Source of the DNA: a virus
Length of the DNA stretch: 64,000 nucleotides
Virus record (IMG/VR): IMGVR_UViG_3300037294_000405
Span: 1-64,000 of that record
Reading direction: 5' to 3' (one strand)
Shown: positions 1-64,000 of the stretch, one piece after another
Layout of the letters: each line of letters opens with the position of its first letter
Numbering within the stretch: position 1 is the stretch's first letter
Position numbers and translations under genes: made by a program
The notes under the pieces: generated by a model
Database searches by the model: none
What the model was told of the DNA's origin: nothing
The model's input: the letters and a program-made list of their open reading frames with translations, nothing else

Positions 1-840
1 ATTACCATCACAAATATTGACGATTACATAACAAATTTTCTATTAACAGATAAAGCTTGTTTAGGTAACGCATTTAAAAAAGTTGATGACCGTCATTATC
101 AATTTCACTCAACTGAATTAATTGAATGGTTTAAAATGTTTGGGTTGGATAAACATAACGCTAGGGATAAAGAAATACCTTTAGCGCTATTAAAGATGCC
201 TAAAGATGTTATTAAAGCGTTTTTACAAGGTATGTTCGATGGTGATGGTATGAGTACAATAAAAGATATTAAATATTCAAGCACATCCAAAAAATTAATT
301 CAAACTTTACAAACTTTATTATTTAATTTTGGTATTATATCACATATTAAATATGAAGAACAAAAAACATCTAAATCATCAATACTAAAAAATGAAAAAC
401 ATATTTGTAAAATTTACAACTTAAAAATTTATTCAAATTATGCAATTAAATTTTATAACGAAATTGGTTTCAGATTAGATAGAAAACAAAATAATAAAGA
501 ATTTTTATTAAATAAGAAACAAAACTCAAGATTTGTTAATGTAAGTAATGAAGAAATTTTAGAAGTTTTAAAAGTAAATAATATAGTTAAAAGTAAAGTT
601 AGGTTTTTAGAAAGATTTTGGAAATCAGATTTAAATAGATTAAGTGTCGAATCATTAAACCGTTTATTAACCTTATTACCAAATAACACTTTTTTATTAT
701 CATTAACTGAACAATTAAAAAGACAAGAATTATTTTATATTGATGAAATTATTTTTATAACTGAGTCAGAAGATTATACTTATGATTTACACGTACCAGA
801 AACAAATTCATTTATTTCAAACGGTATTATAAGTCATAAT
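1..840 (+). mobile_element. Intein 1 in terminase (C-terminal part, LAGLIDADG endonuclease)
   Basis: FLQGMFDGDG block; TYDLHVPETNSFISNGIISHN followed by Thr +1. Confidence 0.93.
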
Positions 841-3405
841 ACTGGTGGTAGGGCGACACTTATATCCTGTGTTACTGAAGATACTTTTATCTTTACTGAC
901 ACTGGTTTACAACAAATGAAAGACATTATTAATTATAATGAACCAGATATACCTAATTTAGGTTATTATGTTAAAGAATATAATATTAGAGGAAATAATA
1001 TATCTAGGAAATCAAATTTAATTGTTAATAATGGTTTTCAAGAAACTATAAAATTAACAACTACTAATTCAGAACTTGAGTCAACTGAAACACATAAATT
1101 ATGGTCTTATTCAAATAAAAAAAACAAATATGATTGGTTTACGGTTAGTGAATTAGAAATTGGTGATTATGTTAATGTACAACATTCGTTTAATATTTTT
1201 GGTAATAACGATACTATTGATTTTACCTATGAGTTTTCAAATAGAGAACATAAACCAAAAATAATTTATGATAAAATAAATACTGATTTAGCTTATCTAA
1301 TTGGTTTATATTTATCAGAAGGGTCTTGTTATAAACCAAAAAATACTGATGGGATTATTATTGGTTGTGATATTACGATAACATGTGGTGATGATGTTGG
1401 TACATACATATCTAATGCTGGGTTTAATTATTCATCACACGATAATTTACACTATAAAATTTCATCTAAATATTTAGGTGGTTTATTAGAGTATTTGGGT
1501 TTTGATTTAACCTTAAAAGCCCCAAATAAATTAATACCTAAACGTTTACTTGAAATGGGGTGTGAAAATATTATTGCTATGTTACAAGGTATTATGGATG
1601 GTGATGGTTATTCTGATAATATTAGAGGTAGGATAGGTATAAATTTGTCCTCTAAAAAATTAATTCAACAAATAAGGTTTTTATTTTTAAATCTTGGTAT
1701 ATTAACTGATTATTCAGAAGGAATAACACCACCAACTAAAAAAGTTAAAGTTAGTAGCCAATATTATAGACTTTCATCAACATCTATTGATGCGGATAAA
1801 TATTACGATACCATTGGTTTTAGATTCAATAGGAAACAAATAAAAAGAGACCAAAATAAATTAGTATCATATAATAATAGGTATAGAATAATACCAAACG
1901 GCAAAAATATAATTAGAAATATTATAAACGAACATAAATTAGTTAAAAAATTATCTAACACTGGTTTACTAGTTAATAAAATTAGAATTTCTAATAAAAA
2001 CAAAACAGCTAATTTATCGGTAAATATTTTTAATGAATTTATAGATTATTTTATTAATGTTTTAAATCTTGACTTATCCAGATATTCAATTGATAAAATT
2101 AATTTCAAAGATTCAAAATGGGTTCCAATAACTAAATTAGAAAAACTTAAAAATAAAACATATGATGTTTCATTACCTGAAACTAATGATTTTTGGTGTC
2201 ATTCCGTTATTTATAATGGTATATTAGGTCATCAAACACCTAATGGTATGGATTCATTATACTATAAAACATACGACCAAGCAAAAACCAAAAAGAATAA
2301 CTTCAATATCATTGAAATGAAATGGTACGAGGATTTGCGTTATAATAAAGACTTGAGATGGTTAAAAGATGATTTGATGGAAGTTGAGTATGGATTCACT
2401 TTTGATTCATACCAAAAACGTTTAGATGATTCGTGGAAGCCTACTTCATCGTGGTACGAACAAATGTGTATGGGTATGAACAATGATGTTAAAATGATAG
2501 CCCAAGAGCTTGATGTGTCATTTATTGGTTCTGGTGGTAACGTTATTAGTGAAGAATATATCGAATTCCAAGAAAAAAATAACGTTAAAGAACCAGCAAT
2601 CACTTTTGGTGGTGAAAACGAAATATGGGTTTGGGAAGAACCACAAGAAGGTCATCAATATGTGATGGGTGTCGATGTATCAAGAGGTGATGGAGAAGAC
2701 AGTTCAACAATAGTTATTCTTGATTTTACAACAATGGAACAAGTCATGGAGTATCAAGGTAAAATACAACCAGATTTATTGGCTCAAATTGTGGAAGAAT
2801 ACGGTGAAAGGTATAAAGCATACACCGTTGTCGATGTGACTGGTGGTATGGGTGTATCAACAGTGTTAAAACTCATGGAATTTGATTACAAATTATTACA
2901 CTACGACAACGCAAACGGTAAAATACTTTCAGCTAGACAGAGAGAGTTATCTCAATACGATAAACAAAATAAAATACCAGGTTTTCACGCAACTAGTGTT
3001 CGTTTACCTATGATTTCTAATTTAGAATATAAAATTAGAACTAACGGTGTTAAAATTCGTTCATCTAGAATGGTTTCTGAAATGCAAACATTTATCTATA
3101 AAAATGGTAGACCAGACCATATGGAAGGTTATCACGATGATTTACTTATGTCTATGGGTATGGCTTTGTGGGTTATTGAACACTCGTTTAAAAACTTGGA
3201 GAGACTTGAAAAACAAAACAAAGCTATTTTAAATAGTTGGATAAGTGGTGCTAATAATGCATCCAACCCAACAAAACCAACCATAACAACAGTAGATAAA
3301 GAAACAGGTAAGACTGTCACTAAAATAAACCAACAACACACAGCTTATAGAAACGTACAAGACCCTAGAGGGCAATACTCTTGGTTGTTTGGTGGTATGA
3401 GATAA
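1..3405 (+). CDS. terL: Terminase large subunit (T4 gp17-like), 5'-truncated by the window, containing at least two inteins
   Basis: Frame open from base 1. Spliced extein reads TGGRATLIS|TPNG (coupling motif). C-terminal RNase H-like nuclease motifs GVDVSRGDGEDSS and GYHDDLLM. Directly upstream of portal. Confidence 0.95.
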   Translation: MTITNIDDYITNFLLTDKACLGNAFKKVDDRHYQFHSTELIEWFKMFGLDKHNARDKEIPLALLKMPKDVIKAFLQGMFDGDGMSTIKDIKYSSTSKKLIQTLQTLLFNFGIISHIKYEEQKTSKSSILKNEKHICKIYNLKIYSNYAIKFYNEIGFRLDRKQNNKEFLLNKKQNSRFVNVSNEEILEVLKVNNIVKSKVRFLERFWKSDLNRLSVESLNRLLTLLPNNTFLLSLTEQLKRQELFYIDEIIFITESEDYTYDLHVPETNSFISNGIISHNTGGRATLISCVTEDTFIFTDTGLQQMKDIINYNEPDIPNLGYYVKEYNIRGNNISRKSNLIVNNGFQETIKLTTTNSELESTETHKLWSYSNKKNKYDWFTVSELEIGDYVNVQHSFNIFGNNDTIDFTYEFSNREHKPKIIYDKINTDLAYLIGLYLSEGSCYKPKNTDGIIIGCDITITCGDDVGTYISNAGFNYSSHDNLHYKISSKYLGGLLEYLGFDLTLKAPNKLIPKRLLEMGCENIIAMLQGIMDGDGYSDNIRGRIGINLSSKKLIQQIRFLFLNLGILTDYSEGITPPTKKVKVSSQYYRLSSTSIDADKYYDTIGFRFNRKQIKRDQNKLVSYNNRYRIIPNGKNIIRNIINEHKLVKKLSNTGLLVNKIRISNKNKTANLSVNIFNEFIDYFINVLNLDLSRYSIDKINFKDSKWVPITKLEKLKNKTYDVSLPETNDFWCHSVIYNGILGHQTPNGMDSLYYKTYDQAKTKKNNFNIIEMKWYEDLRYNKDLRWLKDDLMEVEYGFTFDSYQKRLDDSWKPTSSWYEQMCMGMNNDVKMIAQELDVSFIGSGGNVISEEYIEFQEKNNVKEPAITFGGENEIWVWEEPQEGHQYVMGVDVSRGDGEDSSTIVILDFTTMEQVMEYQGKIQPDLLAQIVEEYGERYKAYTVVDVTGGMGVSTVLKLMEFDYKLLHYDNANGKILSARQRELSQYDKQNKIPGFHATSVRLPMISNLEYKIRTNGVKIRSSRMVSEMQTFIYKNGRPDHMEGYHDDLLMSMGMALWVIEHSFKNLERLEKQNKAILNSWISGANNASNPTKPTITTVDKETGKTVTKINQQHTAYRNVQDPRGQYSWLFGGMR
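868..2235 (+). mobile_element. Intein 2 in terminase (456 aa, LAGLIDADG, Gln-terminal)
   Basis: Starts CVTEDT; block B TETHKLW; LIGLYLSEG and LQGIMDGDG; ends TYDVSLPE...NGILGHQ then Thr +1. Confidence 0.93.
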
Positions 3406-3462
3406 AACATTAATGAACTATTTAATTTTTAAAAAAATTCATTATAATTTAATAAAAAACTT

Positions 3463-5499
3463 ATGGCAAATAAAAATTTAACGTTATTTCAAAGATTAGG
3501 TCAAGTACTTAGTCCAGATTCTAACACGCTAACACAAAAACAACCGACTCAACGATATAACTTGGGTAACGGAGAGTTACTTAAAACGAATAACAAAGCT
3601 GAATTTGAAAAAGCTAAATTACAAGCCCAGCAAAACAAATACCTAGGCGGTCTTTGGAAAAAAGTAGAAAGTGGTTTATTTCAACAATCAATAAATTATG
3701 AAACAACACGTATTGGTTCATATTCTGATTTTGAAGCTATGGAGTTTTACCCAACAATTGCAGCTGCCTTAGATGTGATGATGGAAGAATCAACTACAGT
3801 TAATGACCATGGTAGAGTTCTTAACATTTACTCTGATAGTAAACGTGTTAAAGGAATACTTGAAGATTTATTTTTTAATCGTTTAGATTTACACACTTCG
3901 CTTCCAATGTGGACCAGAAACACATGTAAATACGGTGATAATTTTGTATTCTTGAACATAAACGATTCACATGGTATATTAGGTGCTAAACAAATGCCTA
4001 ATTATGAGATGGAACGTAGAGAGGCTGGGTTATTTGACATGATATCTAGTAGAGAAATAGCTGATGGTGAAGAAACTAACGATAAAGTTAAGTTTTATTG
4101 GAGAAGTAATGATGTTGAATTTAATTCTTGGCAAATTGCCCATTTCCGTTTATTAGGTGATGATAGACGTTTACCTTATGGTACTTCTGTGTTAGAGAAG
4201 GCTAGACGTATATGGAAACAACTTATCCTTTCAGAAGACTCAATGCTCGTTTATCGTGTGACAAGAGCGCCAGAAAGACGTGTATATAAGATTTATGTTG
4301 GTAATATTGACGATGCTGATGTTGAGGCGTATGTAAATACAATTGCTGATAGATTTAAACGTATGCCTATTACTGACCCACAAACAGGACAAATAGATTT
4401 ACGTTATAATCAATTAGCTAACGACCAAGATTTCTTTATTCCAGTAAGAACTGAAGACGCACCTAACCCTATTGATACTTTGCCTGGGGCACAAAACTTG
4501 GACCAAATTGCAGATATTGAGTACTTGCAAAGAAACTTATTTACAGCGTTACGTGTCCCAAAACCTTTTTTAGGGTTTGAGGAAGCAACTGGTGAGGGTA
4601 ACAATTTAGCGATACAAGATATTCGTTTTTCTAGAACAATTAACCGTATACAACAATCAATGTTACAAGAACTTAACAAGATTGCCATTATTCACTTATA
4701 TATTCTAGGGTTTGAAGAAGATTTAGATAACTTCACCCTTACATTGAATAACCCTTCTACTCAAGCCGAAATGCTTAAAATCGAACACATGCAACAAAAA
4801 GTTACGTTACTTAAAGATGCTGTATCTGATATTGGTAATGGTTTTGGTACTATGTCATGGACTCGTGCACATAGAGATATTATGGGTTGGTCTGATGATG
4901 AAATAAAATCAGATTTACTTGAACAACGTATGGAAAAAGCAGCGTCTGCTGAACTACAAAATACGGCCAATGTTATCAAACACACAGGAATGTTTGACAC
5001 AGTTGATAGAATCTATGGTGATTTTAAAGCGGCAATGGCTGGTGGTGGCGGTGCTGGTGAAAGTGATGCTGATACCGAAGGTGGTGGCGGTGGTGGCCTA
5101 GGCGGTTCATTCGGTGGTGGGGGAGCTGGTGGTGAAGATTTAGATTTTGGTGATGCTGAAGAAACTGGAGCTGAAGAAGAAGCTGGGGCTGAATTAGAAG
5201 GTGGTGAAGAAGCTTTAGCTGGGGCTGAAGAAACTGCGGCTACCGAACCAGAAACCGTTGCTGAATCTTTAAAAAGAGTTGATAAATTATTAAAAGAAGA
5301 AAAAATTATTTTATCTAAAAAACTTAATGAAAGAACTCAAAAATATCAAAACAAATGGGTCGATGCTTTAGTTGAGTCAGTTAAACCTAGCGAAAAAAAT
5401 AAATCAACTGAAAAAGTTAAAATATACGACAAAACAGTAAAGGTTAATCAAACAGTTAATAGCATGATTAATGATATCAATAAAATGTTGGACGAATAA
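3463..5499 (+). CDS. Portal vertex protein (T4 gp20-like)
   Basis: EDSMLVYRVTRAPERRVYKIYVGN, IDTLPGAQNL, LFTALRVPK motifs; Gly/acidic C-tail; position after terminase. Confidence 0.95.
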   Translation: MANKNLTLFQRLGQVLSPDSNTLTQKQPTQRYNLGNGELLKTNNKAEFEKAKLQAQQNKYLGGLWKKVESGLFQQSINYETTRIGSYSDFEAMEFYPTIAAALDVMMEESTTVNDHGRVLNIYSDSKRVKGILEDLFFNRLDLHTSLPMWTRNTCKYGDNFVFLNINDSHGILGAKQMPNYEMERREAGLFDMISSREIADGEETNDKVKFYWRSNDVEFNSWQIAHFRLLGDDRRLPYGTSVLEKARRIWKQLILSEDSMLVYRVTRAPERRVYKIYVGNIDDADVEAYVNTIADRFKRMPITDPQTGQIDLRYNQLANDQDFFIPVRTEDAPNPIDTLPGAQNLDQIADIEYLQRNLFTALRVPKPFLGFEEATGEGNNLAIQDIRFSRTINRIQQSMLQELNKIAIIHLYILGFEEDLDNFTLTLNNPSTQAEMLKIEHMQQKVTLLKDAVSDIGNGFGTMSWTRAHRDIMGWSDDEIKSDLLEQRMEKAASAELQNTANVIKHTGMFDTVDRIYGDFKAAMAGGGGAGESDADTEGGGGGGLGGSFGGGGAGGEDLDFGDAEETGAEEEAGAELEGGEEALAGAEETAATEPETVAESLKRVDKLLKEEKIILSKKLNERTQKYQNKWVDALVESVKPSEKNKSTEKVKIYDKTVKVNQTVNSMINDINKMLDE

Positions 5500-5545
5500 G
5501 ACTTTTTACTTAAAACTATAATATTTATTATTAAAAACTAAACAT

Positions 5546-6310
5546 ATGCAAAATTTTGGTAAAATCACAAATGCATTCAATGGAATTTTAGTGGAAGGAT
5601 TGTTATCTAACGATACAAAAAATAAACAAACATTCAAAAAATACATTAAAACAATCAAAGAAAATGAGTCTTTAAAGACTCAGTTCATGATTTACAACAA
5701 CATAGAAAATAAAGTAGAAACAAATGAATTTAAAGCTAATTTGTTTTTACAAGAAAACATAGCTCTTTTAAATAAGTTTCCAAAAAACGAATTATTAGAA
5801 GCAAATTTTTTATTGGCTAAACCGATATTAGATGTGGAAGAAGTTAGTTATCCTAACCAGATACTACACGAAAATATCACAACACTTATATTCACCGAAA
5901 AAAATTCTAAAAACATTAATGAGATTGTTGAAGCGACTTCTAACATTATTGATTTTATGAAAAACAATAAAGAAAAAGAACTTAAGGAAAGTATTGATTT
6001 ACCTAATAGTATGCTAACTACAATAATGGTTGATAAATACAACGAAAAATATGTTGACTTGGATGAGACAGAAAAACAATTTATTAAAGTTTTATTTGAA
6101 TCGGATGACGAAAAAAAGAAAGAACTTTATTCAACAACTCTTAGAGAATGTATCGATTTAATCGATGAAAAATTAGTTGAATCAAATTTAGAAGCTAAAG
6201 ATAAATTATTACGTGTAAAAGATAAATTATTAAACGATAAACAAGAAGTAAATGAAGATTTTATTAAAAATATTTCTAAGTTACTTGAGCTAAGAGTTAG
6301 TTTAAAATAA
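5546..6310 (+). CDS. Hypothetical protein (head module)
   Basis: 254-aa ORF behind an ATATTTAT motif. Confidence 0.8.
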   Translation: MQNFGKITNAFNGILVEGLLSNDTKNKQTFKKYIKTIKENESLKTQFMIYNNIENKVETNEFKANLFLQENIALLNKFPKNELLEANFLLAKPILDVEEVSYPNQILHENITTLIFTEKNSKNINEIVEATSNIIDFMKNNKEKELKESIDLPNSMLTTIMVDKYNEKYVDLDETEKQFIKVLFESDDEKKKELYSTTLRECIDLIDEKLVESNLEAKDKLLRVKDKLLNDKQEVNEDFIKNISKLLELRVSLK

Positions 6311-6337
6311 AATAATATAGTTTTAAAATATAAATAA

Positions 6338-6568
6338 ATGACAACCGTTCCAAGTGAAAATATATTAAAATTAAGAATTTTATCTGATGAAATTTGTAGC
6401 AGACAAAACAATGATGGATATAAAGAAATAGTTTTAAATTTAAAAAACATTTTAGATAGTGGTAAAAAAGAAATTATCAGTTTAAAAACAATTAAAACTA
6501 AGATGAAATGTTATGAAAATATGTGTGTAAACATCACTAACATTTTAGACAATATTAAAATAAATTAA
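6338..6568 (+). CDS. Hypothetical protein
   Basis: 76-aa ORF in operon context. Confidence 0.6.
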   Translation: MTTVPSENILKLRILSDEICSRQNNDGYKEIVLNLKNILDSGKKEIISLKTIKTKMKCYENMCVNITNILDNIKIN

Positions 6569-6572
6569 AAAA

Positions 6573-6911
6573 ATGGCAGAAGAAAAAAATAATTGGGGTG
6601 ATTATAGTAAACTAGTTCTAAAAGAATTAGAACGTTTAAATGACAACCATGAAAGAATGCGTTCGGATTTTGATACAAAACTTAACGAGATGAATCTAAA
6701 GCTCAATGACGTTAAAAACATTGAAAAAAATCTTGAGACTAACTCAATATGGATTGACAAAGTAAATGACGTTTGGTCGCCTTCACAGATGAAAGAAGCT
6801 AAAGATGAAATCTATAAACAAAAAGGGTTACTCACATCAGCTATCGCAATCATTTCTTTTGTTCAAATAGCTGTTGGTATTGCTATAGTTATTTGGGGTA
6901 AATTACATTAA
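6573..6911 (+). CDS. Coiled-coil protein with C-terminal transmembrane helix (possible holin-like)
   Basis: Heptad-like N-terminus; hydrophobic LLTSAIAIISFVQIAVGIAIVIW C-terminus. Confidence 0.6.
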   Translation: MAEEKNNWGDYSKLVLKELERLNDNHERMRSDFDTKLNEMNLKLNDVKNIEKNLETNSIWIDKVNDVWSPSQMKEAKDEIYKQKGLLTSAIAIISFVQIAVGIAIVIWGKLH

Positions 6912-6919
6912 TTTTAAAA

Positions 6920-6951
6920 TTTGACTTCCTGGTAAAAAATGTTTATATTTG
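6920..6951 (+). promoter_or_regulatory. Bacteroidota-type housekeeping promoter (-33 TTTG / -7 TATATTTG)
   Basis: TTTG 6920-6923, 20-nt spacer, TAnnTTTG 6944-6951, upstream of ATG 6970. Confidence 0.7.
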
Positions 6952-6969
6952 TAAATAAAAAAACAACAT

Positions 6970-7413
6970 ATGAAAACAGGAAAAGAAATTAAAATGAACA
7001 ACTTTAAAAACTATAATGTAGTTTTTGGTAGCGTGAACAATAAAAACCCAAAAGCGATTTATATTAATATTTCAGCATGGGCCGAACCACTTAGTGATGA
7101 GGAAACAAACTACACTAGAGTAATAAGAGATATACATAAAAAAACAAAACAAGTTATTTATGATTATTTTCAGAACCACCCAAACAATAATTTTGTAAAA
7201 CAAAATACAATTGTTGATTTAGATATTAGGGAGTCTGGTGTTAGGTATGGTAAACGTAGTTTTATGAGTTGTGAAATAACTCTATATTTACAAGAAAAGG
7301 TTCCAGCTAATTCAGAACAAATGAAAAAAAACCTAGATGAAATCACACCGATTATAATTAAACATGTTTTCGACAACAACAAAACATTTAATTTTTATAG
7401 AAAAAAAATATAA
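6970..7413 (+). CDS. Hypothetical protein
   Basis: 147-aa ORF with its own promoter and terminator. Confidence 0.8.
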   Translation: MKTGKEIKMNNFKNYNVVFGSVNNKNPKAIYINISAWAEPLSDEETNYTRVIRDIHKKTKQVIYDYFQNHPNNNFVKQNTIVDLDIRESGVRYGKRSFMSCEITLYLQEKVPANSEQMKKNLDEITPIIIKHVFDNNKTFNFYRKKI

Positions 7414-7417
7414 ACTT

Positions 7418-7449
7418 AAACCCTTAGTAGCTCTACTAAGGGTTTTTTT
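7418..7449 (+). terminator. Intrinsic terminator
   Basis: AAACCCTTAGTAG-CT-CTACTAAGGGTTT hairpin plus T run. Confidence 0.85.
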
Positions 7450-7486
7450 ATTTTACTAACATATTTATATACATAACATATAAACT

Positions 7487-8212
7487 ATGGATGTAAATTA
7501 TAAAGACTTTAGAATACTTAAACGTGGTGAAAGCGGTTGGGGTGGGTTAATTGAGCACGATGCTGGATATATCTCCCCAGAAGAACCAAGAAACCAACTT
7601 TTTATCAATGAGATAAAAAAATTAGATACAGGTAGCAAACTAGCTATAATGGAACCACTTATCGTTTATGTGGTTTTACAAAAATTTGGTATTCTTAATC
7701 GTAACGGTAGAATCTATCCAGAAGCAATACTTAAAACCCAAGACAGACTATATCAAGAAGCAATTAGGGAAAGAAGAGCGGTTGGTGAATTAGACCACCC
7801 AGAATCATCTATTATTGCTGGTGATAGAATCTCACATAATATTATTGAAACATGGTGGGAAGGTCATACGCTTATGGGTAAAATGGAAATTTTGATGACA
7901 CCTGGTTTTATTAATTACGGTATCGTATCAACAAAAGGCGATGAAGTCGCTAACTTATTAAGAAATAGAATCAAGATTGGTGTTTCTTCTAGAGGTGTTG
8001 GTTCGTTAGTTGAAGGAAAGAATGGTGAACAAATAGTTCAAGAAGATTTCGAAATTATTTGTTGGGACGTGGTTACAGCCCCTTCTACGCCAGACGCATG
8101 GATTGGTAGAAGTAGAGAAGAAATGAAGCCTTATGTTGAAAACAAAGAAATAAAAAAACCATTAATAAAGGAAAACTTATTAAACGATTTAGATAAATTT
8201 TTATCTGAATAA
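7487..8212 (+). CDS. Prohead core protease (T4 gp21-like)
   Basis: NRNGRIYP, GELDHP, GVSSRGVGS, WDVVTAPSTPDA motifs. Confidence 0.95.
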   Translation: MDVNYKDFRILKRGESGWGGLIEHDAGYISPEEPRNQLFINEIKKLDTGSKLAIMEPLIVYVVLQKFGILNRNGRIYPEAILKTQDRLYQEAIRERRAVGELDHPESSIIAGDRISHNIIETWWEGHTLMGKMEILMTPGFINYGIVSTKGDEVANLLRNRIKIGVSSRGVGSLVEGKNGEQIVQEDFEIICWDVVTAPSTPDAWIGRSREEMKPYVENKEIKKPLIKENLLNDLDKFLSE

Positions 8213-8334
8213 GGGTTTTTTTTTAATCATTTTTATTGAAAAAATGATTTTTAATAAAATAACGTATATTTATTAACAAATGAGTTCTATCTCATTGTTT
8301 ATCTATAAAATAAAACTAAAAAAGATAAAAAAAA

Positions 8335-9507
8335 ATGGCAGATAAAAAATCTATAATTGAAGAAGCACTATTGGATATCAAAAATATTCAAAACGCTCTT
8401 AATGCCAACACTAAAGAAATACTTCGTAGCGTTGCTAAAGAAGAAATTAATGGTGTGGTGAAAGAATCTCTAGATGAGGTTTATGAAGAAGAAGAATTGG
8501 AATTGGAACCAGCTGAAATGGGTGGTGAAGAAGAAGAATCGACAGAAGATAGCTTAGGCGACATTGAAGACTCAGAAGAGGAACCAGAAATGGGTTCTGA
8601 ATTAGGAATGGACACAGACGTGTTAGGTGGAGAAGAAATGGACATGACCGCAGCATCGGATGATGAAGTAATCGCAATTTACAAAAAATTAAGTGGCGAA
8701 GACGAAATCGAAATTGTGGGTGATGAAATCCACATGAATATCGTTGAACCAGGTGAATACGTAGTTAAACTTGATGGGGGAAAAGCAGAGGAAGAAGAAT
8801 TAGAATTAGAACCAGCTGAAATGGGTGGTGAAGATTTAGAAGGAACTGACGATGTTGAGTACGAAATTGAAATGGATGATGAGGAAGAATCAGAAATGCC
8901 AGATGACTTAGTGCCAGCTGAAGAAGAAGAAGAAGAAGAAGAAATTGAGGCAATCGAAGAAAAAATTAGCATTGGTACTGGAATGAGTCAAGGTACTCAC
9001 CGTAACAAAACAGGTGCTGGTTCTATTGGAGCCCCAGAAAACCCTAAATCTGTAAACGAATCTACAAAAGCGAAACAATTAGTTTTTGAAACAACAAAAA
9101 AATATAATAGTTTATTAACTGAAGCTACAAAACTTAAAGGGGAGAACGAAGAATTCAGAGCTGCTCTTAAAGAATTTAGAACTAAGTTAGTAGAAACTGT
9201 GGTATTTAATTCTAACCTTACATATGTAACTAAATTGTTCATGGAACATTCAACTACAAAAGGTGAAAAACAAAATATCATAAAAAGATTTGATGAAGAG
9301 GTTTCTAACCTTAAAGAATCAAAAAAACTTTACAGAACAATCGCTAACGAATTGGATACAAGAAAACCAATCAATGAATCGATTGAGAGTAAAATTATTA
9401 AAGAGGCAACTACTAGTACTTCAAAACAATTAAATGAAAGTACTGCTTATGTTGACCCTTCAACGAAAAGAATCATGGATTTGATTAACAGAGTTGAAAA
9501 AAGATAA
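8335..9507 (+). CDS. Prohead scaffold/core protein (gp22-like)
   Basis: Very acidic, coiled-coil C-terminus, between protease and MCP; internal repeat EEEELELEPAEMGGE x2. Confidence 0.8.
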   Translation: MADKKSIIEEALLDIKNIQNALNANTKEILRSVAKEEINGVVKESLDEVYEEEELELEPAEMGGEEEESTEDSLGDIEDSEEEPEMGSELGMDTDVLGGEEMDMTAASDDEVIAIYKKLSGEDEIEIVGDEIHMNIVEPGEYVVKLDGGKAEEEELELEPAEMGGEDLEGTDDVEYEIEMDDEEESEMPDDLVPAEEEEEEEEIEAIEEKISIGTGMSQGTHRNKTGAGSIGAPENPKSVNESTKAKQLVFETTKKYNSLLTEATKLKGENEEFRAALKEFRTKLVETVVFNSNLTYVTKLFMEHSTTKGEKQNIIKRFDEEVSNLKESKKLYRTIANELDTRKPINESIESKIIKEATTSTSKQLNESTAYVDPSTKRIMDLINRVEKR

Positions 9508-9544
9508 TAACCCTAACAATAAAAAATAAAACAAAAAACAAATT

Positions 9545-11380
9545 ATGTCACATTTATTAACATCTGGACAGGTTGGTAACATCGGATTAAACCACATGAA
9601 GGCTATCCGTAAAGAAACACAATCTAAATGGGATTCATTAGGATTCCTAGACGGTCTAAAAGGACACGTTAAAGAAAATATTGCTCAGTTATATGAAAAC
9701 CAAGCGTCTACATTATTAACTGAAGGTACTACTACACAATCTTCTGGTTCTTTCGAAACAGTTGTATTCCCAATTGTACGTAGAGTATTCTCTAAATTAT
9801 TAGCTAACGACATCGTGTCTGTACAAGCTATGAACATGCCAATCGGTAAATTATTTTACTTCGTACCACAAACTTCATCTCGTGTAGATGCTGCTGGTGT
9901 TGCTGGTGATAATTATGCTGCTAACGGTAGTAATGGTGCTTATGGTACTGCTTTCTCTGCTCATACAGCAATGAACGGTGGTGTTCCATCTTGTATCGAC
10001 CAATCTAACTGTGCAGTTACTCAATTCATCGGAAAAAACTTATACGATGCATTCTATAACGATGGTTTATTTGATAACTCAAAAGGTACTTTAACAATTG
10101 TTGCTGGTGCTAACCAAGTTTACACTATGGGTGTTGACGGTGCTTTCGCTGTGGCTGGTCCTAGTGCTACTTTACCAACTGCAACTGATGGTTCATTAAG
10201 AGGTATCATTGTTGGTATTTCTGGTTTCTCAGCTGGTTTAACAACTAACGGTAGAGAAGTAATGACAGGTGCTGATGGTAACCAAATGGATACTGAATCT
10301 TTCTTAGCTTCATTACACGTATTGTCTACTAACGCTATCTTAGATAGAGACGCAAACACAATTATTGCTGCTGGTAAAGAAGTTCCTTTCCGTCTTGTTA
10401 CTCAACAATATGGTAAAGGTATCGTATCTGGTTCTAACGCATTAACTGATGGAACTGGTGTATGTTACTTAGAATTAGACTTACGTCACCCTGTAGGAAC
10501 AACTGCTGCTGGAACTGCTGCTGCTGCTGGAACTGCAACTTATGATGGTTACGTTGGTGCTTCTGCATCTACTGTATCTGCATTTACTTTCACATCTGCA
10601 TGGGCAAGATACGCAACATTAGAACTTGAAACTGAAATGGGAGAAGTATCTTTCAGATTAGACGAAGTTGTTGTTGCTGTTGAAGAAAGAAAATTACGTG
10701 CTACTTGGTCTCCAGAGCTTGCTCAAGACGTTAGTGCATTCCACAACATTGATGCTGAAGCTGAATTAACAGCTATGTTATCAGAACAAGTTGCTGCTGA
10801 GATTGACCGTGAAATCCTTAGAGATATCCGTAAAGCTGCTGCATGGCAATTACGTTGGGACTACAACGGATGGAGAAGAGCTTCTTCAGCTGCTAGCCCA
10901 TACACACAAAAAGACTGGAACCAAACTTTAATCACTAGATTAAACCAAGTTTCTGCTCAAATCCACAAATCTACTCTTAGAGGTGGTGCTAACTTTATCG
11001 TAGTTTCTTCTGAAATCTCTGCTATCTTTGATGATTTAGAATACTTCCACGTAAGTGATGCTAACCCAGAGCAAGACCAATATAACATGGGTATCGAAAG
11101 AATCGGTTCATTATCTGGACGTTTCCAAGTATACAGAGACCCTTATGCACCAGCTTACTCAGTAATCATTGGTCACAAAGGTAAATCTTTACTTGATACT
11201 GGTTATATCTACGCTCCATACGTACCATTACAATTAACTCCAACGATGTACAACCCGTTCAACTTTGCGCCAGTTAAAGGTATCATGACACGTTACGCTA
11301 AGAAGGTTGTGAACAACCGTTTTTACGGTCACGTAAGAGTTGATGGTGTTCCAACATTTGATGTAAACGAATTAAGATAA
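9545..11380 (+). CDS. Major capsid protein (T4 gp23-like)
   Basis: RKLRATWSPELAQD, AEIDREI, YAPYVPL, GIMTRYAK motifs; strongly biased codons. Confidence 0.97.
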   Translation: MSHLLTSGQVGNIGLNHMKAIRKETQSKWDSLGFLDGLKGHVKENIAQLYENQASTLLTEGTTTQSSGSFETVVFPIVRRVFSKLLANDIVSVQAMNMPIGKLFYFVPQTSSRVDAAGVAGDNYAANGSNGAYGTAFSAHTAMNGGVPSCIDQSNCAVTQFIGKNLYDAFYNDGLFDNSKGTLTIVAGANQVYTMGVDGAFAVAGPSATLPTATDGSLRGIIVGISGFSAGLTTNGREVMTGADGNQMDTESFLASLHVLSTNAILDRDANTIIAAGKEVPFRLVTQQYGKGIVSGSNALTDGTGVCYLELDLRHPVGTTAAGTAAAAGTATYDGYVGASASTVSAFTFTSAWARYATLELETEMGEVSFRLDEVVVAVEERKLRATWSPELAQDVSAFHNIDAEAELTAMLSEQVAAEIDREILRDIRKAAAWQLRWDYNGWRRASSAASPYTQKDWNQTLITRLNQVSAQIHKSTLRGGANFIVVSSEISAIFDDLEYFHVSDANPEQDQYNMGIERIGSLSGRFQVYRDPYAPAYSVIIGHKGKSLLDTGYIYAPYVPLQLTPTMYNPFNFAPVKGIMTRYAKKVVNNRFYGHVRVDGVPTFDVNELR

Positions 11381-11400
11381 TCATAATCTTATATAAACTT

Positions 11401-11432
11401 AAAAGGCTCCATATTTCTATGGAGCCTTTTTT
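11401..11432. terminator. Bidirectional intrinsic terminator after MCP
   Basis: AAAAGGCTCCATA-TTTC-TATGGAGCCTTTTTT. Confidence 0.9.
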
Positions 11433-11442
11433 GCTTTATATA

Positions 11443-11676
11443 TTAATCGTTATTTGGTGTGTTGCGTAAAAAATATCTACTATATTTTATAGTATCACCA
11501 AATCTATTAACACCATGTTCTAATACTGATGTAATATCATACCCTTCTTTTTTTAGCGTATGTATAGTAGCAGCTAATCTAGTGTTACCTAGTTCGTTTA
11601 TAGCATACCAAGGTGTTACACCTCTTGGGTTTTTTAACGCAGTTAGAACTCTTTCTTTTTGTGTTGTAGACGACAT
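11443..11676 (-). CDS. Small winged helix-turn-helix protein
   Basis: VTPWYAINELGNTRLAATIHTLKKEGYDI pattern typical of phage wHTH; TACCTTTG element at 11698-11705 (- strand). Confidence 0.7.
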   Translation of the reverse strand: MSSTTQKERVLTALKNPRGVTPWYAINELGNTRLAATIHTLKKEGYDITSVLEHGVNRFGDTIKYSRYFLRNTPNND

Positions 11677-11747
11677 AATTTATTTTTAGTTATGGAACAA
11701 AGGTACAAATTTTTTTATCGAAAAACAAATATTTATAATAAAAAGTC

Positions 11748-12392
11748 ATGAAAAAAATTTTATTATTAGCCACAACACTAATTCCTTTAATGTTAGTAGC
11801 ACAAACAATTATAACAGACAATAAATTAACCATCCCACATGGTGATATTACTTTGTATCTAACAAAAGACACATGTGCTTTAGCCTCTAAACATGTAATA
11901 ACTTATTCTGAGTTTTTAAAATTAGATAAAGAACGAGACAATAGATGGTTTCAAGATACCTACAAAGGAAAATACACAAAAGATTCTTATTTAAGAACTG
12001 GTTATGATATTGGACACTTAACACCGTCACATATTACTTCTTATGATAACGACTTAAGCCATAGGTCTTTTAGCTTATTTAATGCAGCGCCACAACTAGC
12101 GGCTTTTAATAGAGGCAAATGGGCCCAAATGGAACGTTCTGTTGAAGATTCTATAGCCAAGTATAAGAAAGACGCAATTATCGTCACAGGAGTCATATAT
12201 GACGGTAAAAAGACTACGTACATGGGTAAATCAAAAATACCAATTCCTATATCATTCTTTAAAGTCGTTTATATTGATGAAAAAGTATTCTGTTGGTTTG
12301 GTTCTAATATAAATGGATTAATAATCAAAACTACCGTAAAAGAATTAAATGAGATATTCAAATTAAATAAAATGACACTTAAAATATATTAA
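11748..12392 (+). CDS. DNA/RNA non-specific endonuclease (NucA/EndA-like) with N-terminal signal peptide
   Basis: GYDIGHLTP, NAAPQLAAFNRGKWAQME, VTGVIY, IPISFFKV motifs; MKKILLLATTLIPLMLVA leader. Confidence 0.88.
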   Translation: MKKILLLATTLIPLMLVAQTIITDNKLTIPHGDITLYLTKDTCALASKHVITYSEFLKLDKERDNRWFQDTYKGKYTKDSYLRTGYDIGHLTPSHITSYDNDLSHRSFSLFNAAPQLAAFNRGKWAQMERSVEDSIAKYKKDAIIVTGVIYDGKKTTYMGKSKIPIPISFFKVVYIDEKVFCWFGSNINGLIIKTTVKELNEIFKLNKMTLKIY

Positions 12393-12394
12393 AT

Positions 12395-12426
12395 AAAAAA
12401 AGCCTAGAATTACCTAGGCTTTTTTT
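12395..12426. terminator. Bidirectional intrinsic terminator
   Basis: AAAAAAAGCCTAG-AATTAC-CTAGGCTTTTTTT. Confidence 0.9.
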
Positions 12427-12427
12427 A

Positions 12428-12439
12428 TTACGTTAACTC
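12428..12439 (+). repeat. Left arm of 12-bp inverted repeat TTACGTTAACTC (partner at 14309-14320)
   Basis: Exact reverse complement of GAGTTAACGTAA at 14309-14320. Confidence 0.8.
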
Positions 12440-12450
12440 TTATATTTTAT

Positions 12451-12480
12451 TTAAGCTTTTGTACCACAGCTAGAACAGAA
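12451..12480 (-). pseudogene. Orphaned former 3' end of the 13309-14217 gene (FCSSCGTKA*)
   Basis: Translates FCSSCGTKA-stop versus current end FCSQCAKKV-stop. Confidence 0.75.
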
Positions 12481-12526
12481 CATAAGTCTTTTTTAAAATA
12501 TCATGATATTTATAATAAAACAAAAT

Positions 12527-13312
12527 ATGAAATACCAATATAATTTAACAGCTTTTGAAAAAATAAATGAAGATTCAGCCTATTTCTTAGGTTTACTATA
12601 TGCTGATGGTAATCTAAGTGATAAAGGTCGTATTACGTTAAACCAATCAATTAAAGATATTGATATTGTAGAAAAATTTAAAACATTTTTAGGGACAAAT
12701 AAACCAATTAGAGTAGTTGAAGTAACTAATTCAGTCTCATTTAGTTTTCAAAATAAAATGATAACAAAACAATTAATAAATCTTGGGTTGGAGCCTAGAA
12801 AATCATTAACACTTAAATTTCCAATGTTCATAAAAAAAATTTATTTAAAAGATTTTATTCGAGGATATTTTGATGGTGATGGTTGTGTTTCTTTAACTAA
12901 AAACAAAACAACTTCTAACCTTAGAATACATTTAGTTGGAACTTATGATATGTTATTTAATATAAAAAAATATTTAACAGATGTATTATCAATTAATGAT
13001 AGAAAAATAAATCAAATAACGATTGGTAAAAATACTTTTCAATTAGAAATAACAAAAAAACTTGATGTTCAAAACATTAAAGATTTATTGTATAATAATT
13101 CAAAATATTTTTTATCTCGTAAAAGAAATATTTTTTTTACAAATATTAATAATAACAATGAAGATTGTTCATTAAGTTCGAAATATAAAAATATTTGTTA
13201 TAGAGAAAAAAGAAAAAGATGGAGAGCGACTTATTATCTTAATAATATTAGAAAAGAAAAAAGCTTCAAACATGAAATTGAAGCTTTTAATTTTCTTGAA
13301 TCTTTAGACTAA
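12527..13312 (+). CDS. Free-standing LAGLIDADG homing endonuclease with C-terminal AP2-like domain
   Basis: AYFLGLLYADG and FIRGYFDGDG; C-terminal SKYKNICYREKRKRWRA; start chosen at 12527 because an ATATTTAT motif lies at 12506-12513. Confidence 0.88.
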   Translation: MKYQYNLTAFEKINEDSAYFLGLLYADGNLSDKGRITLNQSIKDIDIVEKFKTFLGTNKPIRVVEVTNSVSFSFQNKMITKQLINLGLEPRKSLTLKFPMFIKKIYLKDFIRGYFDGDGCVSLTKNKTTSNLRIHLVGTYDMLFNIKKYLTDVLSINDRKINQITIGKNTFQLEITKKLDVQNIKDLLYNNSKYFLSRKRNIFFTNINNNNEDCSLSSKYKNICYREKRKRWRATYYLNNIRKEKSFKHEIEAFNFLESLD

Positions 13313-14217
13313 ACTTTTTTAGCACACTGACTACAGAATTTATGTCCTTTACCTAATTTGGCACCACAGTTTGTACAGTAAACCTTTACGTTTAAATCTT
13401 CGACTGTGTTTATTTTTTGTGATACTGGAAGAAGTTTATATTCTACCACATGGAAAGCAAAGTATTCAAAATCTTTGTTTACCGTTTTAAATTTTTGGTC
13501 AGAACCAGAACCTTGTTCAACTCTGCCCGTTTCAATTGTTTTTGTTGAACGAGTAATACTAGATAATGTATTTAACTTACTTTTTTTGACAGGTTCAGTT
13601 CTTTGTGTGTAAGTTACATCACCTAGACCTAACGAATCCATCGTGGCAATACTTGAACTATAAAGAGCTGTTGACCCTATAGAATTACTACTTGATGAAG
13701 TAAAAGTATTTGTACAACCAACATTAGTACTTGTAGTGCCGTGAATATAACCACCAGTGTTAGTAATCCATGTTGGCCCACCGAATGAACCGCTTGTAGC
13801 GCTACCTCCTTGTAGTGTTAGTATACCACCATAGTATTGTGGTGCTCTTTCCTTAAAAAATTCTACCTTAACGTCACCATTGTTTTCTATGGCTTTTTTT
13901 ACTTCGCTAGTGTTTGATACTTCGTAAGTATCAAATAAGAATTTTTTACCCACGTCTAAGTAACGGTCTAAGAATATTCTTTCACCAGGATTTAACACCA
14001 ACCCACCTTGAGATAAGGCTTTGTTATTTAATGTGATTTTTGCCAACACAACTTCTTTTGTTGGGTTAAAGATTTCAATTTGGAACTCTTGTCCGCTTTG
14101 AAGATAATAAGATGGCATTTCACCTTTTGTGTTGTAGACTTTTATTCTACTTTTGTTTACAGCAATGTTTGCTGTTGGTACCGTTTGAGACGGACCACTA
14201 ATCATTTGTTTTTTCAT
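13309..14217 (-). CDS. Hypothetical protein with C-terminal zinc ribbon
   Basis: YCTNCG...FCSQC; Ser/Thr/Gly-rich linker. Confidence 0.85.
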   Translation of the reverse strand: MKKQMISGPSQTVPTANIAVNKSRIKVYNTKGEMPSYYLQSGQEFQIEIFNPTKEVVLAKITLNNKALSQGGLVLNPGERIFLDRYLDVGKKFLFDTYEVSNTSEVKKAIENNGDVKVEFFKERAPQYYGGILTLQGGSATSGSFGGPTWITNTGGYIHGTTSTNVGCTNTFTSSSSNSIGSTALYSSSIATMDSLGLGDVTYTQRTEPVKKSKLNTLSSITRSTKTIETGRVEQGSGSDQKFKTVNKDFEYFAFHVVEYKLLPVSQKINTVEDLNVKVYCTNCGAKLGKGHKFCSQCAKKV

Positions 14218-14232
14218 TTTTTTAACTTTTAA

Positions 14233-14320
14233 TAGTTGTTATTATCGTACCAATTTCTTTGTTGCCTTAACAACTCTAAAGTCAAATTTGACTCGAAACC
14301 GATAACGTGAGTTAACGTAA
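14233..14320 (-). promoter_or_regulatory. Structured 5' leader (candidate cis-regulatory RNA), beginning with the right arm of the 12-bp inverted repeat
   Basis: Stems UAUCGGUUUC/GAAAUUGGUA, GAGUCAA/UUGACUU, GUUGU/GCAAC; alternative helix AGUUGUUA/UAACAACU; ATATTTAT motif at 14323-14330. Confidence 0.5.
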
Positions 14321-14357
14321 ATATAAATATACTAAAATAATTTTTTTTGTCAAGCTT

Positions 14358-15761
14358 TTATTGAGAATTTCTAAGGTCAACTTGATTGACAATCTCAAAT
14401 TTAATATTTTCTTTAATCGTAGTTACTTCTAGGTTGGATGTAACTTTCATATCTAAATAATAAACATTAGGTATAAGACTACTAGTATCTATCAAAAAAT
14501 AATAATTATTAGGTGTCGCTTCAACTGGTTGAAAATCTATTACGGTTAATTCAGCTGAACCTTCTTTAACGTATAATCTATATTCTAAATCACTTATTTT
14601 TTGATTTTGTTCGACAGTATAAGGTATTCTAGCAGAAACCAAAATTTTTCTTATATCACCACGTTTTATTTTTTCATTATGTTTAATACCAGAAACAGTC
14701 AACCCAACTTTTTTGGGTAGATAATCAGTGTTACCAATGTTATAATATCCTAAAGAGTCTTTTACAACAAAATCCAATGAGATATCTGGTCTAGCGACAC
14801 CATCAATATATATATTAGACCAAATATCAGTATACATGGTTTCTATATTTTCAGTAGTGGTTGGTACCAATAAATCTATTGAGTAAACTCCTTTGGTCAC
14901 ATGATTTACTTCATTACCCGAAAAACCAGAAAATAAAACATCATTATCGTATATATCTACTGTTGGATTGAAATCTAAGTTATGTGGGTTACCAGCTAAA
15001 TTTACATATAAAAATAGTTTGTTGTTTTTATCCAAATAAAAATCATTCCTATCATCTTTAATATGATTAGAATAAGTTGTTTCGATAAATGGTTCGTAGA
15101 ACGTTTGAGTATTATTTGTGAAGAAACCAACATATTGTAATTCGGTAGTATTTATTATTTCGTAAGCTCTAGAATATGCTATACCTAACCCATAATTAGT
15201 GTTGCCAGTTAATACTCCGTTAACAAAATCACTTACATCCATTTCAATATTTTCGTTTCCTTTATCAAAATGTTGTGTAGAAACAGTAATACCAGAAGGT
15301 GAACCAGAATAAACCCCAGCCCCATTAGCCCATTCAACACCTGTTCGTGCATTCACCCAGTTTGAAACACCATTGTTAAACGATGTATCACCGTTAGTTA
15401 ATATGGGTATCTCATAATCGTAACCAACACCATTATCCCATGGTTGATTAATTTTGAAAGCGATTAAATCAAAAGATGCTGTTCTATCTTTTGAACCCAT
15501 ATTTTTGTTTAATAATTCTTTATCAAATGAACCAGTGTTGGTCATTCTAAGGGTATGTTTTAATTTTGTTAAATCCGTAAATGTATCACCAGTATACAAT
15601 TCTTTAATTCGAGTTTCATCGAAATATAATAAAAATCTACTATATTGTTGTTGACTACCAGTGCCACCATAGAATAGTTCAGTTACTGGGTTTAACCCAG
15701 TGTTAACATTAGCGTTGCTGACGATAGTGTTGCTCTTATCAAAGTATGTTCGTATTACCAT
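14358..15761 (-). CDS. Putative virion structural protein
   Basis: 467-aa beta-rich ORF behind an ATATTTAT motif. Confidence 0.65.
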   Translation of the reverse strand: MVIRTYFDKSNTIVSNANVNTGLNPVTELFYGGTGSQQQYSRFLLYFDETRIKELYTGDTFTDLTKLKHTLRMTNTGSFDKELLNKNMGSKDRTASFDLIAFKINQPWDNGVGYDYEIPILTNGDTSFNNGVSNWVNARTGVEWANGAGVYSGSPSGITVSTQHFDKGNENIEMDVSDFVNGVLTGNTNYGLGIAYSRAYEIINTTELQYVGFFTNNTQTFYEPFIETTYSNHIKDDRNDFYLDKNNKLFLYVNLAGNPHNLDFNPTVDIYDNDVLFSGFSGNEVNHVTKGVYSIDLLVPTTTENIETMYTDIWSNIYIDGVARPDISLDFVVKDSLGYYNIGNTDYLPKKVGLTVSGIKHNEKIKRGDIRKILVSARIPYTVEQNQKISDLEYRLYVKEGSAELTVIDFQPVEATPNNYYFLIDTSSLIPNVYYLDMKVTSNLEVTTIKENIKFEIVNQVDLRNSQ

Positions 15762-15792
15762 TTTATCTTTTATTAATAAATATCTAAGAAGA

Positions 15793-16770
15793 TTAATTAA
15801 TGCGAATGTTTTTAGATAACATTGATTTTTCTAAATCTTCAGCCCTAGATTTAAAAGTAGCTAATGCTTGTTTATTACCAGACGCTGTTAAATCGGTTGC
15901 TGGATTTCCATTACCGTTATGAACGTGAGAAAATAAAGCTTCTTTTAATAATTTAAGATATTCAATTAATACATCACCAAAAGGTAACTGGTGTGCTTCT
16001 TCTAAAATTTTAAGCATTTCAGTTTCACTAATTAAATTATTTTGGTCGGTTACGTTAAATCTAGGACTACCACCTTTATGTGTTATTAAATTAATTTTAT
16101 TAGCGACAATATTTGTGATTGTACCCTTTTCACGTGTTTCTTTATTTATCGCAACATCGTTTTTAATTTGAATAAACGCTTGTGTTTTAGTGTTAAATTG
16201 AAACGGAAATGGATTTTTTGCCGATACTGGTGTGTTTTCAAATTTACCAGCCCTAAGAACTATCTCATTTTTTTTCTGGGTTATATCTGTGTTAAACCTA
16301 CCTTGAATGGATATATCTTCTAAATCTGGAAATATACCTTTAAGTTGTGGTATTGTATCGATATTTACTTTTGGACCAATAGGACCAAAACTGAAACCAG
16401 CCAATGCTGTTGTTAACCCGCTATCTCTATTTAATTTATCTAATTGTGAGATTATTGGACCAATATATAATCTATCAACTTGTTGTTTGGTTTTGTCTAA
16501 AACAAAAACCCAAACCGCTTCACCTATTTTTGGATATGTTGATAAAAATTTTGGTAACATAGGTGTAGCGTAAGGTAAATCAGCATTTAACACGCCATCA
16601 TCACCACCAACTGATTGGGAACCTTTTACCCTAACTTTTATTCTACCTAAACCAAATTCATCGGTGATAGAAATAACTTCAGCGTATTTTAGATACTTAA
16701 AACTACTTACATTTTCGTATCCGCTTTTTTCACCTCTATTTAATTTATTAGTACCTTCAATAAAATACAT
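15793..16770 (-). CDS. Baseplate hub/spike protein (gp5/VgrG OB-fold-like)
   Basis: DEFGLGRIKVRV and PKIGEAVWVF motifs; C-terminal HVH metal-tip motif. Confidence 0.75.
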   Translation of the reverse strand: MYFIEGTNKLNRGEKSGYENVSSFKYLKYAEVISITDEFGLGRIKVRVKGSQSVGGDDGVLNADLPYATPMLPKFLSTYPKIGEAVWVFVLDKTKQQVDRLYIGPIISQLDKLNRDSGLTTALAGFSFGPIGPKVNIDTIPQLKGIFPDLEDISIQGRFNTDITQKKNEIVLRAGKFENTPVSAKNPFPFQFNTKTQAFIQIKNDVAINKETREKGTITNIVANKINLITHKGGSPRFNVTDQNNLISETEMLKILEEAHQLPFGDVLIEYLKLLKEALFSHVHNGNGNPATDLTASGNKQALATFKSRAEDLEKSMLSKNIRIN

Positions 16771-16771
16771 A

Positions 16772-16951
16772 TTATTCCCCTTTTAATCTCTTAAGTATTA
16801 GTTTATTTGCAACATCAAATTTTTTTTCTATTTCAACCAATTTATCGTAGTCTTGTAACATTTTTAATTTGATAGCTTCGTGGTCTGCCTCCATTTTTTT
16901 AATCTCAAACAAAATCTCATTGTTTGATTTTTCTTTTAAATCTTCATACAT
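16772..16951 (-). CDS. Small coiled-coil protein (59 aa, missing from ORF track)
   Basis: MYEDLKEKSNNEILFEIKKMEADHEAIK...RLKGE*; fills the gap, stop adjacent to next ATG. Confidence 0.75.
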   Translation of the reverse strand: MYEDLKEKSNNEILFEIKKMEADHEAIKLKMLQDYDKLVEIEKKFDVANKLILKRLKGE

Positions 16952-16962
16952 ATTTTTATGTT

Positions 16963-17415
16963 TTATCTAATTACACCGTCACCTATACCCATTGTAGTTG
17001 TTGCACCTTGTGAAATAACTGGCGCACCTAAGTTACCAACACCAATAGTAGTAACGGATACGCCTGGTGGGATTACAACCTCTATTTTAGCTTCGGTTAA
17101 AACGGCATTGATTATTTCTTCAATTCGAATAACTTCCATGGCTTCTTCGTTATTAGGGCCATCGGCAAACACATCACCGACTTGTCTCCCAGCTTCTGAT
17201 TGTCTAGAAATTATTCTAGAAGCAACGGCACTTGCTGAAACACCAGGTCTTAATTTAGCACCAACCAATATAAGTGGTGGTGGTAAAGGAGCGATAGGTC
17301 CGTCTGGTATTGAAAAAGCAGATAAAATAATGTTTAAAACACCACTTATACTACCTAGGTTAAAACTAGAATTAATCGATTTTATTTCTTCTTTTTTATC
17401 TATATTAAACGCCAT
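16963..17415 (-). CDS. Hypothetical protein (baseplate region)
   Basis: 150-aa ORF coupled to upstream gene. Confidence 0.75.
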   Translation of the reverse strand: MAFNIDKKEEIKSINSSFNLGSISGVLNIILSAFSIPDGPIAPLPPPLILVGAKLRPGVSASAVASRIISRQSEAGRQVGDVFADGPNNEEAMEVIRIEEIINAVLTEAKIEVVIPPGVSVTTIGVGNLGAPVISQGATTTMGIGDGVIR

Positions 17416-18836
17416 TATCCTAAACCTTTTATTGTTCTAATTGCTTCTTGCGAAACACCCACTAAACTTAGCAGTTGAGTAGTTTTATTTTTTGCTTTAT
17501 CAGTTTGTTTTTCAATTTGTGCCGCAACAACTAACTCCGCTATTCTTTTCAACGCAATTTTCAATAACATTTTGATAATCATTGTTGTTATTCTTTTTAT
17601 TATTTTTTTAACTAAAGCTTTATTTTTTTTAATAAAATCAACACCATCGGTATAAGTTACTGATGGACCATATACTATTTTAAAATTAACTAAAAAAATA
17701 AGAACAACCTTTGGTGATAAAATAACGCTTACAATTCCTTTAATCAAAGTACTAATAATTCCTTGAATAAAGTTTAATTTAACTGATTGTTTATCTTGTG
17801 GGTTTAGCGAATTAATTGTTGTTTTGTCAGCCATTTTATCCAAGTGACTATTTAAAACTTCTTTTTTTTGTTGAGGCGTAATCGCACCGCCCATATCATT
17901 ATTAAAATCAGTTAAATTATTTTCGGGTATTGACGCATCAAATGTTGTTGATGTTTTAATTTTTACAATACCTTTCTTCCTATCATCAACATCATTTTGT
18001 ATTTTAGAAATTTCTTGGTTATCAAAAGTAAAATAATTATCACCAATAGATTGACCTTCGTCTGTGTTGACTATTTTATCGACTACATTATTAATTTTTG
18101 CCTCGGATTCTAATTGTTTTCTACTTTTACCTAAACTAAAGGATATAGAACCAAAAATAATGTCAATTATTTTATTAACTAACCCTTGAGAATTAAATAA
18201 GTTAAGACTATCAACAAAATTATTGTTTAAATCATTAAGCGTTTTTGTATCAAAACTTGGGTTAGCTTTTATAATAAGAGAGTTATTAGGGTTAACACCA
18301 TTAGGGTCTAATGAAACAAATTTAAAATCCATAATGTTTTGCCATGTATGTGTGTTTCCGTCATCTTGTATAACCGCATATAAAAAAGTGTTGAAGTCTG
18401 TTGAGGTCAAACCAGCTGTTGGGTCGTCATACATTAATTTACCAGATACACTAGTTGGGTCAACTTTCATTAAGTTTAAAAAATCAATCTTTTTAACTTC
18501 AATCACTATACCAGTAGTGGTATTTGATTTAATAAAGGCTGGTAAACTAGGGTCTATACCACAACTAACAATACTTTTTAATTCTGTTTTAAGTGCTTTT
18601 TTAATCTCCACTTCTATTTCTTCAATTGAGTAGGTTAGAGTGTCAACAAATGCCTTTATTAACGCAGTATATCCAATCAAAGATTTGATTAGGTCAGTTA
18701 GGAAAGTTATAGTATCCCCATTGTTATTAACTGAAGGAAATGATGAGCTTGATTTTAATTTTGGCATCGATTCTGTCAAAGTCTTATCAGCAGCTATTTT
18801 ACCAAAAATTTTTCTTTTTTTATCTAGTACACTCAT
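17415..18836 (-). CDS. Hypothetical protein
   Basis: 473-aa ORF. Confidence 0.8.
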   Translation of the reverse strand: MSVLDKKRKIFGKIAADKTLTESMPKLKSSSSFPSVNNNGDTITFLTDLIKSLIGYTALIKAFVDTLTYSIEEIEVEIKKALKTELKSIVSCGIDPSLPAFIKSNTTTGIVIEVKKIDFLNLMKVDPTSVSGKLMYDDPTAGLTSTDFNTFLYAVIQDDGNTHTWQNIMDFKFVSLDPNGVNPNNSLIIKANPSFDTKTLNDLNNNFVDSLNLFNSQGLVNKIIDIIFGSISFSLGKSRKQLESEAKINNVVDKIVNTDEGQSIGDNYFTFDNQEISKIQNDVDDRKKGIVKIKTSTTFDASIPENNLTDFNNDMGGAITPQQKKEVLNSHLDKMADKTTINSLNPQDKQSVKLNFIQGIISTLIKGIVSVILSPKVVLIFLVNFKIVYGPSVTYTDGVDFIKKNKALVKKIIKRITTMIIKMLLKIALKRIAELVVAAQIEKQTDKAKNKTTQLLSLVGVSQEAIRTIKGLG

Positions 18837-18841
18837 TTTGA

Positions 18842-19225
18842 TTAGTTATCGTTATCGTCATTTACATCTTTGTTTTTTAACATTTCACGAATAGTTTTAA
18901 AATCACTAAGAGACGCAGAACCGTTACTTCTTTCAGAAATAGCGCCCTCAGCATCCCCTCTATTTTTAATGATATCGCTTTGTAATTTAGCCAATTCTAA
19001 TTTTATCCTAATAGCTGAATCTTTGATTTTTAATAAACCACCTTTTTCTTTAGCTACTTTAGTTAAATCATCAATATCTACTGGGGTAGCACTAGCTGAC
19101 AATTCATTGATTGTTTTTTGAGCGTCATTTATTTGTAAACATGCATCATTATAAGTTTCTTGCATTAGACCCTCTAGCGATTCATTGTTATTTACTTTAA
19201 CTTCTTGTTTTTTCTTTCTTCCCAT
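18842..19225 (-). CDS. Hypothetical helical protein
   Basis: 127-aa ORF behind a GTATTTAT motif. Confidence 0.75.
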   Translation of the reverse strand: MGRKKKQEVKVNNNESLEGLMQETYNDACLQINDAQKTINELSASATPVDIDDLTKVAKEKGGLLKIKDSAIRIKLELAKLQSDIIKNRGDAEGAISERSNGSASLSDFKTIREMLKNKDVNDDNDN

Positions 19226-19276
19226 GGTTTTTGTTTTACTATAAATACCTGTTAGTTTGGTTTTATCTTAATAATT

Positions 19277-20005
19277 CTATAAACCATGGTGTTTTAATAA
19301 CTCATAAAGCTCTTTGTATCTTTTCATAGCCAACCTAATATCTTTTGTTGATAAGTTGGTGTAATTTCTCATGGTTTCTAAAACAGAATTTTTATTATAT
19401 TTAGAACCACCATCCATAGATTCAAACGCTGTTTCCCAGTTTTCTAGAATTTCTATAAGAGCTAACCCTACTTTTCTTTCGTTATCATTTAATTTCTTTT
19501 TTTGTGGTTGATTTTCATCATTCATTTCTTCTTGGATACCGCTAGATAATTTTTTTAAAAAATTATCCATCATAAACCCATCACCATCAATAACATAAGT
19601 CATATCTGACCTTTCCTCTATACTTGACGACATATCTTCATAAGATGATGTCTGTTTCATATATTTTTCATCTTTTATTAATAACCCAAGAATATAATTC
19701 TTGGCTATTGTTCCAAAATATGAATAAGCTTTTTTTCCTCTTCCAGTTTCAAATTTATGTACTTTAGTCATCAGAAAAGAAACGGTGTCACCATGAAGTT
19801 CTTCAAAAGTTTCACCCTTTCTATATAATTTATATCTTCTGATGATTGATTCAACCATTTTATCTAATGGTGCTTTTAACCATTCATTGAAAATAAGATT
19901 TCTTTCTGCTTCACTATCTGATTCTAAAAATTTAACTACCGCTTCTTCTTCCTCTGGACCAAAATACATATCATTTTTCCTTTTACGCCCTCTTTTGGTA
20001 ATCAT
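19277..20005 (-). CDS. Phage sigma factor for late transcription (gp55-like)
   Basis: Region-2-like KVHKFETGRGKKAYSYFGTIAKNY. Confidence 0.7.
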   Translation of the reverse strand: MITKRGRKRKNDMYFGPEEEEAVVKFLESDSEAERNLIFNEWLKAPLDKMVESIIRRYKLYRKGETFEELHGDTVSFLMTKVHKFETGRGKKAYSYFGTIAKNYILGLLIKDEKYMKQTSSYEDMSSSIEERSDMTYVIDGDGFMMDNFLKKLSSGIQEEMNDENQPQKKKLNDNERKVGLALIEILENWETAFESMDGGSKYNKNSVLETMRNYTNLSTKDIRLAMKRYKELYELLKHHGL

Positions 20006-20008
20006 TTA

Positions 20009-20821
20009 TTAACTTTGTGAATCGTATGTTATCTGTCTATCTTTTGGGAAATAGTATTCTTTTTTTGCCGTTGATAACCACCACTTAGCCTCAATTGGGT
20101 CTAAGGTTTCTTTGTACTCTGAGAATAAAGAACCTGGTCTTTGATTTACGTGTTTGTAACCAAATCTAGGTACAACCATTACTCTAACATCCTTGAATGT
20201 CATTCGTAATAAAAACTCATAGATAAACGTTAATTTAATACTAGGTTTAAACCCACCGAATTCTTCATAAGTAGATTTTTTTATAACCATCCCATCAATA
20301 TTAAAGTTTTGATAAGTTAATAAAGCGTTATTATCTAAAATACCTAACTCGTCTGAAAAACTATTGGCCCAGACTGCTTCGTTGGTAAAACCAATAAAGT
20401 TTCCTACTGAATCTACATCGATTACAATTGGTAAGAATAAATCAACGTTGGTGTGTGCGTCTCTGTATTCGACAACATTTTTGAACCAAATTTTAGCGTA
20501 TTCATCATCGAATTCTAAAATAGAGAACCATTCTGTTTTGGAAACGGAAACACCATAATTAACTTGCGAGGCAAAATCGGTTGCACCATCATTTTCAGCG
20601 ATGATTACTAATTTTTTATTTTCACCAAAATCAAAAGATTTGATATATTTTGCTGTTTCACTTCCTTTAGGTACAACAATAATTAATTCGTCTGGTTGCA
20701 CTGTTTGGTCTGTAACGCTTTGGATTGCGTTTTGAAACATAGGTTTTGTTACTTCGTTCAACTCATGAACGGGTAAGATAACACTTATCCCATTTAATTC
20801 TTTATTTTTCATTTTTTTCAT
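20009..20821 (-). CDS. Glycosyltransferase family 2
   Basis: ISVILPVH, AIQSVTDQT, DELIIV, LEFDDE; start at ATG 20821 or 20812. Confidence 0.85.
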   Translation of the reverse strand: MKKMKNKELNGISVILPVHELNEVTKPMFQNAIQSVTDQTVQPDELIIVVPKGSETAKYIKSFDFGENKKLVIIAENDGATDFASQVNYGVSVSKTEWFSILEFDDEYAKIWFKNVVEYRDAHTNVDLFLPIVIDVDSVGNFIGFTNEAVWANSFSDELGILDNNALLTYQNFNIDGMVIKKSTYEEFGGFKPSIKLTFIYEFLLRMTFKDVRVMVVPRFGYKHVNQRPGSLFSEYKETLDPIEAKWWLSTAKKEYYFPKDRQITYDSQS

Positions 20822-21524
20822 TTTTATTATTTTTATTATTTTTACTAGCATTTTTATTATTAAAATAACTACATTTTGGAATATTTATTTTAACCATTAT
20901 TTCACCATTTCTTCTAACCCAAACAAAACCTTTTGCTGTTAAATTTGTTTTATCTAACGTTTGTTGTATTTGTCTATCACTTATTTTAAAATTATTTTTG
21001 ACTTCCACCACAGAGTCCCATATTTTAATCAAATTACCAAATCTATCATATTGTAATATCTGGATAGTTCTTGGGTCATGATATACTTTAACATATTTTT
21101 CATATGACCAAATAAATCCTTTAGAGCTACTTAAAACACCCTTACAAACTTTTAATATTGCTGAATTATCAAAACCTAAAATTCTATTTATTTCAGCTGC
21201 CGTTTCCCATTCTTTTATGAATTTACCTTTTTTATCAAATTGGTAAATTTTGTTGAATTTTGTTTGACCACCAGTACCACCCTCCGATATATTATAACCG
21301 AATGTTGTTGCCAATAATTCGGTTATCCAATACTTCTCACGGTTATTTAACTCTTTCCTAGTAGTACATGTTTCAAGTATTTCTTTTTTAAAATTTTCCC
21401 GACCATTTTTATTTACAGCCAACTTAAGTATTTTACCAGAACCTAAATATTCTGGATTATTCTTTTCATCTTTACCAACATAAATTTTTCCGTTTAATAA
21501 ATTTGTCGTTTTATATATAATCAT
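20802..21524 (-). CDS. Free-standing GIY-YIG homing endonuclease (Seg-like) with NUMOD1-like repeats
   Basis: IIYKTTNLLNGKIYVGK, YLGSG, GYNISEGGTGG, two IxQxDxxGxxIKxW repeats; ATG 21524 follows an ATATTTAT motif at 21539-21546. Confidence 0.9.
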   Translation of the reverse strand: MIIYKTTNLLNGKIYVGKDEKNNPEYLGSGKILKLAVNKNGRENFKKEILETCTTRKELNNREKYWITELLATTFGYNISEGGTGGQTKFNKIYQFDKKGKFIKEWETAAEINRILGFDNSAILKVCKGVLSSSKGFIWSYEKYVKVYHDPRTIQILQYDRFGNLIKIWDSVVEVKNNFKISDRQIQQTLDKTNLTAKGFVWVRRNGEIMVKINIPKCSYFNNKNASKNNKNNKNEKNEK

Positions 21525-21578
21525 ATAATTCTTTTTATATAAATATCTAATAACTGGCAAAAAGACTGAAAGCTTGAT

Positions 21579-21623
21579 TTAAATATTAACTGGAAGGATT
21601 ACTGAAATATTTGTTTTTGTCAT
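21579..21623 (-). pseudogene. Orphaned former 5' end of the GT2 gene (MTKTNISVILPVNI*)
   Basis: ISVILPV identical to the GT2 N-terminus; ATG lies 16 nt after the upstream gene stop. Confidence 0.8.
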
Positions 21624-21639
21624 TTGTATATAAATTTAA

Positions 21640-22788
21640 TTAAACGTTAGTTGTTTGTGTTTTAGCGTCTTCTAATTTAGCTAAAGAATTTTGCATCTCT
21701 AAGATTCTGTTATTAGTTAAAGTATCGTATGCTTTAGATAACGCATCTTTTTGTTTTTCTTCCGTGTATAACCCTTGAGAACCTTTAATTCCTTCAATCA
21801 AATCATTCGGTACAGAGTCTTCTAACCAAACTTTTAAATAAGTTGCAATTAATTCTGGGATATTCATAGTTGTGTTCGTCCAAACACCATTGTTATTGAT
21901 AACTAAGTTACCTTCTTCATCTCTAGTTTCCATCCATTCTGGGATAAGATTAGGCATTTTACCAATAACTGTTGTGTTACATTCAATAGCCTCTAAAGGG
22001 AATGTCCCAAAACCAGAAGTATCGTCAACCCATACAGCTAGACAAGATTTAGCTAATTCAGTGGCGAATTGTTGTCTAGGTAAACCCCTTAATTCTTTAA
22101 AAGTAATCCATTTATAAATTGGAAATTGTAAATAAAATGATTTAGCAATTTTAGCCGCATCACCTTGGTTTCTAGTAAGGATTGATACAACTGGAATTTT
22201 AGGTTTATCACTGTCTTTAAAATAAGACGGGATTGATACTGGCACAACTTGTGTGTTAATTGATGGGAATAACGATTTTAAATAATCAGCTTGTTTTTCT
22301 GAAGTTGTTATTACATCATTAAAACCATAATCAGTATTCCATCTTTTACCGATAGGTAATAACTCCAATAAGTAATCATAACTTTGCGAGAAAACTACTT
22401 TTTTACATGGGAACCCTTTTACTTGGTCCATAATGTTTGAAAAAATTTCTGGTATGACAATAATGTCAGCTGGGCTAATATTTAAGTTCTGCCCTTCAAT
22501 TGAGATGTGTGGCAATGAAGCATATTCTTCACCTAACCATTCACTAACACCTTGACCATTTTCATCGGCTTTTAATTTGTAATCGTTTTTTTCATGTAGA
22601 ATAGCGGCTTTATAACCTAATTCATTAAGCATTTTAACGTGCTCATAGATGTTTGCGATACCAGCTGTAGGGTTACCTTTAGTATCTAGGGTAAAGAAAT
22701 AAATATTAAAATCTTTATCTTCTAAATTTTTGATTACTTTGGTAACGTTATCGATTTGTTCTTCCATTTTTTTTGTTTGTTCTTCCAT
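21640..22788 (-). CDS. Putative GT-B glycosyltransferase
   Basis: DIIVIPEIF, SGFGTFPLEAIECNTTVIG (GT4-like ExFGxxxxEA). Confidence 0.7.
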   Translation of the reverse strand: MEEQTKKMEEQIDNVTKVIKNLEDKDFNIYFFTLDTKGNPTAGIANIYEHVKMLNELGYKAAILHEKNDYKLKADENGQGVSEWLGEEYASLPHISIEGQNLNISPADIIVIPEIFSNIMDQVKGFPCKKVVFSQSYDYLLELLPIGKRWNTDYGFNDVITTSEKQADYLKSLFPSINTQVVPVSIPSYFKDSDKPKIPVVSILTRNQGDAAKIAKSFYLQFPIYKWITFKELRGLPRQQFATELAKSCLAVWVDDTSGFGTFPLEAIECNTTVIGKMPNLIPEWMETRDEEGNLVINNNGVWTNTTMNIPELIATYLKVWLEDSVPNDLIEGIKGSQGLYTEEKQKDALSKAYDTLTNNRILEMQNSLAKLEDAKTQTTNV

Positions 22789-22808
22789 TTTTTTTTATTT
22801 TTTGGTTG

Positions 22809-23165
22809 TTATATTTCTTTTAATATGTTATAATTTTTTAGCGTGTTAAACGCTATTCTATACGATACTGGTTTTTTGTTTAAAGCTCTTTCAGTACCTA
22901 ACGAATCGTCTGGTTCTTCATCTACGTCATCCATAAGAACATCAATTAACATTCTTATCGTTTCGTATTTAGTTGAGTCTAAATCAATACCTCGTTCTCT
23001 AAATGTTTCTAATATTTCACTACCAGTGACATCACCTTTTTCGTCAGTATAAGTTTTTACAACTCTTTCAATAATGACATCTTTAGGTTTTTGACCTTTT
23101 ATTTTAATTGCTTCGTTTAAAGCATCTAAATCTAGTTGATAGATTATTCCTCCAAATTCAATCAT
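22809..23165 (-). CDS. Hypothetical protein
   Basis: 118-aa ORF in operon. Confidence 0.75.
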   Translation of the reverse strand: MIEFGGIIYQLDLDALNEAIKIKGQKPKDVIIERVVKTYTDEKGDVTGSEILETFRERGIDLDSTKYETIRMLIDVLMDDVDEEPDDSLGTERALNKKPVSYRIAFNTLKNYNILKEI

Positions 23166-23169
23166 ATTT

Positions 23170-23772
23170 TTAAATTTCTTCGTAAGTTGTTGTTATTGTT
23201 GTTAAAATACTATTTCTAAGTTCTTCATCGTTAATAAAATCCAAAATTGAGTTAATCTGATAATCAGAAGACACTTCTTTATTGTAAGAGGCGTTGACTT
23301 TCACACTTATTTTACCAGAAGGTTTGTTTTCTAAGGCTACTGGGTTAGCAGTAATTAATACATCACAATCACCCCATTCATCAGAGTTTTGTTTAACGAA
23401 TCTAATGTTTCCAATTCGACAACTGGTTTTAGATAAGAAGAAATAGGTGGATGGAATACTTTTATCGATTTCACGACTCACCAATTCAACTTGGTGTTCA
23501 CCGTCATCGACAATATCCATAATAAAATTATTAAAATGGTTAATTAAACCATCAGACATTTGGTCAGCATGACCAAAAATTTCTAGAGGTGCTTCTAAAT
23601 ATAGAAACGAATTAAGTTTGTTAACGTTATCGAATTTAAAATGTTCTATTAAATTAAAATTTGTAACGTCTTCTTCAGTTAAATCAGTTTCACCAACATA
23701 CTTATCATATGTGTAAACTAATTGCCCGATAAAATCTCTTAAAACCTCATTTATACTTATACCTATTTTCAT
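23170..23772 (-). CDS. HAD/5'(3')-deoxyribonucleotidase-like protein with degenerate DxD motif
   Basis: MKIGISINEVLRDF resembles IxIDIDGVLxDF; CDVLITANP, VNASYN resemble NT5C C-terminus. Confidence 0.6.
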   Translation of the reverse strand: MKIGISINEVLRDFIGQLVYTYDKYVGETDLTEEDVTNFNLIEHFKFDNVNKLNSFLYLEAPLEIFGHADQMSDGLINHFNNFIMDIVDDGEHQVELVSREIDKSIPSTYFFLSKTSCRIGNIRFVKQNSDEWGDCDVLITANPVALENKPSGKISVKVNASYNKEVSSDYQINSILDFINDEELRNSILTTITTTYEEI

Positions 23773-23825
23773 GATACCAATTTACGGAATAATTATCAAT
23801 AAGTAAAGTAAATTTTATAAATTAT

Positions 23826-25799
23826 CTATTTTTTTTTAAAAAAGTTTAAAAAACTAAATAAACCAGATTCTTTAATGATTCTATTTGATGGTGGTTTTGG
23901 TACCGTAATTTTTTTGTAGTCTTTATGTTCAAAAATGTTTATAAAATATTTTGTTAACCTATGTCTAACAACTTCATTTTCAGTAAATTCAACTACATTA
24001 ACACCTTCTTCTGGGTGTAATTTAGCCATTCTGACTAACTCACCTAAACAACTAGATTCTGGTTTTTTTAAATCTACTTGATTGCTATCACCTAGAGCTA
24101 TCACTTTGGTGTTTTCAGAGAAACGAGTAAGAAGCGTTTTTCCGTTGTTATCGGTAACGTTTTGAAATTCATCAAATAAAACTATGCAGTTTGATAGTGA
24201 CCTACCACGAATAGAACCAAAAACCTCCATTTTAATGTAACCAGCTTCTAATAATTTATTTGTAAGTTCTTCACCAATTAGTTTATAAAAAGCGTCAAAG
24301 AAAGACATCATAATAAATTTTAATTTATCTCTTTCATCACCAGGTAAAGTACCTAAATCCTCATCTTTAAGTTGAACGATTGATTTAACTAGTTTAATTT
24401 CATAATAAATTTCTGGGTTAGTTTTTAATAAGATTAACGCCTCAGCAACACTTAATAAGGTGTTATGCGTTACAATACAATCATTTGTTAAATATAAATG
24501 GTTTTCGTCATTTACAGAAATACATTGAGCCTTTTTCTTACCTATTAGTTCAACATTTTTAATATACCGAATAGGAAAATATTTAACTCTTTGTTTCATT
24601 AGATTTATTTTCCTATCTAATTTAAATGGTATTACCCCTAGTGGTAAGTTAATATGTAGCGAATAAATAACCTTACATTCTTTTACCTCACCATTTAGTT
24701 TTCTATATTTACCTATTTTTTGTGTTTTTTTAACTATACCACCAAGTGATTGTACTATAAAGGTTACTCCATCTATTAACTTCTCAGAAGTAGAATAGAA
24801 TAACGGTGTACCAGTTTTTGTATCCACGGAACCATCAGTGTCTAATAACCCCCTTAAAATTTCTAATCTAGTGTTAGTATCGTTAATTAGATATTCTTCT
24901 GGAATGAATTTGTATGAAGAAGTTAATCCAAATAAATTAACTTCACGTAAATACTCTGTTATATCATTTTTTTTAACCCCAACCGACTTTATAATATAAT
25001 TTTGACCATATTTTTCTTTTAGAATATGATTTTTTGGTAAAATATTAGAAATCGTTTCAACAATTTGTACATCATTTGTTGTTAAGGATATTGCTGGTGT
25101 GGTAAAACCACCATCACCTAATAAACAACCTAATAAATAAGGGTCAATAGTAACTTCTTTGGTTTTAAATTCAATTTGTTTAACAATTGGAATTGAGTGA
25201 TTGACTTTTTGTGATTTTTTACCAACAACTAACGAATTCATAATATCAATCGTATTTCTAACTGAACCTTTATTTGGATTTTTACCGATATAAATACGTT
25301 TCCCATTATCATCAGTTACTCTTTTACGTTTATTCCTCTCTTCATAGGTTTGAGTAAACCATAAATGTTCACCACAACACTCAGTTTGTGTTCCATCTGA
25401 AAAAGAAATTAAATAAATTTCTTTTTCACCTTGTGGGTAAACACCATCTACTAATATAGGGGTACCATTAACCCCAATAACCTCATCACCTACATTAATA
25501 TCACACATTTTAACATACCCTTTTGGGGTTAAAATTAATGAATCAAGTGGTTGGGCTTTACCAGTACCAGCTGGGCCAGTACAAATAGTTACATCACCAT
25601 TTTTGATTGATTGGGTGAGTTTTTTCTGAACTTCATTCTTATGTTTTAAATCTATTTTTATCTGACTAAGTAAATCTTGTTTTATGTGTGCCGAAGAAAC
25701 AATTTCTTTAGTTTCTGTTTTTTTAGTTCTAGTGGTTCTAGTGGTTCTAGCTGATTTAGCAGCAGTTGTTTTTAATGGTGTTGAAACTTTTCTTGACAT
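23826..25799 (-). CDS. phoH: PhoH-like ATPase containing an intein
   Basis: GPAGTGK|T, LGTLPGD, IRGRSL, DEFQN, GDSNQVDL, VVRH. Confidence 0.93.
   Translation of the reverse strand: MSRKVSTPLKTTAAKSARTTRTTRTKKTETKEIVSSAHIKQDLLSQIKIDLKHKNEVQKKLTQSIKNGDVTICTGPAGTGKAQPLDSLILTPKGYVKMCDINVGDEVIGVNGTPILVDGVYPQGEKEIYLISFSDGTQTECCGEHLWFTQTYEERNKRKRVTDDNGKRIYIGKNPNKGSVRNTIDIMNSLVVGKKSQKVNHSIPIVKQIEFKTKEVTIDPYLLGCLLGDGGFTTPAISLTTNDVQIVETISNILPKNHILKEKYGQNYIIKSVGVKKNDITEYLREVNLFGLTSSYKFIPEEYLINDTNTRLEILRGLLDTDGSVDTKTGTPLFYSTSEKLIDGVTFIVQSLGGIVKKTQKIGKYRKLNGEVKECKVIYSLHINLPLGVIPFKLDRKINLMKQRVKYFPIRYIKNVELIGKKKAQCISVNDENHLYLTNDCIVTHNTLLSVAEALILLKTNPEIYYEIKLVKSIVQLKDEDLGTLPGDERDKLKFIMMSFFDAFYKLIGEELTNKLLEAGYIKMEVFGSIRGRSLSNCIVLFDEFQNVTDNNGKTLLTRFSENTKVIALGDSNQVDLKKPESSCLGELVRMAKLHPEEGVNVVEFTENEVVRHRLTKYFINIFEHKDYKKITVPKPPSNRIIKESGLFSFLNFFKKK
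24462..25556 (-). mobile_element. Class-3-type intein (365 aa, LAGLIDADG) in the PhoH P-loop
   Basis: Starts AQPLDS right after GTGK; EHLW, AQCISV, IVTHN|T; LLGCLLGDG and LRGLLDTDG. Confidence 0.92.
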
Positions 25800-25842
25800 A
25801 AATTTGTTTTATTAATAAATATAGCTCATATTATCAATTATT

Positions 25843-26781
25843 TTATTTTTTAGTTTTATCAGCATATTTTTTATCGAGTTCTTCCACTCTGTGTCCCTCC
25901 ATTATGTCTTTACCGTTTACTATAGTGTTGGCGATGAACTTAATAACATATGACCCATTAAACTCTATAATTTTATCAAAAGATTCGATTTCGTATTCAA
26001 ATTCTAAAAAATCAGAAACACCTAAAGATTTATACGTTACAAACTCAACAGATTTAAAATTTAACATGTTAGAATGTCGTGGGTTTTCAATAGCTTTTTT
26101 TATAGCATTAATAAATAAACGACTAGTCCTATTATATTCATCTGGATAAATACTAACATAAAACTCCAACATTTTTTTTGTTTTACTTATTTTCCTAACA
26201 ACTAATTTTTTTGTAAAGTTTTCTATCGAAAAACTAGAAGCCTCATTTCTAATTATTTTAATAGGTTTTTCCGATTTGTTTGTTGCAAAGTATTCTAAAC
26301 TATCTATTTCACCATGACTGGCACTAATTATTTCACCATTATCACCATAGTTGATATCAACTTGGTCGTAAACACTCACATATTCATTATCCATAACTTC
26401 ATTACTTCCAGAAGCAATTTCACTATTATCAATAACCATTTCAACAATAAAATTATCTACTTCATCAACTTTAACTTTTTTAAGAGCTTTTTTATTATCT
26501 CGTTTTATTACTTTAGTAATTGGTATACCATCATTATCGTAACCAATAATTTTAGCTGTAACACCTTCACTTGCTTTAAGTATTTTATATGTTCGCCATT
26601 TTAAATTTAAAACTTCTTGCGTTATTTCACCGTTGATTAATGAATCAGCTAATTGTCCTTGGGTTAACCGCCAAGATTGTGAAACATCATTACTTAACCC
26701 TCCACCTATTTGTCCAAGAGCATTTTTTTCAACGTTGCTTAACGCTAACGATAAAATACCCATCCATTTTTTAATACCCAT
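25843..26781 (-). CDS. Hypothetical protein
   Basis: 312-aa ORF. Confidence 0.8.
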   Translation of the reverse strand: MGIKKWMGILSLALSNVEKNALGQIGGGLSNDVSQSWRLTQGQLADSLINGEITQEVLNLKWRTYKILKASEGVTAKIIGYDNDGIPITKVIKRDNKKALKKVKVDEVDNFIVEMVIDNSEIASGSNEVMDNEYVSVYDQVDINYGDNGEIISASHGEIDSLEYFATNKSEKPIKIIRNEASSFSIENFTKKLVVRKISKTKKMLEFYVSIYPDEYNRTSRLFINAIKKAIENPRHSNMLNFKSVEFVTYKSLGVSDFLEFEYEIESFDKIIEFNGSYVIKFIANTIVNGKDIMEGHRVEELDKKYADKTKK

Positions 26782-27779
26782 TATAATATTTTTTTAAAAA
26801 TTTCAATTATTTTTTTCGATGAACTACCATTACCGTATGGTGATTCAACATCGATAATATATTCCTTTATTTGAGAATCGAAACTTGGTTTTAAATCACT
26901 AGGTTCAATTACCATATAACTACTTAAACCAATAGATTCTGGTCTTTCAGTAATTTTTCTACATACCAAACATTTTTTATTAAAGAAAGAACATTCTTCT
27001 TGAAGACCCCCACTATCTGTGATTACTATTTTTGTTTTAACCAACAACTCTAATAAATTAGAATGTGTCATTGGTTCGATAACTGTGACGTTCGTTAAAA
27101 TATCTTTGTGTTTTAAAACATTAGGGTTTGGGTGAATTGGCAAAATAAACTCAAGTTCTGGGTTTTCTTTTGCCAATTTATTGATTTCATTAAACCATAA
27201 ATCGATTTGGTCATGGTTTTCACGTCTGTGAAGCGTAACTAAAACTTTATCTGTGTATTCACATTTGTCTTTGTAATGGATTAAATTATCCAACACAGTA
27301 TTTCCAACAACATAGATATCACCTAACGTATGCTCGCTCTCTAGGTTTTTACGGTTTAATTCAGTAGGACATAGATGCACTTTAGCTATCGTAGAAACGA
27401 TTCTTCTGTTGTTCTCTTCTGGATATGGGTTTTCGGTATCATAAGTCCTTAAACCAGCCTCTAAATGGATAACAGGTATTTGTCTGTGTAATGCCGATAA
27501 CGCCAAACCAGTAACGGATGTTGTATCCCCTTGCACCAAAATGTGTGTGATGTCATTTAAAAACTCATCTGGAATGTTCATACAATTTATTATAATATTA
27601 TCCAATCTATTTTTACCATAGTCTAGACCAGTCAAATAATAATCAAATATACCGTTTGAGATTGTTTTATGTTGACCAGTAAATAATATTTTAAATGGAA
27701 TATTTTCTTTTTCCATTTCGTCAATCAAAGGTTTAATTTTGATGAATTCTGGTCGAGTACCGTAAGTTAATAAAATCAT
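26781..27779 (-). CDS. wecB: UDP-N-acetylglucosamine 2-epimerase
   Basis: GTRPEFIK, FTGQH, VQGDTT, HLEAGLRT, PYPEENNR, TLHRREN, TDSGGLQEE, ERPE. Confidence 0.95.
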   Translation of the reverse strand: MILLTYGTRPEFIKIKPLIDEMEKENIPFKILFTGQHKTISNGIFDYYLTGLDYGKNRLDNIIINCMNIPDEFLNDITHILVQGDTTSVTGLALSALHRQIPVIHLEAGLRTYDTENPYPEENNRRIVSTIAKVHLCPTELNRKNLESEHTLGDIYVVGNTVLDNLIHYKDKCEYTDKVLVTLHRRENHDQIDLWFNEINKLAKENPELEFILPIHPNPNVLKHKDILTNVTVIEPMTHSNLLELLVKTKIVITDSGGLQEECSFFNKKCLVCRKITERPESIGLSSYMVIEPSDLKPSFDSQIKEYIIDVESPYGNGSSSKKIIEIFKKIL

Positions 27780-28384
27780 TTTATTTTATTTTTAAAAAAT
27801 ACTTCATTATTCCAATTAACCTTGTAGGTTAAATCACCATTAACTAATTCGTGCGTAACTTGAATCCAATCAATTAAACTTGTATATTTACCTATACCCA
27901 TTTGATTGTGTAATTCTATCCCAATATAACCTATATTAGACAAATCTTTATTTAATAAAAACTCATATTCTGAATTTTCACAATCAATTTTCATGTAGTC
28001 AATATATTTTTCATTTATTTTACCGAATAATGTGTTGATATCTACAGATTTAACTTTATTCACAACATTATCACCCCAATCACTATTTAATAATTCGCTT
28101 TTAACACCAACAGACCCATGGTCATTGTTACTATGACCAACTAATTCTAACTCAATATCTGAAATTGACCACGCAGCTAAATTAAAACCGTAAATGTTTT
28201 CATCTAACTCAAACCTTGTTATTAGATTATCAAATAATTGTTTTTGAGGCTCAATAAAATATATTTTCTTAAAATGTTTTTTATATTTGTCAGTGAAATC
28301 ACCTAAATTACACCCAACATCTACACACACACCACCAGTAGTCTCATGTGGTACCGTATAATACCCTAAATTAATGTTTCCCAT
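27776..28384 (-). CDS. FkbM-family SAM-dependent methyltransferase
   Basis: VDVGCNLGDF, FIEP, IDYMKIDCENSE, IELH. Confidence 0.85.
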   Translation of the reverse strand: MGNINLGYYTVPHETTGGVCVDVGCNLGDFTDKYKKHFKKIYFIEPQKQLFDNLITRFELDENIYGFNLAAWSISDIELELVGHSNNDHGSVGVKSELLNSDWGDNVVNKVKSVDINTLFGKINEKYIDYMKIDCENSEYEFLLNKDLSNIGYIGIELHNQMGIGKYTSLIDWIQVTHELVNGDLTYKVNWNNEVFFKNKIK

Positions 28385-28397
28385 TTTATTTATTTAT

Positions 28398-29102
28398 TTA
28401 TTTATCACCCCAAACACATATTCTATTAGAATATATTGAGTTTTCATTTTTTACGTAGTAATCTCTTTTAAACCCTTCGCTTTGCAACCATGGATTTAGT
28501 GTTGACCCTATATCCAAATAAGTGTTATTTTTATTCGTTTCCCATAATTGATGGGATAACATATTACCAAATGGTCCACACGCAAATAAAAATAATTTAC
28601 CAATAGTATTTTCTTTTTTAATTTCCTCAATTAATTCATAATTTTCCCTCCAAGCAGTATTTTCAACTGGGTAAAATTTTTCAATTTTAAATGGCAAGTT
28701 TTCAATTTTAGCGTTTTTATTCGCAACTAAATAAACAGCCCATTTTTTATATTCATCGATAAAATTTTCACAATAAAAATCATAATTAGCGTTCACAAAA
28801 ATATTCGCAAAAGTTAAGTTGTTATCGTCTTGTCCACTGTAATCAACCATATCTCTATGGTCTGAACCAGTACAACATGGGCAACTTACACCAACGTAAT
28901 AATCGTTATCTTTATATTGAAATGATTCAGTTAATTTTTGACGATAAAATTTATCATCTTTAGTGTAATTAAATTCACCATTATTAACTGGCATATCTCT
29001 CATCATCAACCATTCACCATCTGCAAACTTACTAAAAGAAAACGGTGCCCTATTTTTTAAGCGTTCAAATAAAACCTCTATTTCGTTTTTAAAATTTTTC
29101 AT
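28398..29102 (-). CDS. Putative GT-D-fold (DUF1792-like) glycosyltransferase
   Basis: FSFSKFADGE, LFACGPFG, YLDIGS motifs. Confidence 0.6.
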   Translation of the reverse strand: MKNFKNEIEVLFERLKNRAPFSFSKFADGEWLMMRDMPVNNGEFNYTKDDKFYRQKLTESFQYKDNDYYVGVSCPCCTGSDHRDMVDYSGQDDNNLTFANIFVNANYDFYCENFIDEYKKWAVYLVANKNAKIENLPFKIEKFYPVENTAWRENYELIEEIKKENTIGKLFLFACGPFGNMLSHQLWETNKNNTYLDIGSTLNPWLQSEGFKRDYYVKNENSIYSNRICVWGDK

Positions 29103-29113
29103 ATATTTTTTTT

Positions 29114-29836
29114 TTACTTTGAATTTATAATATTAAACCCATTATGTACCAAATGTTTGTAATACTCATTCATTTTGTTAATATTTGCTGGCACCAATGA
29201 TAAACCATTTTTTTCGGTTCCCATTTCCCATCCCTTTGTACTACCCCACATTTCTGGGACGTGTGGTGGGTGAGGTGGTACATACGTATTTAAACCTAAG
29301 TATTTTTGTAACATGTATGAAAAGTGCATATCTTCACCTACGAAATCAAAACCATCTGGTGGTAATTCTCTCCAATATGTTGATAACCACTCTCTTTTAA
29401 AAAACCAAGCATGACCAACTATATCAACTCTAATGGGTTTTAAATTAGGATTATCCCAACCGTGTCTAACATTAGGTAAGTAACCGTCTTCGTTATTATA
29501 AACCAAACCAATCGTCCCTAACAACCCTTCATGCGACTCCATTGTGTTTAAACAATTTTCAAACCACATTTTACCTGGTATGGTGTCATCATCAAAAACA
29601 CAAACATATTCTGTTTTAGCGTTAAGGGCAAAAGCAAATCTTGCCCACACACCTAAGTTTTTATTACACGAAGCAGTTGTGATTGAATCTGTTAATTCTG
29701 AATCAAAACCTTCTACGTTGTTTTGCCATAACATAATTTCTTTCGGTTTAACCGTTTGATTATTTATAGTATCAATCTGTTGTTTTAGGAATTGTGGTCT
29801 TTTAAAACCATTCAATATCACCGTAATACCTTCCAT
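29114..29836 (-). CDS. GT-A glycosyltransferase
   Basis: ITVILNGFKR, VCVFDDD, GEDMHFS. Confidence 0.8.
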   Translation of the reverse strand: MEGITVILNGFKRPQFLKQQIDTINNQTVKPKEIMLWQNNVEGFDSELTDSITTASCNKNLGVWARFAFALNAKTEYVCVFDDDTIPGKMWFENCLNTMESHEGLLGTIGLVYNNEDGYLPNVRHGWDNPNLKPIRVDIVGHAWFFKREWLSTYWRELPPDGFDFVGEDMHFSYMLQKYLGLNTYVPPHPPHVPEMWGSTKGWEMGTEKNGLSLVPANINKMNEYYKHLVHNGFNIINSK

Positions 29837-31485
29837 TATTCTAATATTTTTTTGTATTCTTCTATTATTTCTGCCGTAATTGACTTACTATCAAATTTAA
29901 CAATGTCTTCTGGAACAGGGTGTAGTTTTTGACTTAAAACATTTCCACTAGAATCAACATCATAAATCCAACCAGCTTTACCACACATCCAACCTTCAAT
30001 TGTTGTTCTACCTAAAAGAATACCAGCTGTTTCATCACATTGATGAATGAATTTTTCAATATTAGCTGTCGGTTCAAAATAACTAACATGTTCTTGATTG
30101 TTAATCATTTCATCTAAATACTTGTCGTTTTTCTTACCAACAATCCAAAGTTCTTGATTTTCTTCTTTGGTTTTATTTATAAGTTCTTGTATAGTATTTT
30201 TTCTAAGGTAATCAATTGTACCAACAAAAAGGATTCTTTTCTTTTCACGTTTTTCGTTTGAATTAGTGATTTTAAATTTATCACCATCGATAGGATTATG
30301 AATAACACAAACCTTGTCCTCTGGAACACCAAACGAATTTATGATATGGTCTTTTATTTCTTGCCTAATAGCAATATATTGTTTAATAGACTCAGAAATA
30401 ACTGGTTCTTCTAATGATATAACTTCTGAATGAATTGAACAAATAACTGGCGTATTTGGATACAGTCTTAGTAAGTGTTCGGTTACTGGTTTATGGTTTA
30501 AGTGAACAATATCAAAATTAATTTTTGAAATATTATATAGCGTATTTTCTTGTGAAACTACATCACCTTGAGGAGACTTTAATAACCATTTACCATCACC
30601 TAACTTAAAACCAGGAGGTTCTTGTAAACTATACATTTTAATACCAATAGATTTAGCTAAACCAGCCAATGGCATACCAATATTCGAACATACACTAACC
30701 TCACAACCTTTTTTTACTAATTGTTTAGCTAATTCAAAAACATAAAGTTCGGAACCAGTAAAATTGGCAAAACTCAAACAACCAATAAGGACATTTAAGT
30801 TTTCACCCTTTCTTAATACTCTCTTTATGTTAGCTGGCAAATGTCCTTGGTAAGCTTCTGAAAAATCAGTTCTATTTTTATCCCAAGCTTCATTAGTCAT
30901 ACCGATAGATTGATGGTTGATTCTGATAGCTGTGGTAACGCCAATCTTAACACCTTCTAAATAATTTTCGAACGCAAAGGTTACATCGTAAAAATGAAAT
31001 CCTTCTACATTTTCGTTAAATTCTTTTTTAATTCTCGTTTTGTCTAACGCAAACCAAACACCATCACAAACAACCACTTCTTCCAGTATTTGACCTAAGT
31101 CATCGGAATAAGCAGATAACCAAGTTTTACCTTCGTGTGTGTGTGCGACACGACCATACATTTTTTTAGGGTTTTCCCACCACTGACCAGATACTGGCAT
31201 GTTTTTAGACCCAGCAACACCTATAATACCAAATTCTGGGTTTTTTTCAAACATTTTGATTAGTTTTTTACCCCATTGATTGGTTTCAACAGTTAAGTCA
31301 TCATGACAAAACACAACGATATCGTTTTTAGCTTGTTTTAACCCACGATTATATATTTGAGTTAGTGATTTACCATTATTGATTATTTCGATTACCTCGA
31401 TGTGTTTATGGAGTCCAGAAGTCTTAATTAGATGTTCTTTATGTTCTGGTTTACTTTCTCTAGTGCAATATATTACTGTTATCAT
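29836..31485 (-). CDS. Two-domain glycosyltransferase (GT-A + GT-B)
   Basis: VFCHDD, FHFYD in N-half; FTGSELYVFELA, IHNPID, ILFVGTI in C-half. Confidence 0.85.
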   Translation of the reverse strand: MITVIYCTRESKPEHKEHLIKTSGLHKHIEVIEIINNGKSLTQIYNRGLKQAKNDIVVFCHDDLTVETNQWGKKLIKMFEKNPEFGIIGVAGSKNMPVSGQWWENPKKMYGRVAHTHEGKTWLSAYSDDLGQILEEVVVCDGVWFALDKTRIKKEFNENVEGFHFYDVTFAFENYLEGVKIGVTTAIRINHQSIGMTNEAWDKNRTDFSEAYQGHLPANIKRVLRKGENLNVLIGCLSFANFTGSELYVFELAKQLVKKGCEVSVCSNIGMPLAGLAKSIGIKMYSLQEPPGFKLGDGKWLLKSPQGDVVSQENTLYNISKINFDIVHLNHKPVTEHLLRLYPNTPVICSIHSEVISLEEPVISESIKQYIAIRQEIKDHIINSFGVPEDKVCVIHNPIDGDKFKITNSNEKREKKRILFVGTIDYLRKNTIQELINKTKEENQELWIVGKKNDKYLDEMINNQEHVSYFEPTANIEKFIHQCDETAGILLGRTTIEGWMCGKAGWIYDVDSSGNVLSQKLHPVPEDIVKFDSKSITAEIIEEYKKILE

Positions 31486-32477
31486 TTTTTAAATCTGTTA
31501 TAAGCGTTATCAGTTATTTTTATTATTTCTACTTTACCAATAAAGTCCGTCAAATTTTTAGCGTTAGAATAACTCATAGCTGAACGTAAATAATCTTCAA
31601 AATTATTTACCCATTGTTGTAGTGTGTATTCAACTTTTCTATATCGAATAACACCTTCAGACGTAGTTGGAACAGCTTTACCCCATTTCTTTTGAACCTC
31701 TTTAGTGCTCATACCCCTAAATTTTTTATAAACAGGTATTTTTAATTTATAAGCTTTTTCAGCTATATTTTGAGAGACTTTGATGTGTTTCCACAAATAG
31801 TTATCACCACATGATTCTATAGCTTTATTAAATAAGCTACCAACCATGACAAAATCAGCACCTAAAGCTAATGCTTTAACTATATCACTATAATTTTGCA
31901 TACCACCATCAGCCACTATTTTAGCTGGTTTATCTAAGGTACATGAAAGGTCATAACATTCTTGAACCAAGGACCCCATAGGGTAACCAATACCTGTATG
32001 TACTGTTGTACTACAACCACCACCATTACCAATACCAATTCTAATATAGTCAGCACCAGCGTTAGATAACTCAACATAAGTTTCTGGGTTGGCCACATTA
32101 CCAACCATTAATGTCACTTTTGGTAAAATTCTTTTAATCTTTTTAGTAACAGTGATTAATTTTGACATGTGACCATTAGCTATATCAATTAAGTAAAAAC
32201 CATTCGATTTTAAGCGTTTAGTTTTTAATTCTTCTTCTATTTCTTGTAAGGAATAAGATTCAAAACCACTATTGTTTTTTTCACCTCTGGGTAAACAGGT
32301 GATTATTTTTAAATCAGAATAAATCAACTTATTTTCTTCACTTATAACTGTATCCATAGGTGCAGTTATAAGTGGTAAAAAAAATGTTTGTTGTGGGTTT
32401 ATGTCTTGTCTACTACTTATTTTAGAAGTTTTGCTTGGTTTAATTAATATGTCGTTAAAGTCGAATTTTTCGTTCAT
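31482..32477 (-). CDS. guaC: GMP reductase / IMP dehydrogenase family
   Basis: FNDILIKP, TAPMDTV, IDIANGH, MVGNVA, GIGNGGGCST, ADGG, GADFVMVG, GMST, SEG; no CBS domain. Confidence 0.8.
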   Translation of the reverse strand: MNEKFDFNDILIKPSKTSKISSRQDINPQQTFFLPLITAPMDTVISEENKLIYSDLKIITCLPRGEKNNSGFESYSLQEIEEELKTKRLKSNGFYLIDIANGHMSKLITVTKKIKRILPKVTLMVGNVANPETYVELSNAGADYIRIGIGNGGGCSTTVHTGIGYPMGSLVQECYDLSCTLDKPAKIVADGGMQNYSDIVKALALGADFVMVGSLFNKAIESCGDNYLWKHIKVSQNIAEKAYKLKIPVYKKFRGMSTKEVQKKWGKAVPTTSEGVIRYRKVEYTLQQWVNNFEDYLRSAMSYSNAKNLTDFIGKVEIIKITDNAYNRFKK

Positions 32478-32482
32478 TTTGT

Positions 32483-33064
32483 TTAGTTTTTACCAGTTGA
32501 CCCGAAACCACCTTCACCACGTTCTGTGTTTATCGATATTTCGTTAACTTTTGTTAATTTAATAATGTTTTTTGCTGTTACCGATGCCACAACCCCTTGG
32601 GCTATTCTATCACCGTGATTAACTATAAAATCTTCGTAACCTAGATTAATTAATATAATTTTTATTTCACCTCTGTAATCAGCATCTATAGTACCAGGCG
32701 TGTTTAAAACTGTCACTCCATTTTTAGCAGCTAACCCACTACGTGGTCTTATTTGAATCTCAAAATTTTCTGGGATTTCAAAAAATAACCCTGTTGGTAT
32801 GATTTCTCTTTTGCCAGATGGTATCGTTAATGATTCGGTTAAATTAGCTCTTAAATCAAAACCAGATGACCCAGCAGTTTCGTACTGTGGGTCTTCGTTG
32901 GTTGATTTATTTAAAAAGCTTAGTTTTATTTTATAATAATCTTCGTCAACACTAATAGTTGATGGGTTACTAGTAAACTCGTTGTCGAAATCTTCTTGCG
33001 AATAAGGGTTATTTGGGTCTACAACTTCTAAAAGTCTCGCTCTCATTTTTTCAACTATCTCCAT
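32483..33064 (-). CDS. dut: dUTPase (trimeric)
   Basis: [38 protein letters not shown]. Confidence 0.96.
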
Positions 33065-33633
33065 TATTTACCAGCTTTGGTTTTTTCATGTTTAATAGCA
33101 AACGTATTACCCGTTTTTAATAAGTCACCTAATGTGGTGTTATGGTATTCAGCCATTTTATCGTCTGTTTTATCAAACATAATAATAGCAGCGTATTCTT
33201 CTTCATTAAAGACAATACCGTGAGATAAAGCGTAATAAAGACTACGTTCACTTACTCGCATAGACACTAAATCTTCATTGAAGTCATACATCTTACCTTG
33301 ATTCTTACGGTGCCATTCAGAGGCACATGGCGTGTATAGGTTGGCCTTACCTATTTGATGTAACAGACAAACCTTAAGCAAAGATGCTTGGTCTACTTGT
33401 TCAGATTCTGGTAAGACTTTGTTTATTAACACAGCATACTGTGCCACTCTTAATGAATGGTCAATAAGACCACCTTCAAAAGCGTTGTGTAATGATTCCA
33501 TGGTAGATGCTGGCGCTTTGATAAAAGCTTCACCTAAGAAGGTCATCAACTCATTGTTCATGAAACCTAATTTTGTTGCAGTATCAAAATATTTTTTTGT
33601 GTTAGCAACGATTTTTTCTTGTTCTAAAGACAT
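33064..33633 (-). CDS. HD-domain-like protein (HD motif reads HQ)
   Basis: [20 protein letters not shown]...CLLHQIGK; TATATTTG element at 33668-33675 (- strand). Confidence 0.75.
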
Positions 33634-33709
33634 TGTTTTTTTGTTTAAATGTGTTATATATTTTTTACAAATATACGAACAAAAAACCTAAAAAACAAGT
33701 CTTTTAGTA

Positions 33710-34180
33710 TTATTTTTTAGGTTTTATTTCATATGTAGTTTTAGAAACTGTATCATCAACAATAACTTTTTCAACACCATTTTCAGTGATTACATTAATA
33801 GTACCACCAGAAACAACAATACCTTCTTCATTAAGTTTTTCTGTTTTTAAATCTTCAGAAATTTTTTCTTTAAGTTTTTTAATTTCAGCACCAAATCCTT
33901 TTCGTTGAATAGCTAATTGATTGTTTATGTGTGCTTGGTCGTTTGTTTTAGTTTCAACTCTATCCATTAAGTTTTTAATATAACTAGCATCAGCACCAAT
34001 ATTATCAATCGGTGATTTTAATTTAGTTATTACGTCATCAGATATTTCTGTGTTAAGTTTAGGGTTAAAATCTTCGATTAATAAACCCTTACCTTTTCTT
34101 ACTTCTGTTTGCTCTTCATCGCTAGTTAAGTATTCAGCTATAAAGTCAAATACTAATTTTAAATCGTTTTTTTTACTCAT
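33710..34180 (-). CDS. Hypothetical protein
   Basis: 156-aa ORF. Confidence 0.7.
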   Translation of the reverse strand: MSKKNDLKLVFDFIAEYLTSDEEQTEVRKGKGLLIEDFNPKLNTEISDDVITKLKSPIDNIGADASYIKNLMDRVETKTNDQAHINNQLAIQRKGFGAEIKKLKEKISEDLKTEKLNEEGIVVSGGTINVITENGVEKVIVDDTVSKTTYEIKPKK

Positions 34181-34186
34181 GATTTG

Positions 34187-35425
34187 TTATTTTGTTATTT
34201 TGTTATTTAGTAAATTTAAGTATAAAGTTCTTCTTTGTTCGGTAACTTTATCCATAGAGTAGATGTCTTTAATTGTATTGTGAAGATTTTCTTGTAATGC
34301 TGTCACAACTTCTGGGTTTTGAATCAATTTTTTTATCGCTGAATACCAATCCTTATGGTTTTTATTTGAATCGACCAATACACTGTTGGCTGTCATGTCA
34401 AAACCACCACCATATTTGATTGTATTTTTTAAATCAATTTTATACGGCCCAAAGTTTTGCGCTATAATAGCTTTATGGTGAAAACCAGCTTCAATTACTT
34501 TTAATTGACTTTTAACTTTGTTAAATATGTTTTCTTCTAAAGGTGCTAGAGAAATATCAAATAAATTATAGTTTGAAGCATATGTAGAAATTGGTTTAGT
34601 CCAAACACGTCTATACGGTTCATTACTAATATTAGGGTACTCATCTAAAGTAAATTTCATTAAAAAATCTTTATACTCTGGACTAATCGTTTGATAGTTA
34701 TCAGTAAAAATCTGTTCATATTTATACCAAACACTTTCCAACGGTTTAATAGCTCTAGTTTTTTGTTCACCAGTAGTACTATCAATCATTGTATGCGTAC
34801 CTCTAGTGTCAAAACCACATAACACAAATTGTACTTTATCCAATAAACCATCTGCCCTTAAACGACCAACAACATTGTTAAGTATTTCTAAATCTTTTAA
34901 GTGTGAAGAACCACCTAACCAACCAATTCTAATTCTATCAGATTTTTCTAAGTTTGGTGTAAATTGTTTTTCTGTAGGGTCAATGGCGTTAGGTAAAACA
35001 AAAACATTTTTATTAATTTTTTTGATTTCGTCAGCAAATAAACTAGTAGTAGTTGTAATATTTTTAGCAACTTTAAGGTTGTTAAGTATTTTTTTATCGA
35101 TTTCATTATTTTTAATTAAATGATATGCTGGGTGGTGTGTACCTGGAGCCCAATAATCATCTAAATCCATAATAGAAACAATACCCAAGGAATTAAACTT
35201 TTCAATTAAAGATTCCATTTGTTCGTATGGTCCAAGCGTTCTATGATAATGAATGATATCGTATTGTTTTAACCAATCGTCATTGTTTAACTGTGGTTCG
35301 TAATCCACGTCAACATGGAATTCTGATGGGTATTTATTTTCTAATGCAATATGTGGGTTGGTACTTCTAAAATACGAAACACCTGTTCTATCGCTAGGCA
35401 CAACTAGCACTTTTAATTTTTTCAT
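34187..35425 (-). CDS. GT-B glycosyltransferase
   Basis: MDLDDYW, VLPNAID, IGWLGGSSH, DISLAPL, FNKVKSQLKVIEAG. Confidence 0.85.
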   Translation of the reverse strand: MKKLKVLVVPSDRTGVSYFRSTNPHIALENKYPSEFHVDVDYEPQLNNDDWLKQYDIIHYHRTLGPYEQMESLIEKFNSLGIVSIMDLDDYWAPGTHHPAYHLIKNNEIDKKILNNLKVAKNITTTTSLFADEIKKINKNVFVLPNAIDPTEKQFTPNLEKSDRIRIGWLGGSSHLKDLEILNNVVGRLRADGLLDKVQFVLCGFDTRGTHTMIDSTTGEQKTRAIKPLESVWYKYEQIFTDNYQTISPEYKDFLMKFTLDEYPNISNEPYRRVWTKPISTYASNYNLFDISLAPLEENIFNKVKSQLKVIEAGFHHKAIIAQNFGPYKIDLKNTIKYGGGFDMTANSVLVDSNKNHKDWYSAIKKLIQNPEVVTALQENLHNTIKDIYSMDKVTEQRRTLYLNLLNNKITK

Positions 35426-35490
35426 GGATTTTCTTTTTTAAAACTTTTTATGAATACCCAAATATAGAACATTAAAAATATTAGTAAATA

Positions 35491-35519
35491 AAAAAAGGCC
35501 CGTTTGGACCTTTTTTTTT
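35491..35519. terminator. Intrinsic terminator
   Basis: AAAAAAGGCCCG-TT-TGGACCTTTTTTTTT; on the - strand GGTCC/GGGCC stem plus T run. Confidence 0.7.
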
Positions 35520-35523
35520 GACA

Positions 35524-36114
35524 TTATTTCTTTTTTGTTGCGATTTTACCTTCTCTGATTAACAAGTTAATTGTTTTTTTGATTGTTTCTTCGGTTATAG
35601 TTTTATCATAAACTTGTTTGAAGAAAGTATTTATACCCTCATTAATCATTTCTTTTAATTCTGTTTTACTAATAGTAACCATTTCAGAATTTTGTTGTGG
35701 TTTTTGAATATTTTCATTAACCATTGGTTTAGGTTGTGTAGGTTTTTTAATTGGAGCACCTGTAATTCTAGAAATATCTTCAGCGGTAAACTTGGATGGT
35801 GGAGCGCTAAGTCTAGGTATTCTATTTTTAAGCATAGCTTCTTTTACGTTAGCTGGTAATTTAGAATTCATAACTTGTTCTTCAGTATAATCTTGAACAT
35901 TTGTTGGGTCGAAACTATTTTGTTGTGTTTCATAGTTTTCATAGATTGGTTCTCTTTCATCTTTTTCATCATAACCAGAGTCATAACTTTCTGCCATAAC
36001 ACTACCTCTTGATTCCTTAACTGGTTTTTCAGTTTCAACCTTGGACATTATTTGCCTAGATTTTGCTAATATCCCACTTAATTCAGATAAATTAACTGGT
36101 ACTGGTGTTTCCAT
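35524..36114 (-). CDS. Hypothetical late protein
   Basis: 196-aa ORF in late operon. Confidence 0.75.
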   Translation of the reverse strand: METPVPVNLSELSGILAKSRQIMSKVETEKPVKESRGSVMAESYDSGYDEKDEREPIYENYETQQNSFDPTNVQDYTEEQVMNSKLPANVKEAMLKNRIPRLSAPPSKFTAEDISRITGAPIKKPTQPKPMVNENIQKPQQNSEMVTISKTELKEMINEGINTFFKQVYDKTITEETIKKTINLLIREGKIATKKK

Positions 36115-36128
36115 ATTTCTTCTTATTT

Positions 36129-36608
36129 TTATATTTCTTTATTTGTTGGTGCTTGACTAATATCGCTTCTTTGTCTAGTAAATGTATCTGGATTAACTTT
36201 TTTATTAACAACAGACATACTTCTATCACCTGTTTGATTATATGCTGGAATACCTGTATTAATATCGGATACTGGGTTTTGCCATTTCATATTTGTTGGA
36301 TACCAACCTTCAATTCTATCTAATCTAAATATTTTCCAAGCACCACTTTTTGGTGTTGTTTTAGAACCACCAAAAATTTGATAAGCCCTTATACAATCAT
36401 TACCCGCTTTAGTTTTAGCTAAATTGTAAACTTGAATATATCTTTTACTAGGTTCTTGACCTTCATAATCTCTATATAAAATGTTTACGTTATATTTACC
36501 ATCTATAGCAGCATTAACATCATTAACAGCTACACCCTCAGAAATAATCTGACGAGTTTTGTTAATTTCTTCTAATATAACTTCTTTAAATAGATTGTAA
36601 AGTTTCAT
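36129..36608 (-). CDS. WYL-domain-like protein
   Basis: VNILYRD...KRYIQVYNL...IRAYQ...WKIFRLDRI. Confidence 0.7.
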   Translation of the reverse strand: MKLYNLFKEVILEEINKTRQIISEGVAVNDVNAAIDGKYNVNILYRDYEGQEPSKRYIQVYNLAKTKAGNDCIRAYQIFGGSKTTPKSGAWKIFRLDRIEGWYPTNMKWQNPVSDINTGIPAYNQTGDRSMSVVNKKVNPDTFTRQRSDISQAPTNKEI

Positions 36609-36617
36609 TGTTTTTTT

Positions 36618-37076
36618 TTAAATAATTACTTGTCCTATATTAAGAGAGGTGTTTGGTAATGTGTAATCATCACCAGCAACTTGAGAAGGTCCATAACCCC
36701 AAGTAGCAGCGTTAAGTGTTACTTGTGAGTTTCTACCAGAACCATTAACACCCAAAGTACCATTGATGTCTTCAACGTTACCACCGTTATAGTTTGTTAT
36801 TGCCCCGTAAATACCTTGAGAAATACCGTCACCAGTACCTCTACCATTGTATGGTGATTGTAGGTCAGTGATAGCATTGGTGTTAGTAGCACCATATTTA
36901 TCATTTACGTTACCAGTTATTTGAGGGTTTTTGTAGGGTCCTTGGAAAGCGTATTTTCCAGTACCGATAGCTGATTGGTTGATTATGGCTAATCTACCAG
37001 AACCAGGGTATAATGTATTACCATTAATTGCATAAAATTCTAGCGGGGATTGCCCACCATTGTAAACTTGTGGCAT
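36618..37076 (-). CDS. Gly/Asn-rich putative virion protein
   Basis: 152-aa ORF with low charge. Confidence 0.7.
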   Translation of the reverse strand: MPQVYNGGQSPLEFYAINGNTLYPGSGRLAIINQSAIGTGKYAFQGPYKNPQITGNVNDKYGATNTNAITDLQSPYNGRGTGDGISQGIYGAITNYNGGNVEDINGTLGVNGSGRNSQVTLNAATWGYGPSQVAGDDYTLPNTSLNIGQVII

Positions 37077-37079
37077 GTT

Positions 37080-37520
37080 TTATAAGTTTTGTTTTTTGTT
37101 ATTATTCATGTATTCTATTAAATATCTGATTTCAGAAATTTCTTTTGTTATTCCCTCACTTAAAGCTTGAGAGTTATTTAATATTTTATGTTTTTCACCA
37201 CCATCATGGTTACTTTTTCTAGATACACTAGGTATATTAATATCAGTTGGTGATTTTTCATCTTGATACATATTGTTAGGGTTTGTATCTTTTTGAGTTT
37301 TTCTTCTGAACTCATCAGCTTTTTTAGGGACTTCAACAACTGTTTCGATTTCATTAAATCTAGCGTCACCACCTAATGTGTTATATTCAACACAATTTTT
37401 GGTGTTAAGACAAATTTCTTTTGCTGTTTTAAGTCTAGATAATTCCATAGCATATGCTTGGTGTTTTTTACCTTCTTCTTTACCAGTAGTTAAAACTTTG
37501 TCTTTTATATTGCTGTTCAT
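37080..37520 (-). CDS. Hypothetical late protein
   Basis: 146-aa ORF. Confidence 0.7.
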   Translation of the reverse strand: MNSNIKDKVLTTGKEEGKKHQAYAMELSRLKTAKEICLNTKNCVEYNTLGGDARFNEIETVVEVPKKADEFRRKTQKDTNPNNMYQDEKSPTDINIPSVSRKSNHDGGEKHKILNNSQALSEGITKEISEIRYLIEYMNNNKKQNL

Positions 37521-37522
37521 CG

Positions 37523-38014
37523 TTAAATATTTTTTGGTTTGTTTTCATTTTTTTTACCATCCAATGCTTTTTTAATATCTTCAATTTGAGTATCGGTTAA
37601 ATCAATATCATTAATTGTGTCAATTATTTTAGCTAATTTTGGGTTATGGTTTTTATCAGTAACATCAGAATTTTTACTTTTTTTAACCAAATCTTCTATT
37701 TTTTCTTCTACTGTTTTCTTTTTTACAATGGTTTTTACATCATCTTCCCTTAAACCATAATTAACCGCCACACCACCAGTCCTAGAACCGCCAAAACTAT
37801 AAACAGCAAACCATGGAATGTTTTGTCTGTAACGACCAAATACCTTGTCTGTTGTTGTTGCCATACCTTTTTCGTAATCAGAATTATCATTGTATGGTTT
37901 TTCAATTGGTCCAGTTTCTATTTCACTGTCATTAGTGACATTTCTATCACTTCCATCAGAAAAAATATCACCGCCAACTGATTCAGTCAATTGTTTCTTT
38001 TTAAATGTTGCCAT
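37523..38014 (-). CDS. Hypothetical late protein
   Basis: 163-aa ORF behind an ATATTTAT motif. Confidence 0.75.
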   Translation of the reverse strand: MATFKKKQLTESVGGDIFSDGSDRNVTNDSEIETGPIEKPYNDNSDYEKGMATTTDKVFGRYRQNIPWFAVYSFGGSRTGGVAVNYGLREDDVKTIVKKKTVEEKIEDLVKKSKNSDVTDKNHNPKLAKIIDTINDIDLTDTQIEDIKKALDGKKNENKPKNI

Positions 38015-38023
38015 AAATTATTG

Positions 38024-38067
38024 TTTTATTATAAATATATTCAAAAAGTAGAATATTTATAATAAAA
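38024..38067. promoter_or_regulatory. Back-to-back putative late promoters (ATATTTATAATAAAA on both strands)
   Basis: 15-bp inverted repeat TTTTATTATAAATAT / ATATTTATAATAAAA between divergent genes. Confidence 0.75.
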
Positions 38068-38076
38068 CCTATAAAT

Positions 38077-39894
38077 ATGGCATTTAGAACAAAATTAGAT
38101 TTTTCTAACAATAGACAAGTTAAACAAGACATAGAAACAACTACTGTTTTATCTGGTGCGACTAATTTTGGTGTACCGTTTGGTAATCTACCAACAGGTC
38201 CAAACCTTTTAACTAGTGGTGTAACTCAAAATTATTTTGTTTTGAGTGATTTTTCTGGGAATAATACAACAACAAATTTTACGTGGGGTGACCCTATTAT
38301 GGTCTTAGGTGAACCATATTTATCTGCAATAACACCCACTAATTCGGCAACAACTCAAACAATCGACCCCGTTTTTTATTCTGAAACAACAACTGTAATT
38401 GATGGAAATTTAGTAAATTTAACATACACTGGTTTTTCATACGATGTAGATGTTTTAACTATGGATGATTTAGGTGGTGGAAATTATAGTGGTACGGTAC
38501 AAACTAACGACTTATTTTATTTATCAGCTGGGACTTTAGATTTTACTGGAAGAACAATATGGGCTGACGTGTCTGGTATTACAAGAACCGATAGATTAAT
38601 TGTTACAAATAACCCACAAGTAGGTTATGTATTGACATGCATCGACTCTGAAGGCATGGTTGGGTTTTTACCTAGTTCTGGTGGTACTAGTGGGTTAACA
38701 CCAAGTATTTGGGTGGCTGGAACTGGTATTTCTTCAGCAGTATTGAGTGGGTCTGGTGGTTTTGCTAGTGGAGATTATTCTGTTGTTGAGGGTTATTATA
38801 GTTCAGCTTCTGGTTTTAGTAGTCATGCTGAAGGTGCTACTACTGTTGCGTCTGGTGCTTATTCACATAGTGAGGGTAAGGATACATTTGCGACTGGTAA
38901 TAGTAGCCATGCTGAAGGTGATAGTGTAACAGCGATTGGTGTGGGAAGTCATGCTGAAGGTAATGGAACACAAGCTAATGGTGACGCATCACATGCTGAG
39001 GGGGTTGGAACGATAGCTAGTGGTAATGCATCACATGCTGAAGGTAGTGCAACACAGGCTAACGGTATTGCTTCATTTGCTGGTGGTACTAAGACCATAG
39101 CAAATGGTAACACATCTTTTGTTTATGGTTCTGGTTCGACAACTAACGCTGATTATACTATTGTTTTAGGTAACGGTATTACTGGTTCAACAACAAACAC
39201 AACATACGTTGATTATTTAAACATTAAGCGAATACTATCAACAGCATCAGTTAATGATGTTAGAGTTGATGCCAATGGTAATCTTACTACCAATACTTCA
39301 GATGAACGACTTAAAGAAAACATAACACCATTGACTGGTGCGTTGGCTAAAATAAAAGCTCTTCAAGGAGTTACCTATCAATGGAAAGATAGAAAAGCTG
39401 GAACTGATGCTGTCAAATTAGGTTTTATAGCACAACAAGTAGAAATCGTTGAACCTTTATTGGTGTTTACAAATAAAGATGAAGATGGTTATAAAGGATT
39501 ACATATTGATGGTGTGATACCTTTGTTAGTTGAGGCAATTAAAGAGATAACTTCTGGGGTAGCATCTAATCAATTTTTAGAAACACAAACAATATTAGCT
39601 GAAGATAATAATATTGATTTGAATTATAATGGTACAGCGGAAACAGGGGTTGATGGTGGAATCAGAGTTTTACACGCAAAAGGTAGTGATTTATCAGCTG
39701 ATTTAGTTACAGATTCAGAAGGTAACTGGACCACAAATAATGATTTTAAACCTAACACATTAACAATACCACAATACACACCAACTTCATCTAGTGATAT
39801 GTTTGGAACATTAGGTAACATCGCTAGAGATGAGGATTACGTATATGTTAAAACAAGTACTGGGTGGAAACGTGCTAACTTAGAAAGCTTTTAA
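38077..39894 (+). CDS. Tail fibre/adhesin with YadA-head-like SHAEG repeats and intramolecular chaperone (peptidase S74) domain
   Basis: 14-aa ASGxxSHAEG repeats; SDERLKENI...GFIAQQVE...LLVEAIKE. Confidence 0.85.
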   Translation: MAFRTKLDFSNNRQVKQDIETTTVLSGATNFGVPFGNLPTGPNLLTSGVTQNYFVLSDFSGNNTTTNFTWGDPIMVLGEPYLSAITPTNSATTQTIDPVFYSETTTVIDGNLVNLTYTGFSYDVDVLTMDDLGGGNYSGTVQTNDLFYLSAGTLDFTGRTIWADVSGITRTDRLIVTNNPQVGYVLTCIDSEGMVGFLPSSGGTSGLTPSIWVAGTGISSAVLSGSGGFASGDYSVVEGYYSSASGFSSHAEGATTVASGAYSHSEGKDTFATGNSSHAEGDSVTAIGVGSHAEGNGTQANGDASHAEGVGTIASGNASHAEGSATQANGIASFAGGTKTIANGNTSFVYGSGSTTNADYTIVLGNGITGSTTNTTYVDYLNIKRILSTASVNDVRVDANGNLTTNTSDERLKENITPLTGALAKIKALQGVTYQWKDRKAGTDAVKLGFIAQQVEIVEPLLVFTNKDEDGYKGLHIDGVIPLLVEAIKEITSGVASNQFLETQTILAEDNNIDLNYNGTAETGVDGGIRVLHAKGSDLSADLVTDSEGNWTTNNDFKPNTLTIPQYTPTSSSDMFGTLGNIARDEDYVYVKTSTGWKRANLESF

Positions 39895-39896
39895 CG

Positions 39897-41630
39897 ATGG
39901 GAAATATTAAAAATTTTAACTTTAACAAACTAGACCTAAAATTGTCCAATAGCGATTATTGGGACTTTTATTTGGCCAATGATTCCCAAGATGAAATAAA
40001 TTATGGTGGTTTAGATTCTAATGGCTGTTTAGCTGTATGGTATGATTTTAATGACCCTTTGATATATCAAAATAGTATTGGTATAGAAACCATTGTTAGT
40101 TTAGCAGCTTGGGATGGAGCGGTTAATAGTGGTTATACTTTCCCCACATTTGGTTTAACTGGTTTAGATAATGGTAAGTTAAGATATGTTAAATCGTTTG
40201 GCGATGAGTCTAATATTGGTTTATTAGATATTTTAAATACAACTAACTTAACAATACCAGCTAATGATTTTAGATTAAAATTAAATTTAGTTAGTGGTTC
40301 AACCAACCAATTTGTTTACCCTATCGAGTTGGTTAATGACACTACCCCTATTGGTACTAGATTAAGACTAAGTGGTGGTTTTTATCAAGGTTTTTATAAA
40401 ATAGATGGTTCAACATATGAAGTATTACCTACTAGGACTAAGAAAGCGTGGGTTGCTGATTTTTGGTTAAATAAAACAGAAATATCGCATACTGGCACTA
40501 CTTTAAATGACTTATACCCTAACAATAAGGGTTTTTTCTTTTACATGGGTACTAGAGCGGAAAATAAATTTTGGAATATTTTTGATGGAAATAATACAGG
40601 CTGCACAATAAATTGCACATCTGATACAGGTTGTACTGATACGATAACAAATTTTTGTACAACAATTAAAGAAACAACTATTGATATTTTAGATGAACCA
40701 TCTAGTATTATGGTGCCTTTAAGTCCCCCACAAATAAAAATTGAAAAAATCACAAACCAATTTTTGATTTATGGTAGAGCTGATGATAATTATAAGTGCA
40801 ACAAATGTGGTTCGGGTAGAGACAACCGACCATTTGGTCGTGAAACAGTTTGTTCTTATAGTGGTGGTGGTATTTTTGTTAGTAGTTTAGAAACAAAAAA
40901 AACAGATTATACTAACCCATTTTTGGTTTATGGTAGAGCAAAAGATAACCAAACATGTACTGGTTGTGGTAATAGAACTAGTGATGGTTATGGTCGTGAA
41001 ACAGTTTGTTCTTATAGTGGTGATAGCGAACCTAAATATGAAGTAGATAAAGATGTAGACATAATTGATAACGCTGTTGGTTTTAGAATTAAAGACGATG
41101 GTAGTATTGGTTATAGAAGCTTAAAATTGACTGGTCAGTGTAGTGACGATATTTATGTTACTGGTGTTACAATAGATGAACATTATTCACCAGCTGGTAT
41201 TGTAAAAGATGATGAATGGAGTAAAATAAGTATACGTTTTGTTGCAAATGAAACGTATACTGAACAAGAATTAATATGTAAAAATAGAAGAAAAGGGCGT
41301 TTAATGATTTATGTTAATTGTAGATTAAAAGTCGTTTTTGATAATTTTGAAGAGTTTATAGCTAAAAGATTAGACGAATATTACGCCAAACAAATTGGCG
41401 TACCGTTTAATCTAAGTATTGGAGGTGGTTCACAAGGATTGCTAGAAAACATGACTTTTGATGGGCAAGATATTAATGATTTAGGTTTAAACATAGAGAG
41501 AAATTTTGCTGGTACTTTTATCGGTGAAATATCAGAGTTTAAGTTTAACATTTGTGATATAACTTTTAACGATATAGATATCAGTTGTAAAGTAGATGGT
41601 GGGAAATATGGTTTACCAAGCAATAGATAG
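39897..41630 (+). CDS. Putative virion protein with Cys-rich internal repeat
   Basis: 577-aa ORF; FLxYGRA...CxxC...GRETVCSYSG x2. Confidence 0.75.
   Translation: MGNIKNFNFNKLDLKLSNSDYWDFYLANDSQDEINYGGLDSNGCLAVWYDFNDPLIYQNSIGIETIVSLAAWDGAVNSGYTFPTFGLTGLDNGKLRYVKSFGDESNIGLLDILNTTNLTIPANDFRLKLNLVSGSTNQFVYPIELVNDTTPIGTRLRLSGGFYQGFYKIDGSTYEVLPTRTKKAWVADFWLNKTEISHTGTTLNDLYPNNKGFFFYMGTRAENKFWNIFDGNNTGCTINCTSDTGCTDTITNFCTTIKETTIDILDEPSSIMVPLSPPQIKIEKITNQFLIYGRADDNYKCNKCGSGRDNRPFGRETVCSYSGGGIFVSSLETKKTDYTNPFLVYGRAKDNQTCTGCGNRTSDGYGRETVCSYSGDSEPKYEVDKDVDIIDNAVGFRIKDDGSIGYRSLKLTGQCSDDIYVTGVTIDEHYSPAGIVKDDEWSKISIRFVANETYTEQELICKNRRKGRLMIYVNCRLKVVFDNFEEFIAKRLDEYYAKQIGVPFNLSIGGGSQGLLENMTFDGQDINDLGLNIERNFAGTFIGEISEFKFNICDITFNDIDISCKVDGGKYGLPSNR
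40835..41022 (+). repeat. Identical 32-nt direct repeat (period 156 nt) inside CDS
   Basis: TGGTCGTGAAACAGTTTGTTCTTATAGTGGTG at 40835 and 40991. Confidence 0.85.
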
Positions 41631-41717
41631 CTTGAAACTGATTTAACAATTTTTGGTGATGGAGACAACCAATTTTATATTATAGATAAAGAATAAAAAA
41701 TTATATTAAAAAAAACT

Positions 41718-42092
41718 ATGGAATTTCACATAAATAAAGACTCAACATTACCAGTATTAAAATTAGAATTAATAAATGATGGTAGAAACGATTTTAAAAA
41801 ATTTAACTATAAAATTCAAAACGCAAATATATTTTTTACCATGACCGATGTTATAACTGGTGTTAAACGTATTGCTAGAAAATTAACGACTATTGAACAA
41901 GTAGAACCTAGAACCGATTGTACAGGTGATGAATTTTATTTAACTTTTAAGTTTAATAAAAAACAAACTAGCCACTCTGGTAGGTATGTGGGCCAATTTG
42001 AAATTGATTTCTTAGATGGCTCTGGTAATTTAATAGTACCTATTAGGGAAGAGTTATTTATCAATATATTAGATGGGAGTATAAAAAAATAA
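41718..42092 (+). CDS. BppU-N/Ig-like small structural protein
   Basis: FHINKDSTLPVLKLEL...GRYVGQFEIDF...LIVP pattern. Confidence 0.6.
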   Translation: MEFHINKDSTLPVLKLELINDGRNDFKKFNYKIQNANIFFTMTDVITGVKRIARKLTTIEQVEPRTDCTGDEFYLTFKFNKKQTSHSGRYVGQFEIDFLDGSGNLIVPIREELFINILDGSIKK

Positions 42093-42100
42093 CTATTTAG

Positions 42101-42199
42101 TTGCAATATTAAGAATAAAATCGTAACTTTGTAAACTACAAAGTTAAAAAAATATTTTGTGTTTTTACTTGTCAGATTCATTTTTGTTTAGTACCTTTG
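42101..42199 (+). promoter_or_regulatory. Tandem Bacteroidota-type promoters of the DNA polymerase, with hairpin
   Basis: TAACTTTG 42124-42131 and TACCTTTG 42192-42199, each about 20 nt after TTG; hairpin 42124-42146. Confidence 0.65.
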
Positions 42200-42214
42200 T
42201 AAAAAAATATAACA

Positions 42215-45200
42215 ATGAGTCAAACAAAAACAAAGGTAAGTAATGAACTTATCGAGTCTTTCCTTCAAGGTACCGACCCACAACAATACATAGTAGCGAT
42301 AGAAGCTAATTATGATAAACCAATGGTTACGCTTGTAATCAACGACAAAGATGCCACCCCAACCAAAAGGTTAGAGGACCACCCTTATAAACCATTTCTA
42401 TGGTTTAAGGATAGTGTGATTGATAAATTATACGGTGGTAAGCGTATGAAAGTAATAGAAGCATGTAGAAAATACGATATTAAAATTACATTACTTAGAA
42501 CTAATGATGACGAAGGGAATATCCCATTACGTATTGAAAACGGTTACAAGTACATGGCTATATGTAAAAAATCATACAATAACCTAGTAAATTTTTTTAA
42601 AGAAGGTGGTGTTGACGTGTTTAGTAAAGACAAAAATAGAGAATTTGTTATATTTAGTCCTACTGAACAATTTCTTATTCAAACAGGTAAGCGTTTATTT
42701 AAAGGAATGGATGATTATGACGATGTGCATAGATTTCAATTTGACTTAGAGACTGAGGGGTTATACGCTAGCAAAAACGCAATATTTCAAATTGGGGTTA
42801 GAGATAATCGAGGTTTGGAAGAAGTAATGGAAGTTAAAGGAACTAACGGCTACGAAAAACGTGATTCAGAAAGAGAAACTATCCAGAAATTCTTTAGAGT
42901 AATCGATATGGTTAAACCAGATATAATTACTGGTTATAATTCTGAAAATTTTGACTGGCCTTTCTTATTTGAACGTGCTGAACGTTTATCTGTTCCAATC
43001 ACTGAATTAGCTATCACCCTTAATAGGATTTCTAAGATTAAACGTAAACCATCAACACTTAAGTTAGGTGGTGAAACAGAAGCTTACAACCAGACACATA
43101 TGTATGGTTATAATATCATTGATATTTCACATGCTGTACGTAGAGCGATGGCAATTAATACTGAAATTAAATCATGGGGTTTAAAGTACATCACACAATA
43201 TTCCGAAATAGCTAAACCTAATCGTGTTTATGTACCTGGGGATAAAATTAATTCAACTTGGGCTGATAAGTTAAACGATTACGCTTTCAACGATGAAAAT
43301 GGTGATTGGTTTAAAATTACAGACAAGAACCCATTAAAAGAGAATTATATTAAAACTACTGGTCAATTTATTGTACAACGATACTTATGTGATGACCTTT
43401 GGGAAACTGAACAAATCGATAACATATTCAACCAAGCTAGTTTCCTTATTGCAAAGATGTTACCAACAACACTCCAACGTTCATCAACAATGGGTACTGC
43501 TGGTCAATGGAAACTTATCATGGCTGCATGGTCTTATGAAAATGGTTTAGCTATTCCAGAAACACAAACAAAAAGAGAATTTACTGGTGGTCTTTCTCGT
43601 CTACTAGAAGTAGGATACGCTAGAAATGTGGTAAAGCTGGATTATGCAGCTCTTTACCCTAAAACACAGCTTACACACAACATTTTTCCAGACTTAGATA
43701 TTAGTGGTGTAATGGAGGGAATCTTGACCTATGTGGTTGATACACGTGATAAGTTTAAATTCTTAAACGGTAAAGAAAAGAAAATCTACAAAAATTTAGA
43801 AACAAAACTTAAAGAGGAAAAAACTTTATTAGACAAAGAAAAAGAAACACTTAAAAAAGAAATACAAGAACATAAAGCTTTAGCTAACTTGTACGATAAA
43901 AAACAATTACCGCTTAAAATTCTTGGCAACTCATGGTTTGGTTCATACGGTGCACCTCATATTTTTAATTGGGGTGATACTGATTCAGCAGAAGAAACAA
44001 CATGTCGTGGTCGTCAGTATTTACGTTTGATGGTTCGACACTTTACTGAAACACATGGGTTTCGTGCACTAGTTGGTGATACCGATGGATTTAACTTTTC
44101 ATTTCCAGACAACGTTAATGACATAAAATATATAGCCAAGGGTAGCCATTGGAAAACAACGGAGGATGCTGGAAAAGAATTATCTGGGCTAGATGCTGTG
44201 TTGGCTGAGTTTAACGAAAATTATATGGAAGGTCGTATGGGGTTAGATATTGACGATATTTGTAATTCTACAATTAATTTTGCTCGTAAAAACTACGCTA
44301 ACGATATTGGTGGAAAGATTAAACTAGTAGGTAACTCGGTAAAATCTAAAAGAATGTCTGTTTACATAGAAGATTTCTTGGGTAAATCTATTCGTATGTT
44401 GTTAGACGGTGATGGTCATTCATTCATTAATTATTATTATGAATATGTCGATAGAATTTATAATTACCAAATACCTTTGGTTAAAATAGCTTCTAAAGCT
44501 AAAGTTAAGTTATCAATGACTGATTACAAGAAAAAAGCTACGATGAAAAATAAAGCTGGTAACCCATTACCTAAACAAGCACACATGGAACTAGCCATGA
44601 GAGAAGCTTTAGATATTACTTTAGGTGATGTTTTATATTACATAAATATTGGTACCTCTAAATCACAAGGTGACTTAAAAACAGTTGAGATTAATAAAAT
44701 GACTAAGAAACAAGCTGATGCTTGGAAATTGGAAAATCCAGATATGTCATTACCAGTTGTTAGGAAAGAGGTTCAATTAAACAGTAAATTAATAGACCCA
44801 GAGACTGTTGAGCGTGATTTTGAACTGATTAAAGAACTCGAAATGTTGAAAAAAGCAGTTGCTGCTTTGGAAGAAGGTGATGGGAATATTGAAGCACTAA
44901 AACTTAGAATGGAAAGCATTGATTCTCAACTATTCACCGATGAGTATAATGTTGCTCGTTACTTAGACGCATTTAATAAAAAAGTTAAACCATTATTAGT
45001 TTGTTTTGACCCAGAAATACGTGATAACATTCTTTTAGATATTGTTAAGATAAAAGATAAAGAAACTAAAAAAGTAACTGAAAAGTTAAAAGAAAGACAA
45101 ATATTCACTAGAAATGAATGTGAGTTGGTTTCTGGTATGCCTTTTAAGGAAGCTGACCAAGATTCTTACCAAGACCTAATGCGAATGGAAGATAAAGAAA

Positions 45201-46024
45201 TAAAGTTTTGGGATAAAGTTGATAAGTTACCAAATAACATGGAAGAAACTGAATGGGAAAAACTTAGAGTTGATTACCACGAACGTATGCGTATCGCTAA
45301 AATAGAAGGTCTTATTCGTGAAAAAGAAACGATAGAAGATATAATTAAACATTTAGAACTTAACGATTTAAAAAAAGCAATGCAAGGTGTGTTGCCTGTA
45401 GATATATTAGTTTTTTGCGATATTTCAGATGATGATTCGTTTTCACTTATTTCTAGAAAATGGCATGAACCATTATGTTATTTTAACGATATATTTAAGT
45501 ATGAAAAACAAGCAGTAGAACGAGATAACTACTACAAAATAGTTGGTAAAGAAAATGAGGATAATCGGTATGAAGAATGGTTAGATTATTTAGCCGAGTG
45601 TAAAGTAATGACTGGGGAAACAATAAGTTACGAATTTGAAACCATTGTTGACACTAAAAATATGAGTTTTGTGCTTGATAAGGTAAAAGAAAATTCATCC
45701 AACGTGGTTGTTGAACAAATAGTAGAGGTTAAAAAAAAGCGTGTTATGTCTGAAGGTGATGATGAAGATGATGAAATTGAAGAGGATGAAGATGGTAATT
45801 TAGTTAGAAATGATGAAGATTTAAAATTAGATGATGAATTTGATGACACGTATGGTGAGGTACCAGAAGGGTATGTAGTCGATGATACACCGTACTATGT
45901 TGATGCTGACGAACTGGCTAGTGTAAACGGAATGGATGAAGAAGCTGAATTACAACAACCAGAACCACCTAAACCAGTGGTAGAGTTTAAAAAAGAAGAA
46001 CCAGAAGATGATTGGGGTTTCTAG
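42215..46024 (+). CDS. Family B DNA polymerase
   Basis: Exo FDLETEG, GYNSENFD; Pol DYAALYP, KILGNSWFG, GDTDG, KNYA. Confidence 0.95.
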   Translation: MSQTKTKVSNELIESFLQGTDPQQYIVAIEANYDKPMVTLVINDKDATPTKRLEDHPYKPFLWFKDSVIDKLYGGKRMKVIEACRKYDIKITLLRTNDDEGNIPLRIENGYKYMAICKKSYNNLVNFFKEGGVDVFSKDKNREFVIFSPTEQFLIQTGKRLFKGMDDYDDVHRFQFDLETEGLYASKNAIFQIGVRDNRGLEEVMEVKGTNGYEKRDSERETIQKFFRVIDMVKPDIITGYNSENFDWPFLFERAERLSVPITELAITLNRISKIKRKPSTLKLGGETEAYNQTHMYGYNIIDISHAVRRAMAINTEIKSWGLKYITQYSEIAKPNRVYVPGDKINSTWADKLNDYAFNDENGDWFKITDKNPLKENYIKTTGQFIVQRYLCDDLWETEQIDNIFNQASFLIAKMLPTTLQRSSTMGTAGQWKLIMAAWSYENGLAIPETQTKREFTGGLSRLLEVGYARNVVKLDYAALYPKTQLTHNIFPDLDISGVMEGILTYVVDTRDKFKFLNGKEKKIYKNLETKLKEEKTLLDKEKETLKKEIQEHKALANLYDKKQLPLKILGNSWFGSYGAPHIFNWGDTDSAEETTCRGRQYLRLMVRHFTETHGFRALVGDTDGFNFSFPDNVNDIKYIAKGSHWKTTEDAGKELSGLDAVLAEFNENYMEGRMGLDIDDICNSTINFARKNYANDIGGKIKLVGNSVKSKRMSVYIEDFLGKSIRMLLDGDGHSFINYYYEYVDRIYNYQIPLVKIASKAKVKLSMTDYKKKATMKNKAGNPLPKQAHMELAMREALDITLGDVLYYINIGTSKSQGDLKTVEINKMTKKQADAWKLENPDMSLPVVRKEVQLNSKLIDPETVERDFELIKELEMLKKAVAALEEGDGNIEALKLRMESIDSQLFTDEYNVARYLDAFNKKVKPLLVCFDPEIRDNILLDIVKIKDKETKKVTEKLKERQIFTRNECELVSGMPFKEADQDSYQDLMRMEDKEIKFWDKVDKLPNNMEETEWEKLRVDYHERMRIAKIEGLIREKETIEDIIKHLELNDLKKAMQGVLPVDILVFCDISDDDSFSLISRKWHEPLCYFNDIFKYEKQAVERDNYYKIVGKENEDNRYEEWLDYLAECKVMTGETISYEFETIVDTKNMSFVLDKVKENSSNVVVEQIVEVKKKRVMSEGDDEDDEIEEDEDGNLVRNDEDLKLDDEFDDTYGEVPEGYVVDDTPYYVDADELASVNGMDEEAELQQPEPPKPVVEFKKEEPEDDWGF

Positions 46025-46031
46025 AAATAAT

Positions 46032-46055
46032 AAAGGGGCTTACGCCCCTTTTTTT
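46032..46055. terminator. Bidirectional intrinsic terminator
   Basis: AAAGGGGC-TTAC-GCCCCTTTTTTT. Confidence 0.88.
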
Positions 46056-46058
46056 ATT

Positions 46059-46136
46059 TTAATAAACCCAGAACCCTAGTGGTCTGTATTTCATCGATGT
46101 ATTTAAGTCTGTTGCTTCTTTAGCACCTCTTTCTAA
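46059..46136 (-). pseudogene. Orphaned former 3' end of the neck protein gene (LERGAKEATDLNTSMKYRPLGFWVY*)
   Basis: Near-copy of 47077-47154 (LERGALEAGYLNTSMKYRPLGFWVY*). Confidence 0.92.
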
Positions 46137-46185
46137 TTTTTTTTTTATCTTTTTAAATTTATCACATATTTATTATTAAAAAGAT

Positions 46186-47097
46186 ATGTGTATTAAAAGA
46201 ACAAACAGTAAAGGGACAACAGAGGGTTTTATAATTAAATCTAAAAACATTCACGGAGATAAATTTGATTATTCTAGAGTTATTTATATTAAAAGTAAAG
46301 AAAAAGTGAAAATTATTTGTTTATATCATGGGGAGTTTGAACAAACACCAGATAACCATATAAATAATAAGCAAGGTTGTCCACTATGTGCTAATAATGT
46401 TAAACTTTCCACTAAAGAATTTATAAAAAAATGTAACCAAATACATAATTTTAGATACGAATATTTAGTTACAATATATATAAATGATAAGACTAAAGTG
46501 TTAATAACTTGTAACTTACACGGTGTATTTGAACAAAAGGCTGGTAATCATTTTAGGGGGGATGGTTGTCCAAAATGTAGTGGTAATTATATGGATACAA
46601 ATTATTTTATTAACAAGGTTAAATTAATTCATGGGGGTAAGTATGATTATTCGTTAACTAATTATATATCACAACAAAAAAAAATAAAAATAATTTGTCC
46701 AAAACACGGTATGTTTAAACAAAACCCAAATAATCATATTAATGGTAATGGTTGCCCTATTTGTAAAGAATCTAAGGGTGAGCGTTTTATTAGTGAATTT
46801 CTAATAAATAATAATATTAATTTTATCCCACAATATAGGTTTAGTGATTGTAGGGATATATTACCATTACCTTTTGACTTTTATTTACCAGATTATAATA
46901 CATGTATCGAATTTAATGGGAGACAACATTATATACCAATAAAAATTTGGGGTGGGGATAATACTTTAAAAGAAATTAAGAAAAGAGATAAGATAAAAAT
47001 GGAATATTGTACCACTAACAATATTCCATTAATAAGTATTAAATATAATCAAAACATATTATCTAAATTGAATTATTTAATAAACCCAAAAACCTAA
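46186..47097 (+). CDS. Free-standing endonuclease: three Zn-binding repeats (DUF723-like) plus Vsr/DUF559-like PD-(D/E)XK domain
   Basis: IHGxKYDYS...IICPxHGxFxQ...GCPxC x3; LPFDFYLPDYNTCIEFNGRQHY...RDKIK. Confidence 0.85.
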   Translation: MCIKRTNSKGTTEGFIIKSKNIHGDKFDYSRVIYIKSKEKVKIICLYHGEFEQTPDNHINNKQGCPLCANNVKLSTKEFIKKCNQIHNFRYEYLVTIYINDKTKVLITCNLHGVFEQKAGNHFRGDGCPKCSGNYMDTNYFINKVKLIHGGKYDYSLTNYISQQKKIKIICPKHGMFKQNPNNHINGNGCPICKESKGERFISEFLINNNINFIPQYRFSDCRDILPLPFDFYLPDYNTCIEFNGRQHYIPIKIWGGDNTLKEIKKRDKIKMEYCTTNNIPLISIKYNQNILSKLNYLINPKT

Positions 47098-48216
47098 AGG
47101 TCTGTATTTCATCGATGTATTTAAGTATCCAGCCTCAAGAGCTCCACGTTCTAGTTGTGTTGTGGATGAAAGTCTAAGTAGTCTAGCCTCCAATCTTTCT
47201 AACACAGCTTTTTTCTCTTCATTACCTTCGGAGATAAGTGTTTCATAATCCATAGTTCTTTCTGCTTCTGGAGGTCCAACAACCCCACCAAACTTACCTC
47301 TAGTTCTACCTAAAGCTCTTTTAGCTTCTGCAATAAATAATTGACGAATAAGTGTTTTTGTTGGTTCGTTAAATTCAGCGTAATCTAATCTGGCTAAAGG
47401 GACTTGGTTTGGCATTTTAATTATATCTGGGTTATCCTCTTTACATTTATCTAAATTTTCTGGAGTCGTGTCATAATAATGATACCAAACTTGGCAACCT
47501 GTCATATTTATTGAGCTACCTACCCCACCCATTCCTTGTCCAAATGATAATTTAGAGCCAGGAGTACTCATTAAATGCAATAATTTAGTACCATTTGGAC
47601 CAGCAGTAACTTTGTGAACTAATTCACTTCTAACGATACGATTTTTTAAGTTCATATCGGCAGCCGTTAAAAGAATATCAAAAGCTGGTGCGATATAATA
47701 ACCTTGTCTACCGTTAGGACCACCTGTACCAACGCCACCACCTGTTTGTGCAAACCCACCACCAAAACCGTAATCAATACCACCATAGTTAGCCAATAAT
47801 GCTTGACTAGTTGGAGGAGGGGTAACCCATAATACTTCATTTATTTCACGACCAGCTGGAATAACATAAACTTGTCTACCAGCCTCAATTTCAACGTAGT
47901 CTTTTTTTAACTCCCACGGACCATTAGACTGCAAACCAACTTGTTTTGAGTACGCATAAGTATATTGTGTCATGAAATCAAAATTTCTAACACTCAAAGC
48001 AAATGCCATGTCTGTCGTATCTAAATTTTGCCCTAATAAAGATTGCCATTGGTGTTCAACTAACCATTCTTGGACATATTGAGCATAGTCCTCTATTGAA
48101 ATTTCTAATAGGGTACAAAGTTGCTCATCTTCCAATTCAATTTTACGCACTGGTGCGCCCAATGAATGTCTGAATTGTCGAAATAATTTTTCTTTTTCTT
48201 CTATAGTTACTGACAT
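47077..48216 (-). CDS. Neck protein (T4 gp13-like)
   Basis: LGAPVRKIELEDEQL; C-terminal LGRTRGKF...LISEGNEE. Confidence 0.8.
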   Translation of the reverse strand: MSVTIEEKEKLFRQFRHSLGAPVRKIELEDEQLCTLLEISIEDYAQYVQEWLVEHQWQSLLGQNLDTTDMAFALSVRNFDFMTQYTYAYSKQVGLQSNGPWELKKDYVEIEAGRQVYVIPAGREINEVLWVTPPPTSQALLANYGGIDYGFGGGFAQTGGGVGTGGPNGRQGYYIAPAFDILLTAADMNLKNRIVRSELVHKVTAGPNGTKLLHLMSTPGSKLSFGQGMGGVGSSINMTGCQVWYHYYDTTPENLDKCKEDNPDIIKMPNQVPLARLDYAEFNEPTKTLIRQLFIAEAKRALGRTRGKFGGVVGPPEAERTMDYETLISEGNEEKKAVLERLEARLLRLSSTTQLERGALEAGYLNTSMKYRPLGFWVY

Positions 48217-48255
48217 AATAATTTTGTTTTATTATAAATATCAATAAGTTTTAAT

Positions 48256-48510
48256 TTAAGCTAAAAACTTCTTAGTTATCTCAACAGCTTCACTAATTGA
48301 TTGGAAGGAGACATTAGGTACCAATAATTGTCTATCTATTTTTATTACTGGGACTTCTTCAGCTTTTGAGACTTTAGAAATTTCATCCCATTCTTTAATA
48401 TTTTCTTCTAAGTTTATGTTTACGTCACGATATTTAATCCCTTGTGAATCGTAAATCTCTTTTAATTCCTTACAATAAGGGCATTCTGGGAAACTATAAA
48501 TTGTTATCAT
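48256..48510 (-). CDS. Glutaredoxin (NrdH-like)
   Basis: IYSFPECPYC, VPVIKI. Confidence 0.85.
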   Translation of the reverse strand: MITIYSFPECPYCKELKEIYDSQGIKYRDVNINLEENIKEWDEISKVSKAEEVPVIKIDRQLLVPNVSFQSISEAVEITKKFLA

Positions 48511-48511
48511 A

Positions 48512-48723
48512 TTACATTGTTATTAAGTCATCTACCAATAAAGCAGTTATTTCATCTTCTGTTAATTTTTTATCACCCATAATTATATTGATGATGTCTT
48601 TTTTACTATTTAACATAGACCACATTCTACTCGAAATAGTATCGTCAAATAATTGATAGTAAACATTGACATCATTTTTTTGACCAATACGGAATGCTCT
48701 ATCTTCTGCTTGTTCATTGTTCC
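48512..48723 (-). pseudogene. Second, diverged copy of the helicase C-terminal ~70 codons
   Basis: NNEQAEDRAFRIGQKNDVNVYYQLFDDTIS... duplicates 48726-48944; begins immediately after the helicase stop. Confidence 0.88.
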
Positions 48724-48725
48724 AA

Positions 48726-50573
48726 TTATAAATCACCATTCAATATTTTTTGGATTAATAAATCTGTTTCATTTTCTTTGGTTATATTTTCAACACCTAA
48801 TATTATGTTAATTATTTCTTGTTTTTGTTTTAAAGTTTCCCACATCCTTATTGATATAGTGTCGTCAAATAATTGATAATAAACATTAACATCATTCTTT
48901 TGTCCAATTCTATACGCTCTATCTTCAGCTTGTTCGTTATTACCAGTAACCCAATCAAATGAGTTAAAAATAACCACAGTTGCTTCAGTAAGTGTGATAC
49001 CAACACCAGCAGATTTTATATTACCAACAAAAACTTTTACTTTATCATTGTTCTGAAACACATCAACTGATTTTTGTTTTTGTAATGTTGTCATTGGGCC
49101 ATTGTGTTTAACCGCCAATTTACCAAAGTGATTAGATATCATTTCTAATTCATCAGTGAAATTAGTGAATACTATCACTTTACGACCCATTTCAATAGCG
49201 TTTTCTACCATTTCAATAGTATAAGGGATAGCTTCTTGTGCGATAAATTGTCTAAGTAGGATAAGTTCAACTAAATCTTTTTGTAGGTTATCTGTTTTCT
49301 TACCCTCTAATTTTCTTTTTTGTAAGTATTCTTCCCAAAGTAATTCATATTGTTTAAGACCTTTTTTATCTAATATATGGTGCATAGGTGTCACTACTTT
49401 ATCTGGCATATCCAATACTTCAGTTTTTAAACGTCTAATAATAGTGTTTTTGGTTTTATTGGCTAATTCTTCTAAATTACTAGCACCATCAGTAAGCCAT
49501 ATTTGTTTTCTTTGACCATTCTTAAGGGTTCTAAAGAACTTTCTACCGTCACAATACCTTACAGCATAATGTTTCCAATTATCTGCGATAGGGGACTTAA
49601 TAATCTTTAAAAGATTAAAGAAATCCATAGGTCTATTTGCGACAGGTGTACCAGTTAACAACCAAACTCTCTCTATTTTTTCTTTAGCACAAAGTTCCAC
49701 CATTATTTTACCTCTAATACTTTCATTATTTTTTAAATAATGAGCCTCATCAATAATACATAAATCATAATTAGCGTTTATCAATTCTCTATTTAAAATT
49801 TCTTCTGGTTCACCTTCTTTTGGTTTTTTACCAGAAGATAAAGTATGGAAATTTTTAAGGATATCAAAATTAATTATCGTAAATTTAGCGTCACTCCATT
49901 TTTTACCGTCAATAATTGTTGTGTCATCACAAAAAACATTAATTTCACGCTCCCAATTAATTTTTGTTGATGATGGGCAAACAACTAATATTTTTTTAGC
50001 ACCGCTTTCTAAAGCGGCAACAATTGACTGAATAGATTTACCTAAACCCATGTCATCTGCTAGTATACAACCTTTCCTAGATAACAAAAACTTTATACCA
50101 TCTTCTTGATGTTGGTAAAGTTTTTTGTTATCTAAAGATAAAACTTCATTGTATTTTGAAAAATCAACGTTTACATTTATCGATTCAAAATATGGGTCAT
50201 CAGTTAGTTGTGTTTTAGGCAACCAATACATTTTAGACTCTTTTTGGTTTTGTTTTAGTTTACCGTATATATGAAATGTTTTATCTGTATCAGCAAGGAT
50301 GAATTCAATTAAAACTTTTTCTGGTGTAAAAGATAACTCATCTATTTTTTTTAGTTCTTCACCTAGATAAGGTGTTATACCAACAACCCTATTAATGAAG
50401 AGAGGTTCCCTTTCATGGTTTTCAGTAATGTATTTTGATTGGTTTTCAGTTAAAGCCAATTTATTATTTTTCAAAAAAGCTATTTTTAGTTTTTTGATGT
50501 ATGGATTTATCCCTTCATATGCCTCAAGCAATGAAATAGCTGAATGTCCTCGTATATCGTCTAAATTTATCAA
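48726..50573 (-). CDS. SNF2-family (HARP/SMARCAL1-like) helicase
   Basis: LADDMGLGKS, IIDEAH, LTGTP, IRRLK, GVGITLT, QAEDRAYRIGQ. Confidence 0.93.
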   Translation of the reverse strand: MINLDDIRGHSAISLLEAYEGINPYIKKLKIAFLKNNKLALTENQSKYITENHEREPLFINRVVGITPYLGEELKKIDELSFTPEKVLIEFILADTDKTFHIYGKLKQNQKESKMYWLPKTQLTDDPYFESINVNVDFSKYNEVLSLDNKKLYQHQEDGIKFLLSRKGCILADDMGLGKSIQSIVAALESGAKKILVVCPSSTKINWEREINVFCDDTTIIDGKKWSDAKFTIINFDILKNFHTLSSGKKPKEGEPEEILNRELINANYDLCIIDEAHYLKNNESIRGKIMVELCAKEKIERVWLLTGTPVANRPMDFFNLLKIIKSPIADNWKHYAVRYCDGRKFFRTLKNGQRKQIWLTDGASNLEELANKTKNTIIRRLKTEVLDMPDKVVTPMHHILDKKGLKQYELLWEEYLQKRKLEGKKTDNLQKDLVELILLRQFIAQEAIPYTIEMVENAIEMGRKVIVFTNFTDELEMISNHFGKLAVKHNGPMTTLQKQKSVDVFQNNDKVKVFVGNIKSAGVGITLTEATVVIFNSFDWVTGNNEQAEDRAYRIGQKNDVNVYYQLFDDTISIRMWETLKQKQEIINIILGVENITKENETDLLIQKILNGDL

Positions 50574-50684
50574 ATCTTTTTGTTTTTAGTCTTGGTGTAA
50601 TTATATATAAAGATAATAAAAATATAAATAAAAATCAATAGTTTGTGGTTATTAATAAAAAGATAAATATTTATAATTAAAACC

Positions 50685-51206
50685 ATGGACAATAAAAAAA
50701 TCACACCTATAACACGTATCAACAAGTTCTTTTCCGAAGAGGATTTTAACTTAGAGATTTCTATGGGTAGAGAGGCGATTGAAGGTGATGGAAATTTTAC
50801 TATTATATTGTATAGAGTTAATAGAGATATTAGCGAATATGATAATCTTTATGGTGAAGCATCTAAAGATGGTATTAGATTTTTTCCACCAGTAGAATTA
50901 AAAGTAATTCCTATTATGGCAACACCAGAAAACAAAGCATACAATAAAAATGGTGGGTTAAGGTATTTGCAAGATGGAAATTTAACATTTGGGATTTATG
51001 ATTCACAATTGTCAGAATTAGATACTATACTTAGCTACGGTGATTACATAGGTTACCCAGTTACTGAAACTGAAATTAGATATTTTAGTGTTGTTAATGA
51101 TGGGGTTAAGAATTACGATAACAAACATACTATTATGGGTTACAAAGGTGCTTTTAGAACTGTTGAATGTGCAGCAGTTGACGCTAATGAATTCAGAGGT
51201 TTATAA
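50685..51206 (+). CDS. Neck/head-completion protein (gp14-like)
   Basis: LYRVNR...DNLYGEA; position and late motif. Confidence 0.65.
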   Translation: MDNKKITPITRINKFFSEEDFNLEISMGREAIEGDGNFTIILYRVNRDISEYDNLYGEASKDGIRFFPPVELKVIPIMATPENKAYNKNGGLRYLQDGNLTFGIYDSQLSELDTILSYGDYIGYPVTETEIRYFSVVNDGVKNYDNKHTIMGYKGAFRTVECAAVDANEFRGL

Positions 51207-51220
51207 ATAAAATATAAGAT

Positions 51221-52279
51221 ATGGCAATGCCTAAAGGATATATAACCGACATAAATATAAAAAGTCAAAAAATTGGCCCAGAAAGAAGACAGGAAATTCT
51301 AGATGGTATTGCTGATAAAGGTACATTTTTACCTAAAGGTGTGTTGGAAGAAGATATGGACCAAAGTTTTATCGATTTTATGAATAACGATAAAGGGTTT
51401 TCGATTAGCGTTGGTGAAGATAAAATACCAGTAATTTTTTTAACCATACAACGATGGACTGAATTTACTAAAACATGGCAATTTACTGATAAATATAAAA
51501 ACATTGAAATGCCTTTTATAACTGTTGTCAGAAAACCAGATATTCAACAAGGCCAAAATCAAGCTGGTCTATGGAATATCCCAGGAAACAGAACCTATAC
51601 TTATATGAAAGTACCAACATGGGATGGTGTAAGACGTGGTGTTGATTTATATAAAGTTCCACAACCAACATCGGTAGATTTAACTTATGAAGTAAGAATT
51701 TTTACTAACAAAATGAAGGACTTAAATAAGTTCAATAGAAAAATTCAAAGAGCTTTTCAATCTAAACAATGCTATTTGAATGTAAACGGACATCCTATGC
51801 CTTTGCATTTAGAATCAATTGGTGATGAAAGTAATATAGATGATTTTGAAAATAGAAGGTTTTATGTTCAATTGTTTGAAATGAAATTGTTAGGTTATAT
51901 ACTAGATGAAGATGACTACGAAGTTATACCAACAATGAATAGAAATATATTAACTGTTGAGTCTGAAGACCCTAAAGTTTATGACAATAATATCATTAAA
52001 GAAACTAAAAAAGGTAATACAGTAACTTACGCTTTTGTTTTTAAACCAAGAGCTGAAACACAATTTTCTTTTATCGCACAATATTCTGTTAATTTTACAA
52101 ATATTATTGAGGTTGAAGATATAAGTAGAATAACAATAAAAATTAACGACATAGTTGTTTTTGACGGTTTAAACTTGAACACGCCCTTAATCGTTAATAG
52201 TAACGATACGGTTTTTGTTAGGGTTTATAAACCACTAGCAATTATAGGTTCGTTTAAATTAATAGGTAGTACAATATAA
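51221..52279 (+). CDS. Tail terminator / sheath stabiliser (gp15-like)
   Basis: IPVIF...MPFITV...PTSVDLTYEVRIFT. Confidence 0.65.
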   Translation: MAMPKGYITDINIKSQKIGPERRQEILDGIADKGTFLPKGVLEEDMDQSFIDFMNNDKGFSISVGEDKIPVIFLTIQRWTEFTKTWQFTDKYKNIEMPFITVVRKPDIQQGQNQAGLWNIPGNRTYTYMKVPTWDGVRRGVDLYKVPQPTSVDLTYEVRIFTNKMKDLNKFNRKIQRAFQSKQCYLNVNGHPMPLHLESIGDESNIDDFENRRFYVQLFEMKLLGYILDEDDYEVIPTMNRNILTVESEDPKVYDNNIIKETKKGNTVTYAFVFKPRAETQFSFIAQYSVNFTNIIEVEDISRITIKINDIVVFDGLNLNTPLIVNSNDTVFVRVYKPLAIIGSFKLIGSTI

Positions 52280-52677
52280 TGAGTTATTTTTTCAACACAT
52301 CGGACATTAACCAAACATTTATTCTAGAACCTTTAGAAACAACTGGAGATACCACTACTTTATCTGCTTGTACAGCTATTTACACTAATAGATTGGTTGG
52401 TTGTGATGATAATGGAACAACAATAATTTTAAGCAATAATATAGAAGTAAGTAAAAGCATAATACCACTTATTGATGGGATGAATGATTTAGGGATACCA
52501 AGTCTTAGGTTTAGAAATATAAACACAATTAGTGGAGTATCTTCTGTTTGGACATCAACACAAAAAATAAACACACCAGAAATAGATTTAGGTTTAGACT
52601 CTATAGGTGAAAATAGAATAATCACAGCAGATAATTCAATTATACAAGAAGATAACTTAAATGGTGGCGAATACTAA
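52279..52677 (+). CDS. Small tail-fibre-associated protein
   Basis: DLGIPSLRFRNIN; C-terminal LNGGEY similar to LDGGIY of the next gene. Confidence 0.65.
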   Translation: MSYFFNTSDINQTFILEPLETTGDTTTLSACTAIYTNRLVGCDDNGTTIILSNNIEVSKSIIPLIDGMNDLGIPSLRFRNINTISGVSSVWTSTQKINTPEIDLGLDSIGENRIITADNSIIQEDNLNGGEY

Positions 52678-52730
52678 AAAACCACATATTTATAATAAAA
52701 CAATAAAACAATAAAAAAAAATAATTAATT

Positions 52731-54461
52731 ATGGCAAATAGAATAACAACACACATATTAAAGAATAGTAATATTGTTAATCGACCATTACCAACATCTT
52801 TATTGGCTGGTGAACCAATAGTAAATACAGCAGATGGTATTGTTTACTTTTCTGGTGTGACAAGCTCTACAAATAACTGGGTTCCAGCTGGTGTTGGTTC
52901 AGCAGCAAACTTTTTTGAAGCTGGTTCTAATCTTTACGATTTACAATTAAGAAATAGAATTACTAAATATGAAGGCGTTTCTGGTGCTGGTTTAGTTGGT
53001 AAATTCTTATCTGGTACAACTAATGGGTTTGTCTTGGCAGACATTTCTAGTATTGGCGGTATTGACACATATGTAACTGGGTTTACATACTCAAATAACG
53101 TTGCTACAATTAAAAGAAATCAAGGTCAAGCTGATTTATCAATATTGATAAACACAATGACTGGTTTAACTGTCAACGGTACGTTAGCAGCTACAACTGG
53201 AAATATAACTACAATTAATACTGGTACTTTAAACGCAACAGGTGGTACTATCACAACGTTGGGTTCGACAACTGCTAATTTAGGGACTGCTAATATTACA
53301 ACAGCAAATGTTAATGCGTTAAACGCTACAGGTATAACTGTAACAAATAACGTAACAGCTACAACTTTCATAGGTAACCTTACTGGTTTGGCTTCATTGG
53401 CTACATCAGCAACCACTGCTTTGAATGCTACTAATGCAACATCTGCATTAAACACTACTAATGTTGGAATAACAAATAATACTACAACTAACGCAACATA
53501 TTATCCTACGTTTGTATCAGCAACATCTGGTAATTTACCATTACAAGTTGATTCAGCTGCGTTAACATTTAACCCTAGTACAAATACATTAACTGTTGCT
53601 AATTTAACTGGATTAGCAAGTTTAGCGACTAGTGCTACTACCGCTTTAAACGCTACTAATGCAGTAAATGCTCAAATTGCTAATAACGCACCTGTTAGTG
53701 GTACTTATAATGCTGGGACAATAACATTAACTAACCTAACTGGTGGTACGTTTAACATTACTGGTTTAAGTGGTACAGATACTTTTGTAACTGGATTTAC
53801 ATATTCACCAACAACAAATACTATTACTTTAGCTCAAAATCAAGGACAACCAAATAAAACTGTTTCTATAAACACGGTTTCTGGTTTAACTGTTTCTGAT
53901 TTAACAGCTAACAGACTTGTTTATACAACAACTGCTGGTAAATTAATTACAGGTACAGCAACATTTGATGGAACTAACATGGCGTTGCCAACAGCTGGTT
54001 CATTATCAGTTGGTACTGGTGGATTAATTGTTGGTAGTGGTGGTTCGGCTGGTATACCTGGTACTGGTGATGTAGTTATTAATGGTTCATTAACAGTATT
54101 TGGTGCTGGCGTTTCTGCATTTACTTCTCAATTATACGTAGAAGATAACAACATTACCCTTAATTTTAATCCAACAGGAAACACTACTGCAACGTCAATT
54201 GGTGCTGGTTGGACAATACAAGACGGTAACGGTGTTAGTGCTGGTAATGTTAATTTAGATATTAGAGCGATGAATACCTTTACAGGTTTAACATCAACTC
54301 AAATCCCTTCAATTGCGGAATATGGTGGTTCAACTGGTTATGCGAATAGAGCTTGGGTTACACAATTAAATGACGTTGTAATCAGAAGCACTAACGTAAC
54401 TACACCAAATGGTGTTAGAGTGTTGGCTGAGTTCGACATTTTAGATGGGGGTATTTACTAA
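52731..54461 (+). CDS. Tail fibre protein
   Basis: Thr/Asn/Gly-rich; N-terminal LLAGEPIVNTADG; DTxVTGFTY and GLASLATSATTALNAT repeats. Confidence 0.8.
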   Translation: MANRITTHILKNSNIVNRPLPTSLLAGEPIVNTADGIVYFSGVTSSTNNWVPAGVGSAANFFEAGSNLYDLQLRNRITKYEGVSGAGLVGKFLSGTTNGFVLADISSIGGIDTYVTGFTYSNNVATIKRNQGQADLSILINTMTGLTVNGTLAATTGNITTINTGTLNATGGTITTLGSTTANLGTANITTANVNALNATGITVTNNVTATTFIGNLTGLASLATSATTALNATNATSALNTTNVGITNNTTTNATYYPTFVSATSGNLPLQVDSAALTFNPSTNTLTVANLTGLASLATSATTALNATNAVNAQIANNAPVSGTYNAGTITLTNLTGGTFNITGLSGTDTFVTGFTYSPTTNTITLAQNQGQPNKTVSINTVSGLTVSDLTANRLVYTTTAGKLITGTATFDGTNMALPTAGSLSVGTGGLIVGSGGSAGIPGTGDVVINGSLTVFGAGVSAFTSQLYVEDNNITLNFNPTGNTTATSIGAGWTIQDGNGVSAGNVNLDIRAMNTFTGLTSTQIPSIAEYGGSTGYANRAWVTQLNDVVIRSTNVTTPNGVRVLAEFDILDGGIY

Positions 54462-54560
54462 GACATTGATTATTAATTAGTTATAATTAATATTTTATTT
54501 AGACCGAGGAAACTATTGACTTTTAAAATACTTTTATTATATTAAAAATAAAAAATCGTC

Positions 54561-55337
54561 ATGAAAGGTATTTACAAAATTACAAATTTATCAAATAATA
54601 AAGTTTATATTGGTCAAACAGATAGACTTAATGAAAGAGAAAGAGAACATTTTTATCGTCTTGGTCGAAATGAACACCATAATGACCATTTACAAAAATC
54701 ATATAATAAACATGGTAAAAGTAATTTTAAATTTGAAATTATTGAGCAATCCGAAGATTTAGATAGTAGAGAAGTTTATTGGATTAATAAATATGGCGGT
54801 ATTAATTCTAAACTAAATTATAATTTAAAAGACCCATTAACAATGAAATGGTCAGACTATACTAGGGTTAAACAAAGTAAATCTATGATTGGTGATAAGA
54901 ATCCTAATTATGGTAATACATGGTCTCAAGAACAGAAAGATGTAGCATCTAAAAAAAGAAAAGGTGTTACTTTAGAAAATAGAATTGGTAAGGGTAAAGC
55001 TGATTTAACTAAACAAAAAATGAGCGAATCACAAATTGGAAGAAAACACCCAGAAGAAGTTAAAGAAAAAATACGACAAGCTAATGTTGGTGATAAGAAT
55101 CCAGCATATGGTAAAGGTGATAGACAAATTGGTGATAAAAACCCAATGTGGGGTAAAGCTAATAAAAATAGGAAGCCAGTTCAACAATATACTAAAGATG
55201 GTATTTTTGTTAAAGAATATGAATATCTGACACAAGTATTAGATGGCGGTTTTAACGTTGGTAATGTTGGTAATGTTTGTAATGGAAAAGCTAAATCAGC
55301 TGGTGGTTTTATTTGGAAATTTAAAAATAAAATATAA
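54561..55337 (+). CDS. Free-standing GIY-YIG homing endonuclease with NUMOD3/NUMOD1-like repeats
   Basis: GIYKITNLSNNKVYIGQT; GDKNPxYG repeats; VQQYTKDG...SAGGFIWKF; TTGACT...TATATT promoter-like sequence upstream. Confidence 0.92.
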   Translation: MKGIYKITNLSNNKVYIGQTDRLNEREREHFYRLGRNEHHNDHLQKSYNKHGKSNFKFEIIEQSEDLDSREVYWINKYGGINSKLNYNLKDPLTMKWSDYTRVKQSKSMIGDKNPNYGNTWSQEQKDVASKKRKGVTLENRIGKGKADLTKQKMSESQIGRKHPEEVKEKIRQANVGDKNPAYGKGDRQIGDKNPMWGKANKNRKPVQQYTKDGIFVKEYEYLTQVLDGGFNVGNVGNVCNGKAKSAGGFIWKFKNKI

Positions 55338-55402
55338 CAAAAAGGGGCTTCGGTACATTTTTTTATTAACTAAACTTTATTTACAACATATTTATAATAT
55401 AA

Positions 55403-55466
55403 TGGTTATATAACCAAAAAATTATAACACTTCTACATAGAAGTTTCATTAATACCATAGATATGG
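55403..55466 (+). promoter_or_regulatory. Three short hairpins with U-ANAU-A loops in the tail fibre 5' leader
   Basis: TGGTT-ATAT-AACCA, ACTTCT-ACAT-AGAAGT, CCAT-AGAT-ATGG (last contains the start codon). Confidence 0.6.
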
Positions 55467-58039
55467 CAACTAGAAAAAATACATTTTTACTTAAACGTTC
55501 TAATGTCGCTGGAAATATACCAACAGCTGGACAAATACAATTAGGTGAATTAGCGTTAAACACTTCTGATGTTAAATTATACGCATCTGGAACGACAACC
55601 AATTCTATTCTACAAATAGGTTGGGATAGGGTATCACGAACAGGTGATACTATGACGGGAACTCTTTACGCACCAACTTTTACGGGTAACCTTAATGGTT
55701 TAGCTTCATTAGCTACATCAGCAACAACCGCTTTGAACTCAACACAACTGAACGGGCAATTAGCTTCGTTCTATTACCCAGCTAGTAACCCTAACGGATA
55801 TACAACGAATACAGGTACAGTAACTGCTGTTAATAACGGTAATGGTATGAACTTTAGTAATTTTACTACATCTGGTACGATTACTTTGGGTACACCATCA
55901 TCATTGACCCTAAGTAGTACGAATAGTGTTACAACAAATAGTCATACACATGCTTTTGCTCCTGGTGGGACAACTGGTCAATACATAACTGGTGCTGGAA
56001 CATTGGTAACGTTCCCAACAATACCTACTGTTAATGACGGTACGTTGAGTATGGCGACAAGTGGTATAGCTACGGGGTCTGCTTCGTTTACGGCTAACCA
56101 AGCTGGGGGTAGCACTTTTACTGTAAACGTACCAGCAACTAATTTAAGTATTGGTTCTAATACCTCAACAGTTGTTAGAGTTGATTCATCAACTGGTACT
56201 AATACTACATTACCTGTGGCCACAGTATCATTGGCTGGTGTGCTTACATCGACTGATTGGTCGACATTTAATGGTAAACAAACTCAAATTAATGGGACTG
56301 GTTTTGTTAAAGCAGTTGGTACAACGATAAGTTATGATAATAGCACTTATTATTTAGCTAGTAATCCTAACGGATATACAACAAATGTTGGTACGGTAAC
56401 TGCTGTTAATAGTGGTAATGGTATTAATTTCACCAACTTTAGCACATCTGGTACAATTACTTTGGGTACACCTTCTAGTACCACACTTGCTTCAACCAAC
56501 GCAACGACAACAAATAGTCATACGCATGCGTTTGCTCCTGGTGGAACAACAGCACAATATATAACTGGTGCTGGAACTTTGGTTACATTTCCAACAATAC
56601 CAACGGTGAATGATGGTGCTCTTACCCTAGCAACTAGTGGTATAGCTACTGGTAGTGCTTCGTTTACAGCAAACCAAGCTGGTGCAAGTACCTTTACGGT
56701 GAATGTACCAGCAACTAATTTAAGTATTGGTGTTAGTAGTGGAACACAAGTTAGGGTCGACTCCTCAACTGGTGCTGATGTTGACTTACCTGTTGCTAGT
56801 GCAACTTTAGCTGGAATTGTAACAACAGGTGCTCAAACATTTGCTGGGACAAAAACATTTAGTAGTACAATAAACGGTAGTGTTACTGGTAGTGCTGGTA
56901 GTGCAACAAATACTAATTTTGTTTATTTAAACGATACGAATACCAACGCTAATTTTTATATTTCTTTTGGCGATGTAACTAACAATTATTCTCGTTTGTT
57001 TACTGATGCTGCAAGTCTTTATTATAACCCTAGTATTGATACGCTTTACTCTAGTTATTTTGTGGGATTGGCATCAAACGCAACTGATTCGGTAAATTCC
57101 GCATTTGTTGGTATTAATAATACACCATCTACAAACGCAACATATTATTTAACATTTACCTCAAGTATTTCTGGGAATCAACAATTAAGAGTTGATTCAA
57201 GTACTTTAACATTTAACCCAAGTACTGATACGCTTACGGTTGCTAATTTAGCTGGTAACGCATCTACAGCAACTAATTCTGCAAATATCGCAGTTACTAA
57301 CACCACAACCACTAGTGGTACTTATTATTTAACATTTACATCTGGTGTTTCTGGTAACCAAGTTTTAAGAACTGATTCAAGTACTTTAACATATAACCCA
57401 AATACTAATGCGTTAGCTACTGGTATTTTAAGTGCAAGCGATTATGTTGAATGTGTTGGTTATGGTCAATTTAGGAGTGGTGTTTCTGGGGATAGAGTTT
57501 TTATTGGTGACCCATTTGGTAATGGCCCTGTTGGTGTTTGGGATGCATCATCCCAAAAAGATATAGCAGTTTTTAGGGTTAGTAATGGGATATTCTACTA
57601 CGCTAATCAAAAAATACAAAGTAGTATTAGCACAGGTTATGTTTCTATTGGTGGTAGCCCTACTGGTAATGGTAGATTTGAAGTAATTGGTGATAACGGT
57701 GCTGGTGTATCTATCTACGCTAGTGATGATATAGTAGCTTTCTCTGATGTATCAGTTAAAGAAAATATTAGACCAATTGTTGATGTTATTGGTAGAGTTC
57801 TAAACTCTAGAGGTATTATTTATGATAGAATTGATAGTAAAACTAAAAATAATATTGGTTTTATTGCACAAGAATTAGAGGAACAATTTCCAGAGTTAGT
57901 TGTGACCAATGAAGACGGTACAAAAGCAGTTAAATATCAAAACGCTGTGGCTGTTCTATTTGAAGCAGTTAAAGAGCAACAGAAACAACTTGATGGGATG
58001 CAAGAACAAATAAATAACATATTAAGTAAATTAAAATAA
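55463..58039 (+). CDS. Long tail fibre with internal duplication and C-terminal S74 chaperone domain
   Basis: LKRSNVAGNIP..GELALNT; HTH knot motifs; FSDVSVKENI...GFIAQELE...LFEAVKEQQ. Confidence 0.88.
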   Translation: MATRKNTFLLKRSNVAGNIPTAGQIQLGELALNTSDVKLYASGTTTNSILQIGWDRVSRTGDTMTGTLYAPTFTGNLNGLASLATSATTALNSTQLNGQLASFYYPASNPNGYTTNTGTVTAVNNGNGMNFSNFTTSGTITLGTPSSLTLSSTNSVTTNSHTHAFAPGGTTGQYITGAGTLVTFPTIPTVNDGTLSMATSGIATGSASFTANQAGGSTFTVNVPATNLSIGSNTSTVVRVDSSTGTNTTLPVATVSLAGVLTSTDWSTFNGKQTQINGTGFVKAVGTTISYDNSTYYLASNPNGYTTNVGTVTAVNSGNGINFTNFSTSGTITLGTPSSTTLASTNATTTNSHTHAFAPGGTTAQYITGAGTLVTFPTIPTVNDGALTLATSGIATGSASFTANQAGASTFTVNVPATNLSIGVSSGTQVRVDSSTGADVDLPVASATLAGIVTTGAQTFAGTKTFSSTINGSVTGSAGSATNTNFVYLNDTNTNANFYISFGDVTNNYSRLFTDAASLYYNPSIDTLYSSYFVGLASNATDSVNSAFVGINNTPSTNATYYLTFTSSISGNQQLRVDSSTLTFNPSTDTLTVANLAGNASTATNSANIAVTNTTTTSGTYYLTFTSGVSGNQVLRTDSSTLTYNPNTNALATGILSASDYVECVGYGQFRSGVSGDRVFIGDPFGNGPVGVWDASSQKDIAVFRVSNGIFYYANQKIQSSISTGYVSIGGSPTGNGRFEVIGDNGAGVSIYASDDIVAFSDVSVKENIRPIVDVIGRVLNSRGIIYDRIDSKTKNNIGFIAQELEEQFPELVVTNEDGTKAVKYQNAVAVLFEAVKEQQKQLDGMQEQINNILSKLK
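55772..56825 (+). repeat. Tandem ~160-codon duplication in tail fibre (period 576 nt)
   Basis: YYxASNPNGYTTNxGTVTAVN...SHTHAFAPGGTT...VPATNLSIG...LAG occurs twice. Confidence 0.9.
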
Positions 58040-58042
58040 CAC

Positions 58043-58687
58043 ATGGCTTTACCGTTAAATGGTCAAATAAGTATCGGGATGATTAGAACTGAATTAGGTA
58101 TACCTAATCAAAGCCCATTTTCGTTAAATACATCTGTTCTACAAAACTATGTAACTTTAAACCAATTCAGCCCATATCTACCATCTGAAGCTAGATTATC
58201 TTCTTGGCGTGGATATGACCACACATCTGGAGGGGGTGGGTTACCTAGTGGTAGTTATGAACTATACTTAGCTTGGGGTGAAACTAAAGCTTCAAGTTGT
58301 ATAGGGTTAGTATATACATATTATACAGATGGGGTTACTTTAGATGAATCCACAGTTTTATATACTGTATATGGTCAAACGGACCCTTCATATTTAGCAC
58401 AAGCTGGGTGGTATTCAGACGGGTTATTTTCAATATATTGGGATGGTTCTGGTTTTGTTGGGGTTCTTTCACTTTGTCGTAGACCATCATTTGTATTATA
58501 TGATAATTGCTTTTTCGGACAAAAATTAGGTAGTTTTTATTTAGAAAACGATGATTTTTCAACATCTAATTATATATACACAGATGATGAGTTAAGAAAA
58601 GTATATAATTATCAAGGTATTGTTTCAGATAACACTTACTATAGAAACTACGATTCGAAAGGTTTAGGTGAATTAAATAATTGTTAA
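58043..58687 (+). CDS. Tail-fibre-tip/adhesin-associated protein
   Basis: MALPLNGQISIGMIRTELG N-terminus typical of genes following S74 fibres; aromatic-rich C-terminus. Confidence 0.65.
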   Translation: MALPLNGQISIGMIRTELGIPNQSPFSLNTSVLQNYVTLNQFSPYLPSEARLSSWRGYDHTSGGGGLPSGSYELYLAWGETKASSCIGLVYTYYTDGVTLDESTVLYTVYGQTDPSYLAQAGWYSDGLFSIYWDGSGFVGVLSLCRRPSFVLYDNCFFGQKLGSFYLENDDFSTSNYIYTDDELRKVYNYQGIVSDNTYYRNYDSKGLGELNNC

Positions 58688-58693
58688 TAATTT

Positions 58694-59326
58694 ATGAAAA
58701 ACACATCGGTTTACGGAAAAACGTTCTTTTATCAAAAAGGACCAATAGTTACAACACTACCATGGTCTAGACCAGACCATTTAAAAATGAGAGCTTTTTT
58801 TGAAGACATTAGAGATAACACGTCTATAATGGAAAGATATGATTTATATATCTTAGGAGGCGTTCTTTGGGATTATAAAAACACTTGGGATTTGGATATA
58901 AACATTACAGGACCGATTGAAAACTACATTAAGCTAGAAGAAGATTTTTCTAAGTTATATGACTTAGCTTTAAATAAACACAAAATACTTATAGATGTAT
59001 CTTGGGTGAGTGAAAGACCTTTAGATAGAAATTATGAAGAATTAGAAAATTCTAACTTTATGGGAGAAGACATAGATTCAATAAGATTTTCTTACACAAA
59101 AAAACAGATAGGTGATGTATTAAACGAAATAGATTTATCTATATTAGCAAAAGAAGAAGATAGAATAACTAACAATTTGGTAAAAAACAATTGGTCAAAC
59201 TGGAAAATAAAAAAAGGGCTTGTTGATAAGTTAAAGAATATAAGTCCTAAGAAAGCAATTATAACCTACCCAGTAGAAACTTTTTTAAATAATAACGATG
59301 AACACTATTATTTAAACATAAATTAA
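58694..59326 (+). CDS. Putative Pol-beta-superfamily nucleotidyltransferase
   Basis: LYILGG-x8-WDLDI motif and distal LIDV. Confidence 0.55.
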   Translation: MKNTSVYGKTFFYQKGPIVTTLPWSRPDHLKMRAFFEDIRDNTSIMERYDLYILGGVLWDYKNTWDLDINITGPIENYIKLEEDFSKLYDLALNKHKILIDVSWVSERPLDRNYEELENSNFMGEDIDSIRFSYTKKQIGDVLNEIDLSILAKEEDRITNNLVKNNWSNWKIKKGLVDKLKNISPKKAIITYPVETFLNNNDEHYYLNIN

Positions 59327-59357
59327 AAACCATGTGGTAGATAAACGAATAATTATT

Positions 59358-59507
59358 TTATTCATCATATAAATCTTTTTTAGGTGTACATTTTTCCCTA
59401 ATTAATTTTTCAACGAAAGCAAACATTTTTAACCCGTTATCATCACAATACTTTTTTAAAAGTTCGTGAGTGGTTGGTGTTATTTTTAAGTTTTTATCCC
59501 TTTTCAT
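59358..59507 (-). CDS. Ribbon-helix-helix DNA-binding protein
   Basis: KNLKITPTTHELLKKYCDDNGLKMFAFVEKLI; ATG at 59507. Confidence 0.7.
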   Translation of the reverse strand: MKRDKNLKITPTTHELLKKYCDDNGLKMFAFVEKLIREKCTPKKDLYDE

Positions 59508-59671
59508 AATGTTTTTTGATATAAGTATTTCAAAAGTATGACAAAAGTATGAAAAAAAACACACTAAAACGAATTTATCTTTTTAATCATCCCTACTTTT
59601 GAGAAAAACTTAATATTTATAATAAAGAAAACTATAAAGTAAATAATAACAAAAAATAAAATCTTAAAAAA

Positions 59672-62530
59672 ATGGCAACAAAAGTATTCGTAAGTCCTGG
59701 TGTTTATACTTCAGAAAAAGACTTAAGTTTTATTACACGTCAAGTAGGTGTTACAACATTGGGGTTAGTTGGAGAAACAACAATAGGACCAGCTTTTCAA
59801 CCAATCTTTGTTAGCAACTATGGTGAATTTCAATCTTTCTTTGGTGGTACAAACCCAGCAAAAATAAAAGACAACGGAGCACCAAAATATGAACTTCCAT
59901 ACATTGCAAAATCATATTTAACACAATCTAACCAATTATTCGTAACTAGAGTATTAGGTTTTTCTGGTTTCTATGCTGGTTTATCGTGGGGTATTACACT
60001 TCAAGGTGCATTAGACCCAGCTACAGTTGTAGCAAGTGCTACCAATACTTATACTGGTGGTACCTCTGATTCATTAATTTCATTTACCGCAACATCTGCT
60101 GGTACTATTGTTACTCTTGTTTCCGCTGAACCAATTATTCAAGACCTTATCGATAACGGAATATTAGATAGTACATTATCTGTATTACCTTTTTCAAATA
60201 TAGGATACGCTTCTCAAATTGGCGCTAACTATATTAAAAACGGTGCTAATTTTAGTGGGGCCGAATTTAGTGTTTATTTAGACGCTAAAGGTCAAGACCC
60301 ATCTGGTGCTTTTATTACAGGTACAACTAGTGGTGTTACTACATTATATAATGGTACTGCTTATGTTGATGTTGAAAATAAATTAGTAGCGTTATTACGC
60401 TCTAGAGGTGGAATTAACTCAGATACACAGTACCCAGCATTCGAAGTTACTGGCGTAACAAACGCTGTTGTGTTTGACCCAAATGTTGTTGGTGCAATAA
60501 CTAATCCATTAGGTGATTTTGCTTTAACTGGTGTTTCTAATACCCAAGGTTTATTTAACAACTTAATGTCTTTGGATAAAACTAAAAAGAACTATTTACC
60601 TAGAGTATTAGGTAGAACAGTTCCAGATGGTAATACACCATTGTTCCTTGAAGAATTTTATGACAAAATGTTTGAAACTCTTAATGACAACGATAAAATA
60701 TACGGTATTAACTATGATGTTGTTGAATATAATGATGAATTTTCTGATTATCAACAACAATTCCAACCAGCTGTAACACCTTATGTTGTATCTGAGTTAC
60801 GTGGTAATAAATTATTAAGATTATTCAGATTCTGGACTATATCTGATGGTAACGCTGCTAATGAACAATTTAAAATATCTATTAGAAATATTAAATTGGA
60901 CACTAAAGAATTTGATGTTGTAGTTAGAGCTTTCTTCGATACTGATGCTCAACCAACAGTATTGGAAGCTTTTGGCCGTTGTACAATGGACCCAACTTCT
61001 AACAACTATATTGGTAGAAGAATAGGTACACTTGATGGTTTTTATCCTTCTAAATCTTCTTATGTGTTGTGTGAATTAGATGAATCATCTAACACTAGCG
61101 ATGCGTTCCCAGCTGGTTTCGTGGGTTACCCAATACGTGATTACCAATTAAATTCTAACACTACGGTTGTTGACCCTAAGTTAACTTACAAAACTGAATA
61201 TGGTGCATTTGAAAACAAACGTAAATATTATTTAGGTATTTCTGAAACTATGGGTATTGACGCTGATTTCTTTGATTACAAAGGTAAACCACAAACAATA
61301 TCTCCAGATATGTGGACAGGTATGACAAATGGTTTCCACATGGATATAGATGCATCTGCTTCTACAATCGATAACGTAACTATGGTTATTAATAGCACGG
61401 GTGGTACTTATAGTCCAATCTTCTTGTTCGACACAGGTGACTGGCAATTTAGAACTGATAGTGGGTTGGTTAATGGACCATACGAAAAAATTTACGCTCG
61501 TAAATTTACATTTGCACCATATGGTGGATATGATGGATGGGATATTTATAGAACTAGAAGAAGTAATTTAGATAGTTTTATTATCAACGGTACTAACGGT
61601 GCTAAAGGTAAAGATTCACAAGCATTTAAAATTAAAACACTTACAAATGGTGACATTGGTATTAACTCTGATTACTATGCTTATTTAGAAGCTATCTGGA
61701 CATTCAAAAACCCAGAAGCTGTTAATGTTAGTGTATTTGCTACGCCTGGTATTGATAATTTTGACAACACTAATTTAATTGAAGCAACTATTGATATGAT
61801 TGAAACCGATAGAGCTGACTCATTATACATTATGACAACTCCAGACACTGACGGTGGTGATGTGATGGGTGTAGAAGACGTAACTGATTTCTTAGATGGA
61901 ATGTACGATAGTAACTACTCATGTACTTACTGGCCTTGGATTCAAGTAAACGATACAGAAAACAACGTTTATATTTTCATGCCACCAACAAGAGATGTAG
62001 TAAGAAACATTGCTTTAACTGACAACATTTCATTCCCATGGTTCGCAGTTGCTGGTATTCAAAGAGGTGATGTTGATGCTGTACAAGCTCGTAAAAAATT
62101 GACTCTTGCTGAAAGAGATGAGCTTTATGATAACAGAATTAACCCAATTGCTACTTTCACATCTGACGGTATTAAAATTTGGGGTAATAAAACGTTACAA
62201 GTTAAAGAGTCTGCTCTTAACAGAATTAACGTTAGAAGATTGTTATTACAAGCTAGAAAACTTATTTCTGCCGTATCTATCAGATTGTTGTTTGAACAAA
62301 ACGATAGTGTTGTTAGAAACCAATTCTTAGCACTTGTAAACCCAATCTTGGATAACATTAGAAGTGAGAGAGGTTTAACCGACTTCCGTGTGGTTCTTTC
62401 AAACGACCCAGAGGACATCGATAGAAACCAATTGACTGGTCAAATCTTCTTGAAACCGACTAGAGCTTTAGAGTTCATTCAATTAGAATTCGTAATTATG
62501 AATACAGGTGCGTCTTTCGACAATATCTAA
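59672..62530 (+). CDS. Tail sheath protein (gp18-like)
   Basis: VSPGVYTSEKD; YWPW, PWFAVAG, RINPI, WGNKTL, RINVRRL, LFEQND, KPTRALEFI. Confidence 0.96.
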   Translation: MATKVFVSPGVYTSEKDLSFITRQVGVTTLGLVGETTIGPAFQPIFVSNYGEFQSFFGGTNPAKIKDNGAPKYELPYIAKSYLTQSNQLFVTRVLGFSGFYAGLSWGITLQGALDPATVVASATNTYTGGTSDSLISFTATSAGTIVTLVSAEPIIQDLIDNGILDSTLSVLPFSNIGYASQIGANYIKNGANFSGAEFSVYLDAKGQDPSGAFITGTTSGVTTLYNGTAYVDVENKLVALLRSRGGINSDTQYPAFEVTGVTNAVVFDPNVVGAITNPLGDFALTGVSNTQGLFNNLMSLDKTKKNYLPRVLGRTVPDGNTPLFLEEFYDKMFETLNDNDKIYGINYDVVEYNDEFSDYQQQFQPAVTPYVVSELRGNKLLRLFRFWTISDGNAANEQFKISIRNIKLDTKEFDVVVRAFFDTDAQPTVLEAFGRCTMDPTSNNYIGRRIGTLDGFYPSKSSYVLCELDESSNTSDAFPAGFVGYPIRDYQLNSNTTVVDPKLTYKTEYGAFENKRKYYLGISETMGIDADFFDYKGKPQTISPDMWTGMTNGFHMDIDASASTIDNVTMVINSTGGTYSPIFLFDTGDWQFRTDSGLVNGPYEKIYARKFTFAPYGGYDGWDIYRTRRSNLDSFIINGTNGAKGKDSQAFKIKTLTNGDIGINSDYYAYLEAIWTFKNPEAVNVSVFATPGIDNFDNTNLIEATIDMIETDRADSLYIMTTPDTDGGDVMGVEDVTDFLDGMYDSNYSCTYWPWIQVNDTENNVYIFMPPTRDVVRNIALTDNISFPWFAVAGIQRGDVDAVQARKKLTLAERDELYDNRINPIATFTSDGIKIWGNKTLQVKESALNRINVRRLLLQARKLISAVSIRLLFEQNDSVVRNQFLALVNPILDNIRSERGLTDFRVVLSNDPEDIDRNQLTGQIFLKPTRALEFIQLEFVIMNTGASFDNI

Positions 62531-62553
62531 TCATAAAAACATATTTAAACATC

Positions 62554-62579
62554 AAAGCTTCCATAACGGAAGCTTTTTT
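62554..62579 (+). terminator. Intrinsic terminator
   Basis: AAAGCTTCC-ATAAC-GGAAGCTTTTTT. Confidence 0.88.
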
Positions 62580-62611
62580 GTTTTATAAGATATTTATAAT
62601 AAAATAATATT

Positions 62612-63001
62612 ATGGCTAGGCTAAAAATTACACAAGAACAATATAACAAAATTATTTTACATGAACAAGCTTCACGTTCATCGTTGTTAGTTGAAACGAC
62701 AAATGAAGTTGTTTTAGGTGTTGCAAAGTTAGCTGGGTTAAAACTATCTGGTCAAAACGAAATAATCGCTAACAAAGCTTTAAATGACGCTAAAACTATG
62801 GGTTTAATCAAATCTACGTTAGAGGACGAAAATAAAGTTAAAGAATTGGTTGGTAAAATGGAAGAAAAAGGTATGAAGGACGTTGAAAGTTTTTTATCTA
62901 AGAATGTTGATTCGTTAGTTAAAAAATATAACCAATACGCAAAATCTGAAAAATTAGATTTTATATCAAAAACAAACCTTTTAGATTTAGGTAGTAAGTA
63001 A
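62612..63001 (+). CDS. Hypothetical late protein (possible internal head protein)
   Basis: MARLKITQEQYNKIILHE N-terminus; ATATTTAT motif at 62590. Confidence 0.7.
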   Translation: MARLKITQEQYNKIILHEQASRSSLLVETTNEVVLGVAKLAGLKLSGQNEIIANKALNDAKTMGLIKSTLEDENKVKELVGKMEEKGMKDVESFLSKNVDSLVKKYNQYAKSEKLDFISKTNLLDLGSK

Positions 63002-63285
63002 TTCACATAATAAGTCATAAACAACATCTATAACTTGTTTAGTATTTAAAGTAGTTGAATCTTCATTCGTTAACAATTTTTCATTATATTTTAATAAATA
63101 TAACTCATGAAATTCTTCAATTGGTAATGGGTTATCGATATCATTTTTAGATAAAATACCATAAACAAAACCACAAACTTTTTACTATCAATATAAGTAA
63201 CCCAATCACAAATATCTAAATATTCGTCTATACTTTTATCATATTGTTCAAATAATTCTTTTTTAGTGATTTTGATTTCTTTCAT
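62987..63285 (-). pseudogene. Small gene interrupted by a -1 frameshift (or programmed frameshift) near 63180
   Basis: After AGT AAA AAG the -1 frame continues VCGFVYGILSKNDIDNPLPIEEFHELY...LLCELLTT*; TACCTTTG element at 63304-63311. Confidence 0.55.
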
Positions 63286-63458
63286 GATATTTATATTAAA
63301 GGACAAAGGTACGATTTTTTTTTTGACATTTACTAGTATATTTTTAAAAATGATTATATTTATAGGTAAGAAGAAAAATCTAAGAAAAAATTCTTAAAAA
63401 ATAACTCTTATGATATTTATTATTAAATAAGAACAACTAAAATTAAAAACACAAAGAC

Positions 63459-63947
63459 ATGCCTGATTTATTGATGAAAATGCCCTTACCATACGAACCT
63501 AAGAAAAAGAATCGTTGGTTAATTACATTCCCAGCAGATTTGGGTATCCAACAATGGTGGTTAGCATCTGCTTCTAGACCTTCAATTACACAAAATGAAG
63601 TTGAAATCCCGTTTCTTAACACATCTACTTGGGTAATCGGTAGATTTACTTGGGAAGCAATTGATGTAACATTCCGTGACCCAATCGGTCCTTCTGCTAC
63701 ACAAGCAATTATGGAGTGGGTACGTCTTCACTCTGAATCAATCACAGGTCGTCAAGGTTACGCTGCTGGTTACAAACGTCCAGTTGAACTTGAAATGCTT
63801 GACCCAACGGGTGTTGTTATCGAAAAATGGTTACTTGATGGAACAATGTTAACTAACGTTGGATTTGGTGACTTATCAATGGATGATGATGGTATTGCTG
63901 AAATTACAGCAACCCTTAGATTTGATAGAGCAATTTTATTATTCTAA
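63459..63947 (+). CDS. Tail tube protein (gp19-like)
   Basis: YEPKKKNRW, ASRPSI, GRFTWEAIDVTFRD, LDPTGVVIEKW, ATLRFDRA. Confidence 0.92.
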   Translation: MPDLLMKMPLPYEPKKKNRWLITFPADLGIQQWWLASASRPSITQNEVEIPFLNTSTWVIGRFTWEAIDVTFRDPIGPSATQAIMEWVRLHSESITGRQGYAAGYKRPVELEMLDPTGVVIEKWLLDGTMLTNVGFGDLSMDDDGIAEITATLRFDRAILLF

Positions 63948-64000
63948 TTATTATTTCTAAGGCTAAAAAGATGGTAAACCTAAACCTAAAGCTAATAGAG

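Follow-up and report, generated by a model that had tools for sequence, protein, structure and literature searches.

Covariation points to a helix joining the two ends of a zinc-ribbon protein mRNA in large Bacteroidota-type phages

Two copies of a 12-nt inverted repeat lie on either side of a zinc-ribbon protein gene in a large phage genome, and we hold with high confidence that they form a selected RNA end-to-end helix, here called P0. The pattern of compensatory change among homologous loci shows that P0 is maintained by selection for pairing of the sense-strand RNA in a wide clade of large Bacteroidota-type phages. As an overall explanation we lean, at somewhat better than even odds, toward an end-to-end helix on a late mRNA that would protect the ends of the message and control its decay. 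The window referred to below is the whole stretch of DNA analyzed, 64,000 nt corresponding to positions 1 to 64,000 of virus record IMGVR_UViG_3300037294_000405; the record itself is 155 kb long and 44% complete.

Results

Position of the repeat relative to promoter and terminator

The elements of the locus are the following, in the order of the minus strand:

14326 to 14353, minus strand: promoter, consisting of TTGACA (14353-14348), a 16-nt spacer and TATATT (14331-14326), 11/12 match
14309 to 14320, minus strand: 5' arm (TTACGTTAACTC) of P0, the closing helix, identified by covariation with the 3' arm
14246 to 14307, minus strand: structured leader, in which helix P1 closes around hairpins P2 and P3 (compensatory pairs, co-fold)
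14218 to 14245, minus strand: translation initiation region, A-rich and unstructured, without a Shine-Dalgarno sequence, holding the AAAGUUAA box (14231-14224)
13309 to 14217, minus strand: gene for a 302-aa zinc-ribbon protein (PF13240, AF2 model, homologues in Lak megaphages)
13259 to 13288, minus strand: T-run hairpin of the cassette, situated within the convergent endonuclease ORF at its 3' end
12503 to 13312, plus strand: gene for a homing endonuclease (LAGLIDADG and AP2) of 269 aa, in convergent orientation to the zinc-ribbon gene
12451 to 12480, minus strand: native 3' end of the zinc-ribbon gene, left as an orphan (FCSSCGTKA-stop) and identical to the end of the functional gene at locus L001
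12428 to 12439, minus strand: 3' arm (GAGTTAACGTAA) of P0, the closing helix, identified by covariation with the 5' arm
12383 to 12429, minus strand: predicted native intrinsic terminator, with A-tract, GCCTAGG stem and U-tract (A-tract hairpin 12429-12392)

The 5' arm (14320-14309) starts 2 nt past the ATATTTAT motif (14330-14323), the 3' arm (12439-12428) is its exact complement at 12 of 12 positions, and the terminator lies 1 nt further on; in these positions and spacings the sequence agrees with the original prediction. ATATTTAT belongs to the TTGACA-16-TATATT promoter match (14353-14326, 11/12 positions), and the TATATTTAT motif, which runs to 14323, is conserved in nearly all homologous loci. 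By promoter-motif prediction, the 5' arm thus sits at, or within 1-2 nt of, the transcription start. The exact repeat contains the palindromic core GTTAAC, and the two arms are the only copies of the 12-mer in the 155-kb record.

A 12-nt inverted repeat is not significant by itself, because such pairs are common (93 exact 12-mer inverted pairs lie within 2.5 kb of each other in the window) and the motif, allowing up to two mismatches, occurs at chance frequency. Promoter-anchored and terminator-anchored scans of the 155-kb record, which asked whether late genes of this phage carry such pairs generally, likewise found 10-13-nt matches elsewhere only at chance level; one other motif-adjacent pair, at 24719/29594 on the plus strand, was rejected as antisense to six minus-strand genes. 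These counts are what a chance match in AT-rich DNA would predict, but dozens of loci conserve P0 with compensatory change, which refutes that reading and leaves it next to no probability. It is the placement of the repeat, together with its conservation by compensatory change in the relatives that we compared, that lifts it above chance.

P0 is conserved and covaries across homologous loci

We assembled 45 distinct insertion-free homologous loci, among which there are 34 different arm pairs, and in each searched for the longest ungapped helix that the 5' region could form with the initial 45-50 nt past the stop codon. This search replaced RNAduplex comparison of the flanks, which gave spurious A/U pairing. 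At insertion-bearing loci, chance helices rich in G.U overwhelmed a search for the best helix across 3.5 kb, which was repeated with a narrow 5' region. A megablast of the region against GenBank phages gave no match.

Across the 45 insertion-free loci, P0 joins the first bases of the transcript to the 3' UTR at constant places. The helix is mostly perfect and measures 10-16 bp in 41 of the 45 and 7-9 bp in the other four, three of which have only 7 bp. In 30 of 41 loci it begins 4-5 nt past TATATTT. It ends 1-4 nt upstream of the three-helix leader (1 nt in the window), while the 3' arm falls 4-16 nt past the stop codon in the relatives and is separated from the terminator hairpin by 0-5 nt in 39 of 41 loci and by 10 nt in two. 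The relatives L001-L004, whose proteins are 78-81% identical to that of the window and which have no endonuclease gene, present the simple arrangement of gene end, 11 nt, 3' arm and terminator, with the same arms as the window.

Covariation was evident by several measures. In the whole-gene alignment, which includes divergent clades misaligned by MAFFT, 79% of cells were paired, compared with 24-38% when the partner was slid; two-sided changes numbered 66 (in 10 of 14 pairs), compared with 9-26; and the covariation score was 0.235, compared with at most 0.116 for slid partners and with no value as high in 500 shuffles. The longest Watson-Crick helix between cognate arms averaged 11.7 bp, against 8.0 bp for non-cognate partners and 6.2 bp for shuffled sequences. 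Mapped on the protein tree, the 14 pairs underwent about 35 pair-state changes, some 26 of them two-sided. With dozens of independent compensatory changes across the clade, the existence of P0 is hardly in doubt. The prediction that covarying terminal repeats would be found around homologues of 13309-14217 was thus borne out in the relatives, and so was the proposed pairing of the 5' and 3' mRNA ends as a closing stem, since the covarying complementarity comes with G.U wobbles on the sense strand.

P0 has limits within the wider group. It is not evident in Lak-A1, Lak-B4, Lak-C1 or LR756504, where the leader is recognizable. In the L058-L063 clade the terminator hairpin is weak or absent and no canonical terminator follows the arm. 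In L058, L059, L063 and L066 the 3' arm starts just 4 nt past the stop codon; terminating ribosomes should melt an arm so close to the stop, and a simple static cap fits these loci less well.

The wobble pairs also bear on whether the repeats act as DNA, either as recombinase inversion sites, which had been offered as an alternative to RNA pairing, or as paired protein sites looping promoter to terminator. An exact inverted repeat with a palindromic core would suit such a role, and two sites could also stay alike through arm-arm recombination or by co-evolving with a protein. However, interior non-Watson-Crick pairs comprise five G.U on the coding strand against one A.C in a doubtful extension, and all five break DNA identity while preserving coding-strand RNA pairing. 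The inverted orientation occurs in none of the 45 insertion-free assemblies, where the order is always motif, arm, leader, gene, arm, and the 34 arm variants stand beside a well conserved protein set. Twelve base pairs is short for inversion or binding sites, and the palindrome covers only 6 bp against 10-16 bp of complementarity between the sites. Profile searches of the 155-kb, 44% complete record (Resolvase, Phage_integrase) found no resolvase/invertase or tyrosine recombinase. We regard the DNA-level reading as already largely refuted and very improbable. The same record contains no match to RVT_1, in keeping with the earlier remark, made for the window, that neither a recombinase nor a reverse transcriptase is present. 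The suggested likeness to retron a1/a2 repeats fails on this account and because the arms enclose a protein-coding mRNA: retron repeats enclose a non-coding RNA of about 150-250 nt, whereas the arms of P0 enclose a leader and a 302-codon gene, about 1 kb in all.

P0 is predicted to stack on the terminator and to coexist with a structured leader

In folds of full-length transcripts (~1 kb) from five diverse loci, P0 was part of the minimum-energy structure, with pair probabilities of 0.95-0.98; the arm duplex has a predicted energy of -14.3 kcal/mol. In the co-fold, P0, the leader and the terminator coexist and the initiation region stays unpaired, and the prediction for the window has the native terminator stacked right against the outer end of P0, with zero unpaired bases between them.

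This geometry is relevant to a role in processing, in which P0 and the terminator stem would together offer a duplex to RNase III or another nuclease that trims transcript ends, as at the 16S and 23S rRNA stems. The selected helix does enclose a whole functional RNA, and P0 (10-16 bp) with the abutting terminator stem (13-17 bp including its A:U tracts) would give a quasi-continuous helix of about 25-30 bp. Moreover, no terminator precedes the promoter, so transcripts of the upstream 467-aa gene could run on into this one, and an internal 5' arm could then mark a cut site. Bacterial RNase III usually needs roughly 20 bp, and internal loops are typical of phage RNase III sites. P0 alone, however, falls below the ~20-bp duplex of RNase III stems, stacking on the terminator being needed to reach about 25-30 bp, and its helices are mostly perfect, without internal loops. 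Because P0 begins at the predicted transcript start, there is also little 5' sequence to trim, and no phage RNase III was found in the 155-kb record (44% complete). We therefore judge a processing stem unlikely.

The leader is itself conserved: of its 19 predicted pairs, 15 show compensatory changes and almost none is broken among 48 sequences. Rfam covariance models run against the leader and the 3' UTR returned only sub-threshold, terminator-like matches (E 0.12-0.61). Downstream of the leader, most loci conserve the AAAGUUAA box, 9-14 nt ahead of the AUG. The box matches the core of the 3' arm exactly and is complementary to UUAACU of the 5' arm, and it is not a general initiation motif in this genome, where it precedes 2 of 137 ORFs.

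These properties of the box raise the possibility that P0 controls translation. In the switch version, the 5' arm would first pair with the AAAGUUAA box and be freed once the 3' arm is transcribed; alternatively, proximity of stop and start could recycle ribosomes. The conservation, rarity and arm complementarity of the box speak for a switch, the stop codon is merely 4-16 nt from the 3' arm, and pairing between 5' and 3' UTRs is able to control translation in Staphylococcus aureus icaR (PMC3868564). Yet the box can form only 6-7 AU-rich base pairs with the 5' arm, some 100 nt separate P0 from the AUG, and the initiation region is free in the co-fold, the opposite of icaR, where the Shine-Dalgarno sequence is covered. 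Since the box does not covary with the arm in the clades with a different helix core (L050, L058-L063, L066), we keep the switch as a minor rival, and control of translation in either form seems to us improbable.

The protein encoded between the arms consists of an N-terminal beta-sandwich, a disordered linker (residues 130-223) and a C-terminal zinc ribbon, and the AF2 model is confident only for the beta-sandwich and the zinc ribbon. A Foldseek search of the PDB with this model gave nothing significant, BFVD yielded one phage homologue plus low-TM matches to uncharacterized giant-virus proteins, and the only ESM Atlas matches were zinc-ribbon clusters of viral hypothetical proteins.

An endonuclease cassette separates the gene from the 3' arm in the window

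The original prediction held that the repeat brackets a whole transcription unit. This is true of the relatives without an endonuclease gene, but in the window the hairpin terminator of the cassette intervenes: between the arms lie the zinc-ribbon gene on the minus strand, the convergent endonuclease gene on the plus strand and an internal T-run hairpin, which do not make one simple unit. The endonuclease gene is absent from L001-L004. The cassette is 92% identical to that of L032, whose host gene is only 74% identical to the gene in the window. The last eight codons of the window gene (13332-13309) are a surrogate end from the cassette; the gene ends in FCSQCAKKV-stop, where relatives end in FCSSCGTKA-stop.

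The cassette entered the last codons of the gene and supplied both a surrogate gene end and a hairpin terminator of its own, interrupting the ancestral arrangement; the native end of the gene now lies 870 nt further downstream, together with the 3' arm and the terminator. The cassette hairpin, identical in L032 and similar in L025, is likely the terminator of the invaded gene. In folding predictions, the 5' arm was unpaired in an RNA ending at this hairpin and paired at 0.90 in read-through RNA. With the cassette and its hairpin standing between the coding sequence and the 3' arm, only read-through transcripts can form P0, which in the window is probably a recent relic or only partly working. 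None of the invaded alleles (the window, L025, L032, L028 and L046) has a replacement 3' arm before the new terminator, which argues that closure is dispensable, at least in the short term.

Homing endonuclease cassettes carrying a spare end of the gene they invade are reportedly known from yeast, as the WHO elements at FBA1. The window resembles them in that the endonuclease sits in the last codons, a surrogate 3' end is supplied and the native end is orphaned. The comparison concerns only the insertion that splits the helix, not the helix.

Discussion

The closest known case to P0 is the hbs mRNA of Bacillus subtilis, in which a 14-bp duplex of the 5' UTR with the 3' UTR, just upstream of the terminator and verified by compensatory mutants, restrains RNase Y cleavage and stabilizes the primary transcript (PMC5737220; Braun, Durand & Condon 2017). 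Both pairings show full complementarity (12-16 bp for P0, 14 bp in hbs) with the 3' arm by the terminator, and both are found on a short, monocistronic, highly expressed mRNA with a structured leader. They differ in that the 5' arm of P0 lies at the extreme 5' end, upstream of the leader, whereas the hbs arm is downstream of hp2 and overlaps the cleavage site, and P0 belongs to a phage mRNA of unrelated sequence in another host phylum. The support also differs in kind, being phylogenetic for P0 (about 26 natural compensatory events) and from engineered mutants for hbs.

By this analogy and from the geometry of the locus, we propose, as about an even call, that the main role of P0 is protection from decay. 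P0 would pair the first nucleotides of a monocistronic late mRNA, whose product is a conserved beta-sandwich/zinc-ribbon protein of huge phages, with the 3' UTR just ahead of the intrinsic terminator. Once formed, it would bury the 5' triphosphate end in a duplex stacked on the terminator, and both RNA ends and the leader would make one compact junction. Such a junction should keep nucleases from entering the leader, whether they depend on the 5' end or cut endonucleolytically, as in hbs, and a heavily expressed message would be stabilized, or have its decay timed, by closure.

A bolder version follows from the stacking of P0 on the A:U-extended terminator stem, which would leave the end nucleotides facing each other as at a helix nick and make the message a pseudo-circle. 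It could then be a prokaryotic-virus counterpart of the eukaryotic closed loop, with the nick sealed into a circular mRNA, or with a factor from phage or host (the zinc-ribbon protein, perhaps, together with the leader) that reads the junction and licenses translation or ribosome recycling only on full-length RNA. We think this quite improbable. Neither an RNA ligase nor RtcB was found in the 155-kb record (44% complete). If it were true, the endonuclease-invaded alleles would be natural loss-of-closure mutants.

Other end pairings share single features with P0. The 5'-terminal stem-loops of the Escherichia coli ompA leader and similar leaders stabilize mRNA against 5'-end-dependent nucleases; the 5' terminus is paired there too, but those hairpins are local, whereas the partner strand of P0 is about 1 kb away in the 3' UTR. 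Like the 16S/23S rRNA stems and T7 RNase III sites, the arms of P0 are long-distance complementary flanks around a functional RNA, yet those stems exceed about 20 bp and serve as RNase III cleavage sites, whereas P0 has 10-16 bp, starts at the predicted transcription start and surrounds an mRNA. The cyclization sequences or panhandles of flaviviruses and bunyaviruses likewise show covarying end-to-end complementarity of a viral RNA, but as replication signals of RNA genomes, whereas P0 is on the mRNA of a dsDNA phage. To our knowledge, only a handful of cases of long-range UTR-UTR pairing in bacterial mRNA have been described, each demonstrated by mutagenesis in a single species. In S. aureus icaR, the 3' UTR pairs with the Shine-Dalgarno region, blocks translation and creates an RNase III site (PMC3868564; Ruiz de los Mozos et al. 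2013). P0 is like icaR in pairing the UTRs of one mRNA and unlike it in that the extreme 5' end is paired and the initiation region is free.

The clade that carries P0 comprises large and huge phages and reaches the Lak megaphage lineage. On this evidence, closing the whole message is a device available to phages, employed along with an undescribed structured leader in at least one gene that is conserved and strongly expressed. The endonuclease cassette, by uncoupling the 3' arm, provides a natural experiment in which alleles with and without the endonuclease are directly comparable. Both mRNA decay and Shine-Dalgarno-free initiation are poorly understood in Bacteroidota, and P0 offers a defined system there for the effects of end pairing on decay, processing or translation.

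Arrangement of the zinc-ribbon locus

The original prediction held that a 12-bp inverted repeat brackets a whole transcription unit. The two 12-mers, TTACGTTAACTC and GAGTTAACGTAA, are exact reverse complements and lie, to the base, where they had been placed, between a promoter whose hexamers match at 11 of 12 positions and a terminator.

Features of the zinc-ribbon locus in the window
14353-14348, - strand: promoter hexamer TTGACA
14331-14326, - strand: TATATT, 16 nt downstream of TTGACA, inside the motif TATATTTAT
14320-14309, - strand: 5' arm, TTACGTTAACTC
between 5' arm and 302-codon gene, - strand: leader of ~90 nt, structured part at 14246-14307
14217-13309, - strand: 302-codon gene (zinc ribbon)
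13288-13259: second hairpin with T-run, directly past the zinc-ribbon stop codon, within the tail of the endonuclease ORF
12503-13312, + strand: endonuclease ORF
12480-12451, - strand: short orphan reading frame, ...FCSSCGTKA then stop
12439-12428, - strand: 3' arm, GAGTTAACGTAA
12429-12392, - strand: A-tract hairpin terminator, 1 nt past the 3' arm

The enclosure thus stands, but in place of one simple unit it comprises two convergent genes plus an internal hairpin that resembles a terminator. Each arm is the sole copy of its 12-mer in the 155-kb virus record. Since 93 exact 12-mer inverted pairs no more than 2.5 kb apart are present in the window, and near-matches to the arm motif occur at chance frequency, a 12-nt repeat by itself means little.

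Adjacent to the native terminator lie genes for a DNA/RNA non-specific endonuclease (PF01223; 11748-12392, + strand), with an N-terminal hydrophobic stretch that by eye resembles a signal peptide, and for a small winged-helix protein (PF14090; 11443-11676, - strand). The terminator (12392-12429) also serves the nuclease gene, in an arrangement reported as head-to-tail, and probably works bidirectionally.

In the 302-aa product, a disordered linker joins an N-terminal beta-sandwich to a C-terminal zinc ribbon (PF13240); no informative structural neighbours were found. Our IMG/VR scan yielded 71 homologous loci (37-81% identity). The gene copy at L060:2487-3397 carries two in-frame stop codons and has intact arms; it may be a pseudogene, or the result of a frameshift or a faulty assembly. 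The Prevotella Lak megaphages and other uncultured phages of 460-735 kb encode homologues with 31-37% identity to the product, placing the record (44% complete by CheckV) among large Bacteroidota-type phages, in a clade related to the huge members of that group. The A-rich, Shine-Dalgarno-free initiation region fits this placement.

The arms covary among homologous loci

Covarying terminal repeats were found around homologues of the zinc-ribbon gene: the arms vary and complementarity is kept within every locus, giving 34 distinct pairs. The 5' arm variants include TAACGTTAACTC, ATGTGTTAACTC, TATATACGTTAACTC, TGCGTTAACT, GTTATGGTTAAC, TTACGTTAACAA, TACATTAGCTCAAGT, ATATAGTTAACTA, AACGTGATTAAACTAG and AGACCTTGTGGTT. 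For a 14-pair helix, the actual placement was compared with displacements of 1-3 columns in an alignment of the whole gene from 45 distinct insertion-free loci; the most divergent rows of that alignment are misaligned, which makes the counts conservative. As placed, 79% of cells were paired (24-38% when displaced), with 66 two-sided changes (9-26) and a covariation score of 0.235 (at most 0.116); none of 500 shuffles matched these values. The longest Watson-Crick helix averaged 11.7 bp between cognate arms, against 8.0 bp for non-cognate and 6.2 bp for shuffled arms. On a maximum-likelihood protein tree, at least ~35 paired-state changes are required over the 14 pairs, ~26 of them two-sided.

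The end pairing is present in the huge-phage sequence LR756500, and none that was convincing was seen in Lak-A1, Lak-B4, Lak-C1 or LR756504. The LR756500 locus has pairings at ~490-510 and 1412-1445 in non-nested order, the second overlapping leader helix P1, and these must therefore be alternatives or a pseudoknot. Within the 155-kb record, the arrangement occurs at the zinc-ribbon gene alone.

Evidence for pairing in RNA

Two readings had been offered: that the mRNA ends pair, perhaps as in retrons, or that the repeats are DNA inversion sites. Departures from Watson-Crick pairing inside the helices comprise five G.U pairs at five positions in five lineages, all of them G.U on the coding strand, and two more terminal G.U pairs occur in L039 and L045; the single A.C pair is confined to a doubtful helix extension. 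Under mere DNA identity, transitions would give A.C as often as G.U, and the bias thus points to pairing in the sense transcript. None of the 45 insertion-free loci carries an inverted gene segment, and the 155-kb record (44% complete) contains neither a recombinase nor a reverse transcriptase. The inversion and retron readings were therefore set aside, while pairing of the mRNA ends is upheld by the covariation and the G.U bias. It is very probable that a selected end-to-end RNA helix exists.

In 30 of 41 loci the helix starts 4-5 nt past TATATTT (1-9 nt over all loci), close to where transcription is predicted to begin. The 3' arm starts 4-16 nt past the stop codon; its end is 0-5 nt short of the terminator hairpin, A:U extension included, in 39 of 41 loci. 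Co-folding of the window's 5' region and native 3' UTR gave three elements at once, namely closing helix, leader and terminator (gain about -14 kcal/mol), with zero unpaired bases between closing helix and terminator stem, a stacking that would juxtapose the 5' and 3' termini. When full 1-kb transcripts from five diverse loci were folded without constraint, the minimum-energy structure contained the helix, whose pair probability was 0.95-0.98. One clade (L058, L059 and L061-L063) has the longest closing helix, 14-16 bp, beginning 4-8 nt past the stop codon; past its 3' arm there is only a U-rich stretch and no canonical terminator hairpin, and here the 3' end might be set or protected by the long-range pairing itself.

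The leader (14246-14307, - strand) follows the 5' arm directly and folds into P1 enclosing P2 and P3; compensatory changes support 15 of 19 predicted pairs among 48 sequences, with almost none broken. Recognisable in Lak megaphages and LR7565xx huge phages and without a match in Rfam, it has the look of a distinct RNA motif not described before. A conserved AAAGUUAA box (14224-14231, - strand), 9-14 nt ahead of the AUG, is identical to the 3'-arm core and complementary to the 5' arm, for which it could compete. In this genome it is no general initiation motif (2 of 137 ORFs), and in clades with another helix core it showed no covariation.

A homing endonuclease gene separates the arms

The plus-strand ORF (12503-13312) encodes a LAGLIDADG endonuclease with an AP2 DNA-binding domain. 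The four closest relatives, L001-L004, lack it: TTACGTTAACTC lies downstream of the promoter motif as in the window, and the gene end ...FCSSCGTKA is followed after the stop by 11 nt, GAGTTAACGTAA and the terminator, identifying the orphan frame of the window as the native gene end. The cassette thus supplied eight surrogate codons (SQCAKKV and stop) and a hairpin of its own.

The last codons of the gene (window 12440-13340, both strands) are a repeated insertion site, with a LAGLIDADG/AP2 cassette in the window, L032 (92% identical) and L025 (73%), and insertions of other kinds in L028 and L046. Every insertion comes with a substitute end for the gene, so that the native end, together with 3' arm and terminator, is orphaned 870-1200 nt downstream; in L025, L028, L032 and L046 too, the orphan gene end precedes a 3' arm complementary to the locus's own 5' arm, then a terminator. 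Cassette and last ~230 nt of the gene are 92% identical to L032, whereas the remaining gene is only 74% identical, a contrast that indicates recent lateral homing, the ~230 nt looking like a co-conversion tract.

In folds of the window, the 5' arm of an RNA that stops at the cassette hairpin stays unpaired except for a 4-bp local stem, while a 1.9-kb read-through RNA, antisense to the endonuclease gene, closes with a probability of 0.90. No substitute arm was found within the cassette. The helix of the window is either a recent relic or functional only on read-through transcripts.

Significance of end-to-end closure

The closest described case is the B. subtilis hbs mRNA, in which 14 nt of the 5' UTR pair with a sequence immediately before the terminator. 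Single and compensatory mutants showed that this duplex limits cleavage by RNase Y and makes the primary transcript more stable (PMC5737220). In S. aureus icaR mRNA, a second case, 5'/3'-UTR pairing affects translation and RNase III (PMC3868564). The phage helix resembles that of hbs in length and 3' placement, but it lies right at the 5' end, occurs in phages, and is supported by compensatory changes that are natural rather than engineered. No description of this helix was found in the literature searched. Most likely, the helix would shield both ends and the leader from decay; processing and translational control rank below this role. In the invaded alleles, nature provides loss-of-closure variants, and these suggest that the role of closure is to modulate expression and that it can be dispensed with.

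Follow-up and report, generated by a model that had tools for sequence, protein, structure and literature searches.

Putative free-standing homing-endonuclease cassettes with spare gene ends in an uncultured giant phage

How can nuclease genes occupy the ends of conserved genes and leave these genes whole? The question is raised by a window of 64,000 nucleotides (the whole stretch of DNA analysed here) from the 155-kb record of an uncultured giant phage, a metagenomic contig. The first-pass annotation had placed three nuclease genes at 12527–13312, 20802–21524 and 46186–47097, each between two versions of the same host-gene terminus, and a helicase locus with both termini but no nuclease. The four loci are termed L1–L4; related loci from IMG/VR carry three-digit numbers (L083, L114 etc.). 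Comparison of the window with nuclease-free IMG/VR relatives bore out the duplicated-end layout at all four loci with nucleotide precision, and the open reading frames of the nucleases had the coordinates claimed for them (Table 1). The sequence comparisons make it quite probable that these loci are free-standing homing-endonuclease cassettes that enter conserved phage genes within their opening or closing codons and rely on a spare gene end instead of an intron or intein.

Duplicated gene ends and the elements between them

Relative to nuclease-free relatives, the window carries three clean insertions of 858 nt (L1), 820 nt (L2) and 1018 nt (L3), each made up of a nuclease gene with a phage-type promoter motif and, in frame with the host gene, a divergent replacement terminus. 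The termini on the two sides of each nuclease are versions of one another, and the native one, stranded beside the cassette, is the same as the single terminus of the nuclease-free relatives. At every locus, L4 included, the gene body of such relatives is joined directly to a single terminus that corresponds to the orphan copy, as had been predicted. Also as described, the functional copy overlaps the nuclease stop codon at L1 (4 nt) and the 3' end of the nuclease gene at L3 (21 nt), and at L2 it is the start of the glycosyltransferase gene that overlaps the stop of the GIY-YIG gene; the orphan lies beside the native terminator at L1 and L3 and beside the stop of the upstream gene at L2. The L1 and L2 duplications are too short for significance alone and are proven by alignment, because orphan and flank are contiguous with the gene body in nuclease-free relatives.

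Table 1. Features of the four loci, with coordinates in the window
Locus	Feature	Coordinates	Strand	Basis or remark
L1	Native bidirectional terminator hairpin, shared with convergent Endonuclease_NS gene	12392..12429	.	Terminator scan; conserved in L083/L085
L1	Orphan FCSSCGTKA plus stop (native last 9 codons)	12451..12480	-	Sequence and flank identical to L083/L085 ends
L1	Mobile cassette	12481..13338	.	Clean insertion vs L083/L085
L1	LAGLIDADG homing endonuclease gene	12527..13312 (ORF 12503/12527-13312)	+	Pfam LAGLIDADG_3, phrog_4645
L1	Terminator-like hairpin within cassette	13259..13288	-	Terminator scan; ~20 nt past new stop of host gene
L1	Replacement end FCSQCAKKV plus stop	13309..13338	-	Common to L114 cassette
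L1	Host gene Y, conserved phage protein with C-terminal zinc ribbon	13309..14217	-	Pfam Zn_Ribbon_1; 71 related loci
L2	Host gene, family 2 glycosyltransferase	20009..20812	-	Pfam Glycos_transf_2
L2	Replacement N-terminus MKNKELNGISVILP	20771..20812	-	
L2	Mobile cassette	20771..21590	.	Clean insertion vs L156/L157 after ILP codons
L2	GIY-YIG/NUMOD1 homing endonuclease gene	20802..21524	-	Pfam GIY-YIG and NUMOD1
L2	Orphan, native start and 11 codons MTKTNISVILP, running into cassette (VNI-stop)	21579..21623	-	Mini-ORF MTKTNISVILPVNI plus stop
L3	Orphan, native last 25 codons and stop of gene X	46059..46136	-	Beside native terminator 46032-46051
L3	Mobile cassette	46137..47154	.	Clean insertion vs L019/L009
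L3	Nuclease gene, three treble-clef Zn repeats and C-terminal Vsr-like domain (weak structural matches)	46186..47097	+	Pfam DUF4379/DUF723, phrog_559, phrog_9084
L3	Terminator-like hairpin within cassette	46998..47030	-	Terminator scan; 47 nt past new stop
L3	Replacement end LERGALEAGYLNTSMKYRPLGFWVY plus stop	47077..47154	-	
L3	Host gene X	47077..48216	-	Atlas clusters with PF26809 (lead only); weak phrog_211 match
L4	Orphan helicase end, B-type, native	48512..48721	-	Abuts glutaredoxin-like gene as in single-ended relatives
L4	Deletion scar, lost nuclease module	48722..48728	.	Vs L019, which has ~2.5 kb more, bounded by TTTATAAT repeats
L4	Current helicase end, A-type, nuclease-associated, motif VI included	48726..48941	-	End comparison
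L4	Host gene, SNF2-family helicase	48726..50573	-	Pfam SNF2-rel_dom and Helicase_C

At L1, the nuclease matches LAGLIDADG_3 above the gathering score (28.2 bits against a cutoff of 22.5, Pfam) and phrog_4645 with E=5.5e-43 (PHROG). The orphan nonapeptide is the single end of the nuclease-free loci L083–L086. The whole cassette, replacement end included, aligns with that of L114 over 860 columns at 98.1% identity, against ~70% in the flanks; the spare end is therefore part of the mobile unit. A search for flank co-conversion between the window and L114 at this locus found none, the identity dropping from ~98% to ~70% exactly at the cassette borders. Three terminator-like hairpins were found in the L1 region (0.1 expected, terminator scan), and such a hairpin follows the replacement end in both C-terminal cases, L1 and L3.

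The L2 cassette interrupts an N-terminus. Its nuclease matches the GIY-YIG family at 24.2 bits (Pfam gathering cutoff, 22.6). The orphan start is contiguous with the stop of the upstream gene exactly as in nuclease-free L156/L157, which begin MAKTNISVILPVHE, and matches the native start of the closest relatives, M[AE]KTNISVILPVHE. Replacement and orphan encode the same ISVILP, with five of six codons differing synonymously (55.6% nucleotide identity).

At L3 the duplication covers 26 codons (47077–47154 vs 46059–46136, tblastn E=4e-8). In L008, L009 and L019 the single end agrees with the orphan in 25/25 amino acids, and the orphan's flank aligns with those of relatives through the terminator into the polB end. 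The replacement end shares 72 of 78 nucleotides (92%) with the native end of lineage L045, the gene body of which is ~80% identical to that of the window. Gene X probably encodes a T4 gp13-like neck protein. The nuclease matches phrog_559 (2.4e-81, PHROG), and DUF4379 represents treble-clef repeats (Pfam). A sequence match of this protein to PDB was not found, and the top fold matches of its C-terminal domain (Foldseek, model pLDDT 77.9), Vsr (1cw0, 1vsr; prob 1.0, TM 0.52 by target) and the catalytic domain of I-Bth0305I (prob 0.99, TM 0.63), are weak (E 0.03–0.1); they suggest a Vsr-like enzyme. Residues D231, E242 and H248 are invariant across seven homologues. I-Bth0305I is an intron-encoded EDxHD/Vsr-like enzyme (PDB 3r3p; PMC3239194), and the phage protein has three N-terminal treble-clef Zn repeats.

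The proposal that termini are swapped between lineages is borne out by the L1 cassette shared with L114 and by the resemblance of the L3 replacement end to the native end of L045. The description of the spare ends as "recoded" needs qualifying: they look like natural alleles of diverged lineages rather than de novo recoding. The data do not require recoding for immunity, the replacement ends falling within natural allelic variation. The motif ATATTTAT, assigned to each nuclease, does lie 13–15 nt upstream of the nuclease ATG at L1 (12506–12513), L2 (21539–21546) and L3 (46166–46173), but it is the promoter-like general upstream motif of the phage and not nuclease-specific; the motif has 38 copies (17.5 expected), of which 15 sit 11–39 nt before an ORF start.

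Splicing elements and assembly as explanations

Homing nucleases are common in introns and inteins. Accordingly, each insert could be a self-splicing intron or an intein-like element and the "orphan" a true last or first exon; a probable intein is indeed present in the same helicase region of some relatives (L047, L052, L054, L056 and L066). This explanation is very improbable. An Rfam scan of the three cassettes for group I/II introns gave no match, whether judged by gathering threshold or with E<=1, and an intein signal was likewise not found, in line with the splicing-free invasion proposed earlier. The replacement end is in frame and stop-terminated, its protein sequence being kept via synonymous changes, the nucleases of L1 and L3 are antisense to their host genes, the N-terminal orphan mini-ORF meets a stop three codons into the cassette, and stops occur in the host frame within the cassettes.

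An assembly artefact, or chance duplication unrelated to the nucleases, would be in keeping with an uncultured metagenomic contig in which two of the duplications are only 6–11 codons long. However, the junctions are base-clean against relatives and the same layouts were assembled independently from other samples (L114, L107, L035, L191, L019/L020 and L311/L312). An independently assembled 23-kb Logan contig, probably from the same sample, spans L3 and L4 and reproduces 45900–49100 with no differences, which likewise speaks for genuine duplications. Artefact is the least credible of the alternatives, with hardly any probability left to it.

The helicase scar, recurrence and decay

The helicase locus contains the longest duplication, ~70 codons (48726–48941 vs 48512–48721, E=1e-21). 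Single-ended relatives are 70–92% identical to the orphan and 55–70% to the current end; the orphan shares 92.5% identity with the single end of L004 and 100% with the orphan of L019. Helicase ends next to a nuclease cluster together, while orphans are scattered among native single ends. The absence of a nuclease, correctly noted in the first-pass annotation, is accounted for by L019, a relative ~99% identical to the window on either side of the scar, which still has endonuclease VII-like, Arc-like and TnpB-like genes between its two helicase ends. A nuclease module occupies this position in L003, L018, L019, L055 and L060, with an endonuclease VII match to phrog_1035 (2.8e-21). By this comparison L4 is a scar, at which the window lost the module between TTTATAAT repeats. 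The number of unrelated nuclease families given, three, is too low, at least four being involved.

Three further validated events, including both ends of one RuvC-like gene, were found outside the window in the same genome, giving seven events in the 155-kb record. In relative L237 both nucleases are gone at the RuvC-like gene, once via recombination between the A and B ends that left a chimeric end. Decay takes two routes, nuclease deletion between short repeats and two-end recombination producing a chimeric terminus.

Site occupancy among relatives is patchy and low (L1, 2/71 loci; L2, 4/80; L3, 1/80; L4, 10/77). In the nuclease-bearing lineages L114, L107, L191 and L035 the insertion codon is identical and the orphan is each lineage's own; L191 repeats the L2 layout at the same codon, and L035 that of L3 with the orphan of its own lineage.

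The insertions, though real, could owe their spread to recombination, ordinary or illegitimate, among co-infecting phages; the nucleases would then only mark recombination boundaries, cutting elsewhere, cutting non-specifically or being domesticated, and would not home into the junction. Phage nuclease genes are known at boundaries of genetic exchange (PMC10448857), and L1 has no co-conversion tract. Three observations speak against this reading. Homologous nucleases (54–98% identical) have struck one and the same codon across divergent lineages; in all seven events of one genome a duplicated end accompanies a nuclease that is still there or was lost recently; and the junctions fall within the best-conserved motifs, namely helicase motif VI, RuvC-like LDVSTS, glycosyltransferase ISVILPV and the Zn-ribbon CxxC. 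Recombination without homing is therefore unlikely, although it is the strongest of the alternatives. At the level of sequence comparison, the architecture, the cassette borders, same-codon recurrence in divergent lineages, horizontal transfer of cassette and end as a single unit, and later decay are established.

Proposed homing mechanism, related systems and meaning

Each cassette is a compact unit of 0.8–1.0 kb with a promoter-like motif, a nuclease gene and a diverged in-frame replacement terminus. After insertion, gene body and replacement end together make a whole gene, with the native end orphaned beside the old terminator or the upstream gene. The junction lies in a highly conserved motif; there or close by, the nuclease may cut alleles that lack a nuclease gene, and repair would then copy the cassette, using as homology arms the gene body on one side and the native end with downstream DNA on the other. 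The carrier would be protected by its diverged replacement end plus the split target. Replacement ends could be natural alleles acquired from an earlier host lineage, and the first orphan-forming event would need an illegitimate or microhomology join. The host genes are presumably essential, judging only by their conservation.

The closest parallel is provided by the mORF "gene hybrids" of fungal mitochondria (Allomyces macrogynus atp6, Rhizopus atp9, Mortierella cox2, and Glomus atp6/atp9/cox2/nad3; PMC3630166). There, too, the 3' end of a conserved gene houses an endonuclease ORF. The gene body reads in frame into a diverged C-terminus of foreign origin, and displaced downstream lies the native one, almost the same as the C-terminus of element-free relatives. 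The Allomyces endonuclease was shown biochemically to cleave the element-free allele (PMC3630166). The mORFs were interpreted as horizontal transfer of ORF plus terminus, and co-movement is found here as well (L114, L045). The present case differs in that the host is a phage and not a fungal mitochondrial genome, and N-termini are replaced besides C-termini. Each nuclease gene stands by itself, with a start codon and promoter motif of its own, and two are antisense, whereas mORFs are often fused in frame to the host gene. This one genome has at least four nuclease families, one of its genes is invaded at both ends, intermediates of decay can be seen, and the cassettes appear to carry replacement terminators. 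The spare-end arrangement is thus known from fungal mitochondria; a description from phages was not found in the literature.

With the seg and mob genes of T4-like phages ("intronless homing"; PMC2988022) these cassettes have in common free-standing GIY-YIG and HNH-type genes without intron or intein, with phage promoters, ORFs often overlapping neighbours, patchy distribution and conserved neighbouring genes as targets. However, seg/mob genes are described as intergenic or as splitting a gene into two polypeptides (mobE/nrdA, mobA/gene 60), a duplicated or displaced terminus is absent from that review (PMC2988022), and the flank co-conversion typical of them is not seen at L1. Invasion of conserved motifs of essential genes with preservation of the product is shared with intein- and intron-borne homing endonucleases, including "fractured genes" with split inteins (PMC2677866); here the splicing element is absent, and it is in the DNA itself that the gene is kept intact, through a duplicate terminus.

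It is conceivable, and tentatively suggested, that terminus replacement represents a general fourth lifestyle of large-phage homing endonucleases, alongside intron, intein and intergenic residence. If so, LAGLIDADG, GIY-YIG, Vsr-like and EndoVII/HNH-type enzymes would make convergent use of it, the orphan end serving as the downstream homology arm for homing and the cassette bringing its own promoter and terminator. Each orphan would mark, to the codon, the homing site of an uncharacterised nuclease, and repeated invasion and decay, with loss of the nuclease and either retention of the foreign end or its recombination with the orphan, would keep exchanging core phage protein termini among lineages.

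Duplicated gene ends and clean insertions

A six-frame reading confirms duplicated termini at all four loci named in the first-pass annotation. At L1 (LAGLIDADG nuclease and gene Y), the current end FCSQCAKKV* is accompanied by a stranded native end, the orphan, FCSSCGTKA*; at L2 (GIY-YIG nuclease and glycosyltransferase) the two versions are MKNKELNGISVILP and MTKTNISVILP(VNI*), and at L3 (zinc-finger nuclease and gene X) LERGALEAGYLNTSMKYRPLGFWVY* and LERGAKEATDLNTSMKYRPLGFWVY*. At L4 about 70 codons of a SNF2 helicase are duplicated, from NNEQAEDRA (motif VI) to the stop. The duplications at L3 and L4 are significant by themselves. Those at L1 and L2 are too short, falling below the 22-bit threshold of the short-peptide self-scan, and were established by comparison with relatives. 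Nucleotide and amino acid identities between the two versions are 70 and 60% at L1 (10 codons compared), 79.5 and 88.5% at L3 (26 codons, with 9 synonymous and 3 non-synonymous changes), and 69.9 and 62.5% at L4 (72 codons).

The window covers the initial 64 kb of a record of 155 kb with an estimated completeness of 44%. The sequencing run containing its DNA is labelled as a salt lake metagenome, while runs X2-X4 contain only small shares of the stretch, derived from relatives, and are uninformative on this genome. Megablast of positions 12000-22000 against GenBank phages gave no match, and all GenBank phage relatives found with helicase and polB (tblastn) were below 32% identity, so that no cultured relative was usable. 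Metagenomic relatives are numerous, with contigs of up to about 370 kb; the comparison set comprised 71-80 related loci per host gene, the nearest nuclease-free ones being aligned at the nucleotide level.

It had been predicted beforehand that nuclease-free relatives would carry one terminus, identical to the orphan and contiguous with the gene body, and this is what was found at L1, L2, and L3. At L3, the window is the same as relatives L019/L009 up to the junction, carries an insertion of 1018 nt, and is then identical again; the uninterrupted junction reads ...TCATCCACA.C.C followed by AATTAGAAAGAGGTGC..., with the stop, the terminator and the polB end beyond. The insertions comprise 858 nt at L1 relative to L083/L085, where ...GGACATAA[AT] is joined to TTCTGTTCTAGCTGTGGTACAAAAGCTTAA and the terminator, and 820 nt at L2 relative to L156/L157, where ATGGCAAAAACAAATATTTCAGTAATCCTTCCA is joined to GTTCATGA.... 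The single end of the nearest relatives matches the orphan in 25 of 25 residues at L3 and reads FCSSCGTKA* at L1 and M[AE]KTNISVILPVHE at L2.

An assembly artefact could be proposed for such layouts, but they were met again in independent samples, and positions 45900-49100 are reproduced without difference on a Logan contig of 23 kb that probably stems from the same sample as the window. Insertion of an intron or intein was rejected. Rfam families were matched neither by the window at gathering score nor by the three cassettes at E<=1; the replacement ends, in frame and with stops, preserve the protein sequence by way of synonymous changes; and two nuclease genes run antisense to their host genes. 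The duplicated termini are thus confirmed as an observation, and their interpretation as terminus replacement by nucleases is supported. Cleavage at the junction, and immunity of the carrier through its diverged end, are proposed parts of this process.

Coordinates of the features (positions in the whole record)
Feature	Position	Strand	Remarks
Insertion at L1	12481-13338		
LAGLIDADG nuclease	12527-13312	+	LAGLIDADG_3, 28.2 bits; phrog_4645, 5.5e-43
Insertion at L2	20771-21590		
GIY-YIG + NUMOD1 nuclease	20802-21524	-	L2
Orphan end at L3	46059-46136		
Insertion at L3	46137-47154		
Treble-clef zinc-finger-repeat nuclease	46186-47097	+	DUF4379/DUF723; phrog_559, 2.4e-81
Replacement end at L3	47077-47154		
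Fibre-like gene	52731-54461		
Further GIY-YIG gene	54561-55337	+	
Fibre-like gene	55463-58039		
Orphan start of RuvC-like gene	117413-117490		MIKEPEFLLALDVSTSKL, then FN*
GIY-YIG gene	117692-118441		overlaps RuvC-like gene start
RuvC-like gene	118380-119093		both ends replaced; 117413-120071 = locus L234, 1414-4072
HNH/EndoVII-like gene	119090-119836	-	overlaps RuvC-like gene stop
Orphan end of RuvC-like gene	119898-120071		
Zinc-finger/Vsr-like nuclease paralogue	129788-130696		within 129661-130696, locus L235

Nuclease cassettes and the origin of replacement ends

ORF reading, Pfam and PHROG searches recovered the three nuclease genes reported earlier. The best fold matches of the C-terminal domain of the zinc-finger nuclease (pLDDT-78 model) are E. 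coli Vsr and the catalytic domain of I-Bth0305I, with weak E-values, and a PDB sequence search with this protein returned no meaningful match; the predicted fold supports "Vsr-like" as a lead, not as family membership.

Each insertion at L1-L3 is a cassette of three parts: an upstream motif, the nuclease gene and a replacement terminus that overlaps the nuclease stop, as the first-pass annotation had described. The motif ATATTTAT(A/T)AT(A/T)AAA lies 13-15 nt before the ATG of each nuclease. The first-pass annotation had noted one for each nuclease, and this holds, but the motif is a general upstream element of the phage, with 38 copies versus 17.5 expected, 15 of the 38 being 11-39 nt before an ORF start. 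The nucleases thus appear to be plugged into the phage's own expression programme. In both C-terminal cassettes, a terminator-like hairpin lies 20-50 nt past the new stop, within the 3' coding region of the nuclease, at 13259-13288 in L1 and 46998-47030 in L3.

The window also encodes another GIY-YIG gene, between two fibre-like genes with similar N-termini. It overlaps neither of them and no orphan terminus was detected there, so that the gene resembles ordinary free-standing nucleases of intergenic regions.

The first-pass annotation regarded the spare end as recoded. Synonymous divergence is indeed seen at L2, where five of the six ISVILP codons differ from the orphan, all synonymously (55.6% nucleotide identity), but natural alleles match the replacement ends closely. 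Nuclease-free L195/196 and L216/219 are at most 2 nt from the L2 version, and the L3 end is identical in 72 of 78 nt to the native single end of the nuclease-free lineage L045/L046, whose gene X body is only about 80% identical to that of the window. Because of these near-matching alleles, the replacement ends are best read as natural alleles brought from an earlier host lineage, as has been argued for mitochondrial cases. In its middle 26 nt, the L3 replacement end is the same as the window's own orphan but has five differences from L045, otherwise the closest allele; this patch suggests a small conversion between the two copies.

Comparison with L114, another related locus, indicates that the spare end belongs to the mobile unit. 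Its gene Y protein is 55% identical to that of the window and its LAGLIDADG gene 97.8%, with the same FCSQCAKKV* end. In the binned alignment, identity of 97-100% spans exactly the cassette (844/860, 98.1%), versus about 70% in the flanks, the gene body on one side and the orphan with the terminator on the other; the orphan, FCSNCGTKT*, is L114's own. A co-converted flank (92% over 1160 nt) was considered and rejected, since the same alignment confines high identity to the cassette. The proposed exchange of termini between lineages is borne out by this shared cassette and end, together with the match of the L3 end to the native L045/L046 end.

Locus L107, whose nuclease is 60% identical, shares both the layout and the insertion codon of L1 and retains an orphan of its own. 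L191 at L2 reads MKEINNISVILP and then NKK*, followed by a GIY-YIG gene and a new start. At L3, the nuclease of L035 is 65% identical, its current end is of the LEAGYLN type, and its orphan does not differ from the native end of lineage L048. Divergent phages therefore carry homologous nucleases at one and the same codon, with the native end of each lineage left as the orphan. One serious rival remains, in which the nucleases only mark recombination boundaries and do not cut at the junction; that they recur at identical codons, and in the best-conserved motifs, speaks against it and for site-specific homing.

Helicase locus and further events in the record

The fourth locus has both helicase termini and no nuclease, as noted earlier. 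In most relatives the helicase has a single end, 2-7 nt from a glutaredoxin-like gene, and this end is of the native B-type, with 70-92% identity to the orphan versus 55-70% to the current, nuclease-associated A-type end. In L003, L018, L019/L020, L055, and L060/61/63, a module of 1.2-2.7 kb lies between the A-type end and the B-type orphan; in L040/L042 the module follows the A-type end, with no orphan detectable. It encodes an Arc-like gene and a protein of 164-183 aa (phrog_1035 "endonuclease VII", 2.8e-21), whose stop overlaps that of the helicase. Pfam assigned no family to the Arc-like partner, to gene X or to a gene of 382 aa lying upstream of the glycosyltransferase. On either side of the module, L019 and the window are about 99% identical, and L019 retains roughly 2.5 kb, absent from the window, between two TTTATAAT repeats; by this alignment, the helicase locus of the window is the scar of a lost nuclease module. 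The end-segment tree has a branch (SH-aLRT 91) with the nuclease-adjacent ends on one side; orphan ends are scattered among native single ends. The rows of L031, L067/68, and L082, in which one segment was split into "A" and "B", were disregarded, and the group statistics are affected by them.

The L019 module, from the window's closest relative here, additionally carries a TnpB-like ORF (388 aa, L019 2030-3196, minus strand; Cas12f1-like_TNB, 5.5e-20), which is missing from the 1.2-kb versions. At about 4400-4424 of L019, just upstream of the helicase orphan at the far edge of the cassette, a ATATTTAT motif on the helicase-sense strand is directed towards both the orphan and the glutaredoxin-like gene. 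Downstream genes severed by the insertion could regain transcription from it.

In L047, L052, L054, L056, and L066 (e.g., L056:2782-5706), the helicase C-terminal region contains an in-frame insertion of about 340 aa with weak Intein_splicing/Hint_2 matches, in the same region as the EndoVII-like cassette target elsewhere. Two different selfish strategies are thus directed at the same part of this gene.

Homologues of the zinc-finger nuclease occupy another site, between the glutaredoxin-like gene and gene X, in L009, L019, L043, L047, and L055-L063. They run antisense and overlap, at their stop, the end of the glutaredoxin-like gene; terminus replacement may take place at this site as well. 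In L067/L068 (6001-6135), 45 aa with 49% identity to gene X residues 7-51 are encoded about 300 nt ahead of the complete gene; no nuclease was detected there, and the stretch may be an orphan N-terminus remaining after nuclease loss.

A self-scan of the whole 155-kb record, checked against relatives, revealed three more events. Two of them flank a RuvC-like gene, whose N- and C-termini in nuclease-free relatives are exactly of the orphan type. In L237, the closest relative at this gene, both nucleases are lost, the GIY-YIG gene being a remnant only, and the C-terminus is chimeric, A-type to ...GCCTATGCTTGTG and B-type beyond, a recombination product of the two end copies. In the third event, the zinc-finger nuclease paralogue is flanked on one side by an orphan start, MKIKFRYIMLFLALSVAGCAAYFSV*, and on the other by a membrane-protein gene whose start has diverged; the start of this gene in nuclease-free relatives is orphan-type. 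The earlier count of three nuclease families for this phage is thus too low: there are seven events in 155 kb, involving at least four families.

Relation to known systems and significance

The same architecture is known from mobile endonuclease ORFs of fungal mitochondria, in atp6 of Allomyces and in atp6, atp9, cox2, and nad3 of Glomus, where the gene body is expressed with a foreign C-terminus brought in by insertion, and the native one, now downstream, matches element-free relatives (PMC3630166). Unlike these, the cassettes described here reside in a phage, replace N-termini besides C-termini, involve several nuclease families and have visible decay intermediates; their nuclease genes are separate, often antisense, and have their own promoter motif. 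Free-standing nucleases of the T4 seg/mob type are intergenic or gene-splitting, with ORF overlaps and embedded promoters (PMC2988022); the string "duplicat" is absent from this review. A full-text search, of limited coverage of the literature, found the mitochondrial precedent and no phage description.

These data indicate that, without splicing machinery, selfish nucleases can occupy phage genes at their most conserved motifs, here helicase motif VI, the active-site strand of the RuvC-like protein, the glycosyltransferase nucleotide-binding strand and a zinc knuckle. They offer a concrete mechanism for mosaic phage gene ends and account for sources of confusion in annotation, namely stray mini-ORFs and "duplicated" fragments of genes. 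Every orphan/replacement pair would indicate where an uncharacterised site-specific nuclease is likely to recognise its target, so that targets predicted for new meganuclease-like enzymes can be tested directly. One genome and its relatives capture the whole life cycle of these elements: invasion, transfer, nuclease loss and terminus recombination.

Follow-up and report, generated by a model that had tools for sequence, protein, structure and literature searches.

The WHO elements found at the essential yeast gene FBA1 swap the 3′ end of their host gene at each integration and leave the old end behind as a fragment (Coughlan et al. 2020, eLife, PMC7282813). A 2026 preprint classes them as a third and rare category, with no counterpart named from phages (10.64898/2026.08.13.744650). 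Among phages, the Vsr-like free-standing genes of 'fractured' phage genes bring their own control elements (Dassa et al. 2009, PMC2677866), and zinc-finger repeats of the CapR/DUF723/DUF4379 type have been described as the DNA-binding modules of homing endonuclease genes (HEGs) in the Vibrio phage ICP1 (Barth et al. 2023, PMC10448857). A duplicated gene terminus, or a replacement for one, is described neither in the ICP1 paper nor in a review of the T4 endonucleases (PMC2988022); the review does not contain the word stem 'duplicat', and in the ICP1 paper it refers once to repeats inside HEGs and once to the screening of HEG coding sequences for duplications. No phage description of a terminus-replacing layout was found in the literature, where such a layout is known from the yeast WHO elements and from fungal mitochondria.

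The DNA analysed here is a window of 64,000 nt from an uncultured jumbo phage (IMG/VR record IMGVR_UViG_3300037294_000405), and a stretch of about 1,018 bp within it (46137-47154) is very probably a free-standing homing-endonuclease cassette that carries a replacement end for the neck gene and lies 26 codons before the stop of that gene. Judging from the comparison of filled and empty sites among relatives, the element looks like a mobile homing cassette made up of a promoter-like motif, a nuclease gene and a replacement gene end. In the ORF list the nuclease gene (46186..47097, plus strand, 303 aa) is a separate ORF on the strand opposite to the neck gene (47077..48216, minus strand, 379 aa), and the two meet tail to tail with an overlap of 21 nt (47077..47097). 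On either side of the nuclease gene stands a version of the final 25 codons and stop of the neck gene. The working, cassette-borne version, the LEAGY allele (47077..47154, minus strand), continues the resident body of the gene (47155..48216, minus strand) in a single open frame that is uninterrupted across the junction, and its last 21 nt overlap the 3′ end of the nuclease gene. Thanks to this replacement copy of 25 codons, which lies on the strand opposite to the nuclease, the neck gene remains in one piece with neither intron nor intein. The second version, the KEATD allele (46059..46136, minus strand), is an orphan resident end detached from its gene. It lies 7 nt from a bidirectional intrinsic-terminator hairpin (46032..46051; stem of 8 pairs, T-runs on both strands) that separates the DNA polymerase gene from the ancestral neck end and is common to both. 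A hairpin of the same type also stands directly 3′ of the neck stop in the nuclease-free relatives L019, L003 and L045. The layout reported in the preliminary description, namely a nuclease antisense in the 3′ end of the neck gene, a duplicated terminus, an orphan end of 26 codons (25 plus the stop) beside the terminator and a 21-nt overlap at the working end, is present in the sequence in every particular.

The orphan and working ends agree at 62/78 nt and in 22/25 residues. The exact 27-nt match that had been noted between them holds, this 27-mer occurring exactly twice, at 46081-46107 and 47099-47125, where shuffles give an expectation of 0. Their homology breaks exactly at the Leu codon, upstream of which the orphan has an A-run (KKK) and the working gene has TTQ. 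The two ends differ at 12/30 nt in codons 1-10 and nowhere in codons 11-18 (0/24); the final 8 codons differ at 4/24, every change there being synonymous. The divergence is thus denser near the junction, as first described, yet it extends beyond the junction-proximal codons.

The invaded gene is probably a gp13-like neck or head-tail adaptor gene. This assignment draws on the ESM Atlas clusters (score 0.99, labelled T4 gp13, with PF26809 on 87-98% of members), on a match over a partial stretch to the phrog_211 Ad2 family (E=4e-7) and on a weak hhalign match to T4 gp13 that places residues 17-52 on 18-53 with a probability of 28%. The Pfam set that was used, which did not include PF26809, gave nothing for the neck protein at E<=10, and its AlphaFold model, with a mean pLDDT of 39, was left out of the fold searches.

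The history of the two ends can be read from 80 syntenic relatives that share the gene order grx, neck and convergent DNA polymerase gene (pol). The nuclease is absent from the neck site in 79 of these 80, and most nuclease-free relatives have about 40-100 nt between the stop codons of neck and pol. The orphan agrees at 75/78 nt with the neck end of L019 and L020, whose flanks are also the most similar (89% for the pol C-terminus and 94% aa for grx), and its protein sequence is identical to the neck end of L008, L009 and L019. The working end agrees at 72/78 nt with nuclease-free L045 and L046, compared with 63/78 for L019 and the 62/78 for its own orphan. The best match of the neck gene switches in the last alignment window from L019 (94%) to L045 (89%), and the body is L019-like at 94% right up to the junction, with no co-conversion tract reaching into it. 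By these sequence comparisons the orphan is the resident allele and the working end is a foreign allele from another lineage. Inserts of 370-450 bp between neck and pol in L008, L016 and L025 were considered as nuclease remnants or orphan ends and proved to be a small conserved extra ORF.

The one occupied relative, L035, bears a second cassette of the same layout. Its junction falls at the same codon, with again a 21-nt overlap and the same A-run boundary, and its nuclease is 65% identical to the one described here. The orphan of L035 agrees at 77/78 nt with the near-isogenic nuclease-free L048, and its neck body is 96% identical to that of L048 over 1,062 nt and L048-like to the junction, so that on alignment L035 and L048 are a filled and empty pair of one site. 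Here and in L035 alike, resident sequence gives way to foreign sequence no more than about 12 nt from the same codon, and these comparative data put the recombination boundary within about 10-12 nt of the junction that had been named beforehand. The L035 orphan and working ends agree at 54/78 nt, and the working ends of the two occupied genomes at just 58/78 nt. Each working end also has stretches in common with the orphan of its genome, 27 nt here and the first 12 nt in L035, and for both reasons the exact donor sequence and the crossover points are uncertain. Beyond these two, the scan of IMG/VR and metagenomes found no further occupant of the neck site among about 190 relatives; the metagenome scan with the nuclease returned 37 relatives and no additional occupant of this site, and a scan of IMG/VR for the LEAGY allele returned only contigs that were already known. 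Among cultured phages neither megablast with 45000-49000 nor tblastn with the neck protein gave a match.

These relatives alter the meaning of the codons at the junction. The preliminary description quoted them correctly and regarded them as specially recoded; the letters stand, the special recoding does not, as the working end is the natural allele of another lineage and CTA and CGT codons occur in 23-26 of the 79 nuclease-free relatives. Nor are the synonymous L, R and G codon differences specific to the cassette, since CTA and CGT are also present in the invaded (orphan) allele of L035, and in that genome the first 12 nt of the two ends are identical. Only the [A/S]-L-E-A-G-Y patch in codons 5-10 is consistently cassette-specific. 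If there is an immunity determinant, the L-E-R-G codons are a less likely place for it than the stretch 12-30 nt downstream of the junction. The LEAGY allele is also found without the nuclease in L045 and L046, and the differences may therefore be plain lineage polymorphism and not selected immunity.

The mechanism proposed for this locus is modelled on the WHO elements (PMC7282813). In a mixed infection the nuclease would cut cassette-free neck alleles no more than about 10 nt from the Gln|Leu-Glu-Arg-Gly junction; a cut at this place is likely given that the recombination boundary lies about 10-12 nt from the junction. The break would be repaired from the cassette-bearing genome, with the neck body acting as the left homology arm and the orphan as the right arm. 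The recipient would thereby receive the nuclease and a foreign end, and its own end would be displaced about 1 kb downstream and retained as a new, untranslated orphan beside the old terminator. Cleavage of the carrier's own gene would be blocked by the cassette-borne end, most likely by the LEAGY patch in codons 5-10, 12-30 nt from the junction.

Two ways of producing a duplicated end without any homing hardly deserve credence. An in situ duplication of the neck 3′ end, as a tandem copy or as a transposon target-site duplication, followed by divergence and the chance landing of a nuclease, would account for the two copies as direct repeats around the insert, but it is already contradicted, because either copy resembles an outside lineage, a different one in each case, far more than it resembles the other copy. 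Between themselves they agree at 62/78 nt and differ at 16/78, whereas the orphan matches L019 at 75/78 and the working end matches L045 at 72/78 nt; the L035 copies are 54/78 alike while the orphan there is 77/78 identical to L048, and a repeat of 78 nt far exceeds the length of a target-site duplication. An assembly chimera that joined two strain variants of the neck 3′ end around an unrelated gene is just as implausible, even for a record that is an uncultured-virus contig assembled from a metagenome. An independent assembly from another sample (L035/L083) repeats the architecture, down to the junction codon, the 21-nt overlap and the A-run boundary, analogous structures are present in many other contigs, and the working gene is a clean open frame.

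Somewhat more weight is due to homing of the T4 seg/mob type, in which the nuclease would cut at a distance, in or near the neck gene, and the duplication would be the by-product of one illegitimate repair event that was later inherited through flanking homology, so that the end would not be an immunity determinant. Free-standing T4 endonucleases do cut away from their own insertion site (PMC2988022), the LEAGY allele occurs without a nuclease in L045 and L046, and the L, R and G codon variants are common natural polymorphisms. A distant cut would however be expected to bring longer donor tracts, whereas both genomes switch at most about 12 nt away from one and the same codon, their bodies being 94% L019-like and 96% L048-like to the junction, and the same tight architecture is repeated at several other genes; we regard this explanation as unlikely. 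Less probable still is a relic of past homing, whose nuclease is now inactive or is kept for another role such as the exclusion of competing phages or regulation, at a locus that no longer moves. Such a relic would agree with the presence of just two occupied sites among about 190 relatives and with the existence of truncated family copies, for example the 257-aa copy in L019. The ORF here nevertheless has its full length, none of the three zinc modules and no family-invariant residue of the catalytic domain has been lost, the promoter motif is retained, and the copy in L035, at 65% identity, is no less intact, implying that the protein is under purifying selection. Homing of a cassette that replaces the gene end is thus the reading followed below.

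The nuclease consists of two parts. The N-terminal part, aa 1-194 (46186..46767, plus strand), comprises three zinc-binding treble-clef repeats of about 60 aa, whose H...H...CxxC positions are invariant in every repeat across 16 homologues and which are presumed to form the DNA-recognition part; the structural model, listed for this part, has a pLDDT of 84.5. In Pfam the protein matches DUF4379 (E=3e-12) and, weakly, DUF723 (E=1e-3), and no match to a T5orf172 or MUG113 domain is found there. The C-terminal catalytic domain, aa 195-303 (46768..47097 with the stop codon, plus strand), has a Vsr-like PD-(D/E)XK fold. VIA-align superimposes it onto Vsr (1cw0) with a Z of 10.4 and an rmsd of 2.6 over 102 residues, onto I-Bth0305I (3r3p) with a Z of 10.2 and an rmsd of 2.7 over 90 residues at 20% identity, and onto the DUF559-type 3hrl with a Z of 8.7; Foldseek gives a probability of 1.00 for both 1cw0 and 3r3p. 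At the level of sequence, phmmer and a profile of 16 sequences found no PDB match at E<=10 save one chance hit. E199, D231, E242, Q247, H248, D268 and K271 are invariant across the 16 homologues and include the conserved motif E242-x-N/D-G-x-Q247-H248, which is accompanied by D231 and D268..K271; the E-x-(N/D)-G-x-Q-H motif presumably resembles the DUF559 pattern. The designation of the protein as Zn-repeat and Vsr-like is therefore borne out by the three repeats and the two fold matches. To call the family poorly characterised is apt for its biochemistry and less so for its parts, which are of known kinds, CapR/DUF723/DUF4379-type zinc fingers and a Vsr-like fold. From sequence and structural models we infer nuclease activity and the target site.

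The family is present in 1,096 phage records. No HNH family is found in the protein by Pfam at E<=0.01, and its only nuclease-like domain is the Vsr-like C-terminus; the 'HNH' label of PHROG 559 and of several GenBank records appears to be an annotation habit. Membership of the WHO protein family, HO/VDE-like LAGLIDADG proteins with a zinc finger, is likewise rejected, as Pfam gives DUF4379 and DUF723 only and the fold is that of Vsr and I-Bth0305I. By analogy the nuclease would work like the WHO protein without belonging to its family.

The cassette 5′ region (46137..46185, plus strand) contains an A/T-run boundary and the promoter-like motif ATATTTAT at 46166-46173, 20 nt 5′ of the nuclease ATG. 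The motif occurs no more than 45 nt upstream of 25 of the 137 ORFs of at least 100 aa in the same genome, compared with about 1% expected, and is mostly positioned 18-26 nt before the ATG, a pattern consistent with a putative promoter. L035 has a homologous leader and A-run boundary. At the opposite end of the cassette, 47 nt past the new neck stop and inside the nuclease codons MEYC..NNIP, a hairpin of 13 bp (46998..47030, minus strand, dG -15) is followed by a T-run on the neck strand. It may serve as a substitute terminator for the invaded gene, and probably ends neck transcripts that have been deprived of the original one. The hairpin is kept in L035, L084, L086, L088, L092 and L103, in each of which the nuclease gene and its target gene are convergent, is missing in one convergent member (L098), and is weak or absent in four of five co-directional members, co-directional L097 having a partial form that reaches -9.9. 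Its pairing involves 90% of cells against 38-61% when it is slid, and three pairs have changed on both sides, giving a covariation score that was reached by 2/500 shuffles in a set of 10 related sequences under coding constraints.

The same architecture is found with this nuclease family at the 3′ end of grx in L009, L055 and L060 and at a gene for a 446-aa protein in L088 and L092. The duplicated terminus amounts to 39 codons in L086 and to 51 aa in L098. A 5′-end version of the layout is present in L019, and a paralog within the genome described here (129791-130678) gives a borderline score of 63 for the same version. For the homologues in the cultured phages GAP32 and fHe-Yen9-04 the flank-similarity scores fall within the null range, with no terminus duplication. 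We lean slightly towards the view that terminus-replacing, WHO-like 'home-and-rescue' cassettes may recur among phages as a mobile element of general occurrence rather than being peculiar to yeast, this one nuclease family having the layout at five or more genes and at 3′ and 5′ ends. The unit would consist of a promoter, a nuclease, an immunity-conferring spare gene end and, hidden within the nuclease codons, a terminator for the invaded gene; the same plan may be followed in this genome by LAGLIDADG and GIY-YIG genes that are unrelated to the family, and such cassettes could be a main driver of mosaic ends in conserved phage genes.

The proposed mechanism would account for ends of highly conserved phage structural genes whose phylogenies are discordant with that of the gene body. 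The filled and empty alleles of one site in two lineages represent an unusually clean natural experiment; they confine the probable cut to some 10-12 nt and the probable immunity patch to a stretch of six codons, which makes the specificity of the nuclease family and the role of the patch directly testable. For annotation there are two warnings, that short 'orphan' gene ends beside nuclease genes may be invasion scars, and that this nuclease family is mislabelled HNH.

Of the known systems, fungal mitochondria have the same succession of a host gene, endonuclease ORFs and a duplicated C-terminal segment of that gene. They differ in that the genome is that of an organelle, the nucleases belong to other families and the ORFs are often degenerate, whereas the phage locus offers a clean filled and empty pair, and its insertion codon has been invaded independently a second time. 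The Vsr-like (EDxHD) enzyme I-Bth0305I shares the catalytic fold (Z 10.2 to 3r3p) but has no sequence-level match and a different N-terminal DNA-binding part. The Vsr-like genes of Dassa et al. (2009) are likewise phage-borne, inserted in conserved phage genes and equipped with their own control elements, yet the 'fractured' host genes are split by split inteins or introns, and here a replacement end is supplied. The ICP1 HEGs share the repeated CapR/DUF723/DUF4379-type zinc fingers, a modular build and a location near essential phage genes (Barth et al. 2023, PMC10448857), and together with the 'intronless homing' of T4 seg/mob (PMC2988022) they mark recombination boundaries between related phages, as this cassette does; their nucleases are of the T5orf172, GIY-YIG or HNH type and not Vsr-like. 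Engineered 'home-and-rescue' gene drives such as HomeR (PMC7968924) also combine a nuclease against an essential gene with a cleavage-resistant replacement for the disrupted part, though as synthetic CRISPR constructs in insects, unlike a natural, protein-guided element in a phage.

The WHO elements remain the nearest counterpart, with differences that are considerable. The WHO nuclease is LAGLIDADG/intein-derived and resides in the yeast nucleus, whereas that of the phage combines zinc-finger repeats with a Vsr-like domain; the phage nuclease gene runs antisense and shares 21 nt with the replacement end, 25 codons are replaced rather than about a third of the gene, and there is a possible embedded terminator and no cluster of successive elements. 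Cleavage and allele specificity have been established by experiment for WHO and are predicted here. In both, an endonuclease gene lies beside a contiguous host gene with no intron or intein, the 3′ end of the host gene is replaced by an element-carried allelic variant to give a 5′/3′ chimera with a discordant phylogeny, and the former 3′ end is kept beyond the endonuclease gene, where it is usable as a homology arm (46059..46136 here, and also in L035). The WHO mode, in which a replacement gene end takes the place of an intron or intein, would thus extend to bacteriophages with an unrelated nuclease.

The source record, an uncultured virus of 155 kb whose first 64 kb form the window, has a CheckV completeness of 44% and by implication belongs to a jumbo phage. 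In it a nuclease ORF of 303 codons (46186-47097, plus strand) meets the 379-codon gene for a putative gp13-like neck or head-tail adaptor protein (47077-48216, minus strand) tail-to-tail with an overlap of 21 nt. On the far side of the nuclease gene the neck gene's final 25 codons plus stop are present again as an orphan copy (46059-46136, minus strand). A bidirectional terminator hairpin (46032-46051), shared with a 1,269-aa DNA polymerase gene, lies 7 nt from this copy. The working end that is joined to the neck gene (47077-47154, minus strand; LERGALEAGYLNTSMKYRPLGFWVY) and the orphan end (LERGAKEATDLNTSMKYRPLGFWVY) are identical at 62 of 78 nt. They differ at 12 of 30 nt in codons 1-10, at none of 24 in the next eight codons and at 4 of 24 in the last eight, all synonymous, and their homology stops precisely at the Leu codon. 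The inserted block spans 1,018 bp (46137-47154). The preliminary description of this locus was accurate in its factual claims, namely the duplicated terminus, the orphan beside the terminator, the 21-nt overlap, the quoted junction codons and a shared 27-mer, which occurs exactly twice where shuffled sequences give an expectation of zero.

The origin of the two ends is revealed by relatives with an empty site. A search of IMG/VR with the neck protein returned 189 hits and from these 80 syntenic loci, all of which (80/80) keep the gene order glutaredoxin, neck and convergent polymerase. In 79 of these loci the interval from neck to polymerase holds no nuclease gene, and most nuclease-free loci have the shared terminator about 40-100 nt past the neck stop. 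Four contigs (L008:5141-5512, L016, L025 and L026) have a conserved ORF, about 100 aa long (MGLKIT..), in the interval from the neck stop to the polymerase stop; it was rejected as a nuclease and is an extra small gene. The closest relatives by their flanks are L019 and L020 (polymerase C-terminus 89% and glutaredoxin 94% at the amino acid level), and the orphan matches their neck end at 75 of 78 nt. For the working end, identity to L019 drops to 63 of 78 nt, as against 72 of 78 for L045 and L046, members of another lineage with a "LEAGY" allele. The 14 codons upstream of the junction are L019-like, and a sliding window along the neck gene changes its best match from L019 (94%) to L045 (89%) in the last window only. 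Sequence comparison therefore identifies the orphan as the resident neck end and the working end as a foreign one that arrived together with the nuclease gene.

A second occupied site is found in contig L035, where a 302-aa homologue of the nuclease (65% identity) occupies the same antisense position, again with a 21-nt overlap, a LEAGY-type working end and the same A-run boundary. Its orphan begins at the same Leu codon and is of the NEAEF allele type, differing from the orphan of the window. The nuclease-free contig L048 has a working neck end identical to this orphan at 77 of 78 nt, the neck bodies of L035 and L048 are 96% identical over 1,062 nt and their polymerase flanks 87%, which makes them a filled and empty pair. 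Judged by these matches, one cassette type has entered two separate lineages at the same codon and stranded the resident end both times. Three other origins of the doubled terminus are excluded by this independent insertion: duplication of the neck end in situ, a target-site duplication and an assembly artefact.

The nuclease contains DUF4379, a probable treble-clef zinc finger (Pfam, E=3e-12), and a weak DUF723 match. Across 16 aligned homologues there are three repeats, each about 60 residues long, whose His and CxxC positions do not vary, followed by a C-terminal domain in which E199, D231, E242, Q247, H248, D268 and K271 are invariant. Searching the PDB at the sequence level gave no match. 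In the AlphaFold model (pLDDT 84.5) residues 192-303 align with Vsr (1cw0; Z 10.4, rmsd 2.6 Å over 102 residues), the catalytic domain of I-Bth0305I (3r3p; Z 10.2, 20% identity) and a DUF559-type protein (3hrl; Z 8.7); its endonuclease activity is predicted. [quoted passage not shown] (PMC2677866) suggested that Vsr-like nucleases form a family of phage homing endonucleases. Members of the family to which the neck-site nuclease belongs are found in 1,096 records of cultured or assembled phages, where the usual annotation is hypothetical or HNH, and its PHROGs families are labelled endonuclease, homing endonuclease or HNH endonuclease. RefSeq and PHROG 559 likewise call members 'HNH endonuclease' (e.g. 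NC_019401 GAP32_274 and NC_025447 121Q gp584), although the neck-site nuclease shows neither an HNH signature or motif nor an HNH fold.

The preliminary description took the divergence of the two ends to mark the cleavage target, a proposal that is partly right. The switch from resident to foreign sequence, which indicates the position of the break, falls within the 10 nt that precede the junction in the window phage and within the first 12 nt past it in L035, and neither has a co-conversion tract into the neck body. The best reading is thus a predicted cut close to the junction of Gln with Leu-Glu-Arg-Gly. The "recoded" Leu, Arg and Gly codons, however, are ordinary variants: C-starting Leu and Arg codons are present in 23-26 of 79 nuclease-free relatives, and the allele invaded in L035 has exactly these, its two copies showing no difference in their first 12 nt. 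Just one stretch, [A/S]-L-E-A-G-Y (codons 5-10), is of the cassette type in each of the two occupied genomes. Should the replacement end confer immunity, the determinant would likely be this LEAGY patch, 12-30 nt from the junction, as could be expected of a modular enzyme with zinc fingers that bind away from the cut. The LEAGY differences could also be plain lineage polymorphism, since L045 and L046 carry the allele without a nuclease.

An octamer, ATATTTAT (46166-46173), precedes the nuclease ATG by 20 nt. Of the 137 ORFs of at least 100 aa in the genome, 25 have it in the 45 nt upstream (about 1% expected), typically 18-26 nt from the ATG. It stands before structural and nuclease genes alike, including the neck gene and a paralog of the nuclease, and another occurrence is at 48230-48245. 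It is a candidate phage promoter element, and the cassette therefore seems to bring its own phage-type promoter. A terminator-like 13-bp hairpin with a T-run (46998-47030, on the minus strand, that of the neck gene) is embedded in the nuclease codons MEYC and NNIP and begins 47 nt past the new neck stop. Contigs L035, L084, L086, L088, L092 and L103 share it, and in each of them the nuclease is convergent with its target gene; 90% of cells are paired, against 38-61% in slid controls. Three pairs are altered on both sides, and in L088 a Tyr codon with a synonymous change is opposite an Asn codon changed to Ser. Among five co-directional members only L097 approaches such a hairpin (dG -9.9), the other four reaching -4.1 or weaker. 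The hairpin may replace the terminator that the insertion split from the neck gene.

Members of the family are also associated with replaced ends elsewhere. In L009, L055 and L060 homologues between glutaredoxin and neck converge on the glutaredoxin gene (overlap 38-49 nt) and supply it with a new tail, and a 7-codon orphan end remains before the neck promoter. L088 and L092 have the same layout at a 446-aa gene, and duplicates of 39 codons and 51 residues occur in L086 and L098, respectively. In L019:2880-4010 (also L020, L106 and L165) an orphan neck 5' start (MSITIDEKEKLF.., resembling the N-terminus of the window phage) is followed by a truncated 257-aa antisense nuclease copy and a working neck start of another allele type. 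It amounts to a 5'-end replacement, which explains why the neck of L019 is only 85% identical though its flanks are 89-94%. Contigs L067 and L068 (4001-4450) have a further duplicated 5' terminus at the neck gene, a fragment of 45 residues, 49% identical to residues 7-51 of the neck protein, that precedes the full gene by about 300 bp. The paralog in the source record (G000:C1:129791-130678; L002:1498-2406) is 53% identical to the nuclease and lies between a sigma-factor gene and a membrane-protein gene, both of which run in its direction. The membrane-protein gene appears to have its start in duplicate, one copy on each side of the nuclease gene, at a borderline score of 63; the neck locus scores 114 and random placements of the same geometry 27-51, plus two outliers of 64 and 73.

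The window has two further nuclease genes. The LAGLIDADG_3 (+AP2) gene (12503-13312, plus strand) overlaps the stop of a convergent 302-aa gene by 4 nt and has a possible 9-codon orphan end on its other side (FCSSCGTKA* against FCSQCAKKV*); a crude test gave no duplicated terminus at the GIY-YIG (+NUMOD1) gene (20802-21560, minus strand; both Pfam). About 70 C-terminal residues of a SNF2-type helicase (48726-50573, minus strand) are doubled in tandem with no nuclease gene between the copies, the orphan being a 75-aa ORF (48512-48739, minus strand) directly adjacent to the glutaredoxin start, the place of the helicase end in relatives. A terminus replacement that subsequently lost its nuclease may account for this. 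At the same position L019, L055 and L060 have two small minus-strand ORFs, one of which, with CxxC at its N-terminus, is a possible endonuclease.

With high probability, the element at the neck gene is a mobile homing cassette that repairs the invaded gene with a foreign spare end. Our literature search found no published phage description of such a terminus-replacing cassette, and terminus duplication is absent from a review of T4 mobile elements (PMC2988022). In fungal mitochondria, partial C-terminal duplications of atp6 and cob lie beside free-standing endonuclease ORFs (PMC6279837). The organisation of the phage cassette matches that of the WHO elements of Torulaspora yeasts, which replace the 3' end of FBA1 at every integration and leave the gene chimeric, while the old end stays as a fragment acting as a homology arm (PMC7282813). 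A 2026 preprint places WHO elements in a third, rare category of homing elements and names no phage counterpart (10.64898/2026.08.13.744650). The phage nuclease is unrelated to the WHO proteins, which makes the cassette a functional analogue of the WHO elements and not a member of their family.
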